A stretch of DNA of 64,000 nucleotides from Bacteroidales bacterium. Lineage in GTDB: Bacteria > Bacteroidota > Bacteroidia > Bacteroidales > FEN-979. Every line of letters starts with the position of its first letter. Position 1 is the first letter of the stretch. Under the pieces are notes generated by a model that had not been told where the DNA came from, did no database searches, and worked only from the letters and a program-made list of their open reading frames with translations. Where the stretch lies: contig JALNWE010000007.1 in assembly GCA_023231065.1 (NCBI GenBank), positions 5,842-69,841 on the forward strand, read 5' to 3'. Below are positions 1-64,000 of this stretch, one piece after another. The position numbers were made by a program, and so were the translations under genes.

Positions 1-230
1 TGAAGGCTAATCCCATATCCCATTATGGCCCTTTTCCAGGGGGGGCAGGATCGCCGGAATGGGGGGACGGTATAGCCGGGATGTACAAAAAAGACCAGAC
101 TGAAAAAAAATTATTAACAAACGTATTACTTTTTGCCTGGTTTCCTGATTAAGCATAAAAGTCATCAGGCAGAGTGAAGGGGAATAACCCCCGGGAACCT
201 GCCGCATTTCTTAACTAAAAAATTAAAAAA

Positions 231-644
231 ATGAACGCTTTTGATCTTTTCAACAAGTACGAACAGGAGATGATGTTGCAAGTCTATCATGTTCAGGGAC
301 AGACCGCCCTTTTAGATTCAGATGTGGCCAACTTATTTGGAGTGGAGATCCGGAACCTGACGCAAACCGTAATGAGGTTCCGGGACCGTTTTCCTCGTAA
401 TTTCATGATAGAGCTAAGCGGTAAGGAACTGGAAGAATACCGGGGAACGCTGGAATCGTCCAGGGCAGGAAAAATAAAAGACCGCGATTCGGTCATGGCA
501 TTCACCACCCAGGGCCTGCTGATGTTGGTCTTCGTGTTAAAATGTCCAATGGCGGAATTCGTGAGCATCTATTTTGCTGAAATCGCCAGCAAATACATTG
601 ATTTCCTAAACCAAAACAGGGAATCGCTTTTTACAAATAATTAA
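231..644 (+). CDS. ORF6N-domain (KilA-N-like) DNA-binding protein
   Basis: 137-aa ATG ORF. The N-terminal half fits the ORF6N pattern (VQGQTALLDSDVANLFGVEIRNLTQTV.R.RDRFPRNFMIEL, later MAFTTQGLLML..VL). Confidence 0.65.
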   Translation: MNAFDLFNKYEQEMMLQVYHVQGQTALLDSDVANLFGVEIRNLTQTVMRFRDRFPRNFMIELSGKELEEYRGTLESSRAGKIKDRDSVMAFTTQGLLMLVFVLKCPMAEFVSIYFAEIASKYIDFLNQNRESLFTNN

Positions 645-702
645 GAAATCCCTCAGGTTGTCGAGGCCTAAGTGGTGTGTTTTCATAGATTGGTTGATTT
701 TT

Positions 703-775
703 CACCCTCCTCAGGGCCCACCCCATCCTTCCCTTTAAACCGGAATGGATTTGGGGTGGGGGCCGCAGGGGGTGG
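703..775. other. GC-rich imperfect extended hairpin downstream of the ORF6N gene
   Basis: CACCCTCCTCAGGGCCCACCCCATCC (703-728) faces GGATTTGGGGTGGGGGCCGCAGGGGGTGG (747-775). The core CCCACCCCA / TGGGGTGGG pairs perfectly and the flanks pair partly. Confidence 0.5.
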
Positions 776-1043
776 TATGGGAACAGAGAAAAATGAAATA
801 TGTTGAAATAAAACGATTACCTGGAAAACTCCGGCAACAACAAGCCGGGTAACTAAAAACACCCGTTTCTGATGATGAAAAATCTTTAAATGACCATGCT
901 AATATAAATGCCAGGACTTTAATGTCTCATAATTAGGAAATTAAAAGTTATCAACAATACAGTTTTTTTTACCATAGATAAACCTGATATTATTAGTTTA
1001 GCTGCTTAAATCATAGACGATTATAAATTTTAAAGTATTAAAT

Positions 1044-4000
1044 ATGAAAAAGATCATTTTACTCCTGGTGTTGAGCCTTGGATTAAATTATTGGGGGTGG
1101 GGACAGAAAACAGCTTCGGCAACAGTTAATTCAAGACCATCTTACATCGACCTTTCTTCAGCAACAGCTGAAGGGGCAGTATTAATGACTTGCGCTGGAT
1201 ACTCACAGGATGATGCTAGATATAGGCTTTATAATGGAAGTAATCAATACTATTGCTGGGATGCTACAACATCTACTTATATTTCTTCGACATCGTATAG
1301 TTCTGGACCTCGAATACCGGGCACGCCATCCACCTCAAGTACTTTTTGGATTGTATTTCAACGCGGGAACAATAATGCCACTACCGCTTCTTACCGTGAT
1401 CGTTTAGGCTCTGGTTATTCAACAAATTATCAAACAGTTGCCTTACCTGCTGCAACAAGCATTTTGGTCTCTTTTACTTTAAGCGGAAATTTTATAGGTA
1501 CTGGAAATTATAGTACAGATGTAAAAAGAGTTGTACTAGCGTATAATGGCAGTTCTATATTAGTCAGTGCAGCTTCGACCGCTTTAACTACTGGAGCATT
1601 TTCAGTTGTTTGTCCGAATACTGAAACAATAACTAAGATTGAGATTAGAGCTATTGATAATTCTTTGATTACTTCATTGACAGGAACTTGGAACTCAACC
1701 ACAAATTTGGGGTATTTCTCAGCTCCTACTACTCAAGCATCAAATATTACTTTCAGTGGCATTTCCACTACAGGAATGATCCCCTCATGGACAAATGGAG
1801 ATGGGAGTAAGCGTATTGTTATTATGAATACGTCTAATAGCTTTACTGATCCTACTGATGGGACTGATCCATCGGCAAACCCCGTCTATGGTGGTAGTGG
1901 TGAACAGGTTGTTTATAACAATTCATCAAACACTGTGACGATTTCAGGGCTTACGGCTAGCACAACATATTGGTTCAGGGTCTATGAATATAATGGTAGC
2001 GGGGTAACCACAAAATATCTTGTTACGACAGCAACAGGGAATCCTATTAGCCAGGCAACAAATGGGAGTGTTTCTGTGCCCACAATTATATCTCCAACAG
2101 CAACCACAATTTCAAATAATAGTGCGACATTAGGAGGGAATATCACTTTAGACGGTGGAGATGCAATTACAACCCGTGGAACGGTTTGGAATACATCATC
2201 AGGGGTATTAGTTACAGATAATCCCTTGGCAGAAGGGGGAGCTGCAACGGGTGTATTTTCACATTCCCGCTCCTCATTACCAGCTAAAACATTAATTTAT
2301 TATAAAGCTTATGCCACCAATAGCATAGGAACTTCCTTAACTGATGAATCAAGTTTTTATACTCTTGCCGATGAACCATCTGACCATGTTACTGGTTTTG
2401 CCGCTGCTTCAGGTGGAACAACAAGTATTAACCTCAGCTGGACCGGGACGGCTACCGGTGCCGATGGGTATATTATCCTCCAAAAGGTAGGGGGTACCGC
2501 ACCAACCGGTACACCATCAGATGCCACAGCATATATTGTTGGAAATACTATTGGAGATGGAACCGTCGCTGCTATTGTCACTAATGGAGCGCAAACATCA
2601 CAGTCAATTTCCGGGCTCACGCCTATTACACAATATTCATTTACAATTATGCCTTATGCCTGGGATGCAACAAATGCCCAAACATACAATTACCGGACTT
2701 CGGCAACTATCCCAAGTGCCAGCGCAACAACAGACGAACCGTCTGCGACAGCTTATACCTGGAATGTTGCCTCAGGCAACTGGAATACTTCCGCAAGCTG
2801 GACTCCTGAAAGAACAACTCCTGCGGCAAATGATATCTTAGTGTTTGATGGCTCAATACAAGCTACTCCTACTGTTACACTTGATTTTACTTCCCCTCAA
2901 AGCATTGGGCGCTTAAGAATAATTAATAATGCCTCCGTTACTTTCGGTACTTCTGCTGAGACAAGAACATTAAATATTGGTTATACCGGCGCCTCATCCC
3001 CTCAACTGGAAGTTGGCTCAGGCTCAACACTAACAGTAAGCGCAGTAAATGCTATAACTGTAAATGTACTCACCGGGTTTACCGGTAACATTTCTGGCAA
3101 CATTATTTACCAAAATGCCGCCCATAGGCTTACCGCAATTGACGCCAGTGGAATTACGTTCAATAATGGTGGCGTGTTTACGGCTGGTACTTCATTCACC
3201 GGCTCTCCATTTGGTAGCGGTACAGGAAATTCTGTCATATTCTCAAGTGGTTCTACATATGTCCAGCAAGCAGGAAGTAATCCATTTGCTGCGACGACTG
3301 CCATTGTTACTTTCCAAACAGGCAGTTTGTTCCGTTTGGAGGGTAACCTAACTCCGTCTTTTTCTGGTAGAACTTATGCGAATTTTGAACTCAATTATAA
3401 TGGGCCCATTTCGGCATCAGGTGCTTTGGCTGTTCTAATTGATAATTTAACAATAACACAGGGGACTTTTAATTTTAATGTATCCGGAACTCCTGGCCAT
3501 TCAATTAATGGAAATATTTATGTTGCATCAGGAGCAACTTTGACCTTTTCTCCGAGTTCGGCAGGGTCTGTTACCCTAAACGGAAGCGCAACCCAAACTA
3601 TTTCAGGGGATGGCACACTCAGCACCAGCGGTAATTCCACCCTTGTGATCAACAATACTGTTGTTACGAATAAAAATATCACCTTTGGGGGAAATCTCAC
3701 CATCAATTCCAGTAAGTCATTTACAATCAATGCCGGAAAGAATGTTACAGTTTCAGGGACACTCACAAACACTGAAAACTCCGGCCTCGTTATCAAATCG
3801 GGAGGCTCACTGAAACAGAATACCGGATCGGTGCCGGCTACAGTCGAACGTGATATAACCGCCTGGTCTGACGCTACTCATGGCTGGCATTTTATTTCAT
3901 CTCCGGTTGCCGAACAGGCCGTTGATCCTTCCTTCACGGACCCTACTCCTGTTAATTACGATTTCTTTACTTGGTGGCAGCCCACAAACCAATGGGTCAA

Positions 4001-5105
4001 TTTTAAAAATACTGAGGTCGCTCCGACCTGGAACACAGCCAATGTGCTTGGCGTTACAAGCGGCGGTACTAATTTTATTCCTGGCAAAGGCTATCTGGTT
4101 GCCTATTCGGCCACTGCAACCAAACAATTTTCAGGTACGCTCAATGTGGCTGATATTGCTGTTAGTAATTTATCCGTCAACGCGTCAAATTATGGATGGC
4201 ATCTTCTTGGAAATCCATTCCCTTGTGCCCTGACCTGGAATGACGGAAACTGGGCAATGACGGCTATCAATGGCACGGCAAAGATCTGGAGTGAATCAGG
4301 CGCGGCCTATACCGATATCGCCGCAAGTGGTATCATCCCGGCATTGAACGGGTTCATGGTTGAGGCCACTGCCGTCACCAATGGACTGACCATCCCATTG
4401 GCTTCCCGTACCCACGATGCTACTTCCTGGTACAAATCAAACTCCGGCCCTTATATCAAATTGGTTGCGCATGACCCGGATGGACAGACTGCCCAGGAAA
4501 GCATAATCCTCTTCACCCCGGATGCAACTACCGGTTTTGACCCTCAATATGATTCTCACTTCCTTCCCGGGTATGCTCCGGCATTTTATTCGGTTGCCGG
4601 TGAAGAGCATCTCTCTACCAATGCCCTTCCGGAAGCCGGTGGAGCCGTCCAGATACCGTTCAACTTCACTAAAAATGAAGGGAGCAACTTCACCATCGAA
4701 GCAAAAGAGATAACAGGGGTTTACGGACCTATCATGCTGAACGACCTGAAAGCAGGAACATCACAGGATCTGGGCAACAGCCCCCTATATTCCTTTATCG
4801 CTTCTGCTGAAGATACCCCGGGCCGCTTCGTGATCACCTTCAGCCATGTGGGGATTGGTGAGGCCCAAAACGAAAATCCTGTACGGATATATACAAACGG
4901 AAATTGCATCTGTGTAGCCAATGCCTGCGGGACAGCCATCACCGGTGATGTGGTTGTCTATAACCTCATGGGACAGCAACTGACGAAAACCCGGTTAGGC
5001 GGGGCCACACTGACGAGGATCGACCTGGATCCTTCCACGGGATATTACCTGGTGAAGGTGATCACGCCACAAAAAACTTATACCAATAAGGTATTCATCC
5101 GGTAA
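1044..5105 (+). CDS. Large secreted Fn3-repeat surface protein with T9SS C-terminal sorting domain
   Basis: 1353 aa. Signal peptide MKKIILLLVLSLGL. Fn3-like modules (e.g. TISGLTASTTYWFRVYEYNG, ISGLTPITQYSFTIMPY). Ser/Thr/Asn/Gly-rich beta-helix-like middle. C-terminal ~75 aa ends VVVYNLMGQQL...GYYLVKVITPQKTYTNKVFIR, typical of T9SS type A CTDs. Confidence 0.8.
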   Translation: MKKIILLLVLSLGLNYWGWGQKTASATVNSRPSYIDLSSATAEGAVLMTCAGYSQDDARYRLYNGSNQYYCWDATTSTYISSTSYSSGPRIPGTPSTSSTFWIVFQRGNNNATTASYRDRLGSGYSTNYQTVALPAATSILVSFTLSGNFIGTGNYSTDVKRVVLAYNGSSILVSAASTALTTGAFSVVCPNTETITKIEIRAIDNSLITSLTGTWNSTTNLGYFSAPTTQASNITFSGISTTGMIPSWTNGDGSKRIVIMNTSNSFTDPTDGTDPSANPVYGGSGEQVVYNNSSNTVTISGLTASTTYWFRVYEYNGSGVTTKYLVTTATGNPISQATNGSVSVPTIISPTATTISNNSATLGGNITLDGGDAITTRGTVWNTSSGVLVTDNPLAEGGAATGVFSHSRSSLPAKTLIYYKAYATNSIGTSLTDESSFYTLADEPSDHVTGFAAASGGTTSINLSWTGTATGADGYIILQKVGGTAPTGTPSDATAYIVGNTIGDGTVAAIVTNGAQTSQSISGLTPITQYSFTIMPYAWDATNAQTYNYRTSATIPSASATTDEPSATAYTWNVASGNWNTSASWTPERTTPAANDILVFDGSIQATPTVTLDFTSPQSIGRLRIINNASVTFGTSAETRTLNIGYTGASSPQLEVGSGSTLTVSAVNAITVNVLTGFTGNISGNIIYQNAAHRLTAIDASGITFNNGGVFTAGTSFTGSPFGSGTGNSVIFSSGSTYVQQAGSNPFAATTAIVTFQTGSLFRLEGNLTPSFSGRTYANFELNYNGPISASGALAVLIDNLTITQGTFNFNVSGTPGHSINGNIYVASGATLTFSPSSAGSVTLNGSATQTISGDGTLSTSGNSTLVINNTVVTNKNITFGGNLTINSSKSFTINAGKNVTVSGTLTNTENSGLVIKSGGSLKQNTGSVPATVERDITAWSDATHGWHFISSPVAEQAVDPSFTDPTPVNYDFFTWWQPTNQWVNFKNTEVAPTWNTANVLGVTSGGTNFIPGKGYLVAYSATATKQFSGTLNVADIAVSNLSVNASNYGWHLLGNPFPCALTWNDGNWAMTAINGTAKIWSESGAAYTDIAASGIIPALNGFMVEATAVTNGLTIPLASRTHDATSWYKSNSGPYIKLVAHDPDGQTAQESIILFTPDATTGFDPQYDSHFLPGYAPAFYSVAGEEHLSTNALPEAGGAVQIPFNFTKNEGSNFTIEAKEITGVYGPIMLNDLKAGTSQDLGNSPLYSFIASAEDTPGRFVITFSHVGIGEAQNENPVRIYTNGNCICVANACGTAITGDVVVYNLMGQQLTKTRLGGATLTRIDLDPSTGYYLVKVITPQKTYTNKVFIR

Positions 5106-5149
5106 CCAGGGAAAGAAACATATTGTATGAACGATAAAAATCTTGAGTT

Positions 5150-5419
5150 ATGAAAAAAATGATAAAATTCTTCGCTATTTCTTCTCTGATCCTATGCGCA
5201 ATTTTTATCACCAAACCATCAGTAGCTGAGGATCCAATAACGCCTTCTCCTCCCGGTGAGCATGGGGCGTCGGGCAATCAGGCTCCCGCCGGGGCTCCCA
5301 TCGATGGGGGTTTGGGAATTCTTCTGACCCTTGGCGCTGCTTATGGCGGAAGAAAACTTTACATTTATAAAAAGGAGAAAAAGAAAGCTGCTGAAGAAGA
5401 CCTGGAATCAGGATCCTGA
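5150..5419 (+). CDS. Small secreted or membrane-anchored protein with PEP-CTERM-class (P-I-D) tail
   Basis: 89 aa. Signal peptide MKKMIKFFAISSLILCAIFITKPSVA, then a Pro/Gly linker, then APIDGG + hydrophobic GLGILLTLGAAYGG + basic RKLYIYKKEKKK. Confidence 0.55.
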   Translation: MKKMIKFFAISSLILCAIFITKPSVAEDPITPSPPGEHGASGNQAPAGAPIDGGLGILLTLGAAYGGRKLYIYKKEKKKAAEEDLESGS

Positions 5420-5474
5420 CCCCATAATCTGGCGCCTGTTATGTGTTATCCAGCATCCAGGCTACTTTTTTTCG

Positions 5475-5482
5475 TATCTTTG
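5475..5482 (+). promoter_or_regulatory. Bacteroidetes-type -7 promoter box TATCTTTG (nuclease 1)
   Basis: Exact TAnnTTTG, 36 nt upstream of the TTG start. Confidence 0.5.
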
Positions 5483-5517
5483 CCCGCCCTAATAACTTGA
5501 GGCTTAAAAGATAATCT

Positions 5518-8500
5518 TTGGATAGATCCGATAGAAAACCAACCGGTGGCCACGGGTTTCATTATACTCTGGTATTCGTTTTCCTGCTATTAGCCGGAAC
5601 TTTACCGGGAAGGGGGGAGATCCCACCAGGATATTATACATCAGCTATCGGCCTTACAGGAACGCCCTTACAACAGGCGCTTCACGACATCATCAAAAAC
5701 CATACTGCAAAAAGTTACAATTACCTCTGGACCGCCTTTCAAACGGCCGACGACAAACCCAATGGTACCGTGTGGGATATCTATTCCGATGTCCCCGACG
5801 GGACACCCAACGGAAATCCGCCTTATACCTTTACTTTTATCACCGACCAGTGCGGAACGGCTTCTGCCGAGGGCGACTGTTACAGCCGCGAACACTCCTT
5901 TCCAAAAAGCTGGTTCGGGGGTACGGTCATGCCTATGTACACCGACCTTTTTCACATCTATCCCGTGGATCAGTATGTGAATAACCGGCACAACGACAAT
6001 CCCTTTGGCGTGGTCAGTACGCCCACCTGGACTTCCCTGAATGGTAGCAAGTTGGGCCTATGTGCCACGCCCGGATACAGCGGAACGGTGTTTGAACCCA
6101 GAGACGATTATAAAGGAGATATCGCCAGGAGCTATTTCTATATGTCGGTGCGGTATTATACTGAAGATGCCGGCTGGCCGGGAAGCCCGATGGTCACCGG
6201 CTCCCAGTTGAACCCCTGGGCGTTGGCCATGATGATCCAGTGGCATCAGTTGGATCCGGTGTCGCAGAAAGAGATCGACCGCAACAACGTGATCTATACC
6301 ATCCAGAACAACCGTAACCCCTTTATTGACCACCCGGATTATGTGGCAGCCATCTGGTCGTCGGCACCCATCAAACCCGAACCGACAAATCATGCGACGG
6401 ATTTCTCCTCGGTTGCCGGGCCACCAACCTATAGCGCCATGACCCTCACATGGACCGATGCCATCGGGGAAGTTCTTCCCGACGGTTACCTGATCCGGGG
6501 TAGCGCCACCGGGTTCGACGCCATCAATACCCCGGTTGACGGAACTCCCGTGAGCGATGGAGGATTGAACTTCAACGTGGCCGCCAGCGTTCAGACTTGT
6601 CTCATCACCGGTTTATCTTCTTCTACAAAATACTATTTCAGGATCTTCTCATACACCAATTCGGGAATGGCCATCAATTACAAAACTGATGGGACTATTC
6701 CATCTGCCAGCGCCACGACAACCCCTGGCACCGGATCAGGCGATATCATCATCTCCCAGTATTATGAGGGGACAAGCAACAACAAGTGGATCGAAATCAC
6801 CAACCTGGGCCCCGATGTGGATCTGGCTGTACATCCGGTTTACCTTTTACAAATCCTGGGAGCTGGTCCCAAAAATGTTACAACCACCAACCCATTCCTG
6901 TGTGCTTCATTGAACACCGGAACTTTTACCAGCGGGAGTTCCCGGCTGGTCAGGAATACCCTGGCTGTCCTGCCCGATTACGCAGTAGCGGATTATACCA
7001 ATGGAAACCTTAACTTCAATGGTGTTTATGATGTGATCTTTTTATCTGCTTCTGCCAATACTGTTTCCCCGGTTGCCTGGGATGCCAGGACCGATGTGGT
7101 CGGGGAGGTGGTCAACGATACGACTACCAGTTTTTCCATCGCCAATATGTCCTTATACCGCAGGAACAACATTTCTACGGGATCCGTTACCTGGTCTGTG
7201 AACGACTGGGTTCAACTGACCAATACCACAGTGGATATGGCTACCCAGGGAACGCCTGAAAGGCTTGGATACCATGGGTTCAACTATTATTCAAAACCGA
7301 CAGGGTACCTCGATGACCCACTAAACTGGGGAACTTCTACTGACGGATCGGGAACCACTCCGGCATCGTTCAATTATATCAATCAGGTTTTTACCGTTCA
7401 GAACCGGTCAGCAGCGGATATCAGCGGTGACTGGACATTGCTGGGGACCGGGTCGAAGATGATCCTCGGCGACGGAACTACCGGTACGACATGCCATACC
7501 GGCATCACAGATTGTTATCTGCCGGCGCTGGAAATACAAACAGGCAGCATGATGTCCGTGGATTCAGGCGCCACGCTAACCGTTCATGGGACCCCCGCCG
7601 GGGCCGGATGCCTGACCATCCGGAACGGGGCTTCGCTCGACAATGCCGGAAAGATCATTGTGGGCCAGGACCTGATCAATGAAAACGACTCGCCAGTAAC
7701 CCTGGGGCAGGGAACCATCGATTTTAACGGAGTGAACCGGCAACGGATCATGGGACAGAATATATTTCATAACCTGACCATTAATAGCGAGATGGGCATT
7801 TCGATCACCGGGAATACCTGGATAGAGGGGATCCTTTCGCTGATCCATGGAAGGATACGCCTCAATGAGAATGAATTTACGATGGGGCCGGAGGCTGCCA
7901 TTGAAGGATCCCCATCGGCTAACGCTATGATCATAACTTCTGCTACGGAAAAGCTTTCGAAAGAATTTCCTGCCGGCTTTACAGGAAGTTTCATTTTTCC
8001 GGTCGGAGATACCACCGGAACTGCCGAATATTCCCCCGTGACATTGAACTTCACCGCGGGTACATTTGATGCGGGAAATTTTGCCAGTGTTTCCGTGGTC
8101 AATGAAAAGTATCCGGATCCCGGCATTACAGGCAACTATCTCAACCGGTACTGGACGATAACCCGGACCGGAATTTACGGCTTCAGTTGCAATGCGACTT
8201 TCCAGTATCTTCCCACGGATGTTACAGGCATGGAAGGGATGATCTCGGGGAGTTGTATAAAACCAGAGGCCTGGATGACCTTTGGGCCGGCCAACACCAT
8301 CGTCCATCAATTGTTTACTGGGGGGATCTCTGACTTCGGATCGTTCACGGGATTGAAAAGCGACACACCGCCGCAGAACCAGGAACTGGCCAATATCGAT
8401 GTCCTCACCGGGCAGACCGGTTGTTATGATGCAACCACTAACCTTACAGTGGCCGGTAACGAAACATTGTTCGTGGTTGACAACGGTGGTTCCGTCACGC

Positions 8501-8919
8501 TGGTCGCGGGAACACGGATCTCCCTGCAACCTGGTGTGCTGGTAAACTCCGGTGGTTATTTTTATGCCTGGATCACCGAAACAGGAAATTATTGCAGCAA
8601 TCCCCTCTCGCCGGTCGCAGCAAATTACGACATCAGGGAACAGGTTATTCCGACCATCCAGGCGCCAGGCAACAATCTGCTCATCAAAATCTACCCCAAC
8701 CCCAACACCGGCACCTTCTCTCTGGGGATTTTTCCGCTGGATCCACTATCCGGGGTCCAGGTTACCATTTCCAATATGAATGGGAAAATCATCTTTACCC
8801 GGCATTTCAAGGGCCAAAACATTGTTCCCATTTCTCTTGGCGAACAAGCCCCCGGGCTTTATATCGTTCACGTCAACACAGGCTCCATCTCAGCAATAGC
8901 TAAAATCCTCAGGGATTGA
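5518..8919 (+). CDS. Extracellular endonuclease I family nuclease fused to Fn3, lamin-tail-like domain and T9SS CTD
   Basis: 1133 aa. Endonuclease I motifs: YSREHSFPKSWF, DLFHIYPVDQYVNNRHNDNPFG, FEPRDDYKGDIARSYFYM, NNRNPFIDHPDYV. Fn3: LTWTD...YYFRIFSYTN. LTD-like: IIISQYYEGTSNNKWIEITNLG. CTD: IKIYPNPNTGTFSL...GLYIVHVNTG. No in-frame ATG, so a TTG start at 5518 is inferred. Confidence 0.85.
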   Translation: MDRSDRKPTGGHGFHYTLVFVFLLLAGTLPGRGEIPPGYYTSAIGLTGTPLQQALHDIIKNHTAKSYNYLWTAFQTADDKPNGTVWDIYSDVPDGTPNGNPPYTFTFITDQCGTASAEGDCYSREHSFPKSWFGGTVMPMYTDLFHIYPVDQYVNNRHNDNPFGVVSTPTWTSLNGSKLGLCATPGYSGTVFEPRDDYKGDIARSYFYMSVRYYTEDAGWPGSPMVTGSQLNPWALAMMIQWHQLDPVSQKEIDRNNVIYTIQNNRNPFIDHPDYVAAIWSSAPIKPEPTNHATDFSSVAGPPTYSAMTLTWTDAIGEVLPDGYLIRGSATGFDAINTPVDGTPVSDGGLNFNVAASVQTCLITGLSSSTKYYFRIFSYTNSGMAINYKTDGTIPSASATTTPGTGSGDIIISQYYEGTSNNKWIEITNLGPDVDLAVHPVYLLQILGAGPKNVTTTNPFLCASLNTGTFTSGSSRLVRNTLAVLPDYAVADYTNGNLNFNGVYDVIFLSASANTVSPVAWDARTDVVGEVVNDTTTSFSIANMSLYRRNNISTGSVTWSVNDWVQLTNTTVDMATQGTPERLGYHGFNYYSKPTGYLDDPLNWGTSTDGSGTTPASFNYINQVFTVQNRSAADISGDWTLLGTGSKMILGDGTTGTTCHTGITDCYLPALEIQTGSMMSVDSGATLTVHGTPAGAGCLTIRNGASLDNAGKIIVGQDLINENDSPVTLGQGTIDFNGVNRQRIMGQNIFHNLTINSEMGISITGNTWIEGILSLIHGRIRLNENEFTMGPEAAIEGSPSANAMIITSATEKLSKEFPAGFTGSFIFPVGDTTGTAEYSPVTLNFTAGTFDAGNFASVSVVNEKYPDPGITGNYLNRYWTITRTGIYGFSCNATFQYLPTDVTGMEGMISGSCIKPEAWMTFGPANTIVHQLFTGGISDFGSFTGLKSDTPPQNQELANIDVLTGQTGCYDATTNLTVAGNETLFVVDNGGSVTLVAGTRISLQPGVLVNSGGYFYAWITETGNYCSNPLSPVAANYDIREQVIPTIQAPGNNLLIKIYPNPNTGTFSLGIFPLDPLSGVQVTISNMNGKIIFTRHFKGQNIVPISLGEQAPGLYIVHVNTGSISAIAKILRD

Positions 8920-8934
8920 CTGCATGATTTTTCT

Positions 8935-8942
8935 TATCTTTG
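8935..8942 (+). promoter_or_regulatory. -7 promoter box TATCTTTG (nuclease 2)
   Basis: Exact TAnnTTTG, 46 nt upstream of the TTG start. Confidence 0.5.
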
Positions 8943-8987
8943 TACCTTCAAAATCAGTTAATGGCATAAATTCAATTACTGTTTTCC

Positions 8988-11552
8988 TTGATCCGGCCGA
9001 ACCTTCCTCCTCCACCTTGTAAGCCTCTCTTCAACGGCTTTTTTTTTCTACTTTTCCTGGCCTGCTTTTCCACTGCCGGGTTTACAGAGATCCCTCCCGG
9101 GTATTATGACGCCGTTACCGGAAAGAAAGGCGCTTCCCTCAAGACAGCCCTATACAATATTATAAAAGGCCACACGGCTAAATCGTATAATTATCTCTGG
9201 ACTGCTTTCCAGACAACGGATAATAAGCCGAATGGTACGGTTTGGGACATGTATTCCGATATTCCAAACGGGACACCCAATGGGGATCCACCCTATGAAT
9301 TCACATTCGGAACGGATAAATGCGGAAATTTTGACTCCGAAGGGGATTGCTACAACCGCGAACATTCTTTTCCAGCGAGCTGGTTCAACGATGCGACCCC
9401 GATGTATACCGATCTGTTCCATCTTTATCCAACTGATGGCTATGTAAATAACCGGAGGGGCAATTACCCTTTCGGTACGGTTTCGCCGCCCACCTGGACT
9501 TCCATGAATGGCAGCAAAGTTGGATCCTGCAGTTTCACGGGGTATTCCGGAACGGTATTTGAACCGCGTGATGATTTCAAGGGTGATTTCGCCCGCAGTT
9601 ATCTTTATATGGTGACCCGGTATGAGAACGTGGTTGCAGGATGGCACAGTAATAATAACAATGCCGAAGCTGTCCTCCAAAACAATTCCTACCCCGCTTT
9701 TGAAACGTGGTTTGTCAATCTGTTACTCACCTGGTGTGCAGCCGATCCGGTCTCGGCCAAGGAGATTGCCCGCAACGAAGCAGTGTATGCCATCCAGAAT
9801 AACCGGAATCCATATATCGATCATCCGGAATTTGCCAACGCGATATGGGCTCCGGAGACGGTCAAAGAAGAACCTTCCAATTTTCCAACCATTTTTACAG
9901 CCACCACGGAAGCTCCTTCATACACTACTATCACGCTTACCTGGGCCGATGCCACAGGGGCCGTGATCCCCGACGGATACCTGATCCGCGGAAGTACAAC
10001 GGGCTTTTCTGCTATCACAGCGCCAGTTGACGGTATCCCAGTTGACGATGGAGGCCTGGACAAAAATGTTACACCAGGAGTGCAAGCGTTAACCTTTTCA
10101 GGTCTAACCATCAATACCACCTTTTATTTCAAGGTATTCCCCTACACCAATCCAGGGGCCCTGATCAATTTTAAAACTGCAGGAACAGTTCCCCAGGCTT
10201 ATGTTATTACTTCTCCTCCTATTCCAGAGGTGTTTGATGTTTCCGGGAGCGGCAGCTATTGTGCGGGTGAACCAGGACTGACCGTCACATTAAGCGGATC
10301 GCAGACCGGTGTAAATTACCAGTTGAAAAAGAATGATATCAATGAGGAAGGTTTGGCGCCCGGTACAGGATCATCCATATACTGGCCGGGAATGCGGGCA
10401 GGTACTTATACGGTGGGGGCAACAAATGGTTATTATAGCGTGTCGATGAACGGAAGCGCCATCATTACTGAGACCATCCCTCTGCCAGTCAGTGTGAGTA
10501 TTATCCGCGATACCAATGACGTATGTGAAGAAACTACGGTCACATTCACTGCGGTCCCGGTCAATGGCGGAATGTCCCCCGGCTATCAGTGGTTTGTCAA
10601 TAGCGAAAATACCGGGACAAACGATTCAGTTTTCAGCTACATCCCGGTCAACGGTGATCTGGTAAACTGTTATCTTACTTCCGATGCCCCTTGTGTTTCT
10701 GGCAACCCTGCCACATCGGATACCCTTACAATAACCGTTAATCCACTACCTATAGAGGCCGGGGCGATAATGGGGCCTGACACCGTGCATCGCGATCAGA
10801 CAGAGGTTTTCTTTACCATTCCTGCAATAACAAATGCAACCGGTTATCTTTGGACACTTCCTTCCGGTGCATCCATAACCGGGGGAGAAAACACGAATAC
10901 CATTGAAGTGAACTTTTCGGATACTGCTTCTTCGGGAATTATCAACGTTCACGGAACGAATCTCTGTGGCAATGGCGTTTCATCCCCCGATTTTGAAATT
11001 ACCGTGAATTTAGCGATTCCAGAGCAATTGCAGGTAGAGGGCATTGTCACGGAAGGTCGGCTCAAATGCTATAATGCAACGCAGATTATTACCGTTGCAG
11101 GAAACGGAAAAACCTTTATCGTTCAGGAAGGTGGCATCGCCAGACTGATAGCAGGACAGAACATCATCTTCCTGCCCGGGACGACGGTAGAAGAAGGGGG
11201 TTATCTCCATAGTTATATCACCACGACCGATACTTATTGCGGCGATATGCCGCCGGCTTTGGTGGGCGCCTCAACAAAAGCACTTGACATTCCGGTCATT
11301 AAATCCAACAGCCCCTTCAGCGTTTATCCTAATCCCAACCAGGGTACATTTACGCTGGTTATGAGCGATGCGGGCCTTACTTCAACAGTGTACGCGGAAC
11401 TTTATAAGATGACCGGTGAACGGATCCTGCAACAAACCCTGACCGGCGAAACGCGGCATCAGTTTGACCTTCCGGGACAACCTTCGGGCATTTACATCCT
11501 GCGGCTTAGCAATAGCGACAGGACTGAGATCATCAAGATTATCAAACAGTAG
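8988..11552 (+). CDS. Extracellular endonuclease I family nuclease paralog fused to Fn3, Ig/PKD-like modules and T9SS CTD
   Basis: 854 aa. Same nuclease motifs (YNREHSFPASWF, DLFHLYPTDGYVNNRRGNYPFG, FEPRDDFKGDFARSYLYM, NNRNPYIDHPEF). Fn3 module. PKD-like module (ATGYLWTLPSGASITGGENTNTIEVNF...NLCGNG). CTD: SVYPNPNQGTFTL...GIYILRLSNS. TTG start inferred. Confidence 0.85.
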   Translation: MIRPNLPPPPCKPLFNGFFFLLFLACFSTAGFTEIPPGYYDAVTGKKGASLKTALYNIIKGHTAKSYNYLWTAFQTTDNKPNGTVWDMYSDIPNGTPNGDPPYEFTFGTDKCGNFDSEGDCYNREHSFPASWFNDATPMYTDLFHLYPTDGYVNNRRGNYPFGTVSPPTWTSMNGSKVGSCSFTGYSGTVFEPRDDFKGDFARSYLYMVTRYENVVAGWHSNNNNAEAVLQNNSYPAFETWFVNLLLTWCAADPVSAKEIARNEAVYAIQNNRNPYIDHPEFANAIWAPETVKEEPSNFPTIFTATTEAPSYTTITLTWADATGAVIPDGYLIRGSTTGFSAITAPVDGIPVDDGGLDKNVTPGVQALTFSGLTINTTFYFKVFPYTNPGALINFKTAGTVPQAYVITSPPIPEVFDVSGSGSYCAGEPGLTVTLSGSQTGVNYQLKKNDINEEGLAPGTGSSIYWPGMRAGTYTVGATNGYYSVSMNGSAIITETIPLPVSVSIIRDTNDVCEETTVTFTAVPVNGGMSPGYQWFVNSENTGTNDSVFSYIPVNGDLVNCYLTSDAPCVSGNPATSDTLTITVNPLPIEAGAIMGPDTVHRDQTEVFFTIPAITNATGYLWTLPSGASITGGENTNTIEVNFSDTASSGIINVHGTNLCGNGVSSPDFEITVNLAIPEQLQVEGIVTEGRLKCYNATQIITVAGNGKTFIVQEGGIARLIAGQNIIFLPGTTVEEGGYLHSYITTTDTYCGDMPPALVGASTKALDIPVIKSNSPFSVYPNPNQGTFTLVMSDAGLTSTVYAELYKMTGERILQQTLTGETRHQFDLPGQPSGIYILRLSNSDRTEIIKIIKQ

Positions 11553-11586
11553 CCAGCTTTATTAACAGGAGTTTCCCTGAGCAGCT

Positions 11587-13911
11587 CTATTTCAATTTCA
11601 GGATTTTGCCGGAAATCGTTCCGGTATTCAATTTGTAGTAATAGAACCCGGGGACTACCTCCATACCTGAAGTGGTCTTGCCATTCCAGCTATAAACAAG
11701 GGAACCATTATCCTGACTTATTGGTAACAGGGTGGCCAGCAAACGTCCGGAAGCATCATACACGGATAAAAAAGAATGGGCATTGCCTGCCTGTTCAATG
11801 GTTATCCCTACCCGGTCGGTGAAAGGATTCGGATAAACCGACGGTCCTCGGTCATTTTCGGTGATTGGTTTTCCGGTACCGGTGATGAGATCGGTTTGGT
11901 ATATCTGGAATCCGGCAAGACCATCGGCCAAATAAATATAATTTCCACTGACACTCACTCCCAGGGCAAAACATCCCGAACGGGAATAATACCCGTCAAT
12001 GACGGGGTTATTCGGATCGGAAACATTCACGATCTGGACACCTCCATTAATATAGTCCGCCAGAAACGCATGATTTTCATGGATCCTGATCTCCCGGGGT
12101 GCATCCGGTAATGATACGTAACCCAAGGCAACGGGGATTTGCTTCAGTGTGACATCGATCACTTCCATGCCTCCGTTTTGATCGGCAATATAGACGTAAT
12201 CACCAACAACATCAATGTCGTAAGGGTTGCTTAAAAGTCCGGTATAACGCGACACCTTAACCGGGTTAGCTGGGTCAGAGATGTTAAAAATATACAACCC
12301 TCGGGTATCTTCAGCTACAAAAGGACCGTAATCAACGAGATAGAGATAATCCCCTTCAATGTCAAGCGCCTGGACATAGCAATAGTCTTCACCGGGGACA
12401 GCGCCTGTGAACCATCCGAAAAAATGTTTGAACAGAACCGGGTTTACCGGATCCTGGAAATCAACGCTCCGTACCCCATCCCACCAGGTGGCCACATAGG
12501 CAAGCTGGTCTTTCAAAGCCAGATCCCAGGTCATGACCGGAGCCATATACTGTCCCAAGAAGCCAGGCTGAAGGGGATTCGAAATATCCATGATCATAAC
12601 CGGATTATTGGCTGCCATACTGGCGCGGATATATACCGCTTTATCCCCGGCTAATCTTATAATGCTACCATCGGTCGTGTCATATCCAACCTGAACCGGC
12701 TGGGTTTTGTCGGAGATATCAAAAACCCTGAAACCCTTATTTCCGGTATAGGCATAATTTCCGCTCACCTCTACATCCTGTGTATATAACGGCAGGGGAT
12801 AGCTTCCGGCAAAGACCGGGTTGACCGGTTCTGTAATATCAAGAATTGTACATGGTTGTGAGCTTCCGGTGAAAGCGACCACCGAGCCATTCCCGGTAAC
12901 ATATTCTGCATAACCGGCATAAGTGGAAAGGAATTGAGGACTGGTTGGTGTGGAAATATCCACTACATTGATCCCGCCATCGCTACTGCTTGCATTGGCT
13001 ATATAAGCATAATTACCGATCACTTTAATGCGGAAAGGATATCCCGGAATGGTCTTATAACCCACTTGGGTGATGTTGCTCAGGTTGCTGATGTTCAGGA
13101 TGCGGATCCCGAAGTTATACCCTACGCTATAGGCGTAGTTGCCTTCAACCCATACGCCAGTGGATATCATGCTGGAGCTGCCCGCGATTTTGGGATTGGT
13201 AGGATCGGATACATCCACTATCTTTAATCCACCATTACCAATGGCTACAAATATGTTATTTCCACTTTTAGCAGAATTCCAGGCAAAGTTGGTCGTAGAT
13301 AAGGGGCAATTCCCGGTATTGACAGGAGCGGCAGGATTACTGATATCAAATACCTGGACGCCGTTGGCAACGGTCACAACATATACATAATTGCCGGATG
13401 CAAAAATTCCGCCCCGTGGCAACCCCGATGTAGCCCCACGGCCAAGCCTGACGGGATCTGCATAATCGCTGACATCCCAGATTTCAAATCCGGAAAAATA
13501 TGTACACAGGTAAAGCCGGGAAGTGGTTTCATCAAAGTAGATGGCATCAACCAGGCCACGGGTATGAATTTCGCCCAGGTGAACCGGATTGGAAGGGATC
13601 GTGACATCCAGCACGATAACACCCGCACCGGAACCTACAAAAAGAATATTGCCAGGGCCATTACAGGAAATGTATAAACTCTGGCCTAGCGCCCAGGAAC
13701 CCACATAAGAAACATTCAGGGAATCAAATTCAAAGCGGTTTTCATCTCCGGATAATGGTTGTTGTAACGTAAAAAAGTTTACATTATCGGGCATGGAAAT
13801 TTGAACAGGCTGCCGTTCCAAGGGAGAACGGTCATCATGAGGAAGATACTGTGCGCCAGCCCAAAAAGGCAACAGCGACAGAAGACATAAAAAAAGTACC
13901 CGTGTTTTCAT
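11587..13911 (-). CDS. LVIVD-repeat beta-propeller protein with T9SS CTD
   Basis: 774 aa. Signal peptide MKTRVLFLCLLSLLPFWAGA. About 12 repeats of the GNY(A/V)Y(V/I)A...G..I.D(V/I)S.P..P type (LVIVD repeat). C-terminus VYPNPFTDRVGI...GFYYYKLNTGTISGKILKLK. Confidence 0.8.
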   Translation of the reverse strand: MKTRVLFLCLLSLLPFWAGAQYLPHDDRSPLERQPVQISMPDNVNFFTLQQPLSGDENRFEFDSLNVSYVGSWALGQSLYISCNGPGNILFVGSGAGVIVLDVTIPSNPVHLGEIHTRGLVDAIYFDETTSRLYLCTYFSGFEIWDVSDYADPVRLGRGATSGLPRGGIFASGNYVYVVTVANGVQVFDISNPAAPVNTGNCPLSTTNFAWNSAKSGNNIFVAIGNGGLKIVDVSDPTNPKIAGSSSMISTGVWVEGNYAYSVGYNFGIRILNISNLSNITQVGYKTIPGYPFRIKVIGNYAYIANASSSDGGINVVDISTPTSPQFLSTYAGYAEYVTGNGSVVAFTGSSQPCTILDITEPVNPVFAGSYPLPLYTQDVEVSGNYAYTGNKGFRVFDISDKTQPVQVGYDTTDGSIIRLAGDKAVYIRASMAANNPVMIMDISNPLQPGFLGQYMAPVMTWDLALKDQLAYVATWWDGVRSVDFQDPVNPVLFKHFFGWFTGAVPGEDYCYVQALDIEGDYLYLVDYGPFVAEDTRGLYIFNISDPANPVKVSRYTGLLSNPYDIDVVGDYVYIADQNGGMEVIDVTLKQIPVALGYVSLPDAPREIRIHENHAFLADYINGGVQIVNVSDPNNPVIDGYYSRSGCFALGVSVSGNYIYLADGLAGFQIYQTDLITGTGKPITENDRGPSVYPNPFTDRVGITIEQAGNAHSFLSVYDASGRLLATLLPISQDNGSLVYSWNGKTTSGMEVVPGFYYYKLNTGTISGKILKLK

Positions 13912-13925
13912 ATGGTATGTGGTTA

Positions 13926-15077
13926 TTAAATGGATATATGAGTGAAATTGAACAATATCCGAAATCCCATTTTCTTTAAGATATCGCCAGTGTTAACTGA
14001 ACTTCCGGTTATCCTTGCCTGAAATGCGGGGAATTCCCTTCTTAACGGATAAGCGCTGCGCTGCTGCTCGAATCCTTCGGGATCGGCCCTCAAACGCGAA
14101 TCATCCTCCAGGATATTGTATGTCTTCAAAACCGCTTCCCCGGCTATTTCTTCTGCCGTTTTTCCATTTCCGTCAATGTTGATAAGGGTTTCGACGGGTA
14201 AAGGGATGTCTGTGGGGAACCAATCTTTTAATGGCAGACCGAAATAATGTACCAGGGCCCTGACTACCATGGCTGTACCGGTAGCTTTGCCATCGGCAGA
14301 ATATCCCGCGATGTGCGGTGTGGCAATCGAAATGACCGACATCAACCCCGGATCAATATGGGGTTCATTTTCCCAGACATCCAATATGCCACCGGCCAAT
14401 TTTTTATTCCGGAGATATTCAGTTAACGGCGCCTGATCCACTACTTCTCCCCTGGAGGCATTGATCAGCCAGGCGGTCGGTTTCATCTGCCGGAACTGGT
14501 CCCTACCGATCAGGTGAAAAGTCTTGTCCATGCCATTAAAGAGCAAAGGAACATGCAGGGTGACGATGTCCGATTCCTGTAAAAGTTGGGGCAGGGATAC
14601 AAAATCGCCCTTCCCTTCCGCCCTTTCACGGGGTGGGTCGTTGAGTAAAATGTTCATCCCTAAGATCCGGGCTAATTGCTCAACTTTTGATCCGACATGT
14701 CCTACGCCAACAATCCCGATGGTTTTGTTTTTAAGATGAAAACCTTCCCGGCGGCTGAGGGTGAATAAGGCTGATGCAAGATATTGCTGGACAGAGGCCG
14801 CGTTACATCCCGGGGCATTGTTCCAGGAAATTCCATGGTCATCGCAATAACGGGTGTCAATGTGATCGTAACCAATGGTAGCGGTACCGATAAACCGGAC
14901 CGGGGTATCGCGAAGGATTTCCTTGTCGCACAGGGTCCTTGTCCGGATAAGTAAAGCATCGGCATGGGATACCACGCTATGCGTTATCGCGTTGGCAGGG
15001 AGGTACCGGATTTCGGCAAAAGGTTCAAGTACACCCCTAAGGAACGGAATATTCTGATCAGCGACAATCCGTATCAT
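13926..15077 (-). CDS. pdxB: 4-phosphoerythronate dehydrogenase
   Basis: 383 aa. N-terminus MIRIVADQNIPFL....IGTATIGYDHIDTRYCDDHGISWNNAPGCNAASVQQY and the GxGxxG motif GIVGVGHVG match PdxB-type 2-hydroxyacid dehydrogenases. Confidence 0.85.
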   Translation of the reverse strand: MIRIVADQNIPFLRGVLEPFAEIRYLPANAITHSVVSHADALLIRTRTLCDKEILRDTPVRFIGTATIGYDHIDTRYCDDHGISWNNAPGCNAASVQQYLASALFTLSRREGFHLKNKTIGIVGVGHVGSKVEQLARILGMNILLNDPPRERAEGKGDFVSLPQLLQESDIVTLHVPLLFNGMDKTFHLIGRDQFRQMKPTAWLINASRGEVVDQAPLTEYLRNKKLAGGILDVWENEPHIDPGLMSVISIATPHIAGYSADGKATGTAMVVRALVHYFGLPLKDWFPTDIPLPVETLINIDGNGKTAEEIAGEAVLKTYNILEDDSRLRADPEGFEQQRSAYPLRREFPAFQARITGSSVNTGDILKKMGFRILFNFTHISI

Positions 15078-15103
15078 GCTTTTGGTATCGAGTGCAACAG
15101 ATG

Positions 15104-15111
15104 CAAAGATA
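15104..15111 (-). promoter_or_regulatory. -7 promoter box TATCTTTG (pdxB)
   Basis: Minus-strand TATCTTTG, 26 nt upstream of ATG 15077. Confidence 0.5.
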
Positions 15112-15397
15112 CAAATCTTTAGGGCGGGTACTTTTTACCTGGGAAAACATAAAAATCAGATCGACGTTTACATCAATTTTATTTATCTAATTTTGAACTT
15201 GCGCTGAAAAGTTGGATCCTGGTAAATAAACCTTCCAGGTTTTTGTCAGCGAATATATGCCCGGTTTGATAAACACACCAAATCTATCGAATTCAAATCT
15301 GGAAGGTTTTTCAGGACAGTTTTAATTTTTAACGACCTGGCGGTGAACAGTAATTTTTCGGAGTGGACTCAGTTTTAACCTTTCAAAAATACCTGGA

Positions 15398-17602
15398 ATG
15401 AACGACGATAAACCGGCGCTTTTCATTACGCCACCTTTTACCCAGCTTAATACGCCATATCCCGCCACCGCCTTTCTGAAGGGGTTCCTGAATACTAAAA
15501 ATATAAAGTCAACACAGGTTGATCTGGGACTTGAAGTAATCCTGAGCGTTTTTTCCAGGGATGGACTGACCCGTTTATTTGACGGCATTGATCCGGGCGA
15601 TCCTAAGCTTACCGATAATTTCAGACGGATTTTAACCCTTAGGCATGAATATATTTCTACCATCGGTAATGTGATATCTTTCCTCCAGGACAAGGATCCT
15701 GCCATTGCCCATCTGATCTGCGGGCGGGAGTGGCTCCCGGAAGCGTCGCGGTTTGGAGGGATGGCCGACCTGGAAATGGCTTTCGGGGACTTGGGTATCC
15801 GGGACAAAGCCCGCCATCTGGCAACGCTTTATCTCGAAGACATCGGCGATCTGATCACCGGCATGGTTGATCCTCATTTTGGTTTCAGCCGGTACGCGGA
15901 GCGGTTGGGGCGCTCGCCAGCAACTTTCGATGAACTGGAACAGGAACTGAATAAACCGGAAAGTTTTTTCGACCATTACCTGATCGGCTTACTACAGGAA
16001 AAAACCGATCTGGTCCAACCCGGGTTGGTTGCCATCACCATTCCCTTTCCGGGCAATCTTTACAGCGCCCTGAAATGCGGTCAATGGCTGAAAAAAAACC
16101 GGCCTCAAATCCCGGTAGCATTTGGACGAGGCTACATCGGTACCGAACTCCGGTCACTCTCTGATCCCCGGGTTTTTAACATGACCGATTTTATTCTGTT
16201 GGATGATGGGGAAACGCCCCTGATCAACCTGTTGGAATACCTGCGGGGAAAAAGAAAAAAGGAAGAGTTGAAAAGGACTTTTCTGCGGGACGATGGAATG
16301 GTGGTGTTCTGTAACGGTTCGACTTCGCCTGATTGCCTTCCTGGTGATTCCGGAACTCCCGATTACAGCGATCTTCCGTTGGACCGTTATCTTCCGGTGA
16401 TCGAGATAGCGAACCCGATGCACCGGCTTTGGAGCGATGGGCGCTGGAACCGGTTGATACTGGCCCATGGGTGTTACTGGGCAAAATGTGCCTTTTGTGA
16501 TACAACTTTAGACTATATTCACCGGTATGTCCCCAACAAACCCGCGCAGATCTGCGACCGGATGGAAGCGATCATGGCACAGACCGGGAAGAACGGGTTC
16601 CATTTTGTAGATGAAGCGGCCCCGCCGGCATTGCTCAGGGAAGTGGCCCTGGAGGTCATACGCAGGGATCTGAATGTTTGCTGGTGGACCAATATCCGCT
16701 TTGAAACAAATTTCACCAGCGATCTTTGCCGGTTGCTGAAAGCTTCCGGATGTATTGCTGTTTCCGGGGGACTGGAGGTGGCTTCGGACCGGATCCTGAA
16801 GATGATCGACAAAGGTGTCAGCGTTTCCCAGGCGGTAAGGGTGGCGCGGAACTTTACTGAGGCTGGTATCATGGTCCATACTTACCTGATGTATGGTTTC
16901 CCTACACAGACAGCGCGGGAGACCATTGATTCTTTGGAGATCGTACGGCAACTTTTCTTTCATGGCCTGGTCCAGTCGGGTTTCTGGCATCTTTTCGCGA
17001 TGACGGCCCACAGTAAAGTAGGAAAACATCCGGAAGCGTTCGGTGTGGTACGAAAATCCTTTGATATAGCTCCTTTTGCCAATAATGACCTGAGCCACCA
17101 TGACCCACTGGGATGTGATCATGAGGCCTTTGGGGAAGGTTTGCGGAAAGCGTTGTACAATTATATGCACGGCATCTGTATTGACCGTCCGTTGCAGGAA
17201 TGGTTCGATTTTCCGATCCCTCCGGCAACGATAGCGCCAAAGTTCGTCGCGGGCTTGCTGAAGGCTGAAAGATCACAACCTGTCAATCCGGATGCACACG
17301 TGTTATGGCTTGGCGGACCCTGCTCAATCCGGGTATATCAACGGAAGAAAAAAGGAAAAATACATCCCTGGGCCACGGTCGTCATTCATAACCGGAGGGA
17401 GAATATAACCCTGTCGGGTCCCTCGAACCTTGGTCAATGGCTGTATGACAGGCTCCCGTCATTGTCGGCCAGAAACCGGAAAATTTTCACATTTAAGGAA
17501 CTAGAGCAGGATTTTTCACGGCATATCCCAATTGGCTTTGAATCGTTCCGCAAAGGTCCTGTAATGCACGCGTTACGCGACAACGGACTGATCCTGCTTT
17601 AG
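15398..17602 (+). CDS. B12-binding-domain radical SAM protein (large, 734 aa)
   Basis: N-terminal B12-binding-like start (LFITPPFTQLNTPYPATAFLKGFL). Cys cluster HGCYWAKCAFCD. Downstream radical SAM core (FHFVDEAAPP, ASGCIAVSGGLEVASDRIL). About 150-aa C-terminal extension of unknown type. Confidence 0.75.
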   Translation: MNDDKPALFITPPFTQLNTPYPATAFLKGFLNTKNIKSTQVDLGLEVILSVFSRDGLTRLFDGIDPGDPKLTDNFRRILTLRHEYISTIGNVISFLQDKDPAIAHLICGREWLPEASRFGGMADLEMAFGDLGIRDKARHLATLYLEDIGDLITGMVDPHFGFSRYAERLGRSPATFDELEQELNKPESFFDHYLIGLLQEKTDLVQPGLVAITIPFPGNLYSALKCGQWLKKNRPQIPVAFGRGYIGTELRSLSDPRVFNMTDFILLDDGETPLINLLEYLRGKRKKEELKRTFLRDDGMVVFCNGSTSPDCLPGDSGTPDYSDLPLDRYLPVIEIANPMHRLWSDGRWNRLILAHGCYWAKCAFCDTTLDYIHRYVPNKPAQICDRMEAIMAQTGKNGFHFVDEAAPPALLREVALEVIRRDLNVCWWTNIRFETNFTSDLCRLLKASGCIAVSGGLEVASDRILKMIDKGVSVSQAVRVARNFTEAGIMVHTYLMYGFPTQTARETIDSLEIVRQLFFHGLVQSGFWHLFAMTAHSKVGKHPEAFGVVRKSFDIAPFANNDLSHHDPLGCDHEAFGEGLRKALYNYMHGICIDRPLQEWFDFPIPPATIAPKFVAGLLKAERSQPVNPDAHVLWLGGPCSIRVYQRKKKGKIHPWATVVIHNRRENITLSGPSNLGQWLYDRLPSLSARNRKIFTFKELEQDFSRHIPIGFESFRKGPVMHALRDNGLILL

Positions 17603-17773
17603 CCTGGAACCCTTATTTTTTAGCTGCTTTCTTCTCCTTTTTTGCAGCGCGTTTTTCTTTTAAACTCTTGGTGGGCTCCTTTTTGTTTTCCTTTTTAACA
17701 CTCTTTTCTTTTCCCATGGCAGTTTAGTTTTAAGAAGGATAAAGGTACAAAGAATTTACGATATTCTTTATTA

Positions 17774-19846
17774 CTAATTCATATTTAGCTGGTTCATAAG
17801 GAATTCGTAATTGACTACAGAATTGTCAATCCGTTGCTTGGTTGCCTGTCCTGAGCCATGGCCCACATTGTAATCGATGAAAAGCATGACCGGGTTGATC
17901 TGTCCGGGATTATTTTGAAGGGCAGCGGTGAACTTTTTAGCATGGAGCGGATCCACCCGGCTGTCGTTGGCCCCGGTGCGGATCAGCATGGTTGGCATAT
18001 TGATCCCCATACGTATGTTATGGTAAGGAGAGTACCGCAGGAGGTTCCTGAAATCCTTTTCATTCTCGCTGGATCCATATTCAGGGATCCAGTAACGGGC
18101 GATCAGGAATTTGTGGAAACGGACCATATCGATCAGTGGAACAGCACAGAGGACCGCCTTGTACAGATCGGGACGCTGGGTTGCCACCGCGCCCATCAGC
18201 AGGCCCCCATTGCTTCCTCCTTCAGCAGCTAATCGTCCCGGGTTGGTATATTTTTCACGGATCAGCCATTCAGCGCAAGCATTGAAATCGTCAAAACAGT
18301 TCTGCTTGTTCAGCAACATCCCATCCTCATGCCATTTTTCGCCATATTCATCCCCACCGCGGATACCCGGCTCCACAACCACGCCTCCCCGGTTGATAAA
18401 CGGGGCATAGCCTCCATAATATCCGGGAGTGATACCGATGTTGAACCCGCCATAGGCTGTCAGCAATACCGGATTATTTCCATCCAGTTTCATATCTTTT
18501 CGGTGAACGACGATCACCGGGATCCGGGTACTGTCCTTGGAATAATAGAAATCGATCTCTCCGGTGATGTTGGACATATCGATGGGCATTTCACGGAAAT
18601 AATACAATCTCCATTTGAAATTTTTGGGAGAAGCCACGAACATCTTGCCCGGGGAGGTAAAGGTCGCCATGAAAATGTAAACGGAGTCTTCTTCACGGTC
18701 GTAACTAAACCCGGTCACATCGCCTATTTCCGGCAGATCGATGGGCCGTATCTTCTTCCCTTCGGCATCAAACAGGGTCAGCCGGCCCTGGATGTCTTTC
18801 TTGTCCTGGACGATCATCCTTCCGTCTTTCAGGACCTCGACATTCTGCAACACGGTTTCTCCTTCAGGGATCAGCTCTTTCCAGTCCTTGTATCCGGGTT
18901 TATCCGTACCGGCGACCATAAACCGGTATCTCGGTGCATTGTCGTTGGTAAGGATGTACAATTTATTGCCAAGCGCCGACGGATAAGCCTGAAATTTCGC
19001 GCTTTCATAGATTAACTTTCCTTTTTCCATCGAACCGGTTTCCCGCATATAGCAATTGTTGGAATTAAAATTGCCTTCTCCCGAAAAAGTGACATTGCCA
19101 TACCGGTTATCATAAATATAAAATGAATTTTTTGCATCTTCGGTGGTTCCGATGAATTGTGCACCCGTTTGCGGATCGCCTACTTTCCAGTAATAGGTTT
19201 TCAGCGGTCGTTGGGTGTTTACATCTTCCTGGCTGCGGATGGTAAAATAGGCATGTTGCTGGTCTTTGGTCCATTGATAACTGAAAATATTCTCCAGGGG
19301 AGGGTACAGGACCTTCCCGCTACGGGTTTCGATGATGTAGGTTGTAGATATCTCGGCCCCGCTTTTCTGAACGCTGATGGCGGCCCGTTCCCCATCGTAA
19401 GTATAGGCGGCCCCGATTGTGGAAGTTTTTCCGGTAGTGTCAAGTTTGACCGGATCCCAGATCAGGATCTTCTTCCCGTCAATGATCGTGTAGAGGGATG
19501 TTTGTTTATCCCCTTTTTTCCTGATATTCTGGAACACGCGTTTACCCTCTTTGTCAAGCGGCCCTTCATAATCCATATCGATAAAGGCAGCGATCTCATC
19601 CCGGAAACCAGGATGCTCCTTTTGGGTGGCTTTCATGTAAGCTACCGTGCATTCATGCTGTGCTTTTGTCCAGGCAATGACATCCGGATCGGTCTTATCC
19701 TCAAGCCAGCGATAATCATCGGTCAGCAGCATCCCGTGTAGGGTATCCACAACCGGGATCTTTGGAGTAACGGGAGGATAAAATTGTTGTTGTGCGAAAC
19801 CGGCTAATGGCAGGCTCAATGTTAACAAAAGAAAAAGTTTTTTCAT
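17774..19846 (-). CDS. Prolyl oligopeptidase (S9A family)
   Basis: 690 aa. Hallmark DDYRWLED near the N-terminus, catalytic GGSNGGLL serine motif and a C-terminal D...GHG triad region. Signal peptide present. Confidence 0.9.
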   Translation of the reverse strand: MKKLFLLLTLSLPLAGFAQQQFYPPVTPKIPVVDTLHGMLLTDDYRWLEDKTDPDVIAWTKAQHECTVAYMKATQKEHPGFRDEIAAFIDMDYEGPLDKEGKRVFQNIRKKGDKQTSLYTIIDGKKILIWDPVKLDTTGKTSTIGAAYTYDGERAAISVQKSGAEISTTYIIETRSGKVLYPPLENIFSYQWTKDQQHAYFTIRSQEDVNTQRPLKTYYWKVGDPQTGAQFIGTTEDAKNSFYIYDNRYGNVTFSGEGNFNSNNCYMRETGSMEKGKLIYESAKFQAYPSALGNKLYILTNDNAPRYRFMVAGTDKPGYKDWKELIPEGETVLQNVEVLKDGRMIVQDKKDIQGRLTLFDAEGKKIRPIDLPEIGDVTGFSYDREEDSVYIFMATFTSPGKMFVASPKNFKWRLYYFREMPIDMSNITGEIDFYYSKDSTRIPVIVVHRKDMKLDGNNPVLLTAYGGFNIGITPGYYGGYAPFINRGGVVVEPGIRGGDEYGEKWHEDGMLLNKQNCFDDFNACAEWLIREKYTNPGRLAAEGGSNGGLLMGAVATQRPDLYKAVLCAVPLIDMVRFHKFLIARYWIPEYGSSENEKDFRNLLRYSPYHNIRMGINMPTMLIRTGANDSRVDPLHAKKFTAALQNNPGQINPVMLFIDYNVGHGSGQATKQRIDNSVVNYEFLMNQLNMN

Positions 19847-19917
19847 AGGGCATACAGATTAAAAGATTACAAGATGAGCCGACTCCAAAAAGTCATTTTC
19901 AAAGAAAACCGGACACT

Positions 19918-19971
19918 GAGCGAAGTCAAAGCGTCTTCATTAACAGGTAATTGCATTCTTTGGCTTCGCTC
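19918..19971. other. Long inverted repeat (14-bp stem, 26-nt loop) in the thioesterase / prolyl-oligopeptidase intergenic region
   Basis: GAGCGAAGTCAAAG (19918-19931) pairs with CTTTGGCTTCGCTC (19958-19971). 13 Watson-Crick pairs, plus one position that is a G-U wobble in a plus-strand transcript and an A-C mismatch in a minus-strand transcript. Confidence 0.7.
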
Positions 19972-20033
19972 ATGGCCCAATTGATCATAGTTTTCGGAAT
20001 GGGCTCAAAGTTTGAATGGCTAAAAACATAAAG

Positions 20034-20041
20034 CAAAGATA
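20034..20041 (-). promoter_or_regulatory. -7 promoter box TATCTTTG (candidate distal promoter of the prolyl oligopeptidase gene)
   Basis: Minus-strand TATCTTTG, about 188 nt upstream of ATG 19846. Would give a long leader containing the 19918-19971 hairpin. Confidence 0.35.
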
Positions 20042-20176
20042 GAAATCAAATAGCTTTCGCGCCAATTAATGCGGCAAACCGGGTTAAAAACTCGATGAAA
20101 AGCGTAAGAAATGATAACAGGTCAATCCCGGAAACAGGTCATGACGAATTCTTTTGAAAACTTTTTAAGAACAGGT

Positions 20177-20596
20177 TTATTTTTTCTTGATCTCTTCATA
20201 TTTCCGGAACCACTCCGGAAAATAGTTCAGGAACCGGATCGGTTTGAAGTTGTCTTTCCGCACGACAATATGCTGGGTTGAACCCAGGGCGCAAAGTTCA
20301 TCTTTCCCGTTTACAACCTCGTATCCGTATGTCGTTCTTAATCCATGATTTTCCTCGACCCAGGTCCTGACGAAGACGCGATCGCCATACCGGACGGGTT
20401 TTTTAAAAGTGATTTCGACTTTCAATACTGGCGAACAAAATCCCGCCTTTTCCATTTCCGGATAGCTGTATCCCACTTCCTCAATCAGTTGTGTCCTTCC
20501 CATTTCGAACCACCGTAAATAGTTGGCGTGATAAATGATCCCCATCATATCTGTATCGCCGTATGTGACCTGAATTTCCTTGGTGGATATGTACAT
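20177..20596 (-). CDS. Acyl-CoA thioesterase (4HBT/YbgC family)
   Basis: 139 aa. V.YGDTDMMGIIYHANYLRWFEMGRTQLIEE is the typical hotdog-fold YbgC/FadM N-terminus. Confidence 0.85.
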   Translation of the reverse strand: MYISTKEIQVTYGDTDMMGIIYHANYLRWFEMGRTQLIEEVGYSYPEMEKAGFCSPVLKVEITFKKPVRYGDRVFVRTWVEENHGLRTTYGYEVVNGKDELCALGSTQHIVVRKDNFKPIRFLNYFPEWFRKYEEIKKK

Positions 20597-20685
20597 ATTG
20601 AAGTTTATTTGATGTGTCCTGATAAAATATAGCGAAATGGAGGCGTTTGATCATGGCATATTTTTTCAGGGGATGCAAGATAATG

Positions 20686-23097
20686 CTACATCCCGTTCTC
20701 AAATTCAAATTTTGTCTCTTTGCCCTTCTTGCCATTGACGCCGAAGTTGAAGATAAACCCGGCATAAAATACCCGTCCATCGCGTCGGCGGATCGATTCC
20801 TGAACAAGGACCGGAGTATCCACGGTGGTTTTCATCGTTTGCGAGTTAAAAAGGTCAGAGATGGTTGCAACCAATGAGATCTTTTTCTTCCAGAGGTCCT
20901 GGCGTAAGCCCAGGTTGACCACCCATGATGGTTCCCGCATTCCCTGGGATGTGAGCGCCCAACTCCGGTACTGGCCAATAAGCTGAAAAAGGGTAGTCTT
21001 GGTAATGCTGATTGAGGCATTCAGTTTGGCATTCCATGCAAAAGCTGATTTATCGGCGGCATAACCAAGGTTGGATGCATCTATCTGGCTGTAAAATCCA
21101 GACGCGCTGAAATTTATATTAGCAATTTTGCCTATTTGCCAGGTGCCACTAAGATCGATCCCTGCTGATTGATCGGTAGCAAGATTATCAATGGTAGTAA
21201 CAAGTACTGTATCATTCAGATTGGATGTGACTATAGTAAATCCATGTACTTTGTAACGATAAAAAAGCGTGGGGACCAGGGTGAGGTTTTCCAGACGCAG
21301 GGAATAGCCCAACTCCACTGAATGGATATCCTCAGGCTTCAGGTCAGGATTTCCGACAAAGATATTCCGGGGATCCCGGTATTCGGGGACAGGGTTCATG
21401 TCCTCCCCATCGGGGCGGTTTACGCGACGGCTGTAATTCAATTGCCATTCGTTTTTCCCTGAAGCAAGGCTCATGTGGAGGGTAGGGTAGAGGGCAAAAT
21501 AGTCGCTGTTCGTGGTTGCGTTGAGCGACCGGAACTCCAGGTTCAGCAATGCCTCTTCTGCCCGTAAACCAGCCATCACACTAAATTTGCCCCAGGTGAA
21601 ACTTGCGGTGGCATATAAAGCATGAACGGTTTGATTGGCATAAAACCGGTTTCCCTGGGTTGTATCGGCAATCCAAAGGCTTTTGTCAGGATCCCAGGAA
21701 TCCACTTCCTGGTCCTGGTGGGTGAGCTGCATATTTCCTTCGTAACCCGCATCAAGACTGGAGTTTTCCCACAACGGACGACTGTAATTGACCGAGAGGT
21801 TGATATTTTCTTCCTTGTTATTGGCCAGGCTTCGGGTTGTAACATCAGGATATAGTGGAAACTGATACACATTGGTATAATTATCATCCTCTGATTCAGC
21901 ATCCCGCTGATATTCAAAATCGACCTTTAAGCTATGCTCTTTTTCTTTATTGAAAACATGTTCATAATTGGCCTTCAGCCCGAGACTGGTTTCATCTTCC
22001 GTACCCGTGTGATCGCGCCATAATTGTTCGGTCGTCTGAAAAGAAGTATCCTGATAAAGATAATTGGTCAGATCACTTCGTTTTACCTTCCGCAGATTAA
22101 ATGTCCCTGATATCCCGACGAAATCGTTCTTGCTGACGTCCCAATCGATACCCAGCTGGCCAAGATGAGAAACCGGGAGGGCAAGGCCGTCTGACGTCTG
22201 GTTAAGATACACTGAATTTCCGGTGGCTGTATCAATGGTTTGAGAATTAAGATCGCTGCTGCGCCAACGGTAATCCTGTCGGTAACCATAACTTCCGAAC
22301 AGGTTAACGTTGCCAGTGTTGAAGTTGAGCTGCAGGTTGGCGTTGAAGCGGCTGTTGCTCCCGGCATTGGCGCCGAGAATGCTGTTAAAACCTGATTTGC
22401 GTTCTTTTTTCAGGATGATGTTGATGATCCCGGCCGTTCCGTCTGGCTTATATTTAGCCGATGGATTGGTTATCACCTCGATCCTTTCGACCAGCGAGGC
22501 AGGCATTTGTTCAAGGTTGGTCGAGGTAGCTAAAACCGAAGGACGGCCATTGATCAGGATGGTCACGGCCCCGGAACCCCGAAGACTGATATTCCCATCC
22601 ATATCTACCGAGATGGAAGGAATGGTCTGGAGGACATCTGAAACCGTTCCGGTTTGCGCCTGGATGTCGGTCTGGACATTGAAGATCTTCCGGTCGATCT
22701 TCGTGATCATCATATTTCGCTGGGCCGTGACCGTCACTTCATTCATGGTCACAGAAGCCGGGGTTAACGTTAATTCACCCAGATCGGTCCGCGAATTTTT
22801 CCGGTCAATGGTAATATGCCCGGATCGTTTTTTCTCATAACCAATAAAGCTGTACTCGGCAATATAGGTTCCAAAGGGAACATTTTTCATCCGGAACCAA
22901 CCCAGGCTGTCTGACACCGTCCCCGTAACCATGGAATCGGATTTGGCCGTGCGCAATACAATATTGGCATACTCAACGGGACTTCCGGATTGGGCATCCA
23001 TGACCCTTCCCGAAATTATTCCGGGATATTTATTCTGAGAAAGCAGGGGAAATGAAATCGTCAAAAAAAGGAAAGCAAGAAAATGAGTTCGGGCCAT
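20686..23097 (-). CDS. TonB-dependent receptor / outer-membrane beta-barrel with carboxypeptidase-regulatory-like N-domain
   Basis: 803 aa. Signal peptide. CarbopepD_reg-like start (ISGRVMDAQSGSPVEYANIVL). Plug region (IPSISVDMDGNISLRGSG). Long beta-barrel ending in aromatic-rich strands. Confidence 0.85.
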   Translation of the reverse strand: MARTHFLAFLFLTISFPLLSQNKYPGIISGRVMDAQSGSPVEYANIVLRTAKSDSMVTGTVSDSLGWFRMKNVPFGTYIAEYSFIGYEKKRSGHITIDRKNSRTDLGELTLTPASVTMNEVTVTAQRNMMITKIDRKIFNVQTDIQAQTGTVSDVLQTIPSISVDMDGNISLRGSGAVTILINGRPSVLATSTNLEQMPASLVERIEVITNPSAKYKPDGTAGIINIILKKERKSGFNSILGANAGSNSRFNANLQLNFNTGNVNLFGSYGYRQDYRWRSSDLNSQTIDTATGNSVYLNQTSDGLALPVSHLGQLGIDWDVSKNDFVGISGTFNLRKVKRSDLTNYLYQDTSFQTTEQLWRDHTGTEDETSLGLKANYEHVFNKEKEHSLKVDFEYQRDAESEDDNYTNVYQFPLYPDVTTRSLANNKEENINLSVNYSRPLWENSSLDAGYEGNMQLTHQDQEVDSWDPDKSLWIADTTQGNRFYANQTVHALYATASFTWGKFSVMAGLRAEEALLNLEFRSLNATTNSDYFALYPTLHMSLASGKNEWQLNYSRRVNRPDGEDMNPVPEYRDPRNIFVGNPDLKPEDIHSVELGYSLRLENLTLVPTLFYRYKVHGFTIVTSNLNDTVLVTTIDNLATDQSAGIDLSGTWQIGKIANINFSASGFYSQIDASNLGYAADKSAFAWNAKLNASISITKTTLFQLIGQYRSWALTSQGMREPSWVVNLGLRQDLWKKKISLVATISDLFNSQTMKTTVDTPVLVQESIRRRDGRVFYAGFIFNFGVNGKKGKETKFEFENGM

Positions 23098-23120
23098 AAG
23101 TTTTAGCTAAATCCTGAATG

Positions 23121-23128
23121 CAAAAATA
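23121..23128 (-). promoter_or_regulatory. -7 promoter box TATTTTTG (TonB-dependent receptor)
   Basis: Minus-strand match, 23 nt upstream of ATG 23097. Confidence 0.5.
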
Positions 23129-23155
23129 ATCAACAAATCCCTGTATGAAAGCTAT

Positions 23156-24235
23156 TTAACCCCGCGTCCTGTCTTGCATTCCATCCCAACCCTGGGCTGT
23201 CAGGGGGACGGATTTTCCATCGGGCGTGATCATATATTTGCCATCGGATGGCGCTGTTGTGTGACCAATGACCGAGATCCCTGAAACATCCTTTATTTTC
23301 TCATAATCGGTTTGAGGGATGGTGAAGAGCAACTCATAATCCTCTCCTCCGCTCAGGGCTGTAACAGTTGGGATGATGTTGTATTCAAGGGCCAGTTCGC
23401 GCGTATGTTCATCGATGGGGATTTTCTCCTCAAAGAGTTTACATCCGACATTGGATTGCTTGCATATATGAAGTATTTCCGAAGCCAGCCCATCGGAAAT
23501 ATCAATCATGGAAGTGGGTTTTATTCCCAGGCCTAATAAGAGATTCCGGATATCGGTACGCGCTTCGGGTTTAAGCTGGCGACCGATCTGATAATCATAG
23601 CCTGTAAGCTCCGGTTGCATCACGGGGTTGACCTGAAAAACTTTCTTCTCCCGTTCAAGCACCAATAACCCCATGTATGCTGATCCCAGGTCACCGGTAA
23701 CACAAAGCAGCTCGCCGGGTTTTGCCCCACCGCGATATATTACTTCTTCGCGGGAAGCTGTCCCCAGAATTGAAATGGAAATCAGGAGCCCATGGGTACT
23801 CGAACTGGTATCGCCACCTACCAGGTCAACCCGATATTTTTCACAGGCCAGAATGATACCGGCATAAAGTTCATCCAGGACTTCGGCGGGGAAGCGGCTT
23901 GAAACGGCGATGGAAACGGTTATTTGTTTCGGGATACCGTTCATGGCGGCAATGTCGGAAATATTAACAACAACAGCCTTGTAACCCAGATGTTTAAAGG
24001 GGGTATAGGTAAGATCGAAATGGATACCTTCGATCAGCAGATCAGTGGAGAGCAGAATGACCCCTTTTCCGGTATCGATCACCGCGGCATCGTCGCCAAC
24101 ACCTTTCAGCGTTTCCGAATGATAGCGCTGTACCGGCCGGGTCAAACGGTCGATCAGCCCGAATTCTCCCAATTCCGATAAAGGGGTCGTTCCCGGTTTA
24201 GTTCCCGAGGGCTTTTTTTCTCTTTTTTCGTACAT
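23156..24235 (-). CDS. thiL: Thiamine-monophosphate kinase
   Basis: 359 aa. GEFGLIDRL, GDDAAV, LLSTDLLIEGIHFDL and GGDTSSS are ThiL/AIR-synthase-like motifs. Confidence 0.9.
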   Translation of the reverse strand: MYEKREKKPSGTKPGTTPLSELGEFGLIDRLTRPVQRYHSETLKGVGDDAAVIDTGKGVILLSTDLLIEGIHFDLTYTPFKHLGYKAVVVNISDIAAMNGIPKQITVSIAVSSRFPAEVLDELYAGIILACEKYRVDLVGGDTSSSTHGLLISISILGTASREEVIYRGGAKPGELLCVTGDLGSAYMGLLVLEREKKVFQVNPVMQPELTGYDYQIGRQLKPEARTDIRNLLLGLGIKPTSMIDISDGLASEILHICKQSNVGCKLFEEKIPIDEHTRELALEYNIIPTVTALSGGEDYELLFTIPQTDYEKIKDVSGISVIGHTTAPSDGKYMITPDGKSVPLTAQGWDGMQDRTRG

Positions 24236-24263
24236 ATCGATGGACTAAAAATCCAAGTGGCTG

Positions 24264-24271
24264 CAAAGGTA
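24264..24271 (-). promoter_or_regulatory. -7 promoter box TACCTTTG (thiL)
   Basis: Minus-strand match, 28 nt upstream of ATG 24235. Confidence 0.5.
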
Positions 24272-24320
24272 AATGTTTTTCAGCGAAACATTTTTTACCT
24301 TTATTCGTTAATTTCGTGGT

Positions 24321-24989
24321 ATGAAAAAACCCTTTCACCTCACCAGGACACACTGGAGTTCTATTTTAGTGATTTCTGTGATTTTATGCTCATTCGTCAC
24401 TCCTGTTTTACCGGGCAATGCCTCAAGGACCTTTGATAAAGTGTGCCTTACCCTGATCTTTCTTTCAGGGGTCATGTCGCTCGACCGGAAAAAATGGTTC
24501 GTTTTGGTTTTGTCCCTGTCGGCATTCTTTCTTGAATGGATCTCCGGAATGTTGAACCTGGTTTATTTATCCGAGATTTCGCGGGCGCTGAACCTGTTTT
24601 TTTTCCTGTTGGTGGTGTTTTACATGGTCTGGCAAATGGCTATGGCCAGGATTGTCAGCCCCAGGGTCATACTTGAATCCATCGCGGGTTATCTCCTTTT
24701 AGGCCTGATCTTTTCAACACTTGTTGATGCTATTATGTTGCACGACCCCGCCGCTTATAATATAACCTTCCCGAACCAGGGGGCACAACCTGTTAATACG
24801 TCATTGAGCGTTCCGTTTTATTACGGATTTATCACCATGGCCACGGTGGGTTATGGGGATATCGTCCCCCTGAAACCCTATGCCCGTTCATTGGCTATGA
24901 TCATCGGCATCAGCGGTCAGTTATATATTGCCATCATCATTGCCATGCTGGTTGGTAAATTTGCCGGTAAGCAAATGGATGAAAAATAA
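24321..24989 (+). CDS. Potassium-channel-like ion transport protein
   Basis: 222 aa, multi-TM, with the K+ selectivity filter TVGYGD. Confidence 0.75.
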   Translation: MKKPFHLTRTHWSSILVISVILCSFVTPVLPGNASRTFDKVCLTLIFLSGVMSLDRKKWFVLVLSLSAFFLEWISGMLNLVYLSEISRALNLFFFLLVVFYMVWQMAMARIVSPRVILESIAGYLLLGLIFSTLVDAIMLHDPAAYNITFPNQGAQPVNTSLSVPFYYGFITMATVGYGDIVPLKPYARSLAMIIGISGQLYIAIIIAMLVGKFAGKQMDEK

Positions 24990-25037
24990 TCTAAATAAAA
25001 ATATGTTACTGTACTCAAAATAAACTTTATCCGCGAA

Positions 25038-25583
25038 ATGAATTTTCTTGAATTGGTAAACAAACGCAGGAGCGTTCGTTCCTATGACCTTACCCGGCCG
25101 GTTGAGCCGGAAAAAGTGGAACGATGTATCGAAGCGGTCCGTCTGGCCCCTTCGGCTTGCAATGCACAACCCTGGAAACTGGTGGTGGTGAACGATCCGG
25201 AACTGAAAAACAAAGTTGCCGAAGCAGCAACAACCAAATGGCTTGGCCAAAACCTTTTTGTAAAACAAGCCCCTTTGCTGGTCGTCCTGGTGAGAGAAAG
25301 CCCCAATATTACCTCCAAACTGGGGACTGTATTAAAAGACAAACCTTATACGATAATTGATGTGGGAATTGCCACCGCTCATTTCTGTCTTCAGGCCACC
25401 GAAGAAGGACTTGGCACCTGTATTATAGGCTGGTTTAACGAACCGGCTGTAAAAAAGCTGCTCGGGATCCCTAAAGCCAAAAGAGCTGAATTGATCATCG
25501 CTATTGGATATCCCGCGAAGCCCGATGCCCGGAAAAAAATCAGGAAACCGGTGGGGGAAATCAGGAGCTTTAATAAGTATTGA
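25038..25583 (+). CDS. Nitroreductase family protein
   Basis: 181 aa. RRSVRSYD, RLAPSACNAQPW and later IIGW are typical of the nitroreductase fold. Confidence 0.85.
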   Translation: MNFLELVNKRRSVRSYDLTRPVEPEKVERCIEAVRLAPSACNAQPWKLVVVNDPELKNKVAEAATTKWLGQNLFVKQAPLLVVLVRESPNITSKLGTVLKDKPYTIIDVGIATAHFCLQATEEGLGTCIIGWFNEPAVKKLLGIPKAKRAELIIAIGYPAKPDARKKIRKPVGEIRSFNKY

Positions 25584-25643
25584 TCATTTCATATTCAATT
25601 ATTTTTCTTCTATCTTCATCTTTCCTGAAAAATTAGCGATAAG

Positions 25644-25659
25644 AGGTATTACAATACCT
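25644..25659. promoter_or_regulatory. 7-2-7 inverted repeat AGGTATT-AC-AATACCT just upstream of the suf promoter box (candidate operator)
   Basis: Perfect arms. Ends 8 nt before the TATCTTTG box, roughly over the expected -33 position. Confidence 0.3.
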
Positions 25660-25667
25660 AAATTATG

Positions 25668-25675
25668 TATCTTTG
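25668..25675 (+). promoter_or_regulatory. -7 promoter box TATCTTTG (suf operon)
   Basis: Exact match, 68 nt upstream of the sufB ATG. Confidence 0.5.
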
Positions 25676-25743
25676 TCTGAAATTTTTTGATGTGTTTGTA
25701 TTAGTTTCTAAAAACAGGTAGTTTTGTGTTAAACAGGTAGTCT

Positions 25744-27192
25744 ATGGAACCCGATTCCGATAAAATAATCGACCAGGTCACGCGGCAGGATTACAAATAC
25801 GGGTTTGTTACTGACATTGAAACGGAATTTGCCCCACGCGGACTAACCGAGGATACCATCCGTTATATCTCTTCCAGGAAAAATGAACCTGAATTTTTAT
25901 TGGAATTCAGGCTGAAGGCTTTCCGGCGCTGGCTTACGATGAAGCAACCCACCTGGGCCCATTTGACAATAGACCCGATTAATTTTCAGGATATTATTTA
26001 CTACGCGTCCCCCAAAAAGAAAAAAGAGGTAGCAGGGCTGGATCAGGTTGACCCTGAGTTGCTGGCAACATTCAATAAGCTGGGGATCTCGCTCGAAGAG
26101 CAGAAGAAATTGGCGGGTGTAGCTGTGGATGCAGTCATGGATAGCGTTTCGGTAAAAACGACTTTTTCGGAAACCCTTTCGAAATACGGGATCATCTTTT
26201 GTTCTTTCAGCGAGGCAGTCCTGAAGCATCCCGACCTGGTGAGACAATATATGGGATCGGTGGTGCCTTATACCGATAATTATTTTGCAGCTTTAAACTC
26301 CGCTGTTTTCAGCGACGGATCGTTTTGTTACATCCCAAAGGGGGTTCGCTGCCCGATGGGGCTCTCCACCTATTTCCGTATCAATGCAGCCAATACCGGG
26401 CAGTTTGAACGGACCCTGATCATAGCTGACGAAGGCGCCTATGTCAGTTATATGGAAGGTTGTACTGCCCCTCAGCGTGACGAGAACCAGCTTCATGCCG
26501 CCATCGTTGAAATCATCGCCATGAAAGATGCAGAAGTGAAATATTCGACCGTGCAGAACTGGTACCCGGGAAATAAGGAGGGCAGGGGGGGCATTTATAA
26601 TTTTGTGACCAAAAGAGGGATCTGCAAGGGGAGCAATTCCAAGATCAGCTGGACACAGGTTGAGACCGGATCGGCAATTACCTGGAAATATCCCGGTTGT
26701 ATCCTGTTGGGTGATAATTCCGTCGGCGAATTTTATTCGGTCGCTGTGACCAATAACCATCAGCAGGCAGATACAGGCAGTAAAATGCAGCACCTTGGTA
26801 AAAACACCCACAGTACCATCATCTCCAAAGGTATTTCTGCCGGGAAGAGCAATAATTCGTACCGCGGTCTGGTCCGTATCTCGAAAAATGCTATTAACTC
26901 ACGGAATTACAGTCAATGCGATTCGTTGTTGCTTGGATCATCCTGCGGCGCTCATACTTTTCCCTATATCCAGGTGGAAAACAAATCATCGATCGTGGAA
27001 CATGAAGCGACAACTTCCAAGATCAGCGAAGACCAGCTTTTTTACTGCCAACAGCGGGGTATCGATGCCGAAAGCGCCATTGGCCTTATTGTGAATGGGT
27101 ATGCCAAAGAAGTCCTGAAACAACTACCCTTGGAATTCGCGGTGGAAGCACAAAAATTGCTGTCGGTCAGCCTGGAGGGAAGCGTGGGATAA
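25744..27192 (+). CDS. sufB: Fe-S cluster assembly protein SufB
   Basis: 482 aa. Highly conserved SufB sequence ([56 protein letters not shown]). Confidence 0.95.
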
Positions 27193-27225
27193 TTATTAAT
27201 TGTTTGGATTGTTAATCTGTATATC

Positions 27226-27978
27226 ATGTTGCTAAGAATTAAAGACCTGCATGCTTCCATTCACGGAAAAGAGATCCTGAAGGGAGTCAATCTGGAGGTA
27301 AACAAAGGTGAAGTGCACGCCATCATGGGGCCGAACGGGACAGGGAAAAGCACGCTGGCTTCGGTGATTGCCGGGAGGGAAGTTTTTGAAGTTACCGCGG
27401 GGGAGATCCTTTACCAGGGCAAAAACCTTCAGAAACTGGCCGTGGAAGAACGTGCCCGCGAAGGGATATTTCTTGGATTTCAATATCCGGTTGAAATACC
27501 AGGCGTGAGTATGACCAACTTCATGCGTACTGCCGTGAACGAAATCCGCCAGTACAAAGGATTGGATGCCTTATCGGGCAGCGATTTCATGAAAATGATG
27601 GAGGAGAAGAAGAAGCTGGTCGAGATCACTTCGAACCTTACCAACCGTTCTGTCAACGAGGGCTTTTCGGGAGGGGAAAAGAAAAAGAACGAGATCTTCC
27701 AGATGGCCATGCTGGAACCGACTTTGGCCATTCTGGATGAAACCGATTCTGGACTTGATATCGATGCTTTGCGGATCGTGGCTAACGGAGTGAACAAACT
27801 GCGTCGTCCCGACAATGCCTTTGTCGTGATCACCCACTACCAGCGTCTACTTGATTATATCGTTCCGGATTTTGTTCATGTCCTTTTTGAAGGAAAAATT
27901 GTGAAGTCCGGCGGAAAAGAGTTAGCGCTTGAACTAGAAGACAAAGGTTACGACTGGATAAAAAATGAACAATTGTAG
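27226..27978 (+). CDS. sufC: Fe-S cluster assembly ATPase SufC
   Basis: 250 aa. Walker A GPNGTGKST, ABC signature FSGGEKKKNEI, Walker B ILDETDSGLD. Adjacent to sufB. Confidence 0.95.
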   Translation: MLLRIKDLHASIHGKEILKGVNLEVNKGEVHAIMGPNGTGKSTLASVIAGREVFEVTAGEILYQGKNLQKLAVEERAREGIFLGFQYPVEIPGVSMTNFMRTAVNEIRQYKGLDALSGSDFMKMMEEKKKLVEITSNLTNRSVNEGFSGGEKKKNEIFQMAMLEPTLAILDETDSGLDIDALRIVANGVNKLRRPDNAFVVITHYQRLLDYIVPDFVHVLFEGKIVKSGGKELALELEDKGYDWIKNEQL

Positions 27979-27986
27979 AACCAGGC

Positions 27987-29396
27987 ATGGATCCAATTCT
28001 TGAAAATAGCATAACCCTTGAAAGGATGCTTGCATTATATGAAGCAAACCGTCAGGTTTTATCCGCGGACGACACACCCATCCTTTCCGGGATCCGCGAA
28101 AACGCTTTTATATCTCTTGGTAAGCTCAGGTTCCCGGATACAAAGATGGAAGCCTGGCGGCATACTGATCTGAAGGAGAGTCTCGGACGCGGATATGATT
28201 ATTATCTTCATCCCACAAAAGAAACAGATATTCAGAAAGTTTTCCGGTGCAATATCCCCCATCTTGATACCGCGATCATCGGGCAATTGAACGGTTGGTA
28301 CGTTTCCAAAGATGTACCCCTGATGGAACTTGGCAACGGCATCATCATGGGCAGCCTTGCGGAGGCTAAAAAGAAATATCCGGCGCTGATCGAAAAATAT
28401 TATGGTCAGGCAGCCCACGATACGGAAGAGGTTTTTACCGCCCTGAATACGGCTTTTGAACAGGATGGGGTCTTTATCTATGTCCCGGCAGGTGTGAAAA
28501 GCCCCAAACCGGTACAAATGATCAATGTAATCCAGCATCCTGAAAATATTTTTCTCCAATCGCGTAATCTGATCGTTGTTGGGGACGATGCGCAACTTTC
28601 GCTGGTCCATTGTGATGATTCCTATAACCATCAGGGCAGTTTTTCGAATATCGTGACCGAAGTTTTCCTTGGAAGAAATGCTTACCTGGATCATTATAAG
28701 CTGCAAAATATCAACAACAACAGTACCCTGATCAGTTCGATATATTTTAAAATTGAATCGGCCGCCAACCTCGAATCGCATTACCTTTCGCTCAACGGAG
28801 GGTTGTTGCGCAACAACATCCGGGCCCTTTTCAACGGGCCTCATGGAAATGCCAACCTTTACGGGCTTTATCTGATGGACCGCAAACAGCATATCGACAA
28901 TCATGTGGTTGTAGATCACGCTTCTCCTGAATGCACCAGCAATGAAATTTTTAAAGGGATCCTTGACGAAAATGCACGGGGCGTTTTCAACGGTCATGTC
29001 CTGGTTCGCCGCAATGCTGCCAAAACAGATGCCCGTCAGACCAATAAGAACATCTTGTTGACTGATAATGCCAGGATCAATTCGGAACCTTTTCTCGAAA
29101 TTTATCATGATGATGTGAAATGTTCCCATGGATCCACCACTGGTCAGCTGGATACGGAGGCGATGTTTTACCTCCGACAACGGGGGATCAGTGAGGAGAG
29201 CGCACGGATGTTGCTGATGTTTGCCTTTGCCGATGAAGTAGTGGCAAAAATTGCCATCCCGCAACTCCGCCAACGGATAGAAGATATGGTCAAGAAACGG
29301 TTACAGGGTGAACTCCGGATCTGCGAACAATGTGTACTTCATTGCAGCACACCCGAAAAACCGTTGGAATTCCGGGTCGATGTGTCGAAAATTTGA
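27987..29396 (+). CDS. sufD: Fe-S cluster assembly protein SufD
   Basis: 469 aa. SufD C-terminal beta-helix motifs (LEIYHDDVKCSHGSTTGQLD, MFYLRQRGI). Position between sufC and sufS. Confidence 0.9.
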   Translation: MDPILENSITLERMLALYEANRQVLSADDTPILSGIRENAFISLGKLRFPDTKMEAWRHTDLKESLGRGYDYYLHPTKETDIQKVFRCNIPHLDTAIIGQLNGWYVSKDVPLMELGNGIIMGSLAEAKKKYPALIEKYYGQAAHDTEEVFTALNTAFEQDGVFIYVPAGVKSPKPVQMINVIQHPENIFLQSRNLIVVGDDAQLSLVHCDDSYNHQGSFSNIVTEVFLGRNAYLDHYKLQNINNNSTLISSIYFKIESAANLESHYLSLNGGLLRNNIRALFNGPHGNANLYGLYLMDRKQHIDNHVVVDHASPECTSNEIFKGILDENARGVFNGHVLVRRNAAKTDARQTNKNILLTDNARINSEPFLEIYHDDVKCSHGSTTGQLDTEAMFYLRQRGISEESARMLLMFAFADEVVAKIAIPQLRQRIEDMVKKRLQGELRICEQCVLHCSTPEKPLEFRVDVSKI

Positions 29397-29397
29397 T

Positions 29398-29474
29398 AGG
29401 AGATGGGGGATGGTCAATAGTCAATAGTCAATAGTCAATGGTCAATAGTCAATGGTCAATAGTCAATAGTCAAT
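29398..29474 (+). repeat. Heptanucleotide tandem array: 2 purine-rich units (AGGAGAT GGGGGAT) + 9 units RGTCAAT
   Basis: Direct reading: aggagat gggggat ggtcaat agtcaat agtcaat agtcaat ggtcaat agtcaat ggtcaat agtcaat agtcaat. It fills the sufD-sufS spacer. Confidence 0.95.
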
Positions 29475-30699
29475 GTTTTTGAGTTTTCCGATTGATCGGG
29501 TCCGCGCTGATTTTCCGATCCTGCATCAGCAGGTTTACAAGCGGCCTCTGGTTTATTTCGACAATGCCGCCTCCACGCAAAAGCCGGTGCAGGTCATTGA
29601 TGCCATCAGGCGCTATTATGAACAGGATAACTGCAACATCCACCGTGGGGTGCATTATCTCAGCGTTAAGGCTACGGAAGCCTTTGAGGAAACGAGAAAA
29701 GAGATCCGTGAATTCATTAACGCCCGCGACACACGGGAGATCATTTTTACTAAAGGGACCACGGAATCACTCAATCTTGTGGCTTCCTCTTTCGGGAAAC
29801 GATACATCCGTCCCGGCGATGAAGTGATCGCGACCATCATGGAACATCATTCCAATTTTGTCCCATGGCAGCAGATGTGCCTGGAATGTGGCGCAACGCT
29901 TAGGGTAGCGGGTATTGACGACCGGGGCATGTTGAATGTAGGGGAACTGTTTGGAATGATCAGTGAAAAAACCCGGATGATAACGCTTACCCATGTGTCG
30001 AATGTGCTGGGGACCATCAATCCGGTGAAAGAGATCATTGCTGAAGCGCACAAACATGGTATTCCCGTATTGATTGATGGCGCCCAGGGAATATCCCATC
30101 TACCGGTAGATGTGCAGGATATGGATTGTGACTTTTATTGCTTTTCAGGCCATAAGATGTATGGCCCCATGGGAATAGGCGTCCTGTATGGGAAGGAAAA
30201 ATGTCTCGAAGAATTGCCTCCTTATCAGATGGGGGGAGAAATGATCAAAGAGGTCTATGTTGATCACACGACTTTTAATGAGCTTCCTTTCAAATTCGAA
30301 GCCGGGACCCCTAACGTGGAAGGCGTTGCCGGCCTCCGCGCTGCCCTTCATTATCTGAATGAATTGGGGATGGACAATATCATGGATTACGAAGCCTCTT
30401 TGCTGAAATATGCGACTGAAAAGCTTGCCGGCATCGAGGGTGTCAGGTTTTATGGTACTTCGGATTGGAAAGCCAGTCTGATCTCCTTCCTTATTGGTAA
30501 GATCCATCCTTATGATGTCGGTATGATCATCGATAAAATGGGGATCGCGGTGCGCACCGGTCATCACTGTGCCATGCCCCTGATGGATTACCTTCATATT
30601 CCTGGTACGGTAAGGGCCTCCTTCGCTTTTTATAATACCATGGAAGAGATTGACTGGATGGCCCTGGCCGTTGCAAAAGCCAAAAAGATGCTGGAATAA
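29473..30699 (+). CDS. sufS: Cysteine desulfurase SufS (class V aminotransferase)
   Basis: 408 aa. FPIL...VYFDNAAS, PLP-lysine FSGHKMYGP, active-site loop RTGHHCA. Confidence 0.95.
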   Translation: MFLSFPIDRVRADFPILHQQVYKRPLVYFDNAASTQKPVQVIDAIRRYYEQDNCNIHRGVHYLSVKATEAFEETRKEIREFINARDTREIIFTKGTTESLNLVASSFGKRYIRPGDEVIATIMEHHSNFVPWQQMCLECGATLRVAGIDDRGMLNVGELFGMISEKTRMITLTHVSNVLGTINPVKEIIAEAHKHGIPVLIDGAQGISHLPVDVQDMDCDFYCFSGHKMYGPMGIGVLYGKEKCLEELPPYQMGGEMIKEVYVDHTTFNELPFKFEAGTPNVEGVAGLRAALHYLNELGMDNIMDYEASLLKYATEKLAGIEGVRFYGTSDWKASLISFLIGKIHPYDVGMIIDKMGIAVRTGHHCAMPLMDYLHIPGTVRASFAFYNTMEEIDWMALAVAKAKKMLE

Positions 30700-30731
30700 C
30701 AAAAAACCATGACTGAAACAATTCTTTTAAT

Positions 30732-31154
30732 ATGACGATTAAAGAAGCAGAAAAACAAATCATCCAGGAATTTTCGGTATATGATGACTGGCTTGATAAA
30801 TACAATTTTTTGGTAGAGATGGGTAAATCCCTGCCCATGATTGATCCGGAATATCAAACCGATACCTACCTGATTTCGGGTTGCCAGTCGAAGGTATGGC
30901 TGTACGCGAGGCTCAGTGACGGGAAGGTCATTTTCACGGCCGACAGTGACGCCATCATCACCAAGGGGATTATTTCGCTGCTGATCCGGGTATTTTCAGG
31001 TCAGGCCCCGGATGATATCCTCCATGCAGATCTTACTTTCATTGATCAGATCGGCCTGAAAGAAAACCTTTCGCCCAACCGCAGCAACGGCCTCGTTTCC
31101 ATGATCAAGCAGATGAAACTATATGCACAGGTCTTTAAAATGAAACAAGGTTAA
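30732..31154 (+). CDS. sufE: Cysteine desulfuration protein SufE
   Basis: 140 aa. SGCQSKVW active-site Cys region and FTADSDA..TKG are SufE hallmarks. Confidence 0.9.
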   Translation: MTIKEAEKQIIQEFSVYDDWLDKYNFLVEMGKSLPMIDPEYQTDTYLISGCQSKVWLYARLSDGKVIFTADSDAIITKGIISLLIRVFSGQAPDDILHADLTFIDQIGLKENLSPNRSNGLVSMIKQMKLYAQVFKMKQG

Positions 31155-31186
31155 AATCCCCTCACCTTTGTTTAAAATATCCTATC

Positions 31187-31519
31187 ATGGAGCCCCAACA
31201 TAAAATTCAACATACCCTCCTCGAAAATAATGTCATTTCGGCCCTGAAAACGGTTTATGATCCAGAGATCCCTGTCAATATCTATGACCTTGGGCTTATT
31301 TATCACCTGCAGATCAATGTTCCGGCCAACGATGTCTATATTTTAATGACCCTTACCACCCCCAATTGCCCGGTGGCTGATGATATTCCCGGGCAGGTGC
31401 AGGAAGCGGTGAAACAGGTAGAAGGAATTGGCGATGTTAAGGTGGAGCTGACCTTCGACCCACCCTGGGATAAAGACAGGCTCTCCGAAGCCGCACTACT
31501 GGATCTGGGACTACTTTAA
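31187..31519 (+). CDS. SUF-system Fe-S assembly protein (DUF59 / PaaD-like, SufT-type)
   Basis: 110 aa. VYDPEIPVNIYDLGLIY...MTLTTPNCP is the DUF59 signature. Last gene of the suf cluster. Confidence 0.85.
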   Translation: MEPQHKIQHTLLENNVISALKTVYDPEIPVNIYDLGLIYHLQINVPANDVYILMTLTTPNCPVADDIPGQVQEAVKQVEGIGDVKVELTFDPPWDKDRLSEAALLDLGLL

Positions 31520-31550
31520 CAAAAGAGGGAATCTAAAATGTAAACCCAAT

Positions 31551-31578
31551 TGTCATTGGTCAATTGTCAATTGTCAAT
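31551..31578 (+). repeat. Heptanucleotide tandem array, 4 units (TGTCATT GGTCAAT TGTCAAT TGTCAAT)
   Basis: Direct reading. Lies 10 nt upstream of the dxs TACTTTTG box. Confidence 0.9.
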
Positions 31579-31588
31579 CGATTCTTTG

Positions 31589-31596
31589 TACTTTTG
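31589..31596 (+). promoter_or_regulatory. -7 promoter box TACTTTTG (dxs)
   Basis: Exact match, 23 nt upstream of ATG 31620. Confidence 0.5.
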
Positions 31597-31619
31597 CTGA
31601 TTGAAATTAAAACCGGAAA

Positions 31620-33515
31620 ATGACTGCCTCAACAGGACCGCTTTTATCTGTTGTTAATTTTCCTGCCGACCTCAAAAAACTCAGTCTTGAAGAACTTCCT
31701 CAACTCTGTGAAGAGATCCGGGGTTTTATAATTGAAGTGATGTCGGTTAACCCGGGACACCTGGGCGCCAGTCTTGGCGCTGTGGAATTGGCAGTAGCCT
31801 TGCATTACGTGTATGACGCCCCTTTTGACAAGATCATCTGGGACGTGGGGCATCAGGCTTACGCGCACAAGATCCTGACCGGCCGGAAAGATCAGTTTGA
31901 ATCAATACGGAGGTATAAAGGGATCAGTGGTTTCCCCAAGATGTCAGAAAGCGAATATGATGCTTTTGGGGTCGGGCACTCCTCCACTTCAATATCTGCC
32001 GCTCTTGGGATGGGTGTTGCCGCCACGCTCGATAATCAGAAAAACCGGCATCATGTTGCTGTTATCGGGGATGGGGCGATGACCGGCGGTATGGCCATGG
32101 AAGCCCTCAACAACGGTGGCGTTTCCAATGCTAACCTCCTGGTGATCCTGAATGACAACCAGATTGCCATTGATAAAAATGTAGGAGCCATCAAGGATTA
32201 CCTGGCGGATATTGTCACTTCCAAAACCTATAATAAATTCCGCGATAAGATCTGGTTCCTTATGGGTGGCGGGACTAGATATGGTCAGAATTCACGGGCC
32301 ATTGTCAAACAATTGGGTAACGCTTTAAAAACCACCTTGCTCAAGAGCGGGAATTTGTTTGAAGCTTTTAACTTCCGCTATTTTGGACCGGTTGATGGAA
32401 ATGATGTGGTCAGGCTGGTAAAGCTTTTAACAGATATGAAGGATATCAAAGGCCCCAAGTTGCTTCATATTCATACGATCAAGGGCAAAGGATTTGAAAA
32501 GGCAGAAAAAAATCAAACGGTTTATCATGCTCCCGGGGTTTTTGATAAAGATACGGGAACGATCAAAGAAGATAAATGTCAGGACCAGGCGCCCAAATAC
32601 CAGACTGTTTTTGGCCGTACGATCATTGAGTTGGCAGAACTGAACCCCAGGATTCTGGGTATCACTCCTGCCATGTCCACCGGTTGTTCCCTTAACCTGA
32701 TGATGAATAAAATGCCCGACCGTACCTTTGATGTCGGGATCGCCGAACAACATGCCGTTACCTTCAGCGCCGGTCTGGCGGCCTCCGGGTATATTCCGTT
32801 TTGCAACATCTATTCTACTTTCATGCAACGGGCATACGATCAGGTCATTCATGATGTGGCCTTGCAAAAGTTGCACGTGGTATTTTGCTTGGACCGGGGA
32901 GGGCTGGTCGGGGAAGATGGGGCTACCCATCATGGGGCTTTTGATCTGGCTTATCTCCGGTGTGTTCCAAACATGATCGTTGCTTCCCCCATGAACGAAG
33001 AGGAATTGAGGAATATGATGTTTACTGCCCAGCTCGATGGCATGGGGCCCTTTGCCATTCGTTATCCCAAAGGCAGGGGGGTGATGCGCAATTGGAAAAC
33101 CCCGATGAAAGTTCTTGAAATCGGAAAAGGCCGGGTCATCCGCGAAGGAGGCGACAGGATTATTATCACTATCGGTCCTGTGGGCAATTACGCCGTAGAT
33201 GCCTGTAAAAAGCTTGAATCAGAAGGAATATCTGTAGCCCATGCCGACCTCCGTTTTTTAAAACCACTTGATGAGGGCCTGCTGCACGACATCTTCCGGA
33301 AATATTCCAATATCGTGACAGTGGAAGATGGCGCCATCATGGGAGGTATGGGTTCCGCCATCCTTGAATTCATGGCCGATCATGGATACCATGGCAGGGT
33401 GAAGAGACTGGGTGTCCCCGATACCTTTATCGAACAGGGTTCGGTGGCTGAACTCCATCATGAATGCGGGTTTGATGCGGATGGAATAGCACAGGCCCTC
33501 CGCGAAATGGACTGA
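31620..33515 (+). CDS. dxs: 1-deoxy-D-xylulose-5-phosphate synthase
   Basis: 631 aa. GHLGASLG, WDVGHQAYAHKILTGR, GDGAMTGGMA (ThDP motif), GEDGATHHG. Confidence 0.95.
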   Translation: MTASTGPLLSVVNFPADLKKLSLEELPQLCEEIRGFIIEVMSVNPGHLGASLGAVELAVALHYVYDAPFDKIIWDVGHQAYAHKILTGRKDQFESIRRYKGISGFPKMSESEYDAFGVGHSSTSISAALGMGVAATLDNQKNRHHVAVIGDGAMTGGMAMEALNNGGVSNANLLVILNDNQIAIDKNVGAIKDYLADIVTSKTYNKFRDKIWFLMGGGTRYGQNSRAIVKQLGNALKTTLLKSGNLFEAFNFRYFGPVDGNDVVRLVKLLTDMKDIKGPKLLHIHTIKGKGFEKAEKNQTVYHAPGVFDKDTGTIKEDKCQDQAPKYQTVFGRTIIELAELNPRILGITPAMSTGCSLNLMMNKMPDRTFDVGIAEQHAVTFSAGLAASGYIPFCNIYSTFMQRAYDQVIHDVALQKLHVVFCLDRGGLVGEDGATHHGAFDLAYLRCVPNMIVASPMNEEELRNMMFTAQLDGMGPFAIRYPKGRGVMRNWKTPMKVLEIGKGRVIREGGDRIIITIGPVGNYAVDACKKLESEGISVAHADLRFLKPLDEGLLHDIFRKYSNIVTVEDGAIMGGMGSAILEFMADHGYHGRVKRLGVPDTFIEQGSVAELHHECGFDADGIAQALREMD

Positions 33516-33808
33516 TCGGGGCATCAGCGCTAAAATAATCCATACCAATCCGGGAATAATTAAGAAAATTTTTGTATTTTCATAAAAATTTATTGAATTT
33601 TACATTTTCACCACGAAGGGGTCAAGATGCCAATATTACGTATTCAATCATTTAATTTTTAGCATCTTGGAGATCTGGCGGTGAAAAGTGGTTTTCGGAG
33701 TGGGCCCATAATCTGATACAGAAGATATATGATCCTGAAAAAGTTCTTCCTGAAAAAAGTTGAAATAAATTATAAATGCCAGTGAATAAAACCCTTAAAA
33801 ACCAAATT

Positions 33809-34453
33809 ATGAAAAAACCGTTTTCTGTTTCCATTTATCCGGCCATCCTGCTGGTTTGCATGATATGCTCCTCCTGCAGTTCGCCTATAACCCTGACAAG
33901 CTGGAAAAATCCGGCTGATAACACCCAAATCTCAAAAGTGGTGGTATTCCCGCTTTTCGATAAGCTGGAATATACCAAACCTTTTGAGCAATCGATGGCC
34001 GCCTATTTCCAGTCCAAGGGGTTAAAAGCCATAGGGGCGCTGGATTTTCTGAATCCTTCGATCAAATATCCCATGCCTGATGTTATTAAAAAGATCGACA
34101 GCATGGGGGCCAATGCAGTTCTTGTATTCAAATATACCGGAACCGACAAATCACAGGATTATGTACCCCCAACGTATTATGGCGGCTGGGGCGGCGGCTA
34201 CTGGGGTGGCGGTTACTGGGGCGGCGGTTACTGGGGCGGCGGTGTTGCTACCGGCGGTTACTGGGTGACCACCTCGACCTTAAACCTGAAAGCATCGCTT
34301 TATGTTAAAGCTAACAAAGAAGCCATCTGGACCGGTGACATTACCGTGACGGACCCCAACTATGTGGACCAGGCGGCTGTTAATATGGCACAGGATATCT
34401 ATGCCGACTGGGTAAAAAATAACCTGGTCAAGGTTCAGCCATCCGGTAAATAA
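33809..34453 (+). CDS. Lipoprotein with Gly/Tyr/Trp (GGYWG) repeat
   Basis: Start moved to the ATG at 33809 (MKKPF...). Lipobox-like LVCMICSSCSS. Internal YYGGWGGGYWGGGYWGGGYWGGG repeat. No confident family assignment. Confidence 0.6.
   Translation: MKKPFSVSIYPAILLVCMICSSCSSPITLTSWKNPADNTQISKVVVFPLFDKLEYTKPFEQSMAAYFQSKGLKAIGALDFLNPSIKYPMPDVIKKIDSMGANAVLVFKYTGTDKSQDYVPPTYYGGWGGGYWGGGYWGGGYWGGGVATGGYWVTTSTLNLKASLYVKANKEAIWTGDITVTDPNYVDQAAVNMAQDIYADWVKNNLVKVQPSGK
34193..34267 (+). repeat. In-frame 15-bp tandem repeat (GGCGGYTACTGGGGY) encoding GGYWG x3, plus a partial fourth copy
   Basis: Direct reading within the lipoprotein gene. Confidence 0.85.
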
Positions 34454-34516
34454 CATCAATGGTCAATAGTCAATGATCAATGGTCAATGGTCAATGGTCA
34501 ATAGTCAATGGTCAAT
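34454..34516 (+). repeat. Heptanucleotide tandem array, 9 units (CATCAAT, then GGTCAAT/AGTCAAT/GATCAAT variants)
   Basis: Direct reading. 63 bp, occupying the whole spacer between two convergent genes. Confidence 0.95.
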
Positions 34517-35129
34517 AGCTTGCCAGCGCGGGCATCGTTCGGTCATACCGGGTATCGGTGACCAGTTTCAACATGAAATCAGCCACATCGGCCCGTGGGA
34601 CAGTCCTGGATGTCGGAATGCCGGGAATAATTTTATAGGTATTGGTCTTCGGTGAATCGGTAAGCCCCACAGGCCGGAGGATAACCCAGTCGGTATGGCT
34701 TTCCTGGATGATCTTAACCTGACGGAGTTTATCTGCAAACACATTTCTCAGAAACAGAGGAACAATGACTTTGCCGAACCAGAAACCTGCATCATTGCCT
34801 AAAATACCCGCGGATGACATACAGATAAACCGTTTCACACCGCATTCTTCTATGGCTTTCAGGATATTTCTGGTCCCTTCTGAAAGGATGGTCGATCGTT
34901 TGTTTGTGTCTATGCCAAGCGTACAGAGAACCGCATCCTGACCGGTGATTGCCTCTTTGACTTTTTGAAAGTCCGAAACATCTCCCCGGATGGTCCTCAG
35001 GTTTTTATGTTGAATGGTAACTTTTGAAGGTTGACGGGCAAAAGCGGTTACATGGAAACCTTGGTTCAAAGCCTGATAAACAATTAATATTCCGGTTCGT
35101 CCACTTGCGCCAAAAACTGCGATTTTCAT
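34512..35129 (-). CDS. NAD(P)H-binding (NmrA/atypical SDR-like) oxidoreductase
   Basis: 205 aa. N-terminal Rossmann motif MKIAVFGASGRTG. Length and pattern resemble flavin-reductase / NAD(P)-binding domain proteins. Confidence 0.8.
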   Translation of the reverse strand: MKIAVFGASGRTGILIVYQALNQGFHVTAFARQPSKVTIQHKNLRTIRGDVSDFQKVKEAITGQDAVLCTLGIDTNKRSTILSEGTRNILKAIEECGVKRFICMSSAGILGNDAGFWFGKVIVPLFLRNVFADKLRQVKIIQESHTDWVILRPVGLTDSPKTNTYKIIPGIPTSRTVPRADVADFMLKLVTDTRYDRTMPALASY

Positions 35130-35146
35130 TTGTAAATAATTCTGGA

Positions 35147-35154
35147 CAAAGTTA
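35147..35154 (-). promoter_or_regulatory. -7 promoter box TAACTTTG (NAD(P)H-binding protein gene)
   Basis: Minus-strand match, 17 nt upstream of ATG 35129. Confidence 0.45.
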
Positions 35155-35240
35155 AGGAAAATTCACGATATGGAGGATAACCCCTGGGGCTCGTTGGCAG
35201 GGGACAGGAAAATATTTTACTTTTATCGAAAATTTACGGA

Positions 35241-37013
35241 GTGTCTCATTCCCCTCTTTTTCGAAAGAAATCGATTGCTCATATTTTACAGGACTCCCGG
35301 CGCCAGGAAGGAGAGAAAGCAGAACTCAAAAAGAACCTGACTGTTTTTGATCTGACCGCGTTGGGGATAGCTGCTGTTATTGGTGCTGGAATTTTCAGTA
35401 CGATCGGCAACGCGGCTGCCAGCGGTGGCCCTGCCGTTTCGCTGCTTTTTCTTTTCACGGCGCTTACCTGTGGCTTTTCGGCTTTATGTTATGCCCGTTT
35501 TGCTTCTGTCATCCCCATCAGCGGCAGCGCTTATACTTATGCCTATGCCAGCTTCGGGGAACTGGTTGCATGGATCATCGGCTGGGACCTGATCATGGAA
35601 TATGCCATTGGCAACATCGCTGTCGCGATCTCCTGGTCTGATTATTTTACTGGCTTTCTGGGCGGGATCGGTTTGCAAGTGCCCGAATACCTGTGTGTCG
35701 ACTATCTTTCAGCGGCGCGGGGTTACCATACAGTGGTGGAAGGATTAGCCAAAGGTATTCCCTTCAATACTTTCAGCGATAGCCTCCGTGAATCCTTCAC
35801 GGCATGGCAGAACGCTCCTTTTATCGCGGGGATCAGGATCATCGCCGATATCCCGGCATTCTTCATTGTCATCTTTATCTCTGTACTCGTTTATATCGGG
35901 ATCTATGAGACCAAGGTAGCCAGCAATACCATGGTCATGCTGAAAATCGGGATTTTATTGCTGATTATTGGCGTCGGTTCCTTTTATATCAATACAAACA
36001 ACTGGCATCCTTTTGCCCCCAATGGGCTCTCAGGGGTGCTCAAAGGTGTTTCCGGGGTATTTTTTGCCTATATTGGATTTGATGCCATATCCACGACGGC
36101 TGAAGAGTGCCGGAATCCCCGCCGCGACCTGCCCCGTGCCATTATACTGGCGTTGGCCATCACCACGGTGATGTATATCATGATCAGTCTCGTCCTTACA
36201 GGGATGCTTCATTACAGCGAACTGGGCGTAGGCGATCCGCTGGCTTATGCTTTTCAGAAACTGAACCTGACCAGGCTTTCCGGTATTATCGCCCTAAGCG
36301 CTGTGGTTGCCATGGCCAGTGTGCTGCTCGTATTTCAGGTAGGCCAGCCCAGAATATGGATGAGCATGAGTCGCGATGGCTTACTTCCCCGGTCATTTTC
36401 GAAAATCCACCCCCGCTTTAAAACGCCCTGGTTTTCAACCATTATTGCCGGTATCCTGGTAGCCGTTCCTTCCCTGTTTATGAATCTGACCGAAGTGACC
36501 GACCTCACCAGCATCGGTACCTTATTTGCCTTTATCCTTGTTTCGGGCGGAGTCCTGGTCCTTGATGGGAAAGGGCGGAGCATGGAATCGGATCAGGAAG
36601 TAAAAGGGTTCCGGATCCCTTACCTGAACAGCCGTTATTTCCTGCCCCTGATATGGACCGGAATTTTGGTATTGCTCCTTTTCTGGCGCCCACCAGAATT
36701 CGAAAAGCTACTTTCTGCCATCTATCATCCGGCATCCTGTATCCTGTATCCTGCCCCGGCTGCCGGTTCACTCCTCCGGACCGAATTTCCCATCCTGATA
36801 TTCATCATCGCCGCGGCTATAATGACCTTTATGGGAGTCTGGAAACAACTTTCATTGATTCCCGTTCTTGGGTTGCTGACAAACTTTTACCTGATGTCCC
36901 AATTAGGCATTACAAACTGGATGCGTTTCCTTGTTTGGCTTGCCATCGGCCTGACCATTTATTTTCTTTATAGCCGGAGACATAGCAAATTGCGAAAATT
37001 GACTAATCCCTGA
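35241..37013 (+). CDS. Amino acid permease (APC superfamily)
   Basis: 590 aa, about 12-14 TM segments. GTG start. Motifs LGIAAVIGAGIF and AYIGFDAISTTAEECRNPRRDLP are typical of cationic amino-acid-transporter-type APC members. Confidence 0.85.
   Translation: MSHSPLFRKKSIAHILQDSRRQEGEKAELKKNLTVFDLTALGIAAVIGAGIFSTIGNAAASGGPAVSLLFLFTALTCGFSALCYARFASVIPISGSAYTYAYASFGELVAWIIGWDLIMEYAIGNIAVAISWSDYFTGFLGGIGLQVPEYLCVDYLSAARGYHTVVEGLAKGIPFNTFSDSLRESFTAWQNAPFIAGIRIIADIPAFFIVIFISVLVYIGIYETKVASNTMVMLKIGILLLIIGVGSFYINTNNWHPFAPNGLSGVLKGVSGVFFAYIGFDAISTTAEECRNPRRDLPRAIILALAITTVMYIMISLVLTGMLHYSELGVGDPLAYAFQKLNLTRLSGIIALSAVVAMASVLLVFQVGQPRIWMSMSRDGLLPRSFSKIHPRFKTPWFSTIIAGILVAVPSLFMNLTEVTDLTSIGTLFAFILVSGGVLVLDGKGRSMESDQEVKGFRIPYLNSRYFLPLIWTGILVLLLFWRPPEFEKLLSAIYHPASCILYPAPAAGSLLRTEFPILIFIIAAAIMTFMGVWKQLSLIPVLGLLTNFYLMSQLGITNWMRFLVWLAIGLTIYFLYSRRHSKLRKLTNP
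36734..36754 (+). repeat. Heptanucleotide array, 3 units (ATCCTGT ATCCTGT ATCCTGC) inside the permease coding sequence
   Basis: Direct reading. 21 bp, in frame, encoding SCILYPA. Confidence 0.85.
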
Positions 37014-37021
37014 TTCTTTTC

Positions 37022-37807
37022 ATGTCCCTCACAGAAATTATCGTAATCATCGTTGCCGGGATCTTCGTCGGGTTCATCAACACCCTGTCGGGAGGCGGTT
37101 CCGTGATCAGTCTTTCTTTGCTGCTGATCCTTGGTTTGCCTGCTAATATTGCGAACGGCACCAACCGGATCAGTATTTTTTTCCAAACGCTTTCTTCGGT
37201 AGGTAATTTTACCCGCCAGAAAATGTTTGATAACCTGAAACCGGTTTGGCTCGGCATTCCCGCGACGATCGGATCGGTTTTAGGGGCTTACCTGGCAGTA
37301 GATGTCAACACAAAAGTGATCGAAATCGCGATGGCCGTAGCCATGGTGATCATGCTTTTCTTTTTATTTTACAAACCCGACAAATGGCTGAAAGAAAATC
37401 CATCGATGTTGCAGGGTTCCCTGAAATGGTGGCAAATGTTGATTTTCTTTATAGTCGGATTTTATGGGGGATTTATCCAGGTTGGCGTTGGTTATTTTTT
37501 ACTGATGTCGCTTGTCCTTGGTGTGGGTTATGACCTGGTGAAAGCCAATGCCGTCAAAAACCTGATCGTTTTCTTCTATGCCATCTTCGCATTGCTGGTT
37601 TTTATCATTGACGGGAAAGTAAATTACCTATATGGACTGATCCTGTCAGCCGGGAGCATCATCGGCGCCCTGATCGCTTCTTACCTGGCCGTTAAGAAAG
37701 GAGCCGGATTTATCCGGGCTGTCATCGTCCTTTCAGTGGTCCTGACTATACTACAGGTCACCGGATTGGTGAACTTTACCGCTTTGTATCATAACCTGTT
37801 AAAATAA
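37022..37807 (+). CDS. Sulfite exporter TauE/SafE family membrane protein
   Basis: 261 aa, 7-8 TM. GFINTLSGGGSVISL...ANGTNR pattern of TauE/SafE. Confidence 0.85.
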   Translation: MSLTEIIVIIVAGIFVGFINTLSGGGSVISLSLLLILGLPANIANGTNRISIFFQTLSSVGNFTRQKMFDNLKPVWLGIPATIGSVLGAYLAVDVNTKVIEIAMAVAMVIMLFFLFYKPDKWLKENPSMLQGSLKWWQMLIFFIVGFYGGFIQVGVGYFLLMSLVLGVGYDLVKANAVKNLIVFFYAIFALLVFIIDGKVNYLYGLILSAGSIIGALIASYLAVKKGAGFIRAVIVLSVVLTILQVTGLVNFTALYHNLLK

Positions 37808-37826
37808 AAAGTAATAAAAAAGGAAT

Positions 37827-38336
37827 CTATTGCAAGTCGTATTCCTGGATCTCCTCGCTCACATATTCCAGGCTGATACCGGCTTGTTTGAACATTTCCT
37901 CCGAGGCCGCCCCGTCGTGGTATTTTTTTTCACATACTACCCTCACGATCCCGCAATTGATGATGAGCATGGCGCAGGTCCTGCAAGGTGTCATACGACA
38001 ATAAAGAGTCGCGCCTTCAAGAGAGATCCCGAGGCGGGCTGCCTGGCAGATGGCATTTTGTTCCGCGTGCACGGTACGCACGCAGTGTTGGGTTATTCGG
38101 TCATCCTCATGTAACACTTTCTTCATCAGATGGCCCACATCATCACAATGGGGTAGCCCTCGCGGCGACCCTACATATCCGGTGACAAGAATCTGTTTGT
38201 CGCGGGCAATGACACACCCGCTGCGTCCCCGGTCACAGGTCGCCCTCTTTGCGACAGTTGCCGCCACTTCCATGAAATATTCATCCCAGGTTGGCCTTCT
38301 GTTTTTATCCTTTTCCATAGGTCCCGGTTTTTCCAC
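37827..38336 (-). CDS. Deoxycytidylate (dCMP) deaminase
   Basis: 169 aa. Zinc motifs HAEQNAI and PCRTCA. WDEYFM start typical of dCMP deaminase / ComEB. Confidence 0.9.
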   Translation of the reverse strand: MEKPGPMEKDKNRRPTWDEYFMEVAATVAKRATCDRGRSGCVIARDKQILVTGYVGSPRGLPHCDDVGHLMKKVLHEDDRITQHCVRTVHAEQNAICQAARLGISLEGATLYCRMTPCRTCAMLIINCGIVRVVCEKKYHDGAASEEMFKQAGISLEYVSEEIQEYDLQ

Positions 38337-38376
38337 TAATTTCTTTCACAAAGATACTGTTTTGTAAAGAAAATGC

Positions 38377-38384
38377 TACTTTTG
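38377..38384 (+). promoter_or_regulatory. -7 promoter box TACTTTTG (M6 protease)
   Basis: Exact match, 26 nt upstream of ATG 38411. Confidence 0.5.
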
Positions 38385-38410
38385 CCTGTAATTAAAAAAC
38401 TGAATAACAG

Positions 38411-40993
38411 ATGAAAATAAAATCCGGATTATTTTTTGTTTTATTGGCGTTCATGACCCTGACTTCAAGCGCCGCCTGGTTCAGTTATCTTCCTTATCAG
38501 GTAACTCAACAAAATGGCACAGTGATCAACTGTTTTGTTTCAGGAGATGAATTTTTTAACTGGCTTCATGATAAAGATGGATATACCATCATCCAGGCTG
38601 ATGACGGAAATTTTTATTATGGCGAGAAGGCAGGAGATATGGTCCGGCCAACAAAATATCTGGTAGGTGAAGCCGACCCGGCACAAACTACCCTGAAAAA
38701 GTGGGCAAAGATCTCACCTTCGGCATATCAGAAGCGACGCGATTTCTATACCAGGGATGTTGACCAGTCGGTAAGGGCGCCTCACACAGGAACTATGAAT
38801 AATCTTATCGTCTATATCCGTTTCAGTGATGATACGGAATTCACCATTACCCGGCAGACTTATGATGACCTGTTCAACCCGGAAACAGGAAATACCCTGA
38901 AATCCTATTATTCCGATGTTTCATACAGCGCTTTTACCATCAGCAGTACCCATTATCCTGCCTGTGATATGACCGTTAACCTGTCCTATCGGGATTCGCA
39001 CAACCGGGGATACTTCCAGCCTTATAATGCCACTACGAACCCGGGTGGTTATAATGGTGATGAACAAAGGAGAACGCGGGAACATACTTTGCTCAAGGAT
39101 GCCATAACCTGGATCAATGCCAATTCACCGGTACCAGGGGATCTCAATATCGATGGGGACAATGACGGGAAAGTGGATAACGTTTGTTTTATTATCCGCG
39201 GGAATAATGGCGCCTGGGCCGACCTGCTTTGGGCACATCGTTGGACGCTTTATTCGAATTATGTTTATATAAACGGTAAACGGGTGTATGATTACACTTT
39301 TCAACCGGAGACCCAGGTCGAAGTAAATACTTTGTGCCATGAAATGTTCCATGCTTTGGGTGCGCCTGACCTTTACCATTACACCGATAACGGGATCTCC
39401 CCTGTCGGTAACTGGGACCTGATGGAAAGCGGGAGCGGTCACATGGGCGCCTATATGAAATGGAAATATACCAACAATGCCTGGATTACAGATATCCCAC
39501 AAATAACTACCTCCGGTGTTTACACATTACATCCGTTGAGGACTCCTTCAAATAATTGTTATAAGATTGCTTCTCCCTTTTCGGCTACACAGTTTTTCAT
39601 TGTTGAATACCGGAAAAAACAGGGAACCTTCGAGGGGACCCTTCCGGGTTCCGGGTTATTGGTCTATCGCATCGATACCCTGGAGGGCAATGCAGGCGGA
39701 CCTCCCGATGAAGTTTATCTTTTCAGGCCCGGAGGTACCCTCACTGAAAATGGCTCGCCAAATCTGGCTTATTTTTCAGCTGAATCAAGCAGGACTGAAA
39801 TGAATGAAAATACCGACCCGGCTTCTTTTCTCCAGGATGGCGCCCCGGGTGGCTTGATTTTTATGAATGTAACATCGGCCGACACGACCATCTCTTTTAC
39901 GGTTAATGTGACCAATATCAAGGATCCTGGCAACTTCAGGGCAACAGCCATCAGTACTTCACAAATTCAGTTAAGCTGGCAAAACAATTCCGGCATCGAC
40001 CACATCATGATCGCGTATAACACGGTCCCTGATTTTGGCACGCCTGTAAACGGAATGTCCTATATGCCGGGTGATACCATTCCGGGTGGGGCCATGGTCC
40101 TTTATTCCGGTACCGGCGATACCCTTTTTTATCATCAGGGCTTATCAACCAATACCCGTTATTACTATAAAACCTGGTCGGCTATTACAGGAAATGTATA
40201 CTCGTTTGGGGTCGCTGCAGATGCTTTCACTTTATGCGATGCCGTTGCCGACCTGCCATTTGCCGAAGGTTTTGAGAATTCGGCTGAAATGCCTGTTTGC
40301 TGGAGTCAGGAAAATTCTGATCCGGCCTGGCTTTTTTGTAAGGGAAACGGCGCCGGCGCTGGTGGAGGTTTTCCCGAGGAGGCCCATACCGGGATACGGA
40401 ACGCATGTCTGAAAGATATATCTACTGCTCCAAACAAAAATATGCTGATCCTTCCCACGATGGATCTGACCAACTACTGGAATGTGGAGTTACGGTTCTG
40501 GCTATTTATGCAACGATGGGGGACCCGGCAGGATGAACTGACGGTATTTTATCGTACCTCGCCCATCGATCCCTGGATCTCATTACAAAGTTTTACCCAA
40601 TCCATCACTTCCTGGACCGAGGAAGTGATCACCCTGCCCGTTATATCCAGCCAGATTCAGTTTGCCTTTGAAGGGAATGCAAAATTTGGTTTCGGCGTTT
40701 GTATTGATGATGTCCTGATCGATGGTAACATCGTTCCGGTCGAAGAAAAGGTTCAGAATGGCATCCGGATCTCGCCGAATCCCGTCAGGGATCAGTTCAG
40801 GATTACTGGCAATGATGAGATCATAAGGGAAATAACCCTTTATGATTGCACCGGAAAAATATTCACGGTCCTCAGTGGCGATGGGGAAAAGGAATTTTCT
40901 GTTGATCTTTCTACCGCTGTAAAAGGGCTTTATTTTGTAAAGATCAAGACGGATAAAGAAATACTCATCCGTAAGATCACCCTTGTAAATTGA
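38411..40993 (+). CDS. M6-family (immune inhibitor A-like) metalloprotease with Fn3, MAM/choice-of-anchor-J-like domain and T9SS CTD
   Basis: 860 aa. Signal peptide. HExxH as HEMFHALGAPDLYH. Fn3 (LSWQNN...YYYKTWS). LPFAEGFEN....CW module. CTD ISPNPVRDQFRI...GLYFVKIKTD. Confidence 0.8.
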   Translation: MKIKSGLFFVLLAFMTLTSSAAWFSYLPYQVTQQNGTVINCFVSGDEFFNWLHDKDGYTIIQADDGNFYYGEKAGDMVRPTKYLVGEADPAQTTLKKWAKISPSAYQKRRDFYTRDVDQSVRAPHTGTMNNLIVYIRFSDDTEFTITRQTYDDLFNPETGNTLKSYYSDVSYSAFTISSTHYPACDMTVNLSYRDSHNRGYFQPYNATTNPGGYNGDEQRRTREHTLLKDAITWINANSPVPGDLNIDGDNDGKVDNVCFIIRGNNGAWADLLWAHRWTLYSNYVYINGKRVYDYTFQPETQVEVNTLCHEMFHALGAPDLYHYTDNGISPVGNWDLMESGSGHMGAYMKWKYTNNAWITDIPQITTSGVYTLHPLRTPSNNCYKIASPFSATQFFIVEYRKKQGTFEGTLPGSGLLVYRIDTLEGNAGGPPDEVYLFRPGGTLTENGSPNLAYFSAESSRTEMNENTDPASFLQDGAPGGLIFMNVTSADTTISFTVNVTNIKDPGNFRATAISTSQIQLSWQNNSGIDHIMIAYNTVPDFGTPVNGMSYMPGDTIPGGAMVLYSGTGDTLFYHQGLSTNTRYYYKTWSAITGNVYSFGVAADAFTLCDAVADLPFAEGFENSAEMPVCWSQENSDPAWLFCKGNGAGAGGGFPEEAHTGIRNACLKDISTAPNKNMLILPTMDLTNYWNVELRFWLFMQRWGTRQDELTVFYRTSPIDPWISLQSFTQSITSWTEEVITLPVISSQIQFAFEGNAKFGFGVCIDDVLIDGNIVPVEEKVQNGIRISPNPVRDQFRITGNDEIIREITLYDCTGKIFTVLSGDGEKEFSVDLSTAVKGLYFVKIKTDKEILIRKITLVN

Positions 40994-41540
40994 TTTGAGC
41001 AAGCGCTTCCTCAACCTGTCGGTAAAGGTCTTCTTTCGTCCGGTTGTTGGAAAGAATAAAATCGGCTAATTGTTTACATCCGGCAAGATTTTGCTTGTTG
41101 GGATCGGTTGTTTTCATCTCGCGTTGTTCTTCCTCTAAAAAAGTTTCGAAGGAAACATAATCGGTTTCTGATTTCCTGAGTTGTACCCGTTGATAACGGA
41201 TCTCGGGGATTGCATCCACGGCGAAGAGGTAAAAATTTCCTTTTTCCTTCAGTGATGTCACCTCTCCCGTGGTGCGGATACTTTCAATAACACAAGGCTG
41301 ACCATTCCTCTCAGCCAGGAGGTATAACTGATCAGTCACGTAGGAGGGCCCATGCTCCGCCCGCAATTCATTGGCAAGGCTGAACATACTGTCCCTGTTT
41401 TCAGGCATTTTTCTTTGCCTTATTATTTCCAGGAGATAGGCCCTGACGGAATAGTGGTGAAAGCCTTTTTGCCTGATAAGGTATTCCACTACTGTTCCTT
41501 TTCCCGCTCCCAGCGTACCCGTAATACCTATTATCAGCAT
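40977..41540 (-). CDS. P-loop nucleotide kinase-like protein (dephospho-CoA kinase / dNMP kinase-like)
   Basis: 187 aa. Walker A GITGTLGAGKGT at the N-terminus. Substrate not assignable. Its 3-prime end overlaps the convergent protease gene by 17 nt. Confidence 0.6.
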   Translation of the reverse strand: MLIIGITGTLGAGKGTVVEYLIRQKGFHHYSVRAYLLEIIRQRKMPENRDSMFSLANELRAEHGPSYVTDQLYLLAERNGQPCVIESIRTTGEVTSLKEKGNFYLFAVDAIPEIRYQRVQLRKSETDYVSFETFLEEEQREMKTTDPNKQNLAGCKQLADFILSNNRTKEDLYRQVEEALAQINLQG

Positions 41541-41546
41541 CTTTAT

Positions 41547-42140
41547 TTATATTTTTCCAGCCTTCAGGCGTTCGATCCACTTTTCAGCAATGACCGGTTT
41601 AAACGCTTCCAATTTTTCAAGGAGATCCTCCGGGTTTTCTGAGACCTGAAGAATGTTCCGGTGTTCAGTCCGGAGAAACCTCGCTGCTACTGCATGGTCA
41701 AGCATAGAGAGGAGGGAGGTGTAAAAGCCTTCAATGTTCAGCAATCCGATCGGCTTATGGATAATCCCTAATTGATTCCAGGTCAGGACTTCGAAAAGTT
41801 CGTCCAGTGTCCCATAGGCGCCGGGAAGGGCAATAAAAGCATCTGAAAGGTCGGCCATCAGGGCCTTCCGCTCCTGCATATCAGCGACAATATGCATCTC
41901 GGTCAAATTTTTATGGGCCACCTCCTTTTCCACAAGCGATTGTGGCATAACGCCAATGACCCTTCCCCCGGCATTTAAAAGCGTATCGGCAAGGACTTGC
42001 ATCAATCCCACATTGGCGCCCCCATACACCAAAGAAATTTGCTTCTTCATCAGAATTTCTGCCAGCTGACGGGCGTTATCGGCAAAAACCGGCAGGTCAC
42101 CAATACTGGAACCACAAAAAACGCATAAAGTTTTAATCAT
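41547..42140 (-). CDS. LOG family (TIGR00730) nucleotide phosphoribohydrolase
   Basis: Start moved to the internal ATG at 42140 (MIKTLCVFCGSS). Motifs VYGGANVGLMQ and PGAYGTLDELFE. This start sits in ATGATTAA, an 8-nt overlap with the end of the upstream gene (stop TAA 42133-42135). Confidence 0.85.
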   Translation of the reverse strand: MIKTLCVFCGSSIGDLPVFADNARQLAEILMKKQISLVYGGANVGLMQVLADTLLNAGGRVIGVMPQSLVEKEVAHKNLTEMHIVADMQERKALMADLSDAFIALPGAYGTLDELFEVLTWNQLGIIHKPIGLLNIEGFYTSLLSMLDHAVAARFLRTEHRNILQVSENPEDLLEKLEAFKPVIAEKWIERLKAGKI

Positions 42141-43284
42141 TGGAAAGATCCTGGATGATTCCATAAAACATTTTAATCCCGGTCTCAATGATCTCATCCG
42201 GGAAGTCATAATACCAGGTATGCAGATCGGAATGGTTCTCTCCTGCCCCAAGCCCAAACATCGCTCCCGGATACCGGTTCATGAATTGTCCGAAATCTTC
42301 TGACCATCTGAAAGGTTCCTTCAATTCAATCAAGGTAAAATGATGCCGTTCTGCTACTTTCCGGATGGCCCCAACGACAAAAGGATTGTTGCAGGATGCG
42401 TCGAAAGGCTCGAACCGTTTGAAATGATCTTCAAGATAATAGTGGGAAGCCGTTTTTGCGACCATTTTGGTTATCTCTTTGTGTAAGCGTTCCAGATCGG
42501 GGCCCTCTTCAGCCCTGAGTGTTACTGCAAACTCTGCATTCCCGGGAACTGTCCCGAATCCAAATCTTCCGGCTTTGGCATACGTGACCGCTAATTGGAC
42601 GAAATGTTTATATATCTTTTTTCTGGAGATTAAAAGAGGCAGCTTTTCCACTAATTCGATCATCGCAGGAACAGGGGAGATCCCCTGTTCAGGATAAGCT
42701 GCATGGGCAGCATGCCCCCTGAGTGTGATCAAAATTCCCTCCGAAGCCATGGCAAAAGTGTTATCTTTTACCAGAATTGAATGCCGGGGATACCCGGGAA
42801 TGTTATGAAGCGCAAAACAGTAATCGGGCTGTAAAGATTTGAATTTCGGATCGGCAAGGACCATACGCGCTCCCTTGCCAGTCTCTTCTGCTGGCTGAAA
42901 CAGGAGGATCACCCGTCCATGATGTATGGGATGCTGCTGTAATAAAAAAGCCAGCCCGCAAAGGATGGCCATGTGCCCGTCATGGCCACATTTATGGGAT
43001 AACGACTTTTTTACTGAAGTATAAGGAGTTTCAATATCTTCCTCTATGGGCAAAGCATCCATATCGGCGCGGAACATCAATGTTTTTCCGGGGTTGCCAC
43101 TCTCATATATCAAAGCAAGTCCGGTTTTTCCCAACTTTTCAACGATACCGGAAGGTTCAAACTGCAAACAAAACCGTTTGACCAACTGGGAGGTGAAATG
43201 TTCATTTCCGGAATTTTCAGCATTATGGTGTAACTCTTTCCGCAGCGATATCAATTCGGGGATAAAGTCATTTATGAGTTTCAT
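42133..43284 (-). CDS. M20D family amidohydrolase (N-acyl-amino-acid amidohydrolase-like)
   Basis: FRADMDALP, CGHDGH and FQPAEE metal-binding motifs. ATG at 43284 preferred over 43329, because a TAACTTTG box (43327-43334) would otherwise lie on the start codon. Confidence 0.85.
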   Translation of the reverse strand: MKLINDFIPELISLRKELHHNAENSGNEHFTSQLVKRFCLQFEPSGIVEKLGKTGLALIYESGNPGKTLMFRADMDALPIEEDIETPYTSVKKSLSHKCGHDGHMAILCGLAFLLQQHPIHHGRVILLFQPAEETGKGARMVLADPKFKSLQPDYCFALHNIPGYPRHSILVKDNTFAMASEGILITLRGHAAHAAYPEQGISPVPAMIELVEKLPLLISRKKIYKHFVQLAVTYAKAGRFGFGTVPGNAEFAVTLRAEEGPDLERLHKEITKMVAKTASHYYLEDHFKRFEPFDASCNNPFVVGAIRKVAERHHFTLIELKEPFRWSEDFGQFMNRYPGAMFGLGAGENHSDLHTWYYDFPDEIIETGIKMFYGIIQDLSND

Positions 43285-43326
43285 AAACACAGGGAAATTC
43301 AGTAATTTTGTACGTGTACTACTTTT

Positions 43327-43334
43327 CAAAGTTA
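43327..43334 (-). promoter_or_regulatory. -7 promoter box TAACTTTG (M20D amidohydrolase 1)
   Basis: Minus-strand match, 42 nt upstream of ATG 43284. Confidence 0.45.
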
Positions 43335-43464
43335 TAAAATAATTATTGAGCCGGATCCAAAAACTGAAATCTTTACTTTTACCACTTATTTAATATTTGG
43401 TCCCTTTGCGTATTAGTCGTAAAAAATATTTTCGGGGCGGATCCCTTAATTGAATGTTTAAATT

Positions 43465-44439
43465 ATGTTGTATCCACTGAAGTTCAAGCCGATTTATAAA
43501 GATAAAATCTGGGGTGGGGAAAAGATAAGGACCAACCTTGGTTTGGATTTTTCCCCTCTTACAAACTGTGGCGAACTTTGGGCGCTTTCCGGAGTCCCGG
43601 GATGCCAATCAGAAATAGTCAATGGATTTTTAGCCGGAAATGAACTGAACGAAATCCTTGAAATCTATATGGATGAACTGGTGGGTGAAAGCGTTTTTGA
43701 AAAGCATAAAACTGAATTTCCGCTTCTGATCAAAATAATTGACGCTAACGATTATCTCTCAATCCAGGTCCATCCTGATGACGCTTTAGCCAGAATACGA
43801 AAACTGGAAAACGGGAAAACGGAAATGTGGTATATTCTGGATGCAGCGCCCGGGGCTGAACTGATTACCGGTTTCAACCAGGAGGTAAGCAGGGATATGT
43901 ACCTGGAGCGTCTTAAAGAAAAAAGATTAAAGGAAATTCTAAATACCGAGAAGGTTTCAAAAGGTGACCTGTTTTTTATTCCGGCAGGCAGGGTCCACGC
44001 TTTGGGCCCCGGAATCCTGTTAGCGGAGATTCAGCAAACCGCTGATACGACCTATCGGATTTATGATTGGGACCGGCTCGACAGCCTGGGTAAATCCCGA
44101 GAACTCCATACGGATTTAGCCCTGGAAGCTATTGATTTTAAGGTCTATGATTCATACCGTACCCCTTACCGCGAAATCCCGAACCAGTCCGCTCCCCTGG
44201 TGAATTGTCCTTATTTTACAACCAACCTCCTGTCGGTAAACGTTCCGGTTGAAAAGGATTATTCCGATCTGGACTCATTCGTCATCTATTTATGTATTGG
44301 TGGGAAAGCAGGGATCGCTACTGCTACCGATTGTGTCAGCATCGGGCCAGGTGAAGCCTTGTTATTGCCCGCGGTCATGGAAAATATAACCCTGAAACCG
44401 GATCCCGTATGCAAAATCCTGGAAATTTATGTTTCCTGA
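43465..44439 (+). CDS. manA: Type I phosphomannose isomerase (mannose-6-phosphate isomerase)
   Basis: 324 aa. LYPLKFKPIYKDKIWGG, LSIQVHPDD, KTEMWYIL and PAGRVHALG are class I PMI cupin motifs. Confidence 0.85.
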   Translation: MLYPLKFKPIYKDKIWGGEKIRTNLGLDFSPLTNCGELWALSGVPGCQSEIVNGFLAGNELNEILEIYMDELVGESVFEKHKTEFPLLIKIIDANDYLSIQVHPDDALARIRKLENGKTEMWYILDAAPGAELITGFNQEVSRDMYLERLKEKRLKEILNTEKVSKGDLFFIPAGRVHALGPGILLAEIQQTADTTYRIYDWDRLDSLGKSRELHTDLALEAIDFKVYDSYRTPYREIPNQSAPLVNCPYFTTNLLSVNVPVEKDYSDLDSFVIYLCIGGKAGIATATDCVSIGPGEALLLPAVMENITLKPDPVCKILEIYVS

Positions 44440-44475
44440 AAATTGAAGATAACAACCATTTCCCAGAGGGCATGA

Positions 44476-45711
44476 TCAATCCAGTTTGACCATTCCAAGG
44501 TTTATTTTACGGATGTTATAAACAGGGTACCATGCCGCAAGGCAACCAACGAATAAAACGGTTGAAAGGACAATGAAGAAATCCGAAACCTGCATGTGTA
44601 CCGGATAAGCGCTTACCACGAAACTACTGTCGGCGTCGCCCAGGGCAATGATCCCAAAACGGATCTGGACCCAGCATAAAAGGGCCCCAAGGGCCAGACC
44701 GGCAATAGCGCCAATCAATGAGGTGAGAATTCCCTCCATGAAAAAAATACGCCGGATTATTTGCTGGTTACACCCCATACTGCGGAGTACGGTAATATCT
44801 TTCCTTTTATCCAGGATCAGCATGGATAATGACCCGATCACATTGAAAGTAGCCATGAAAAGGATAAAAGCGAGGATGAGAAAAATGTACAATTTTTCCG
44901 ATCGCATTATTTTATAAAGGATCTCCTGCTGTTGAAAACGGTTCTTGACGGTATAGCCATTTCCTAAGAGATCCTTGATCTTTCCCTGGACCTTTTCCTG
45001 ATCTGCTTTCTTTGCCAATCCCAATTCCAGTGAAGTCCGTTCGTTTTTATAATCCAGCAGCTCTTTTACGAACCGCAGGGGAAGGAGTACATATTTTACA
45101 TCATAATCCTGCTGGATAGAGAAAAAACCGGAAGGGAAAACCACCCCTGAATTAAAGGCAGTTTCAAACCCTCCCGCGAAGGAGACGTCCCGGCGGGGAA
45201 CATAAACCACAAGCGGATTCAGATAATCCTGCAGGTTTGCCCCCAGGGTGGCAGCAATTCCATACCCCGGCACTGCGAAATCCTGGCCCTTATCCTGCAG
45301 GATGAATTTCCCTTCCGACATCATGGTGTCAATCCCGGTTATATGTATGAAGTCTTCACTTACACCCTTGATCGTGACAATTGTCTGTTTGTCCTTGTAT
45401 TTGACCAGGGCATCCTCCTCTATAACTTCGGAAAGATAGGCCACCCCTGGAATTTTTTTCAATTGCCCGATGGGGATCGCGCTGATATCGAAAGTCTTAC
45501 CCTTAACCGCAGTAACCTGTATGTCAGGGTTGAAAGAACTGAAAAGCGAAATAACCAGTTTCTCAAACCCGTTGAATACCGAAAGCACAATGATCAGCGC
45601 CATGGTCCCGATGGCCACGCCAGTAATGGAAATCGCGGAAATAATGTTGATGATATTGTGCGATTTTTTAGAAATCAGGTACCGGCGGGCTATATAAAAA
45701 GGAAAATTCAA
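44476..45711 (-). CDS. FtsX-like ABC transporter permease (LolC/E-like)
   Basis: 411 aa. N-terminus (M)NFPFYIARRYLISKK, MacB-like periplasmic domain, C-terminal FtsX 3-TM unit. TTG start at 45711 is the first start codon after an in-frame stop. Confidence 0.85.
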   Translation of the reverse strand: MNFPFYIARRYLISKKSHNIINIISAISITGVAIGTMALIIVLSVFNGFEKLVISLFSSFNPDIQVTAVKGKTFDISAIPIGQLKKIPGVAYLSEVIEEDALVKYKDKQTIVTIKGVSEDFIHITGIDTMMSEGKFILQDKGQDFAVPGYGIAATLGANLQDYLNPLVVYVPRRDVSFAGGFETAFNSGVVFPSGFFSIQQDYDVKYVLLPLRFVKELLDYKNERTSLELGLAKKADQEKVQGKIKDLLGNGYTVKNRFQQQEILYKIMRSEKLYIFLILAFILFMATFNVIGSLSMLILDKRKDITVLRSMGCNQQIIRRIFFMEGILTSLIGAIAGLALGALLCWVQIRFGIIALGDADSSFVVSAYPVHMQVSDFFIVLSTVLFVGCLAAWYPVYNIRKINLGMVKLD

Positions 45712-45742
45712 AGTATAAAAATCAAAAATAAAACTATGTTAT

Positions 45743-46561
45743 TCATTTCCATGCTTTTACAATTAAACCGGTTCCTGATTGATGGGGGCTCCTCATATCC
45801 AGCCAGTTGTATATTAAAGCCACAGGCCACGCCAGGATGTAATAAAAAGGGAGAAGCAGAAAAAACATCCTGGAAGTATTCAGCATCAGGATGGGATATT
45901 TCATTGAAAGCCGCCAACCAGTCTTGCCTTGCGGACCATAGGAGTAAGAAGCTTCCGTCCTTCTGAATCCCGCTCTTTTCAACTTCTCACAAATTTCATT
46001 GATGTTGTACCCATCGCGGACATGTTCATCAATGAACGAAGTTGTTTCATGATCATGGACGTCGGACCCCCCCTGGTCAGAAGGAGTTGAGATCAGCAGC
46101 ATGCCTTGCTGTGTAAGGGAATCATAAAAATTACGGAAAACTTTTTCATCATCGGCAATATGTTCCATGACATCCACCGATAAAATCAGGTCAAATTTAT
46201 CCGGATAGTTAAAGGTAGTGAGGTCCGCTTTTTCAAAAAGGACATTCCCGCGGTTGATCTTCGAAAAAAAAGCGGTGCAATCCGCAATTTGTTCTTCTTT
46301 TACATCCACAGCATTGGTGAACCAAAACGGGTTAAGCCCCGACAAAAAATAGGTATATTGCCCAAAACCTGATCCGGCATCCAACATGGCCCTCCGGCGA
46401 TCGTTCCGAACCTTAGGATCGCCGGCCCATGTTTTGATCTCCCGACGCACATACCAAGCCCGTAAGAGCAATATATCAAGTAACTTGTAAAATAATATTC
46501 TCAATTTAGGAGTCCGGTTGAAAACCGTTCCCAACGACTTTTTTATCGGATCGTATTGCAT
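45743..46561 (-). CDS. Class I SAM-dependent methyltransferase
   Basis: 272 aa. Motif I MLDAGSGFGQY and DLILSVDVMEHI (methyltransferase type 11/12-like). Confidence 0.8.
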   Translation of the reverse strand: MQYDPIKKSLGTVFNRTPKLRILFYKLLDILLLRAWYVRREIKTWAGDPKVRNDRRRAMLDAGSGFGQYTYFLSGLNPFWFTNAVDVKEEQIADCTAFFSKINRGNVLFEKADLTTFNYPDKFDLILSVDVMEHIADDEKVFRNFYDSLTQQGMLLISTPSDQGGSDVHDHETTSFIDEHVRDGYNINEICEKLKRAGFRRTEASYSYGPQGKTGWRLSMKYPILMLNTSRMFFLLLPFYYILAWPVALIYNWLDMRSPHQSGTGLIVKAWK

Positions 46562-46568
46562 GGGGCCG

Positions 46569-46596
46569 ATTCAAAATTTGAAACTCGAAATTCAAC
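46569..46596. repeat. AT-rich heptad array (ATTCAAA ATTTGAA ACTCGAA ATTCAAC)
   Basis: Direct reading. Spans the rbfA stop codon (46592-46594). Shares the unit ATTCAAA with 60702-60729. Confidence 0.7.
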
Positions 46597-46933
46597 CATC
46601 TTTTAGCAACTGCTCAATGTTGTCGATGTAATCCAGGGAGTCGTCCAGATAAAACTGCAAATCAGGCATGATCCTTAACTGGGCATGGACCTGCTGTGCC
46701 AGCTGGTGACGTATCTCCCTTGTATGTTGCCGGATCTTATCAAGCAAAGCCTTTTTATCTTTGGTCCCAAACAAACTGAGATTTACCTTGGCAATGGCCA
46801 GGTCTTTCGTGATCTGAACCTTGGTTACCGTGATCATTGTCCCTTCAAAGAGGTTCCGGCTTTCCTTTTGAAAAATTACGCCCAGTTCCTTCTGGACGAG
46901 GCGTGAAATTTTTTGCTGTCGGGTTGATTCCAT
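46592..46933 (-). CDS. rbfA: Ribosome-binding factor A
   Basis: Start at the internal ATG (MESTRQQKISRLVQKEL...VTKVQITKDLAIAKV). Canonical RbfA pattern. Confidence 0.9.
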   Translation of the reverse strand: MESTRQQKISRLVQKELGVIFQKESRNLFEGTMITVTKVQITKDLAIAKVNLSLFGTKDKKALLDKIRQHTREIRHQLAQQVHAQLRIMPDLQFYLDDSLDYIDNIEQLLKDG

Positions 46934-46965
46934 AATACAAAAGTACAAATAAAAACACAGAAAAT

Positions 46966-47036
46966 GCAGAGGGATGGAGGAGATAGGCGATAAAAGATAA
47001 GAGATGGGGGATAGGAGATGAGAGATGGGGGATGAA
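46966..47036 (+). repeat. Purine-rich 7-bp periodic array (ATAGGCG ATAAAAG ATAAGAG ATGGGGG ATAGGAG ATGAGAG ATGGGGG ...)
   Basis: Direct reading. GAGATGGGGGAT occurs twice (47001-47012, 47022-47033), 21 nt apart. Confidence 0.85.
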
Positions 47037-47045
47037 ATTTAAAAT

Positions 47046-47087
47046 AGTCAATTGTCAATTGTCAATTGTCAATAGTCAATTGTAAAC
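47046..47087 (+). repeat. Heptanucleotide tandem array, 5 units WGTCAAT + 1 degenerate (TGTAAAC)
   Basis: Direct reading: agtcaat tgtcaat tgtcaat tgtcaat agtcaat tgtaaac. Ends 3 nt before the TATCTTTG box of the ABC exporter gene. Confidence 0.95.
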
Positions 47088-47090
47088 ATA

Positions 47091-47098
47091 TATCTTTG
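47091..47098 (+). promoter_or_regulatory. -7 promoter box TATCTTTG (MsbA-like exporter; implies a leaderless or near-leaderless mRNA)
   Basis: Exact match ending 5 nt before ATG 47104. Confidence 0.45.
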
Positions 47099-47103
47099 CA
47101 TTT

Positions 47104-48924
47104 ATGAAGAGTTTTTTCAAGATCCTTCGTTTTGCCGGTCCATACTGGGTGTATGCCTTACTGAACGTAGTGTTCAACATTCTTGCCGTAATATTTTCAC
47201 TGGCATCCTTTGCCTTATTCATACCGGTCCTGCAGATGCTGTTTCACCAGATGGAGATTCCCGCGTCAGCGCCGCCACTTAAAATGGATTATGATGTCGT
47301 CAAGGATAATTTTTATTATTATACCGGGCAATTATTAAATCAATATGGAAATGAGAGAATGTTGATTTATATTGGTTTCGTTATCATCATTCTTTATTTT
47401 CTGAAGAATCTTTTCCGCTATCTGGCCATGTATTTTCTGGCAGTTGTCCGCAATGGGGTAGTAAAAGATCTGAGAAATGATCTTTATCTTAAAGTGCTGA
47501 TCCTTCCTTTATCCTATTTTAACGAAAAACGCAAAGGGGATATCATAGCCCGGATGACCAATGATGTGCAGGAAGTTGAGTGGTCCATCATGAGCTCGCT
47601 TGAAATGGCTTTCCGGGATCCGATCACGATCATTGCTTCCCTGGTGATCCTTTTCGTCATCAGCCCTTCACTGACCATCTTTGTTCTTGTTTTATTGCCC
47701 ATCAGCGGTTTGATCATCGGCAGGATCGGAAAAAGCCTGAAACGGACTTCGGATAAAGGGCAGAAAAAGATGGGTTTCATTTTATCGGTGATTGAAGAAT
47801 CCATTTCCGGTTTAAGGATCATCAAGGCATTTAACGCCATTGATTTTGCTGATAAACGATTCCGGAAAACCAATCAGGAATACAATCGCCTGATGATACG
47901 GCTTTATCGTAAAAGGGACCTTGCTTCCCCGCTCAGTGAATTTCTGAGCGCCTGCGTGGTTACCATCGTCCTGTGGTATGGTGGAAAACTGGTCTTCACG
48001 CCGGGTAATTTTCTTGATGCGGCAACATTCCTGATTTATCTGGGCATTTTTTCGCAATTGATGCCACCGGCCAAATCCATCACCCAGGCTTTTTATAACA
48101 TTAAGAAAGGAGCTGCCTCCATCGATAGGATCGAACAGGTCCTTTCAGAACCGGAAGTCATCGAAGAAAAACCGGAAGCCATAAGCAAAAAAGATTTCCG
48201 GTCGGATATAGAATACCGGGATGTGAGTTTCTCTTATGACACAGAACCGGTTTTGCATCAAATCAATTTAACCATCAGCAAGAGTAAGACCATCGCGGTT
48301 GTGGGCCCATCGGGTGGGGGAAAATCCACCCTCGTGGATCTTTTACCCCGGTTTTATGATTGCATAAAGGGACAGATCCTGATCGATGGTATCGACATCC
48401 GCGATCTCATCATCAGTGATTTGCGGGGATTGATGGGCATTGTTTCACAGGAGACGATCCTCTTCAACGATTCGGTCTTTAACAACATTGCCTTTGGCAT
48501 GGACAATGTCAGTGAATCGGATGTGATTTCAGCCGCCAAGGTGGCAAATGCCCATGAATTTATTGAAAAGATGCCGTTGGGATATAGTACCAACATAGGG
48601 GACAGGGGCGCCAAACTGTCAGGCGGGCAAAGACAACGCCTGAGCATTGCCCGCGCTGTTCTGAAAAATCCGCCCATTCTGATTTTAGATGAGGCCACAT
48701 CGGCATTGGATACCGAATCGGAAAGGCTTGTTCAACAAGCCCTGGAAAACCTGATGCGCAACCGTACTTCCATTGTTATTGCCCATCGTTTATCGACCAT
48801 TCAATTTGCCGACGAGATCATCGTCATGCAGAACGGCAGACTTGTTGAGCGGGGTACGCACAATAATTTACTGGCCACCAACGGGGTTTACCGGAAATTA
48901 TATGAATTGCAATCATTTAATTGA
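47104..48924 (+). CDS. ABC transporter ATP-binding/permease protein (MsbA-like exporter)
   Basis: 606 aa. 6-TM domain plus NBD with Walker A GPSGGGKST, signature LSGGQRQR and Walker B ILILDEATSALD. Confidence 0.9.
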   Translation: MKSFFKILRFAGPYWVYALLNVVFNILAVIFSLASFALFIPVLQMLFHQMEIPASAPPLKMDYDVVKDNFYYYTGQLLNQYGNERMLIYIGFVIIILYFLKNLFRYLAMYFLAVVRNGVVKDLRNDLYLKVLILPLSYFNEKRKGDIIARMTNDVQEVEWSIMSSLEMAFRDPITIIASLVILFVISPSLTIFVLVLLPISGLIIGRIGKSLKRTSDKGQKKMGFILSVIEESISGLRIIKAFNAIDFADKRFRKTNQEYNRLMIRLYRKRDLASPLSEFLSACVVTIVLWYGGKLVFTPGNFLDAATFLIYLGIFSQLMPPAKSITQAFYNIKKGAASIDRIEQVLSEPEVIEEKPEAISKKDFRSDIEYRDVSFSYDTEPVLHQINLTISKSKTIAVVGPSGGGKSTLVDLLPRFYDCIKGQILIDGIDIRDLIISDLRGLMGIVSQETILFNDSVFNNIAFGMDNVSESDVISAAKVANAHEFIEKMPLGYSTNIGDRGAKLSGGQRQRLSIARAVLKNPPILILDEATSALDTESERLVQQALENLMRNRTSIVIAHRLSTIQFADEIIVMQNGRLVERGTHNNLLATNGVYRKLYELQSFN

Positions 48925-48977
48925 TGGCTGAACATAAAAAAAACCACCCCTACTTAAAAAAGTCCCAAAACTGATCT

Positions 48978-49847
48978 TCAGATTTCGGCCATTTTGATTA
49001 AAACAGCTTCCAGCTTTTTCTTCATCAGCTTTGTCCGGCCATCAAAATCATTGACCAACAGGGAAAAAACAAGCTTTCGTCCCGAAACGGTGGAAACATA
49101 TCCGGCAAAACTTTTTACTTTTGAAATGGTACCGGTTTTTGCCCGGATACGGCCTTCGGCCACGGTCCCTTTCATGGCTTTATGGAGCGTGCCAGTCAGC
49201 CCTGCAAGGGGAAGCGATTCGTAGAAATACCTGAAATAGGGTGAGGTCCTGATAACATAAAGCGCATCGACAAGTTGTTTGGGTGAAATCGCGTTTCGGC
49301 GCGATAAGCCGTTCCCATCATAAAAAAACATGCCATGGGTATCCACACCCTTGTTTTCCCAATAGTTGAGTATTGCTTTGACGCCCTCTCCGGTTGTGGC
49401 GTTATTGTTCACTCTTCCTCCTATTTTTCGGAGCAGTTTTGAAGAACGCCAGTTTACGCTCATGAGATTGGTTATAGTGATTTCCGGAATGATCTCTTTC
49501 CCGAAAATATCGAGGGCGGCCCCGGTAACAAAGATTTTTAAAGTTGAAGCAGGGATCATCGGCCATTTGGAACGGTAATCTGCCAGGATCACCGGATCTT
49601 TGGCCGTAATATCCACAACCAGATACCCCAATGAACCGTTTTTCAGGGATGGATCGTTACGGAGTACTTCCAATGCTTCCAACAACGGTTTATCATCTGC
49701 TGGTTTCTCTTTATTCACAGGGATCTTGCTCCCCTGCGTAACATGGCTTTTTGCCCGGTCATTCTGACAAGAGATTCCCGACAATAAAATAAGAAGGATA
49801 AATAACAGATGTTTAAAATAAGGCATGGTCAACCTGTAATTGAACAT
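48978..49847 (-). CDS. Serine DD-peptidase-like protein (S13/PBP4-related, short form)
   Basis: 289 aa. Lipoprotein-like signal (LLSGISC). SxxK as PASTLK, YDGNGLSRRN and KTGT motifs. Shorter than typical PBP4. An alternative start is at 49826. Confidence 0.6.
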   Translation of the reverse strand: MFNYRLTMPYFKHLLFILLILLSGISCQNDRAKSHVTQGSKIPVNKEKPADDKPLLEALEVLRNDPSLKNGSLGYLVVDITAKDPVILADYRSKWPMIPASTLKIFVTGAALDIFGKEIIPEITITNLMSVNWRSSKLLRKIGGRVNNNATTGEGVKAILNYWENKGVDTHGMFFYDGNGLSRRNAISPKQLVDALYVIRTSPYFRYFYESLPLAGLTGTLHKAMKGTVAEGRIRAKTGTISKVKSFAGYVSTVSGRKLVFSLLVNDFDGRTKLMKKKLEAVLIKMAEI

Positions 49848-49918
49848 ACAAAGATCGGAAAAATGGGATTAAGAGAGGATTAAAAGTGACTTTATTTACA
49901 ACTGAGGTAAACATTTCC

Positions 49919-49926
49919 TAATTTTG
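49919..49926 (+). promoter_or_regulatory. -7 promoter box TAATTTTG (M20D amidohydrolase 2)
   Basis: Exact match, 24 nt upstream of ATG 49951. Confidence 0.5.
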
Positions 49927-49950
49927 AGGATTAATTTTATTGTTCCGTTA

Positions 49951-51162
49951 ATGAAGCAACTTAAACATCAAATAGAAAGTTTATCGAAGTCTTTTTTTCA
50001 GGAGGTTCAGGATATCCGAAGGCGCCTTCACAAGTATCCGGAACTTTCGAAGGAGGAATTTCAAACGGCTGCATTCATCTGTAAAAAGTTGGATGGGTAT
50101 GGCATACCATATACCAGCGGAATTGCAGGGACCGGTGTTGCCGGATTGATAGAAGGGGTGGACCCTTCCTCCCGGTGCATTGCCCTCCGCGCCGATATGG
50201 ATGCCCTGCCGGTTGATGAGAAAAACGAGACTGAATATAAATCGGCCCATCCCGGTAAAATGCATGCCTGCGGCCACGATGTCCATATAGCCTGCCTGCT
50301 GGGAGCAGCCAGGATCCTGATGCAGGTGAGGGATCAGTTCGCGGGTACCATAAAACTGATCTTTCAGCCGTCGGAAGAAACTTATCCCGGAGGGGCCATT
50401 CAAATGATCGAAGCCGGGATCCTTGAAAATCCGAAACCGGAACTGATCATTGCCCAACATGTGATCAATAACCTGGATGCCGGCGATGTCGGTATGAAAG
50501 CAGGCCCTTATATGGCTTCGACCGATGAATTTTTCATCACGGTGAAGGGGAAAGGAGGCCATGCAGCCACACCCAATCAGGTTACCGATCCCATTCTGAT
50601 CGCGGCCCACATCATTGTTGCCCTTCAACAAATCGTTAGCCGGAACGCGGACCCGGTAATCCCATCGGTGGTATCCATTGGCAAGATCTCAGGGGAAGGG
50701 CGTACCAATATTATTCCATCGGAAGTAAAAATGGAAGGAACAGTCCGCACCTATAATGAGACATGGAGAAATGAGATTCATCAAAGGATAGAGAAAATTT
50801 CCAAGGCCTTGGCACAAGGGATGGGCGCCGATTGTGAGGTGAGAATTGCCCATGGGTACCCTTACCTTGATAATGACCCTGTCCTCACGGGGAAACTTTT
50901 TGGCTGGGCGGAGGATTATCTCGGTCCGGCCCATGTTCGCACGCTTGAACCGCGTATGACCGCTGAAGATTTTTCCTATTTTGCCGGACGCGTCCCTTCC
51001 TGCTTGTACCGACTTGGAATTTCCGATTATTCCAAAGGGATCAACGCGAACCTTCATACCGACACATTTGATGTGAACGAACGGTGTCTGGAAACCGGAA
51101 TGGCAATGATGTCCTGGTTTGCTGTCAACCTCTTAGCCCCTGAAAAAAGATCAGATAGATGA
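49951..51162 (+). CDS. M20D family amidohydrolase (second paralog)
   Basis: Start at ATG 49951 (MKQLKHQI). LRADMDALP, CGHDVH, FQPSEE. A TAATTTTG box lies 25 nt upstream. Confidence 0.85.
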   Translation: MKQLKHQIESLSKSFFQEVQDIRRRLHKYPELSKEEFQTAAFICKKLDGYGIPYTSGIAGTGVAGLIEGVDPSSRCIALRADMDALPVDEKNETEYKSAHPGKMHACGHDVHIACLLGAARILMQVRDQFAGTIKLIFQPSEETYPGGAIQMIEAGILENPKPELIIAQHVINNLDAGDVGMKAGPYMASTDEFFITVKGKGGHAATPNQVTDPILIAAHIIVALQQIVSRNADPVIPSVVSIGKISGEGRTNIIPSEVKMEGTVRTYNETWRNEIHQRIEKISKALAQGMGADCEVRIAHGYPYLDNDPVLTGKLFGWAEDYLGPAHVRTLEPRMTAEDFSYFAGRVPSCLYRLGISDYSKGINANLHTDTFDVNERCLETGMAMMSWFAVNLLAPEKRSDR

Positions 51163-53087
51163 GAATGCCACGCGGGTCCGGATTTACGTTTTTTTCTAAG
51201 GTCAGAAAAAAGAGGCTTTCTTTTTTCCTGTTTTTCATTGTTGTCAATTGTCAGTTATCAGTTGTCAATTGCTACTCCCAGGACCGGCGTCCCGACAGGC
51301 CTTTACTCCCATTTCAACAGAATGCCTCCCAGCAGGGGAATGACGAACAATTAGCCATCCAGTTTTACCAGGACCATGAATATGACAAAGCAGCCGAAAT
51401 TTATGAACGGTTGTTTCAGCAGAAGCCGGGATCCTATTACTATCAGTATCTTCTTTTTTGCTGGGTGGAGATCAAAGAGTATAATAAAGCTGAAAAGCTC
51501 ATCAAAAAGCAACAAAAAGCAGAACCAACCGCTCTCCGGTTCATGGTTGATATGGGTTATTTGAAATACCGGGAGGGAAACGAGGAAAAATCGAAGAAAA
51601 TTTATGAGGATGCCATCAGTAAACTTACCCCGAACCAGCAACAGATCGCGGATCTGGCAAATGCATTCAGCGCCAGGGGGGAATATGAATATGCCATTAA
51701 AACTTACCTCCGCGGACGGGATCTGTTAAAAAATTCCTATCCTTTTAACGTGGAGATGGCCGGTATATATGAACGTATGGGCGATTTTACAAGTGTGATA
51801 GAGCAGTATCTCGATCTTCTGGAAATCAACAGATCCTATATGAATACGGTCCAGGATAGGCTGCAGATGCTGTTATCCAATGATATTAACAATGAAAAGA
51901 ACGACCGCTTCCGAAAAGTTCTGTTAGCCAGGGCACAACAGTATCCTGATAAAATCTGGTATGCTGAATTGCTCTGGTGGTACTCTATTCAGCAAAAAGA
52001 TTTTGACCTGGCATTTATTCAGGGCAAAGCGCTTGACAAAAGATTGCAGGAAAGTGGCGACAGGTTGGTCCAGTTAGCCGGGCTGGCCGCATCAAACGAA
52101 GAATATAAGCTGGCCATGGAATGTTATCAGTACCTGATCGCCAAGGGAACGGATTTTCCTTTTTATGATCTGAGCCGGAGGGAGTTGATCAATACCAGGT
52201 ACCTCATGGCATTATCAGCCCCTTCTCCCTCCAAACAACTCCTGACCGGCCTGGAAAAAGAAATGAAAGAGGAGATCGGGAAATCACAGGAAGATCCTGA
52301 AAGTATTTCATTGACCAGAAACCTGGCCCATCTTGAGGCTTTTTATTTAAAGAAGACGGACGAAGCTGCTGCGTTGCTTGAAAATGCCATTGAAATTCCC
52401 GGGATCACTCCCCAGCAAAGAGCCGAGTGTAAAATTGAATTAGCCGACATACTCCTTTTTACCGATGACGTATGGGAAGCCACATTACTCTATCAGCAGG
52501 TTTATAAGGAATTTAAAAATGATATCATCGGGCAGGAGGCCAAATTCAAAAACACCATGCTCTCTTTTTATATTGGTGAATTCAAATGGGCTCTTGCCCA
52601 GGCGGATATCCTGAAGGCTTCCACTTCCAGGTTCATCGCCAACGATGCCATTGCTTTATCACTATTGATTAGCGAGGACTTAGACCCCGATAGCAATACC
52701 GTTGCATTGGGGTATTATGCGCGGGCTGACCTGCTGGATTACCGGAACGAAGAGGACCTTGCCCTTAAAACCCTTGATTCAATACCCCAATTATTCACAG
52801 AACATCCAATCCTTCAACAGGTTATATTTAAGAAAGCCATGATTATGCAAAAACAGGGCCAATTTATAAAAGCCGACTCGCTTTTCGGGCAGTTGGTCAT
52901 GGTTTATCCTGACGGGATCTTGGCCGACGAAGCCCTGATGTACCGCGCTTCGCTGACTGAGAAAAAACTGAACAACAAAGAGCAGGCGATGGCTTTATAC
53001 CAGGAGCTAATGGAAAAATACCCGGGGAGCATTTTTGTACCGGATGCGCGGAAACGGTTCAGGACGTTGAGAGGGGATCGGATGTAG
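51159..53087 (+). CDS. Tetratricopeptide-repeat protein
   Basis: 642 aa. Multiple TPR-like helical repeats (e.g. YDKAAEIYERLF, YEYAIKTYLRG). The start overlaps the upstream stop (ATGA). The N-terminal hydrophobic segment is encoded by a heptad repeat. Confidence 0.75.
   Translation: MRMPRGSGFTFFSKVRKKRLSFFLFFIVVNCQLSVVNCYSQDRRPDRPLLPFQQNASQQGNDEQLAIQFYQDHEYDKAAEIYERLFQQKPGSYYYQYLLFCWVEIKEYNKAEKLIKKQQKAEPTALRFMVDMGYLKYREGNEEKSKKIYEDAISKLTPNQQQIADLANAFSARGEYEYAIKTYLRGRDLLKNSYPFNVEMAGIYERMGDFTSVIEQYLDLLEINRSYMNTVQDRLQMLLSNDINNEKNDRFRKVLLARAQQYPDKIWYAELLWWYSIQQKDFDLAFIQGKALDKRLQESGDRLVQLAGLAASNEEYKLAMECYQYLIAKGTDFPFYDLSRRELINTRYLMALSAPSPSKQLLTGLEKEMKEEIGKSQEDPESISLTRNLAHLEAFYLKKTDEAAALLENAIEIPGITPQQRAECKIELADILLFTDDVWEATLLYQQVYKEFKNDIIGQEAKFKNTMLSFYIGEFKWALAQADILKASTSRFIANDAIALSLLISEDLDPDSNTVALGYYARADLLDYRNEEDLALKTLDSIPQLFTEHPILQQVIFKKAMIMQKQGQFIKADSLFGQLVMVYPDGILADEALMYRASLTEKKLNNKEQAMALYQELMEKYPGSIFVPDARKRFRTLRGDRM
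51242..51269 (+). repeat. Heptanucleotide array, 4 units (TGTCAAT TGTCAGT TATCAGT TGTCAAT) inside the TPR gene 5-prime end
   Basis: Direct reading. Encodes VVNCQLSVVNC of the predicted N-terminal hydrophobic segment. Confidence 0.85.
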
Positions 53088-53094
53088 GGTAAGG

Positions 53095-53111
53095 GATAAG
53101 AGATGGGGGAT
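53095..53111 (+). repeat. Solo purine-rich repeat copy GATAAGAGATGGGGGAT
   Basis: 17-nt identity with 46996-47012. Lies between the TPR gene stop and the rsmA start. Confidence 0.8.
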
Positions 53112-53147
53112 CCAGCGCCTGGCATTTATTTGAAGAAAGTTGAACCC

Positions 53148-53948
53148 ATGATACGACCAAAGAAGCATTTAGGCCAGCATTTTTTACGGGATGAAAACAT
53201 CGCGCAAAAAATCGTGGGTTACCTCAATCCGGAATATCCATTGGTATTGGAAATTGGTCCGGGAATGGGATCCTTATCAAAATATCTCCTTCAGGATCCC
53301 CGGTTTGACCCTTATTTCATGGAAGTGGACAGGGAAGCTGTAAGTTATTTGATATCGACTTTTCCCGAAATTTCAGGGAAGTTGATTGAGGCTGACTTCC
53401 TGAAATACGATTTATCCTGCTTTCCATCCCCCATCTCCCATCTCCCATCTCCCATCTCTTTCATCGGCAATTTTCCCTATAACATCTCCTCCCAGATCTT
53501 ATTCAAAGCCCTGGAATATCGACACCGGGTCAGGGAGGTTATCGGAATGTTCCAGAAAGAAGTGGCCCTCCGCGTGGCATCCCCTCCGGGAAACAGAACT
53601 TATGGGATCCTCAGTGTATTATTGCAGGCTTTTTTTGAGATCGATTATCTCTTTACGGTCAATGAAAATGTATTTGACCCGCCGCCCAAAGTAAAATCGG
53701 CCGTCATTCGCTTACGCCGCAATGAGGTAATATCCCTGGGATGCGATGAGGCTTTGTTTTTCCGCGTTGTTAAAATGGCCTTTAACCAACGGAGAAAGAC
53801 CCTGCGGAATGCGCTCCGTCCGCTTCTTGATAAATCCCTGTTATCGGACGACAGCGCGCTCAAGCAGATGCTGGACCTACGCGCCGAACGTCTGAATGTA
53901 AGCGATTTTGTGGCCCTCACCCTTGCTATTAAAGCAATAAGCCCCTGA
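53148..53948 (+). CDS. rsmA: 16S rRNA (adenine1518/1519-N6)-dimethyltransferase RsmA/KsgA
   Basis: Start at ATG 53148 (MIRPKKHLGQHFL). Motifs EIGPGMGSLS, GNFPYNISSQI, FDPPPKV, AFNQRRK. Confidence 0.9.
   Translation: MIRPKKHLGQHFLRDENIAQKIVGYLNPEYPLVLEIGPGMGSLSKYLLQDPRFDPYFMEVDREAVSYLISTFPEISGKLIEADFLKYDLSCFPSPISHLPSPISFIGNFPYNISSQILFKALEYRHRVREVIGMFQKEVALRVASPPGNRTYGILSVLLQAFFEIDYLFTVNENVFDPPPKVKSAVIRLRRNEVISLGCDEALFFRVVKMAFNQRRKTLRNALRPLLDKSLLSDDSALKQMLDLRAERLNVSDFVALTLAIKAISP
53424..53458 (-). repeat. Heptanucleotide array, 5 units (minus-strand reading GAGATGG x4 + GGGATGG) inside the rsmA coding sequence
   Basis: Plus strand reads ccatccc ccatctc ccatctc ccatctc ccatctc. Translated as PSPISHLPSPIS. 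Confidence 0.95.
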
Positions 53949-53982
53949 ATATAGTATCTTTACCGCGATTTATAATACCGGA

Positions 53983-55467
53983 ATGAAACAAGGAATTGAT
54001 CATATACGACCGGTGCGCGGCAAAATGAAAAACGTTGCCGCCAGGAAAAAAACCCCGGAAGAACAAGTCCTTCCTTACCGGCCGGAAAAAGCCAATCATA
54101 TTTTTGGCCTGTTCTTTTTCCTGTTTTCATGGGCGCTTTACGGAAATACCATCACCAGGCATACTCCCGCCGATAGCTTTCTTATTCCCGGGAAACAGAT
54201 CATGCAACCATTGGTAAATCTCATTTTTTCCATCGAACAGTATCTTTGGGGAATGAATACTATATTCTGTCATTTATTCAACGTGATGATTTACGCGTTC
54301 CTGTCGATGCTTGTATTTTTTACCCTGAAGCGGCTGCTGAAAGATTATAATATCCTTTTCCCCTTCCTGATTGCCTTGGTCTTTATGGTTCATCCTGTCC
54401 ATACAGAGGTTGTCGCTAACCTGAATTACAGGGGTGAATTACTGGCTTCTTTCTGCGGGATTTCAAGCCTGTGGTTTTTGCTGAATTATCTCGAAAGAAA
54501 AAAAAATGGTTTTTTAGTCTTTGCATCATTGATCTTTATATGCGGCTATCTTTGTAATTCGTCCGTTCTGACTTTTCTGTTGCTTTATTTTCTTGTGTTT
54601 TACTTTTTCACGGGTTTACCGGCTAAAAAGTATCTGCCGCTGATGTTGATCATCCTGGTCGCGGCTTATACAATTCATTATTTCCTGCAATTTGTTTATT
54701 TTCCTCCAACCCGGATGACAGGTTATACCGACAACCCCCTCTTCGTTGAAAAGGGGTTACAGGTAAGGTTCAATAGCGGATGGTCAACCTTATTATTCTA
54801 TCTGAGGATACTTTCTTACCCGGTTCCTTTACTTTATTATTACGGGTATAATGAAATCCCTGTCATCAACCCTTCCTTTTTCCGCGTGGTCCTGTCCATG
54901 TCATTATTTTTCATTTTTCTTACCATTGCCATATTGAAATTCAGGAAACGGGAATTTATCTCATTTTCAATTTTCTGGTTTTTCCTGGCCATTTTACCTT
55001 ATTCAAATGTATTTTTCCCTGTCTCTGGAATAGTAGGTGAAAGGTATGTTTTTACTGCATCTTTGGGTTTTTGCATGGCATTGGTCGCGTTCATTTTCTT
55101 TTTTTTTCAGGCAAATCCCCGAAGCCTTACCCTTGAAATAGATGCGCGGTTAAAAATCCTGGCCGTCATTATCCTTTTTTTGATACCCTATGCCACGCTT
55201 ACCGTCAAACGGAACCATGATTGGCGTAACCTGGATAATTTGTACTCACATGATATCCGTCATCTTGAAAAATCAGTCCAGGCAAATATTGACATCAGTA
55301 CTTATTACTTAAACCGATCAGATACAGTTAAGGGGATCCGTTACCTCGAAAAAGCGGCCGCGTTATGGCCTGACCCTGTCCGTTATATGAAATTATCTGA
55401 TCTGTTAAACCACAGGGGAGAAAAACAAAGAGCCGATTATTACAGACGGTTAGGAGAAAACAAGTAA
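53983..55467 (+). CDS. Polytopic membrane protein with C-terminal TPR (TMTC / GT39-like family)
   Basis: 494 aa, about 10 TM segments followed by a soluble TPR-like tail (YYLNRSD..KGIRYLEKAAALWPD). Start uncertain (alternative ATG at 54025). Confidence 0.55.
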   Translation: MKQGIDHIRPVRGKMKNVAARKKTPEEQVLPYRPEKANHIFGLFFFLFSWALYGNTITRHTPADSFLIPGKQIMQPLVNLIFSIEQYLWGMNTIFCHLFNVMIYAFLSMLVFFTLKRLLKDYNILFPFLIALVFMVHPVHTEVVANLNYRGELLASFCGISSLWFLLNYLERKKNGFLVFASLIFICGYLCNSSVLTFLLLYFLVFYFFTGLPAKKYLPLMLIILVAAYTIHYFLQFVYFPPTRMTGYTDNPLFVEKGLQVRFNSGWSTLLFYLRILSYPVPLLYYYGYNEIPVINPSFFRVVLSMSLFFIFLTIAILKFRKREFISFSIFWFFLAILPYSNVFFPVSGIVGERYVFTASLGFCMALVAFIFFFFQANPRSLTLEIDARLKILAVIILFLIPYATLTVKRNHDWRNLDNLYSHDIRHLEKSVQANIDISTYYLNRSDTVKGIRYLEKAAALWPDPVRYMKLSDLLNHRGEKQRADYYRRLGENK

Positions 55468-55478
55468 TTCCAGCGATT

Positions 55479-56840
55479 TTACCTGCCATCGGGATGATGG
55501 TTGATTTCTGGCCTGTTTAGCCACTTAGGCCTTAACAAACCGCGGATATCCCTGAAAAAATAAAAATCACTTTTCCTGAAAGTTAAAATTTTCAAAAGTG
55601 GCATTTTGACCTGGCGGGCATATATGATAATGAAAAATACCGAACCAACGGCATAGCTGACGTTGGTAGCCCATGCTGCGCCGATACCCCCGTATAAAGG
55701 GATCAGGAAGAGATTGAGGATAAAATTAATGACCAGGGCGGGAACGAAAGTAAAAATGGCGATCTGGGGTTTTCCCATTCCTGTCAGGCGGCTGTTGAGG
55801 ATGCGAAATCCCACCAGGATCAGGATACCGGGAAGTACAACCTGGATCATTGGGACACTAGCGACAAATTCTTCACCAAAGATCCAGGGGACGAGGTAAG
55901 GGGAAACAAAGAAAATAAGGATACTCAGCGCAAATCCAATCAGCAGGGAAACCCTGAACATGGACGCCACGGTTTTATGTACAAAGACATCGTCCTTTGA
56001 ATTGGCGCTGCGACTGAGCACAACATTCTCAACGGCATAGGGGATATACCATAATTGTTCGGCAATCTGCATGGCCAACGAATAAAAGCCAACTTCTTCA
56101 AGGGAGGAGAGTTTATTCAGCATCAGAATATCGAGCCGGTAATTAAGTTGCATGACAAAAATAGCTATCGCGTTGACCAGTCCGAGCTTGATCATGCTTT
56201 TGATAATCCGTTCATGGTATTTCCAGGTGATGGAAAAGTGATACCCAAACATGATGCTGCGATAAGAATACAGGAACATGATGAGATTTGCCACGAGAAG
56301 GGCTAAAAATGCGCCTAATACAGATAATTTTATAGCCCACACGAAGACGATGGTCAGCAACAAAGTTAGCAAGGTGGGGCCCGCGTTCAAAAGACTGGCT
56401 CTCCGGATATCCTCTTTGCCTAAAAATATACCCCCGGCGAAAATATTCGACAACAACAAGGGAATAGTCAGTAAGACAAAGACGATGATGAGGGGATCAA
56501 AAGGCTGGGTTTCAGAGAAAAAATAGACAAACCCGCAGATGATAATGCTCAGGGCGCTGGTCCATAAAAGTAAAATAAAAAGGGCAGAAACAATATTTTC
56601 CTCCGGGATGATCTTATTTCCTATATGAAAAATGGCGCTGCGCCTGATTCCCAGCTGGGTGAACCCGATAACGATGATGGGTACCACAATGATGGATGAA
56701 TAAAGGCCAAATCCGTTAGCGCCAAGCAGCCTCGACAAAATGATGCCGATTATCAGGTTGCAGACGGTTACTGTTACGTTGCTTCCAAAAAAACTGAGAA
56801 TATCCTGAAAATATGATCGTTTGGGCGTCAGTGTTTCCAT
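55479..56840 (-). CDS. Oligosaccharide/polysaccharide flippase (Wzx/MOP family)
   Basis: 453 aa, 12-14 TM. Pattern typical of polysaccharide biosynthesis protein / flippase. Overlaps the upstream gene end by 13 nt. Confidence 0.75.
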   Translation of the reverse strand: METLTPKRSYFQDILSFFGSNVTVTVCNLIIGIILSRLLGANGFGLYSSIIVVPIIVIGFTQLGIRRSAIFHIGNKIIPEENIVSALFILLLWTSALSIIICGFVYFFSETQPFDPLIIVFVLLTIPLLLSNIFAGGIFLGKEDIRRASLLNAGPTLLTLLLTIVFVWAIKLSVLGAFLALLVANLIMFLYSYRSIMFGYHFSITWKYHERIIKSMIKLGLVNAIAIFVMQLNYRLDILMLNKLSSLEEVGFYSLAMQIAEQLWYIPYAVENVVLSRSANSKDDVFVHKTVASMFRVSLLIGFALSILIFFVSPYLVPWIFGEEFVASVPMIQVVLPGILILVGFRILNSRLTGMGKPQIAIFTFVPALVINFILNLFLIPLYGGIGAAWATNVSYAVGSVFFIIIYARQVKMPLLKILTFRKSDFYFFRDIRGLLRPKWLNRPEINHHPDGR

Positions 56841-57865
56841 TCAGGAAGATGATCAGGATGAATAATTCCTTTTTCAGTGATGATCCCGGTGATATATTTT
56901 GACGGGGTGACATCAAAGGAAGGGTTATAGGCAGGTGAACCCGGGGAGCAAACCAAAACGCGTTCCAGAATTCCTTTTTCGGAAAGGCCTTCCATATATA
57001 ATACTTCATCCCCGCTTCTTTCCTCAATGGGAATTTCTTTTCCAGTGTTACATTTCAGGTCAAAGGTTGAAGTTGGCGCAGCTACATAAAAAGGAACATT
57101 AAATTCGCGGGCAATGATCGCTTTTTCGAGGGTGCCTATTTTATTGGCAACATCACCGTTGGCAGCGATGCGGTCAGCGCCTACGATCATCAGGTCCACT
57201 TTGCCCTGGGCCATCAGCCAGGCGGTGGCATTATCGGGAATGATCACATGCGGGATCCCGGCATGATAGAGTTCCCAGGCTGTCAGCCTGGCGCCCTGCG
57301 ACCGGGGCCGGGTTTCGTCGGCATAAACGAAAACATTTTTTCCTTGTTCCTGTGCCTTGTAAATGGGGGATAAAGCCGTTCCGTAATCCACAAAAGCAAG
57401 CCATCCGGCATTGCAATGGGTCGCGATCTTAAATCCATCTTTGATCAGGGAATTTCCATACTCCCCGATTTTTTGTGAATCTAAAGCATCGTTGTCGGCC
57501 AGGCGCTGAGCTTCCCTCACCGCTTCCTGCCTGGACCCGAGGGCAGCCGTGAATACTTTTTCCGCGGCATAAAACAAATTTCTCGCTGTCGGGCGGGTCG
57601 ATTCTATCTCCTTTCTGGCATGGGAAATAAATTCATGATAACCCTGATCCGGCGCCTGTATGGCGGCGAGGGCCATGGCAAACCCCGCCATCGCCCCGAT
57701 GGCGCCCGCTCCCCGGATACTCATGTCGCGAATGGCTTCACAACATTCCTGATAGGTCCTGGCTTCTGTAATACGGAATGTAAAAGGCAGCAGGTTCTGT
57801 CCGATGAAAAAAACCGAGCCCTCTTCGGACCAGACTGTCCGGTAATGCTGTCCGTTTACTTTCAC
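56828..57865 (-). CDS. mtnA: S-methyl-5-thioribose-1-phosphate isomerase
   Basis: 345 aa. IRGAGAIG, THCNAG, ADETRP..QGARLTAWEL and VGADRIAANGD.ANKIGT are MtnA/eIF2B-like motifs. Confidence 0.9.
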   Translation of the reverse strand: MKVNGQHYRTVWSEEGSVFFIGQNLLPFTFRITEARTYQECCEAIRDMSIRGAGAIGAMAGFAMALAAIQAPDQGYHEFISHARKEIESTRPTARNLFYAAEKVFTAALGSRQEAVREAQRLADNDALDSQKIGEYGNSLIKDGFKIATHCNAGWLAFVDYGTALSPIYKAQEQGKNVFVYADETRPRSQGARLTAWELYHAGIPHVIIPDNATAWLMAQGKVDLMIVGADRIAANGDVANKIGTLEKAIIAREFNVPFYVAAPTSTFDLKCNTGKEIPIEERSGDEVLYMEGLSEKGILERVLVCSPGSPAYNPSFDVTPSKYITGIITEKGIIHPDHLPEWKH

Positions 57866-57871
57866 GATGGA

Positions 57872-58273
57872 TCAGTGTACATAAAGCAGCGTATCTTTAA
57901 TGGATTGAGGGGGCATTTTAATATTGAAACTCCCATAATATGAATACCCGTTCAGATATACATAACAGTTGGCATAATAAATCCTTGGATAGAGCCGGGA
58001 AAAAACCACATGGCCAGCGCCGTCGGTTATGGAACGGCGGACCCATATTTTGTTATTCAGGCTATCATTGCTCAGGGCAAGGTTCAAATATGCCCCGGTC
58101 ATAAAAATCCCGTACTGGGTTTCAACAGTAACTTCCAGGGTGGCAGAGTCTGAGCTTTTATCCTCCCATGGCGGCAAATCTGCCTTTTCTGTGTCAAGTG
58201 TTTTTTTACAGGAAATGGAAAAAGTAAACACAATGACGAAAGAAAAAATCCAGGCTACAATTTTCCGGATCAT
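57872..58273 (-). CDS. Hypothetical lipoprotein
   Basis: 133 aa. Signal plus lipobox (FTFSISC). No recognisable family. Confidence 0.5.
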   Translation of the reverse strand: MIRKIVAWIFSFVIVFTFSISCKKTLDTEKADLPPWEDKSSDSATLEVTVETQYGIFMTGAYLNLALSNDSLNNKIWVRRSITDGAGHVVFSRLYPRIYYANCYVYLNGYSYYGSFNIKMPPQSIKDTLLYVH

Positions 58274-58306
58274 GGTAAATCTGATTTAGAAATGATTATT
58301 TTCTTT

Positions 58307-58900
58307 TCACAGGATTTTAAAGCCCAGACTTATGTTCCAAACGTTGTTGTAAGAATTGAAGGAATAATTCTCAACCGTTTTTATAAGCTCGTTGAGCCCG
58401 AGCTGATACCTTACATCGAAGGTGATTTTCCAGATATCGAGACCGGCTCCCGCCTGGATGGCCCAGTTGACCGAATTCAGGTCGCCGGTGGTTAATGGGG
58501 CAGGATCGGCGCCGCCATCAGCAATGCTTTTATTGACCACGAAAGAAGCCATCGGGCCAGCCATGAGCCTGACGTTTATAAAGTCGCCTTTCAACAGTTT
58601 GAAACCAACAAGGACGGGAACATCAATTGAGCCAATCTTGATGGTTTGCTTCCAGTCCGAAATATTGCTTGTAAAAACCCCACCCTGGGTGGTGTAATAT
58701 ACTTCGGGTTGGAGGAACAGTCTTTTTCCGACACGCACAAAAGCCCCGATCTGAAATCCTGATTTGAAATTTGTCGTAACGGAATCAATGTTGGTTGAAA
58801 GTTTGGCGGCATCATAACCAACTTTAATTCCAAGGGTAAACTGGCCAAAAGTAAATTCAGCGGCAAGGAAAACCAATGTGAACAGCAGTATTTTTTTCAT
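58307..58900 (-). CDS. Outer-membrane beta-barrel protein (porin/PorT-like family)
   Basis: 197 aa. Signal peptide MKKILLFTLVFLAA. Alternating amphipathic strands. Terminal aromatic ...ISLGFKIL. Confidence 0.7.
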   Translation of the reverse strand: MKKILLFTLVFLAAEFTFGQFTLGIKVGYDAAKLSTNIDSVTTNFKSGFQIGAFVRVGKRLFLQPEVYYTTQGGVFTSNISDWKQTIKIGSIDVPVLVGFKLLKGDFINVRLMAGPMASFVVNKSIADGGADPAPLTTGDLNSVNWAIQAGAGLDIWKITFDVRYQLGLNELIKTVENYSFNSYNNVWNISLGFKIL

Positions 58901-58974
58901 GGTGGGGAATTTAGGTTAAAAACAAAATTAGCAAATTGCAAGTAAAAGTAAAACTTTCAATCGTAAATTTAAAA

Positions 58975-60255
58975 TCAGAAATTATATCCGATCCTGTCGA
59001 AACCGGTATAGGGGACCAACGCTTTGGGGATCAGGATCCCTTCCGGGGTCTGGAAATTTTCAAGGAGCGCGGCAACAATCCGGGGAAGGGCCAAAGCGCT
59101 GCCATTGAGGGTATGGGCCAGATGGGTTTTTCCGGTCCCATCTTTGTAACGAAGTTTTAAACGGTTCGACTGGAAAGTTTCAAAATTGGAAATAGAGCTG
59201 ACTTCCAGCCAGCGTCCCTGGGCCGATGACCATACTTCCATGTCATACGTAAGGGCGGAAGTGAAACTCAGATCCCCGCCGCACAGTTTCAGCACCCGGA
59301 AGGGGAGTTCAAGTTTACGAATGAGCCCTGACACATATTCGCGCATCAACTCAAGGATTTCATAAGATTTATCAGGATGGGCGATCTGTACGATCTCTAC
59401 CTTGTCGAATTGATGAAGCCTGTTCAACCCGCGGACATCTTTCCCGTAGGATCCGGCTTCGCGGCGAAAGCAGGCGCTATAAGCTACATTTTTCAACGGG
59501 AGATCCTGGGAACGGAGGATCATATCCCGGTAAATATTGGTCACCGGGACTTCAGCCGTCGGGATCAGGTACAGATCATCAAGCCCGGCATAATACATTT
59601 GTGCGTCTTTGTCCGGAAGTTGTCCGGTGGCATAAGCAGAGGCTGCATTGACTACATAGGGTGGCTGAACTTCATGATAACCCGCTTTCAGGGCCTCTTC
59701 CAAAAAGAAGTTGATCAACGCCCGCTGAAGCCGGGCGCCTTTTCCTTTGTATAAAGGAAAACCGGACCCGGCGATCTTATTTCCCGTATTGAAATCGATC
59801 AGGTCATATTTTATTGCCAGATCCCAATGCGGAACTGCCGTGGCAGCAACCGGTACGATGTCCCCTTCCTGTAAAACAACAAGGTTGTCTTCGGATGTTT
59901 TTCCCGGAGGGACTGAAGCGTGAGGGAGATTAGGGACCCTTACCAGGAGATCATCCAGCTCTTTCTTTACCGATTCGAAAGCAATTTCCAGTTCTTTCGA
60001 CTGTTCCTTAAACCGGGTCGTTTTCTCTTTCAGCAAACCCGCTTCTTCTTTTTTACCCGATTTTAAAAGAATGCCAATTTCCCTGGCTGCCTGGTTGCCC
60101 TGTGCCTGAATGTCGTCAAGCTGTTTCTGGGTCTCGCGCCGCTTATCGTCCAGGTCAACAATATTTTGAATGATCTGTTCTCCCTGAAAATTTTTGATTG
60201 CCAGTCGGTCGATCACTTCCTGCCTGTGTTCGCGGATACAATTTAATTGTAACAT
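58975..60255 (-). CDS. serS: Seryl-tRNA synthetase
   Basis: 426 aa. N-terminal coiled-coil arm and class II motifs (FRREAGS, GSALA..R). Confidence 0.95.
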   Translation of the reverse strand: MLQLNCIREHRQEVIDRLAIKNFQGEQIIQNIVDLDDKRRETQKQLDDIQAQGNQAAREIGILLKSGKKEEAGLLKEKTTRFKEQSKELEIAFESVKKELDDLLVRVPNLPHASVPPGKTSEDNLVVLQEGDIVPVAATAVPHWDLAIKYDLIDFNTGNKIAGSGFPLYKGKGARLQRALINFFLEEALKAGYHEVQPPYVVNAASAYATGQLPDKDAQMYYAGLDDLYLIPTAEVPVTNIYRDMILRSQDLPLKNVAYSACFRREAGSYGKDVRGLNRLHQFDKVEIVQIAHPDKSYEILELMREYVSGLIRKLELPFRVLKLCGGDLSFTSALTYDMEVWSSAQGRWLEVSSISNFETFQSNRLKLRYKDGTGKTHLAHTLNGSALALPRIVAALLENFQTPEGILIPKALVPYTGFDRIGYNF

Positions 60256-60275
60256 ATAACGGGTTGTTTTGGAGG

Positions 60276-60283
60276 CAAAGATA
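60276..60283 (-). promoter_or_regulatory. -7 promoter box TATCTTTG (serS)
   Basis: Minus-strand match, 20 nt upstream of ATG 60255 and downstream of the rpmA terminator. Confidence 0.5.
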
Positions 60284-60296
60284 AATGATTTACGAT

Positions 60297-60330
60297 AAAA
60301 AAAATCGGCATCAGGGTTAGCTGTGCCGAT
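60297..60330 (-). terminator. Rho-independent terminator downstream of rpmA
   Basis: Minus strand reads ATCGGCACAG-CTAACC-CTGATGCCGAT followed by TTTTTTT. This is a 10-bp stem with one bulged A, about 40 nt after the rpmA stop. Confidence 0.6.
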
Positions 60331-60368
60331 TTGTTGAAAGGTTTAAATAAAATAAAACCCTTTGTTAT

Positions 60369-60638
60369 TTAGTTTACCGTTTCTTCAAAGGGTAAAACCG
60401 AAACATAGGAGCGGTCCTCTCTTTTTTTCTTAAACTCCACGATGCCATCGACCAGGGCAAAAAGAGTGTGATCTTTGCCGATCCCGACATTCAATCCCGG
60501 GTTGTGGACAGTACCGCGTTGCCGGACAATGATACTTCCTGATTTGGCAAGTTGTCCTCCATAAATTTTAACCCCTAAACGTTTGCTGTGTGATTCCCGG
60601 CCATTGCTTGAGCTACCTGCCCCTTTTTTGTGTGCCAT
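60369..60638 (-). CDS. rpmA: 50S ribosomal protein L27
   Basis: 89 aa. [23 protein letters not shown] is the canonical L27 N-terminus. Confidence 0.95.
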
Positions 60639-60649
60639 ATCTCTGAGTT

Positions 60650-60677
60650 ATTTACAATTGACAAATGACAATTTACG
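60650..60677 (-). repeat. Degenerate heptanucleotide array, 4 units (minus-strand reading CGTAAAT TGTCATT TGTCAAT TGTAAAT)
   Basis: Direct reading of the rplU-rpmA intergenic spacer. Confidence 0.75.
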
Positions 60678-60701
60678 ATTTTATTTATAAACCCTTAATT
60701 C

Positions 60702-60729
60702 ATTCAAAATTCCAAATTCCTAATTTTCA
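60702..60729. repeat. AT-rich heptad array (ATTCAAA ATTCCAA ATTCCTA ATTTTCA)
   Basis: Direct reading. Spans the rplU stop codon (60720-60722). Confidence 0.7.
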
Positions 60730-61088
60730 ACGCTTTCTTCCTCTTTTTCTTTAGTTTTCTTTGTTTTTGGAGCGTCTTTCAGGATGATGTTTTCAATCAG
60801 GATTTTACTGAAGTCCTGCCGGTGACCGGATTCTTTTTGAAATCCTTTCCGGCGTTTTTTCTTAAATATCACTACTTTATCACCCCTGACATGATCGAGG
60901 ATCTTACCACTGATTGTACTCCCTTCCACGATCGGTTTCCCAACGGTGATTTTTCCGTCGTTATCAAGCAATAAGACCTGGGTGAATTCGATCGGTGTTC
61001 CAGGTTCACCTTCAAGCCGATGGACAAAGATTTCATCATTTTTTTCAACCTTAAATTGCTGACCGGCTATTTCTACAATTGCGTACAT
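60720..61088 (-). CDS. rplU: 50S ribosomal protein L21 (with Lys/Glu-rich C-terminal tail)
   Basis: Start at the internal ATG 61088 (MYAIVEIAGQQFKV). A TAACTTTG box lies 46 nt upstream. Immediately upstream of rpmA, as in most bacteria. Confidence 0.9.
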   Translation of the reverse strand: MYAIVEIAGQQFKVEKNDEIFVHRLEGEPGTPIEFTQVLLLDNDGKITVGKPIVEGSTISGKILDHVRGDKVVIFKKKRRKGFQKESGHRQDFSKILIENIILKDAPKTKKTKEKEEESVEN

Positions 61089-61133
61089 GTTTAATGATAT
61101 TATAAGAATTGGAGGTTCATAAAATTGGGAGTG

Positions 61134-61141
61134 CAAAGTTA
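61134..61141 (-). promoter_or_regulatory. -7 promoter box TAACTTTG (rplU-rpmA operon)
   Basis: Minus-strand match, 45 nt upstream of ATG 61088. Confidence 0.5.
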
Positions 61142-61575
61142 TAAAATTTTTCTAATTCCCAAGCCTTTACCGGAAAAAACTTTAATATTTTTATTTACCG
61201 CGCAAAAATATTATTTTTACCCCCCGGATCTTTAGGTATACATAGAAAATCCTTACTTTGAAAATGTTAAAGGAAAAGACCTAAAAAACTTTCCTTTAAA
61301 TGAAAATTAATTTTGAGATTTTCATAAAAAGATTATACATTTACTCCGTCAAAATGGTGTTGATTTGTTAATAAAGACATGCAATTAAGCTGATATTTTT
61401 AACTAAATGCTTAATATGCAACTTATTACAATTATATATATAAATCCAAAATAGTATATTTATTCACTTAAAAAAAGGAGGGACCAAACAAAATTCATTA
61501 TCACACACCCAAAACTAAAGATGACAATATGTTACATAAGGTTTCTCTATTGTTACAATTACATATATTCTTTGT

Positions 61576-61583
61576 TATCTTTG
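61576..61583 (+). promoter_or_regulatory. -7 promoter box TATCTTTG (large surface protein gene at 61640)
   Basis: Exact match, 56 nt upstream of ATG 61640, inside a 500-bp AT-rich region. Confidence 0.45.
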
Positions 61584-61639
61584 GTCTTTATATTTTTATT
61601 TTTTTTAATTCACCCAATTACTAACTAAATTCATTATTT

Positions 61640-64000
61640 ATGAAACCAAACCTACGTTTAATTAAGATCTTTCTGATCTTAACTGCTTTTTTGGTGGGCA
61701 ACTTTACCTTTGCCCAGCAAAAGGTGTTAACAGAAAAGGACAAATTGGCTAAGGAAGCTCAGGTGAAACAAGCGGATCTTTCGCAGGACCGGATTGATGG
61801 CGCTGTCGCAAAGTTCTTCAGGACTACACCTTTCCCGGGCAAAATCGACTTTTCTACAAAAGGTGACAGGGGCCAGTTGTATGAAAATGGTCCATTTGTT
61901 ACTGATCCCGGTGCAGGTGTTGGAGGCGCTGATGTCAGCCTAGTAGCATCCACCGAAAACACTTTAGGTTCAAACATGAACTTTACCCTTGGATACCGGA
62001 TTGCGGATGACTTTACCGTCACAGAAGACTGGACGGTTGATTCCATTCTCTTTTACGGGTATCAAACTAACTCAACACTTACATCTACTTTTACCGGGCT
62101 CTACATTCAAATTTGGAATGGCGATCCCAGTTCCCCGACCAGCTCAGTTATCTGGGGCGATTTAACTACCAACAGATTGACTGCTACTCATTGGACGAAT
62201 TGTTACCGTGCCTCGGACTTTACTACCACAGCCCGTCCGATCATGTGTGTTCAGGCCAATGTAGCCGGACTTACCCTTCCTGCCGGTTCATACTGGATTG
62301 ACTTTTCAACAACAGGTTCACTCTCATCAGGCCCATGGGCAAACCCCATCACGATCACGGGCCAGATTGAAACGGGTAATGCTATACAGTACACCGGCAG
62401 CGAATGGCAGGCTATCGTTGATGGCCTCAGCGGGGCTGCAAAAGGTATGCCTTTCACTTTCTATGGCGCTTCCGGTGGCGGCGCTATCTATGCTACCGAC
62501 TTTGAATCATTCATAGCGGGTCAGCAAATTGCTTGTCAGGATCCGGAGCACTGGACAACCTGGAGCGAAGATCCCTGCAATGCAACAGAAGATGGTTATA
62601 TCAGTACTGAATTTGCACATAGTGGTGTAAACTCGGCAAAAATTGTACTCAACAATGATCAGGTACTCCCGATGGGCAATAAAACTGCCGGGAAATACGA
62701 GTATAACCTTTATATGTATGTACCGACCGGCTACTGCGGATATTACAATATCCTTCAGGATTTTGCCGGCGCATCCAGCGTATGGGCCATGCAAGTATAT
62801 TTCCATACCGATGGTACCGCAAGTCTTGACGCCACTGCAGCAGGCGCTGCGACATTTAACTTTAACCATGATCAATGGATACCAATCAGTAATATCATTG
62901 ACCTGGATAATGACTTAGCGCAGTTATATGTTGATGGCGTTTTAATTTACGAATGGCAGTATAGCCTGGGCGCTTTTGGACAAAGTTCACTGCTCCAGCT
63001 ATCAGCTTCTGACATCTTTGGCGGAAATGATGCTACCAATGATCCCAGTGGTATTCCATTATTTTATTTGGATGATGTGGAATATAAAGATATCACCGGA
63101 CCTATCGTATTGAATCCCCCGACGAACCTTCAGGCCACAGTTACTGACATGAATGTTCACCTGACCTGGGATGCTCCCGCTCAGAAAGCCGTGTTAATGG
63201 GTTATAACGTTTATCGCAATGCCGACTTACTCACATCATCTCCGATAACTGACCTTCTGTACGACGATAACAATGTTCCCTCGGGTACCTATAGTTACAG
63301 GGTGACCGCCGTTTATGACGAAGGCGAATCCAACCCTGCAGGCCCCGTTCAGGTTACTCTGGGATATTGCACTGCAAGCTCTCCCTGTGATGAATATATC
63401 GGCAACGTAGCCATCGGAGAAATTAATAATACTACCGATTGTACCGATGGCGGCTATGCGGATTATTCTGCCCTTTCAACAACCGTCACACCGGGAACAC
63501 CGGTGCCCATTACTGTTACAAACGGTAACCCATATACTTCCGACCAATGTGGTATCTGGGTTGACTGGAACGGAAATTATGATTTCCTCGATGATCCTGC
63601 TGTTACTGTTACCGGTACCCCCGGCGGCGGCCCGTACACAGCTTCTATCGAAGCTCCTGCCGGTACCCCCGACGGTTCATACAGGATGAGGATCCGTATT
63701 ATGTACACTGGTACGCTGACTCCTTGCGGAGCAGTATCCTATGGTGAAACCGAAGACTACACGATCAATGTAGGCGGCGGTAGCCCGGCTATCTATGCTA
63801 CCGACTTTGAAGCTTTCACAGCCGGTGGTCAGGTTGCCTGCCAGGATCCGGTGAACTGGACTACCTGGAGCAATGCCCCCTGCGGGACAGAAGATGCTTA
63901 CGTTAGCACTGATTTCGCGCACAGCGGCGTAAATGCAGTAAAAGACGAATTGGCCAATGACCTCGTCCTTCAGATGGGCAACAAAACAACCGGAAAATAT
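61640..64000 (+). CDS. Large secreted multidomain surface protein, 3-prime partial (LamG-like + Fn3 + GEVED-like modules, repeated)
   Basis: Not in the supplied ORF track. I translated frame 2 by hand from ATG 61640 to the window end and found 787 codons with no stop. Signal peptide MKPNLRLIKIFLILTAFLVGNFTFAQQ. LamG-like module AIYATDFESF...LFYLDDVEY. Fn3 (LQATVTDMNVHLTWDAP...YSYRVTAVYDEGES). GEVED-like module (GYCTAS...WVDWNGNYDF...YRMRIRI...PCG.VSYGETEDYTINV). The LamG-like module then restarts. Confidence 0.85.
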   Translation, partial: MKPNLRLIKIFLILTAFLVGNFTFAQQKVLTEKDKLAKEAQVKQADLSQDRIDGAVAKFFRTTPFPGKIDFSTKGDRGQLYENGPFVTDPGAGVGGADVSLVASTENTLGSNMNFTLGYRIADDFTVTEDWTVDSILFYGYQTNSTLTSTFTGLYIQIWNGDPSSPTSSVIWGDLTTNRLTATHWTNCYRASDFTTTARPIMCVQANVAGLTLPAGSYWIDFSTTGSLSSGPWANPITITGQIETGNAIQYTGSEWQAIVDGLSGAAKGMPFTFYGASGGGAIYATDFESFIAGQQIACQDPEHWTTWSEDPCNATEDGYISTEFAHSGVNSAKIVLNNDQVLPMGNKTAGKYEYNLYMYVPTGYCGYYNILQDFAGASSVWAMQVYFHTDGTASLDATAAGAATFNFNHDQWIPISNIIDLDNDLAQLYVDGVLIYEWQYSLGAFGQSSLLQLSASDIFGGNDATNDPSGIPLFYLDDVEYKDITGPIVLNPPTNLQATVTDMNVHLTWDAPAQKAVLMGYNVYRNADLLTSSPITDLLYDDNNVPSGTYSYRVTAVYDEGESNPAGPVQVTLGYCTASSPCDEYIGNVAIGEINNTTDCTDGGYADYSALSTTVTPGTPVPITVTNGNPYTSDQCGIWVDWNGNYDFLDDPAVTVTGTPGGGPYTASIEAPAGTPDGSYRMRIRIMYTGTLTPCGAVSYGETEDYTINVGGGSPAIYATDFEAFTAGGQVACQDPVNWTTWSNAPCGTEDAYVSTDFAHSGVNAVKDELANDLVLQMGNKTTGKY

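Follow-up and report, generated by a model that had tools for sequence, protein, structure and literature searches.

The window analyzed here, a stretch of 64 kb, comes from an uncultured, Prolixibacteraceae-like Bacteroidales bacterium whose SufS has its top match (80%) among Prolixibacteraceae/Draconibacterium-type lake MAGs, which bears out the Bacteroidota host of the original prediction. It carries at least 10 arrays of period 7 from three unit families, NGTCAAT, GAGATGG/GGGGATG and ATTCAAA, and these arrays lie next to genes of housekeeping function (suf, dxs, rplU/rpmA, rbfA and ksgA). All predicted arrays were found at their given coordinates when the sequence was read, and the features are as follows:

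10 to 23, minus strand: ATCCCAT x2, the reverse complement of the purine-rich ATGGGAT type.
29398 to 29411, plus strand: purine-rich heptads GGAGATG GGGGATG, 1 nt past the sufD stop codon and adjoining the next array on its 5' side.
29412 to 29474, plus strand: (NGTCAAT)9 with N = A or G, 63 bp, filling the sufD|sufS spacer together with the two purine heptads; its last unit provides the AT of the sufS ATG (29473-29475), leaving 0 nt to the start.
31551 to 31578, plus strand: TGTCATT GGTCAAT TGTCAAT TGTCAAT in the sufT (FeS_assembly_P)|dxs spacer, immediately 5' of the -7-type box TACTTTTG.
34454 to 34516, plus strand: (NGTCAAT)9 including the two variants GATCAAT and CATCAAT, 63 bp, filling a convergent spacer from stop to stop; its last unit holds the TGA of the minus-strand NAD-binding gene.
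36726 to 36753, plus strand: CATCCGG CATCCTG TATCCTG TATCCTG within the amino-acid permease ORF 35241-37013 (peptide HPASCILYPA).
46569 to 46596, no strand assigned: AT-rich heptads ATTCAAA/ATTTGAA/ACTCGAA/ATTCAAC in the rbfA|methyltransferase spacer, both genes being on the minus strand.
46966 to 47036, plus strand: purine-rich heptads of the GAGATGG/GGGGATG/GATAAAA types in the divergent rbfA|ABC-transporter spacer (46949-47103).
47046 to 47087, plus strand: (NGTCAAT)5 and one degenerate unit, N mostly T, in the same divergent spacer, 2 nt from the -7-type box TATCTTTG (47090-47097) and 16 nt from the ABC-transporter ATG.
51242 to 51269, plus strand: TGTCAAT TGTCAGT TATCAGT TGTCAAT within the called ORF 51159-53087 (TPR protein), coding part of the N-terminal hydrophobic segment VVNCQLSVVNCY (signal-peptide region).
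53095 to 53111, plus strand: purine-rich heptads GATAAGA GATGGGG GAT, lying between the stop of the TPR gene and the start of ksgA.
53424 to 53458, minus strand: GAGATGG units, (CCATCTC)5 on the plus strand, within ksgA/rsmA and coding PSPISHLPSPIS in a loop directly ahead of the GNFPYNIS motif.
60650 to 60677, minus strand: four degenerate NGTCAAT-type units in the rplU|rpmA spacer, 11 nt 5' of the rpmA ATG.
60702 to 60729, no strand assigned: AT-rich heptads ATTCAAA/ATTCCAA/ATTCCTA, overlapping the rplU stop codon.

The permease array was absent from the list given earlier. The pair at 10 to 23, proposed as a further copy, is present but may be due to chance because it has two units only. 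As predicted, the arrays occupy gene-gene spacers, operons (sufD|sufS, sufT|dxs, rplU|rpmA and rbfA|methyltransferase) and ORFs (ksgA, the signal-peptide region of the TPR protein and the permease), and spacer arrays reach from the stop codon of one gene to the start codon or promoter of the next. The loop holding the ksgA array is hypervariable in the clade, where insertions of repeat peptides make homologues vary between 251 and 344 aa in length. The arrays persist only where 7n extra bases are harmless, i.e., in gene-gene spacers and permissive protein loops. All GTCAAT arrays of the window but one share a common orientation, and the only inverted pair, between 53095-53111 and 53426-53442, is weak (17 nt, 88% complementary). 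The claim that a 7-bp unit does not match the helical repeat is half true, as three units make 21 bp, or two helical turns. Bacteroidota promoters have TTTG at -33 and TAnnTTTG at -7, and the TTGACA noted in the reverse complement is therefore of no help.

The 7-base runs of the window are confirmed as real, non-random, dispersed and far above chance. With at most one mismatch allowed, (NGTCAAT)3 matched 19 times in the window, compared to 0.00 expected from 100 dinucleotide shuffles. Tandem Repeats Finder called period 7 at 29413-29474 (8.9 copies, 92% matches), 34456-34516 (8.7 copies) and 53424-53458 (CCATCTC x5, 96% matches), and also at 31547-31578, 47043-47083, 51241-51271, 46995-47035 and 60702-60725. 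A purpose-made detector for arrays of at least 24 bp found seven of period 7 (281 bp) and one of period 8 in the window, and none of periods 5, 6 or 9-12. Nor are the arrays an assembly artefact, as they are reproduced in ENA, JGI and Logan contigs. The 63-bp array at 34454 is spanned without any difference by an ENA contig (L365, k141, 92.7 kb), the arrays between rplU and rpmA are unchanged in JGI contigs from two other samples (L362 and L363, the latter with 3 SNPs in rplU relative to the window), and the array at 31552 is also present in Logan contig L121. Logan contigs L121, L364 and L366 stop at or within the two 63-bp arrays, which is expected if a short-k assembler is unable to cross them.

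The array class itself is not new but belongs to the known heptameric simple-sequence repeats, which include the cyanobacterial STRRs, the G-rich heptamers of Xanthomonas and Nostoc, and the TAACTGA repeats of Bacteroidetes. That many bacteria have more heptameric repeats than expected has been known since 2007 (cited in PMC4692102). The proposed novelty for the phylum does not hold, as TAACTGA and "other heptamer direct repeats" have been described in five Bacteroidetes, including the Bacteroidales member Paludibacter (PMC4679880). The literature describes the class as intergenic and variable in length, assigns it no function and proposes that it arose by polymerase slippage (PMC4692102; PMC4679880). 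Rfam gave no match to the arrays.

The original comparison with STRRs was apt because exact (GTCAATN)5 occurs many times in Nostocales (Calothrix, Fischerella, Nostoc and Tolypothrix). Its restriction to cyanobacteria was too narrow, as Chloroflexota, Acidobacteriota, Gemmatimonadota, Planctomycetota and other Bacteroidota have the exact repeat as well. GTCATTG, with which the array at 31551 begins, is presumably the STRR2 unit itself. Horizontal transfer of the repeat families from cyanobacteria, with GTCAATN resembling STRR2 and GGGGATG resembling the STRR1-type GGGGA(T/C)T, would fit these similarities, and the purine-rich unit is one base from the Nostoc unit GGGGATT (PMC4692102). A conceivable vehicle is an S23p subfamily (see below) that, with its arm units, is common to Cyanobacteria and other phyla. 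However, six or more further phyla also have the GTCAATN unit, chance recurrence of one heptamer is expected with thousands of arrays in 185,000 genomes, and no cyanobacterial DNA flanks the arrays. Moreover, close relatives of the host use quite different units, so the repeat family of the window is young and lineage-specific. We therefore regard such a transfer as extremely unlikely.

Relatives keep the period and the occupied spacers and swap the units, and the unit sequence is thus without conserved meaning. In related MAGs the same spacers hold arrays of 7 or 8 nt with different units, and in the suf loci of close relatives (650 kb) period 7 was found 53 times, period 8 67 times and other periods 0-3 times. 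The orthologous sufD|sufS and sufS|sufE spacers hold AAGTGAG, CGTCACC x17, AATTACG, AAAGCGA, GTAGGGA and others. After collapsing identical units per locus, 144 arrays in relatives gave 128 locus-unit combinations, among which no unit recurred in more than four and no strong common core was found. Only 13 of the 144 lie inside called ORFs (~90% intergenic), though intergenic sequence makes up ~9.5% of the total. The period clusters by genome or locus, with 238 of 352 within-locus pairs having equal period vs 180 ± 9 in shuffles.

We consider the arrays to be, with somewhat better than even confidence, the Bacteroidales counterpart of STRRs and heptameric "long simple sequence repeats". They would be short, non-coding tandem repeats that evolve fast by slippage and recombination and are tolerated in spacers. 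Mispairing of slipped strands, together with unequal recombination, would create, resize and replace arrays by one 7-nt unit per step, and in sister genomes the step would be 8 nt instead. Recombination between arrays may homogenize the units within a genome, giving rise to genome-specific unit families. We infer both this homogenization and a step size set by the polymerase; in-situ slippage alone accounts neither for one unit family at six or more loci within 31 kb nor for the preference of 7 and 8 over 6 or 9. Arrays in operon spacers are simply transcribed as A/U-rich linkers that are predicted to be unstructured (z from -1.05 to +0.84 in five of six folded array regions). No change in unit number was seen among the independent assemblies, and this constancy counts against slippage, although they all represent the same or nearly the same strain.

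Some observations might indicate a role at the RNA level. The relatives' heptamers in co-directional spacers have more A than T on the sense strand in 34 cases and less in 17, which counts against slippage alone and hints at some RNA-level constraint. The orientation in the window also counts against slippage, as all five co-directional or promoter-proximal arrays carry GTCAAT in sense relative to the gene that follows. Both would fit functional RNA elements in polycistronic mRNAs. In Bacteroidota these would either give Shine-Dalgarno-independent translation initiation an unstructured, A/U-rich landing pad or spacer, or be periodic sites for single-strand-binding proteins such as S1 or a cold-shock protein. 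MacGregor (2015) made such an argument for the TAACTGA repeats, and CspB binds heptamer repeats with one protein per unit (PMC4679880). The lack of predicted structure, the start codons adjoining arrays (sufS, rpmA and the ABC transporter) and heptad repeats at sufD|sufS in most relatives with that junction (clearly in ~8 of 12) agree with this explanation. However, the units are wholly different between related genomes, so a sequence-specific binder would need to co-evolve in every lineage. Several arrays would lie outside any 5' leader, being 5' of -7 boxes or in convergent spacers, and some are inside ORFs. Across phyla no valid orientation rule was found, as GTCAATN arrays in co-directional spacers were sense in 26 cases and antisense in 40. 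Collectively, a role as RNA elements seems improbable.

The original prediction also raised contingency switching, in which gain or loss of units alters promoter geometry or reading frame and hence expression. Precedents are the 7-bp repeats 5' of Haemophilus hmw1A/hmw2A and the TTTTGAT heptads in the Vibrio ctxAB promoter, and graded effects of 7-bp promoter repeats are reportedly an established mechanism. The arrays at 31551 and 47046 end directly 5' of TAnnTTTG -7 boxes, so unit number would shift anything upstream, and in relatives the downstream arm of an S23p cassette adjoins the sufE -7 box. Nevertheless, we find such switching very unlikely, since the housekeeping neighbours include no surface or restriction-modification genes, many of the arrays lie within operons or between convergent genes, the assemblies agree in unit number, and gain or loss of one unit in ksgA or in the signal-peptide region would shift the reading frame.

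A new lead comes from relatives and many phyla, in which similar arrays make up the inverted termini of a small, selfish cassette encoding S23p, the 23S-IVS four-helix-bundle protein. Among 80 S23p genes from many phyla (set 1), 62 had a period-7/8 array within ~220 bp, 32 of them on both sides, with period 7 in 38 loci, period 8 in 22, and periods 5, 6 and 9 together in 5. In 49 of the 80, the two flanks matched exactly in inverted orientation over at least 12 nt. Compared to other genes of the same loci, S23p genes more often had an array on at least one side (69% vs 14%), arrays on both sides (27% vs 2%) and inverted matches of 12 nt or more (50% vs 5%). In a Nostoc-type S23p subfamily (set 2), 64 of 80 genes had flanking arrays, nearly all of period 7, and the unit family ACAGG(G/T)N stays with the subfamily in Cyanobacteria, Chloroflexota, Acidobacteriota and Planctomycetota. 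Arrays appear and disappear together with the cassette. The orthologous padR|sufE spacer is 119-140 bp long and free of arrays in nine relatives without S23p, and 626-1057 bp long in ten relatives with it, where flanking arrays are clear in eight and degenerate in two, and where the arms co-vary between genomes.

The window arrays are of the same sort as these cassette ends. Whether the cassettes possibly seeded the solo arrays of the window is a separate and less certain step. The solo arrays could be orphan or derived ends of IVS-like cassettes, built as [7/8-nt array]-[S23p gene]-[inverted array] and mobile between spacers and phyla, which would be the source of a genome's unit families. 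By analogy with 23S rRNA intervening sequences, the arms might pair in RNA as an RNase III-type stem. We know of no mobility mechanism or enzyme for S23p cassettes. No S23p gene or remnant was found in the window, so its arrays are "solo", and the common orientation of its GTCAAT arrays with a single weak inverted pair counts against this origin. Further, S23p genes lie within ~300 bp of only 3 of 120 (GTCAATN)5 loci, most arrays everywhere being solo; the arms in close relatives are G/C-rich 8-mers, whereas the window has A/T-rich 7-mers; and causality may be reversed, with cassettes recruiting an already abundant repeat type. We therefore hold this origin to be possible but rather unlikely, and retain slippage and recombination repeats as the preferred explanation.

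The strong S23p link still suggests an active route of dispersal, which the slippage explanation does not require. Of 99 solo arrays at 0.4-2.5 kb from an S23p gene, 32 have the same unit as that gene vs 6.1 expected, and S23p-containing loci are dense in solo 7/8-mers (19.6 per 100 kb). The Coxiella IVS combines an RNase III-cut stem with copy-variable GACAGAT heptamers (PMC4990558), and a cassette between nuoC and nuoD (L354) is predicted to fold with a 31-bp terminal stem (z = -4.4). GTCAAT-type arms flank the S23p genes of Tamlana (L080), and (GTCAATC)n adjoins such genes in two MAGs, one of Acidimicrobiia (L030) and one labelled Bacillota (L043).

Every array behind the original prediction of a dispersed, STRR-like family of 7-nt repeats was found in place when the sequence was read; the arrays are real, and the label is correct. 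Tandem Repeats Finder returned eight period-7 arrays, and a further one lies within a permease gene.

Table. Heptamer arrays of the window (period 7, forward-strand coordinates)
29413-29474: 8.9 copies, Tandem Repeats Finder
31547-31578: Tandem Repeats Finder
34456-34516: 8.7 copies, Tandem Repeats Finder
46995-47035: Tandem Repeats Finder
47043-47083: Tandem Repeats Finder
51241-51271: Tandem Repeats Finder
53424-53458: CCATCTC x5, Tandem Repeats Finder
60702-60725: Tandem Repeats Finder
36726-36753: further heptamer array, within a permease gene

Three consecutive NGTCAAT units, with at most one mismatch, occur 19 times in the window and never in 100 dinucleotide-preserving shuffles. When a single tool was applied to periods of 5 to 12 nt with a minimum array of 24 bp, seven arrays had period 7 (281 bp), one had period 8 and none had any other period. 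The units run head to tail, at least three to four per array and well beyond chance, as in heptameric simple-sequence repeats. One unit family is dispersed over many loci as counted inside the 64-kb window, with NGTCAAT at six loci and the purine-rich GAGATGG type at four to five. The GTCAAT arrays share one direction except for a single opposite-strand array, which follows its own operon.

An assembly artefact can be excluded, as a 92.7-kb ENA contig is identical across the 63-bp array at 34454. The arrays of the rplU|rpmA spacer are unchanged in two JGI contigs from other samples, one of which carries three SNPs in rplU, and a Logan contig reproduces the array at 31552. Logan contigs stop at or inside both 63-bp arrays, which a short-k assembler is expected to be unable to cross. 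The host is an uncultured member of the Bacteroidales whose SufS and KsgA relatives are Prolixibacteraceae/Draconibacterium-like lake MAGs, and the best SufS identity was 80% in the genome scan and the metagenome scan alike. Exact-protein look-ups for closer strains in which unit numbers could be compared yielded only identical or near-identical ones, and across the available assemblies, all from such strains, unit number was the same.

The neighbours of the arrays are housekeeping genes (sufBCDS-sufE-sufT, dxs, rbfA, ksgA, rplU, rpmA, and genes for an NAD-binding protein, a methyltransferase, an ABC exporter, an M20 peptidase and a TPR protein), and the arrays fill their spacers nearly from end to end. 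One nucleotide past the stop codon of sufD, two purine heptads begin and nine GTCAAT units come after them, and the AT of the sufS ATG belongs to the last unit. The 34454 array bridges two convergent genes, from the stop codon of one into that of the other. The distance from array to start codon is 0 nt for sufS, 11 nt for rpmA, 16 nt for the ABC transporter and 41 nt for the 31551 array; placement before a start codon is absent for the convergent spacer at 34454 and for arrays inside ORFs. At 31551 and 47046, the 3' end lies just upstream of TAnnTTTG-type -7 boxes. A role of TTGACA, found on the reverse strand of the repeat, as a -35 element was rejected, as it conflicts with Bacteroidota promoters as generally known.

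Three arrays are located inside called ORFs, namely those of ksgA, the TPR protein and the permease. The TPR-protein array encodes part of a hydrophobic N-terminus, and the gene as called independently in the ENA contig has a product of equal length, 642 aa, and thus the same start. In ksgA, the array corresponds to the loop preceding GNFPYNIS. KsgA homologues of the clade vary from 251 to 344 aa, and this loop and two others differ by repeat-peptide insertions; because loop length varies in this way, the ksgA array is read as a repeat invasion of a permissive loop. Such insertions include GHVDTGHVDSGHVDTG and RDAAHRVSKVDDAAHRVSKV (ksgA/rsmA at window positions 53148-53948; homologues P0002-P0120), and this indel variation is unusually large for a conserved rRNA methyltransferase.

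The original prediction also held that such a family appeared to be undescribed in this phylum. That part does not stand, as the repeat class, its presence in Bacteroidetes and the GTCAATN unit are all known outside the window, from published heptamers and from a scan of one genome per species, in which exact (GTCAATN)5 arrays occupy at least 120 loci. Nostocales, Bacteroidota, Chloroflexota, Acidobacteriota, Gemmatimonadota and Planctomycetota, with others, are among the matches listed. One such array, in Flaviramulus (L013), has ksgA nearby but was set aside, its spacer being non-orthologous. The unit families STRR1, STRR2 and STRR3 of Mazel and colleagues (1990) are reportedly CCCCAGT, TTGGTCA and CAACAGT. 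The window arrays resemble STRRs in having head-to-tail 7-nt units, several families per genome and many dispersed, mostly intergenic loci including operon spacers. By these sequences the window units (NGTCAAT, GAGATGG/GGGGATG and ATTCAAA) are not canonical STRR1-3, and only a single GTCATTG at 31552 equals STRR2; they are one base off STRR2 (in the GTCATTG register) and off the GGGGA(T/C)T type. STRRs in the strict sense belong to heterocystous cyanobacteria, whereas the window host is one of the Bacteroidales by its SufS and KsgA relatives, and in its sister genomes 8-nt units are as common as 7-nt units. With GTCAATN in Nostocales and in so many other phyla, direct transfer of the repeat families from cyanobacteria is the least probable explanation that we considered, and we give it hardly any weight.

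Many bacterial genomes are reported to contain heptameric repeats in excess (Mrazek et al., 2007, cited in PMC4692102). The GGGAATC arrays of Xanthomonas and GGGGA(T/C)T arrays of Nostoc are intergenic, differ among related species and in part form inverted pairs (Rehm et al., 2015, PMC4692102); slippage is their proposed origin, and the heptamers of Calothrix PCC 7601, reported long ago, are still uncharacterised (PMC4692102). The window arrays share with these a period-7 excess confined to intergenic DNA, and related species that keep the gene neighbours while array length and sequence change. In contrast to the main window family, GTCAATN, which is A/T-rich, the units of Xanthomonas and Nostoc are rich in G and capable of forming G-quadruplexes. 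TAACTGA and other heptamer direct repeats occur in Beggiatoaceae, Cyanobacteria and five Bacteroidetes including Paludibacter; the TAACTGA repeats are mostly 'forward' and just upstream of start codons, and binding by S1 or Csp was suggested (MacGregor, 2015, PMC4679880). Similarly, the window heptamers are 'forward' and a few nucleotides from start codons at some loci, other heptamers are mixed in, copies inside ORFs are rare and in the stop-free orientation only, Bacteroidales are among the hosts, and the 51242 array includes TCAGTTA, the reverse complement of TAACTGA. However, the main unit differs, a forward stop codon appears in the window only in GTCAATA units, and several window arrays are not upstream of any start codon.

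In the relatives, 160 suf loci were fetched and compared. Most relatives carry arrays in the orthologous sufD|sufS and sufS|sufE spacers, but with other units, such as AAGTGAG/AAGTGAA, (CGTCACC/G)17, AATTACG, AAAGCGA, GAAGCGA and GTAGGGA.

Table. Arrays by period at the suf loci of relatives
75 close relatives (SufS at least 67% identical), 650 kb: period 7, 53; period 8, 67; other periods, 0-3 each
85 more distant, Bacteroidota-type, 653 kb: period 7, 34; period 8, 6; other periods, 0-2 each

In a frequent layout, purine-rich heptads follow the stop codon and A/T-rich heptads precede the start codon. When identical units of one locus were counted once, 144 arrays gave 128 locus-unit combinations, in which each unit occurs at most four times, and no strong core common to all units was found among the 144 arrays. 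The period is shared in 238 of 352 within-locus pairs compared with 180 +/- 9 in shuffles, i.e., it clusters by locus. Intergenic DNA makes up only about 9.5% of the sequence, yet 131 of the 144 arrays, window and relatives combined, are outside called ORFs. What the clade conserves is the period (7 or 8 nt) and the set of occupied spacers, not the unit sequence, which argues against a sequence-specific function. Arrays of like units stand in inverted orientation around ordinary genes (sufS, sufE) in some relatives (L153, 3965-3995 and 5223-5245; L226, 9988-10018, 10496-10533 and 11214-11257); these alternate along the operon and could pair in RNA across a whole cistron.

The best-supported reading, which we consider somewhat better than an even bet, is that the window arrays are fast-turnover simple-sequence arrays. 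They would gain or lose 7 nt at a time through slippage or unequal recombination, and recombination between arrays may homogenise the units within a genome. Their placement shows that they are kept only at harmless sites, and the turnover of units, together with the lack of any orientation or structure rule, shows that there is no conserved sequence-specific role. Fast turnover alone does not account for the recurrence of one unit at six loci, for 7 and 8 nt being the preferred periods, or for a local sense-strand bias. In co-directional spacers, heptamers are A-rich on the sense strand (A>T in 34, A<T in 17) and octamers are unbiased.

A function as RNA linker or protein-binding site would suit the placement before start codons and the predicted lack of structure, RNA folding having found five of six window array regions to be no more structured than shuffles, but is improbable in our judgement. 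The sole region with significant predicted structure, 46960-47105 (z = -3.2), is a divergent promoter spacer and may never exist as a single transcript; there the purine-rich heptads are predicted to pair with the neighbouring GTCAAT heptads in periodic 5-bp helices with G.U pairs. No Rfam family matched the window at the gathering threshold. A common core motif as shared binding site was rejected, with weak enrichment only (e.g., GTGA 15 times against 3.1 expected), and G-quadruplexes in the purine-rich arrays were dismissed, judged by eye only, as G3 runs there number fewer than four. The idea that GTCAATN follows one strand rule everywhere was also rejected, as co-directional spacers across phyla hold 26 sense and 40 antisense arrays. 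Inside ORFs across phyla, 20 GTCAATN arrays are sense and none is reversed, since a reversed array would place TGA in every frame.

The arrays could also act as contingency switches. The promoter repeats of Haemophilus hmw1A/hmw2A and the TTTTGAT heptads of Vibrio cholerae ctxAB are single loci at virulence genes, for which unit-number variation or regulator binding is documented, and the window arrays likewise consist of 7-bp tandem units near promoters. In contrast, the window has many loci at housekeeping genes (suf, dxs, rplU/rpmA, rbfA, ksgA, an ABC exporter), none neighbouring a surface, virulence or restriction-modification gene, and length variants were absent among the near-identical assemblies. 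Contingency switching is thus very unlikely, more so than a linker or binding function.

A different origin is suggested by several relatives in which pairs of inverted octamer arrays surround, upstream of sufE, a gene for a protein of about 120 aa. The product matches PF05635 ('23S rRNA-intervening sequence protein') and TIGR02436 ('four helix bundle protein') with E = 1e-33 to 1e-37, and we refer to it as S23p and to the gene with its two arrays as the S23p cassette (e.g., L133 7455-8251, L139 7295-8622 and L145 7261-7941, all from relatives). S23p has sub-threshold similarity to DGR Avd, its PDB relatives 2GSC and 2RLD have five chains each, and PADLOC has no entry for it. Intervening sequences (IVS) with an S23p ORF are known from Coxiella and Leptospira; in that of Coxiella, RNase III cuts the terminal inverted repeats, and three to four copy-variable GACAGAT heptamers precede the start codon (Warrier et al., 2016, PMC4990558). 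The cassettes agree with this in that S23p genes of relatives and many phyla have inverted arms made of 7/8-nt arrays, but they were found here in mRNA spacers, while the IVS lies in 23S rRNA.

The association was tested on two independent gene samples of 80 loci each (L282-L361 and L369-L448); in the locus search for the first, a 7-sequence alignment worked, whereas one of 13 diverse S23p proteins was too divergent. In the first set, drawn from many phyla, a 7/8-nt array lies within about 220 bp of the gene at 62 of 80 loci, and on both sides at 32. The period is 7 at 38 loci and 8 at 22, with 5, 6 and 9 together at five, and an exact inverted match of at least 12 nt joins the flanks at 49 of 80 loci compared with 2 of 80 in shuffle controls. 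Other genes within the same loci served as a further control.

Table. S23p genes compared with other genes of the same loci
Array on at least one side: S23p genes 69%, other genes 14%
Arrays on both sides: S23p genes 27%, other genes 2%
Inverted match of at least 12 nt: S23p genes 50%, other genes 5%

In the second set, a Nostoc-type subfamily, 64 of 80 loci have flanking arrays, 63 of these with period 7. ACAGG(G/T)N units accompany this S23p at 55-85% protein identity in Cyanobacteria, Chloroflexota, Acidobacteriota, Planctomycetota and one gammaproteobacterium; the subfamily (L369-L415) also occurs in Armatimonadota, and its hosts include Nostocales, Chloroflexales and Planctomycetales. This points to recent transfer of the cassette across phyla and, because the units are kept with the gene, the cassette with its arms is, judging from sequence comparison, horizontally mobile. 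In the literature open to search, we found no description of S23p genes flanked by inverted 7/8-nt tandem arrays. Rfam hits at 20 S23p loci were confined to one tRNA and one CRISPR repeat. In a Hyphomicrobiales cassette at a nuoC-nuoD junction (L354 740-1215), folding gave a 31-bp terminal stem (z = -4.4).

The padR|sufE spacer, which is orthologous among these relatives, allows occupied and empty sites to be compared. In nine relatives that lack S23p it is 119-140 bp and array-free, and in ten that have S23p it is 626-1057 bp, with clear arrays in eight and degenerate ones in two; in the clear-array cassettes, the two arms co-vary among genomes. In some empty spacers (e.g., L127, L132), a short hairpin-like sequence remains that consists of roughly one arm unit and its complement, for example GGGTGAAC-CC-GTTCACC; it could be a deletion footprint or a seed. 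In two of the ten occupied loci (L143 7433-7798 and L205 8885-9250), the S23p gene is flipped between the arms relative to L133, L139 and L145, consistent with recombination between the two inverted arrays having turned the segment around. In Bacteroidales cassettes (L126, L133, L137, L139, L159, L302), the S23p start codon is preceded at about 10-40 nt by a conserved motif, TTT(T)CCGATTAAG(C). This motif may be an RNA element or else an internal promoter, and in the latter case the S23p transcript would not include the upstream arm.

These cassettes provide the chief rival to fast turnover for the window, namely that S23p cassettes seeded and spread the unit families. The evidence linking cassettes and arrays is strong. 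A Tamlana S23p is flanked by GTCAAT-type arms, (GTCAATC)n arrays directly adjoin S23p in two MAGs, one of Acidimicrobiia and one labelled Bacillota, and solo arrays, which do not flank an S23p gene, have a unit in common with the arms in 32 of 99 cases at 0.4-2.5 kb from an S23p gene, against 6.1 expected (solo 7/8-mers number 19.6 per 100 kb in the first set). For descent of the window arrays themselves, however, the evidence is circumstantial. Neither tblastn nor an iterated HMM search found an S23p homologue in the window, and a six-frame search of open segments of at least 25 codons for remnants had a best E of 1.7. Inverted arms of like units a few hundred bp apart gave one weak candidate, 53095-53111 with 53426-53442, whose 17 nt are 88% complementary and no better than other chance pairs. 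As the window has neither S23p nor convincing inverted arms, its arrays are solo arrays, and it differs in both respects from the IVS. We therefore regard seeding by cassettes as possible and clearly less probable than fast turnover. More generally, STRR-type 7/8-mer arrays might be the cis-acting ends of a widespread, mobile, IVS-like selfish cassette encoding the Avd-like, pentameric S23p and not mere products of slippage, with the solo arrays in spacers of this host, of Nostocales and elsewhere as orphan ends or seeds and with S23p or a partner machinery setting the period and the genome-specific unit; we put this forward tentatively, with about one chance in a few of being correct.

STRR-like heptamers, a repeat class already known, are hereby extended to an uncultured freshwater clade of Bacteroidales. 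Two results are of value beyond this, the conservation of period and not of sequence at the level of the clade, and the S23p lead. The latter gives a concrete handle on the origin of heptamers, as the arrays form inverted arms in many phyla, are gained and lost with the cassette, and have units that move across phyla along with S23p subfamilies. If the link holds genome-wide, it would join two puzzles, the nature of S23p and the IVS and the accumulation of heptamers in bacteria, and make both testable in tractable hosts, e.g., Nostoc and Xanthomonas.

Other repeats were observed in the window. A 15-bp tandem repeat at 34186-34243 (3.9 copies, 93% matches) encodes GGYWGG repeats in a 225-aa protein (33776-34453) without a Pfam match. 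At the very start of the window, two ATCCCAT units (10-23) adjoin an imperfect 22-bp direct repeat at 39-83 (GGGGGGACAGGATAGCCGGAAT x2, 78% matches). At the opposite end, the window truncates a 3039-aa T9SS cargo protein (window 61640-64000; 330-9449 on L367) with GEVED, CarboxypepD_reg and Por_Secre_tail domains.

Follow-up and report, generated by a model that had tools for sequence, protein, structure and literature searches.

In neuO of E. coli K1 a heptanucleotide repeat within the coding region acts as a switch, with full-length translation occurring only at copy numbers divisible by 3 (PMC13001214). Among 64 genomes the tract length runs from 3 to 53 units and is most often 20, the gene is OFF in 65.6% of them, and a single culture can show neighbouring lengths (PMC13001214). 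Heptad arrays are also known from a different context, with arrays of the unit TAACTGA having been described in Beggiatoaceae, Cyanobacteria and five Bacteroidetes (MacGregor 2015, PMC4679880), and for this TAACTGA/LSVISYQ repeat it has been argued that the stop-codon content of the unit governs where the arrays are located (PMC4679880). Bacterial long simple-sequence repeats were the subject of a survey by Mrazek, Guo and Shah in 2007, as summarised in PMC4679880.

Here we describe a translated heptad array in rsmA (ksgA) of an uncultured Bacteroidales MAG (3.37 Mb in 169 contigs, 43.6% G+C), located in a window of 64,000 nucleotides, the whole stretch of DNA that was analysed. In common with the neuO tract ((AAGACTC)n, prophage CUS-3), it is a translated heptanucleotide repeat in a coding sequence for which every third copy number is in frame. 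The neuO tract however is long and highly polymorphic and is found in the 5' part of the coding region, where it encodes part of the N-terminus of an enzyme that modifies the surface and was acquired horizontally, whereas the rsmA array is internal to a core gene, lies by motif IV and consists of five units with no polymorphism between assemblies. The array shares the geometry of neuO and fails the polymorphism features of a contingency locus where these could be assessed. Working contingency switches typically have ten or more units, a rule of thumb rather than a definition, and the rsmA array has 5.0. With the cyanobacterial STRR and TAACTGA arrays the heptads of this genome share a dominant period of 7, few and dispersed families, a mostly intergenic location, lineage specificity and a location governed by stop content. 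They differ in their units (YYATCYC, GTCAATN, CATCCAG and others), in their host, an uncultured freshwater-type Bacteroidales lineage, and in that YYATCYC is open in six frames and is found in frame within RsmA and MutS2, with related heptads in PepA and an M1 peptidase.

The rsmA gene and its heptad array

The array occupies positions 53424..53458 of the forward strand and is made up of one CCATCCC followed by four CCATCTC units, for which TRF gives a period of 7, 5.0 copies, 96% matches and a score of 63. It is translated as P93-S104 (PSPISHLPSPIS) of RsmA, residues being counted from the ATG at 53148, and FIGNFPYNISSQI follows directly 3', so that the next residues read F-I-G-N-F-P-Y and the array ends three residues before the GNFPY motif IV. 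Sequence, TRF and ORF translation bear out the earlier note in its description of an in-frame five-unit heptad array in rsmA that encodes this peptide just ahead of the GNFPY motif. The same note had pointed to a purine-rich reverse complement elsewhere, and a 21-nt three-unit probe (up to 3 mismatches allowed, 0.00 matches expected from 100 dinucleotide-preserving shuffles) indeed found two matches in the window, the rsmA array itself and a purine-strand block at 47001-47035. Its expectation for slippage also agrees with the computed products, in which gain or loss of one or two units gives proteins of 106-186 aa without motif IV and gain or loss of three units keeps the frame. One feature of contingency loci, a tandem repeat within the coding sequence whose unit length is not divisible by 3, is present.

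Evidence for the identity of the rsmA/ksgA coding sequence (53148..53948, forward strand) comes from family models, solved structures, the ortholog alignment (A1) and structure prediction. The TIGR00755 score of 229.8 bits exceeds the curated equivalog cutoff of 171, with the match covering residues 2-258 of 266, Pfam RrnaAD matches at E 1.2e-44, and the best solved relatives in a PDB search are all KsgA. The motifs are intact, namely E35-I-G-P-G-M-G41 (motif I, GxGxG), N108-F-P-Y111 (motif IV) and the C-terminal F212-N-Q-R-R-K217 (FNQRRK), and these positions as well as G107 are invariant in the alignment. The AF2 model, for which a 49-sequence alignment served as input, has a mean pLDDT of 92.8 and a pTM of 0.88 and shows a confident two-domain KsgA fold, with Foldseek returning only KsgA/Dim1 among its top matches (TM 0.83-0.89). 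Judged from sequence and predicted structure, the product is a bona fide RsmA/KsgA, the 16S rRNA (A1518/A1519) dimethyltransferase, and the gene is present as a single copy in the source genome. The whole ORF around the array runs from 53103 to 53948 and gives a 281-aa product from the ATG at 53103, an alternative gene-caller start that lies inside an upstream heptad, GAGATGG. The ATG at 53148 is most likely the true start because orthologs begin at MIRPKKHLGQHFL. Directly 3' of rsmA lies a gene for a 494-aa multi-pass membrane protein (53983-55467) with no Pfam match at E <= 0.01.

The spacer of 60 nt ahead of rsmA contains degenerate purine-rich heptads (units GGTAAGG, GATAAGA, GATGGGG and a partial GAT; 53088..53112, forward strand), recognised by sequence and complementarity and beginning right past the stop codon of the upstream gene. 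What had been reported as a solo copy of the repeat at 53095-53111 (GATAAGAGATGGGGGAT) is present there, as part of this degenerate run of about 3-4 units.

The loop between motif III and strand beta4

DSSP applied to the AF2 model assigns residues 92-102 (53421..53453, forward strand) to a predicted coil loop between motif III (D83-F-L) and beta4, and residues 103-108 to the strand itself; beta4 (I103-N108) together with motif IV (G107-N-F-P-Y111) corresponds to 53454..53480 of the same strand in translation and model. The block of residues 91-100 has a mean pLDDT of 71, the lowest of the protein and its sole weak block. The array reaches beyond the loop, with the last repeat unit also coding for the first two beta4 residues, I103 and S104.

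The span from motif III to GNFPY is 18-19 residues in 56 of 65 orthologs outside the genus (in the remaining nine it was mis-anchored by the search pattern) and 20-63 residues in 41 same-genus orthologs, with 24 in the source genome. Between the frame residues FPP and PKFTV the loop sequences of the same-genus orthologs are unrelated to one another. The array in the source genome substitutes for the entire variable segment plus the conserved PKFT, and the repeat-coded I103-S104 occupy the position of the F-[T/S] of the relatives. The earlier suggestion of a repeat captured in a variable loop is upheld by this comparison: the segment is hypervariable within the genus and is modelled as a coil of lowest confidence, the repeat family was found only in this species among the genomes searched (see below), and no relative carries the same peptide encoded by non-repetitive DNA, since PSPISHL was found in no RsmA ortholog compared.

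Repeats are seen at this loop in other species. In one Bacteroidales MAG (L031, JALNZC010000089), whose RsmA is 76% identical in the alignment, the rsmA loop contains (GGATACA)x3 followed by about ten CATCCAG-type heptads (L031:2405-2508), and an array of TATCCAG x8.7 lies just upstream of the gene (L031:2026-2093). The two genomes are alike in having arrays both upstream of and inside rsmA and differ in the unit family. A 15-bp direct repeat is found in the loop in L015/L039, and palindromes are found in L010 and L036. The loop is thus a place where short repeats land or expand time and again.

In Rossmann-like methyltransferases motif IV lies at the C-terminal end of beta4, and by analogy the loop would be situated at the opposite end of the strand from the SAM and substrate pocket. 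Loop insertions are familiar from the KsgA/Dim1/Erm family, in which the length of the segment between motif III and beta4 likewise varies among solved KsgA structures: in pairwise alignments the segment is 5 residues shorter in Coxiella (3tqs) and approximately equal to that of this protein in B. subtilis (6ifs). Unlike these insertions, the one described here is encoded by a microsatellite, which we class as "perfect", and turns over at the species level. Conservation and predicted structure suggest that the loop is neutral and that the enzyme is probably active. In the model, the reach of the last unit into beta4 beside the catalytic motif brings the array nearer to the core than a purely neutral insertion would need.

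Other length differences were noted in RsmA. A second genus-specific variable insertion falls in the C-terminal domain (alignment columns ~320-345; residues ~228-236; window ~53830-53860), with up to ~17 additional residues in some species and a short form in the source genome, and one or more relatives have a large insertion after residue 58 (alignment columns 59-95).

Heptad families in the genome

A TRF census of arrays of at least 3 copies, with overlaps removed, counted 127 arrays of period 7 in the source genome, against 10 of period 5, 35 of period 6, 30 of period 8 and 16 of period 9, making heptamers its dominant tandem repeat. They fall into a few unit families dispersed over many loci, including GTCAATN-type, CATCCAG-type and YYATCYC-type arrays and others; the YYATCYY family alone accounts for 33 arrays over many contigs. 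The longest heptad arrays of the genome, with 29.7, 32.7 and 17.6 units (C116:4159-4366, C116:5717-5945 and C107:6149-6271, respectively), exceed all those in the window, and the one starting at C116:5717 lies inside a 171-codon ORF and would read as SLFT(I/L/V)H(Y/F/S) repeats. The 8-nt tandem repeats (ACATCATC and ACATCAGC families) form a class apart and number 30 arrays of at least 3 copies, among them C140:189-392, C43:17191-17351 and C20:19430-19465; they have a CATC core in common with several heptad families.

The heptad arrays are mostly intergenic, 37 of 127 lying in ORFs of at least 200 codons compared with 87% of random positions. Their location varies with the stop content of the unit. 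No array was found in such ORFs among 26 with units that have stops on both strands, 11 of 63 were found there where one strand is open, and 26 of 38 where both strands are open. This pattern follows partly from the definition of an ORF; stop-free heptads are still not kept from genes. The CCATCTC unit is stop-free in all six frames, and as three units of 7 nt span all three frames, an array gives one cyclic heptapeptide (P-S-P-I-S-H-L) in any of them. The unit can thus be translated into the Pro/Ser-rich PSPISHL wherever the total length of the array keeps the frame.

The relatives of the RsmA protein come from MAGs of uncultured Bacteroidales, and lake- or groundwater-type samples account for many of these. 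The pattern (YYATCYC)x3 has 36 matches in the source genome, with 0 for the reversed-pattern control; none was found in the 24 same-genus genomes searched, and 16 genomes from other families of the order yielded 1 between them. These counts indicate that the rsmA array belongs to a family expanded in the source species only. Fourteen of the 24 other genomes from the genus contain the GTCAATN family, with no more than 24 matches in any of them compared with 167 in the source genome; it is absent from the 16 genomes that belong to other families. YYATCYY arrays are clustered: 6 pairs of neighbours lie within 3 kb of each other where 0.86 would be expected (~0.0005 of simulations reach 6), a pattern consistent with local spread and with a partner array occurring just ahead of rsmA.

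Genes other than rsmA also carry heptads. Two in-frame arrays of the same family lie in mutS2 of the source genome, at C33:28025-28059 and 28674-28701 (L113:490-524 and 1139-1166), the first being a perfect (CCATCTC)x4 that encodes PSPISHLPSL. The MutS2 protein has a MutS_V domain at 429-610 and an Smr domain at 777-852, and its relatives align to residues 26-171 and 194-852, on either side of the first array. This gap marks the first array as a species-specific insert in coding sequence. A third array lies past the end of mutS2, at C33:30091-30118. Related heptad arrays are present in an M1 peptidase gene (VPPSPISHPLSPIL), where the peptide is of the PSPISHL type, in PepA (M17), where the array forms part of the linker between the two domains, and in a 1649-aa UvrA-like protein. 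Of the 34 arrays that rank best (4 copies or more, 90% matches or more) five are in long ORFs, and it is only for mutS2 and rsmA that the position clearly falls within conserved coding sequence. The view of the earlier note that a microsatellite in a housekeeping gene is unusual holds in general; it does not hold in the source genome.

Two further elements were observed in coding sequence. A dispersed element of ~60 nt occurs in three copies (C14:38666-38770, C114 at ~4077-4104 on the minus strand, and C14:6811-6960) and consists of a hairpin core, CCCTTCTCC-TCAA-GGAGAAGGG, with CATCCAG-type heptads on its flanks; two of the copies are in frame (...PSPQGEGS followed by SIQ/HPAS...), in the 1649-aa UvrA-like protein and in the interdomain linker of PepA. 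Heptads of the TTGTCAA type at 51241-51271 (4.4 units) encode VVNCQLSVVNC in the hydrophobic N-terminus of a 642-aa TPR protein upstream of rsmA.

Copy number between assemblies and explanations for the array

Contigs from other assemblies were matched through three genes, namely rpmA, that of the ABC exporter and the one that lies 3' of rsmA. The species is carried by the samples Logan SRR6484787, JGI 3300037067 and 3300035208 and ENA ERZ27247350. The rsmA array has exactly five units in all four further assemblies of the species (99.6-100% identical), the species sample being five assemblies of which several may derive from related samples. Contigs from two other JGI samples (L111 and L112) are 99.745% (10 SNPs in 3924 bp) and 99.94% identical, gapless and with five units, an ENA contig (L137) encodes the 281-aa RsmA with an identical array, and NCBI, JGI, ENA and Logan all have records of the exact 281-aa product. 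The heptad arrays at 46980-47086, 51241-51271, 60650-60677 and 60702-60725 are unchanged in length between the assemblies compared, that at 51241-51271 also in the ENA assembly, and the most divergent contig shows two homopolymer length changes with its heptad arrays unaltered. Intergenic arrays of 4-6 units lie at 47043-47083 and 60650-60677. None of the six products predicted for -3 to +3 units was found among ~15 billion proteins, a weak negative as few samples carry the species. A metagenome scan for other array lengths, with degenerate flanks and a variable gap, gave 0 hits, a result of no weight as records nearest to this genome lay outside its scope. Genome-wide, no gene was found to be split at a period-7 or period-8 array. 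Two candidates for such a split proved to be ordinary adjacent genes. A Logan contig (L127, 100% identical) starts at window position 29455, inside the sufD-sufS heptad array, which indicates that assembly is limited by the longer arrays and that, in MAGs, only a contig spanning an array gives a trustworthy length for it. Searches with the sufS and 225-aa neighbours of long arrays yielded nothing beyond L127.

The array would most dramatically be read as a contingency locus of the NeuO type, in which slipped-strand mispairing would give RsmA-ON and RsmA-OFF cells that differ in ribosome maturation and in susceptibility to kasugamycin and other aminoglycosides. In its favour, rsmA is dispensable in other bacteria. 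The architecture is also suited to it: four perfect units and one variant of length 7 lie in a gene with no second copy in the genome, a change of one or two units would truncate the protein ahead of motif IV, and a coding heptanucleotide switch has a precedent in neuO of E. coli K1 (PMC13001214). Beside the neuO tracts, however, the array is short, all five assemblies have the five units that correspond to ON, none of the gain or loss products is among the proteins searched, and heptad arrays stay constant between the strains compared while homopolymers do not. Genes split at period-7 or period-8 arrays are lacking across the genome, and the earlier proposal of a contingency switch finds no support in any of these comparisons. 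The location inside a gene is moreover a property of the repeat family rather than of rsmA, because arrays are also found in mutS2 and related heptads in pepA and the M1 peptidase gene. rsmA is also a housekeeping gene and neither a surface nor a host-interaction gene. We regard a contingency locus of this type as quite unlikely, and a NeuO-like switch that turns the sole rsmA copy ON and OFF at a low rate as very unlikely. Through such a low-rate switch, if real, some cells of the population would have unmethylated 16S rRNA, mature their ribosomes differently and tolerate kasugamycin-type aminoglycosides to a different degree. Ribosome-modification genes would thereby gain their first phase-variable member and free-living Bacteroidales their first contingency locus, and microsatellite slippage would be tied to ribosome heterogeneity.

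Selection might instead act on the peptide, with the Pro/Ser-rich segment being a favoured extension of RsmA, for example for contact with the 30S subunit or a partner protein, and the repeat DNA only the means of making it. Every same-genus ortholog has an enlarged loop at this site, framed by the conserved FPP and PKFTV, which hints that some extension is retained throughout the genus, and I103-S104 mimic the native F-[T/S] start of beta4. Neither the sequence nor the length of the loop is conserved within the genus however, PSPISHL is absent from the orthologs, the same peptide is found in the unrelated MutS2 and M1 peptidase, and the loop is where model confidence in RsmA is lowest. A selected extension is very unlikely. 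A role at the RNA level, with the internal array pairing with the spacer heptads in a stem that encloses the start codon and tunes rsmA translation or mRNA stability, is highly improbable. The inverted complementarity between 53091-53111 and 53426-53460 is considerable (17 nt at 88%, 14 nt at 93%), the predicted MFE and centroid folds both pair the two, and in L031 too both positions, ahead of rsmA and within it, are occupied by arrays of one family. This long-range stem was rejected as a candidate, its stability not exceeding that of shuffled sequences (z = -1.0, with 20 of 100 shuffles folding equally well); furthermore the long arrays of L031 are in direct rather than inverted orientation, a stem spanning 92 codons would be opened by translating ribosomes, and two arrays in proximity are expected without any function since YYATCYY arrays cluster locally. 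MAG assemblies often break or misjoin at repeats, as where L127 ends inside a heptad array, and a collapsed or chimeric repeat or a binning error might be suspected. The identical 35-nt array and flanks were however recovered in independent JGI (two samples) and ENA assemblies, and the frame of rsmA is intact with a product predicted to fold as KsgA. The agreement of independent assemblies leads us to reject an artefact, the chance of which is negligible.

In our view the array is probably a tolerated, translated passenger: a member of a species-specific heptanucleotide family that sits in a permissive surface loop of RsmA and is held in frame by selection. A copy of the genome-wide YYATCYC / RRGATRR family, which resembles the STRR type of long simple-sequence repeat, would have replaced the content of the surface loop. 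Its source may have been other arrays of the family in the vicinity, by way of slippage, template switching or gene conversion, and native sequence resembling the unit at the two junctions (TTTCCA to the left and TC(C)ATC to the right) may have assisted. Purifying selection would then hold the number of units at five, because a change of one or two units would destroy the sole copy of rsmA. The array would accordingly be something that the gene tolerates and not something that regulates it.

The practical consequence, for annotation and for screens of phase variation, is that a non-triplet repeat in a gene should not be called a switch without evidence of polymorphism. The rsmA case illustrates that the selfish spread of a microsatellite family can, at the level of a species, replace the sequence of a surface loop in a universally conserved enzyme, and the RsmA loops of two species have been filled with different heptads independently. 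It suggests that the hypervariable loops seen in alignments of this genus have one of their sources in simple-sequence repeats.
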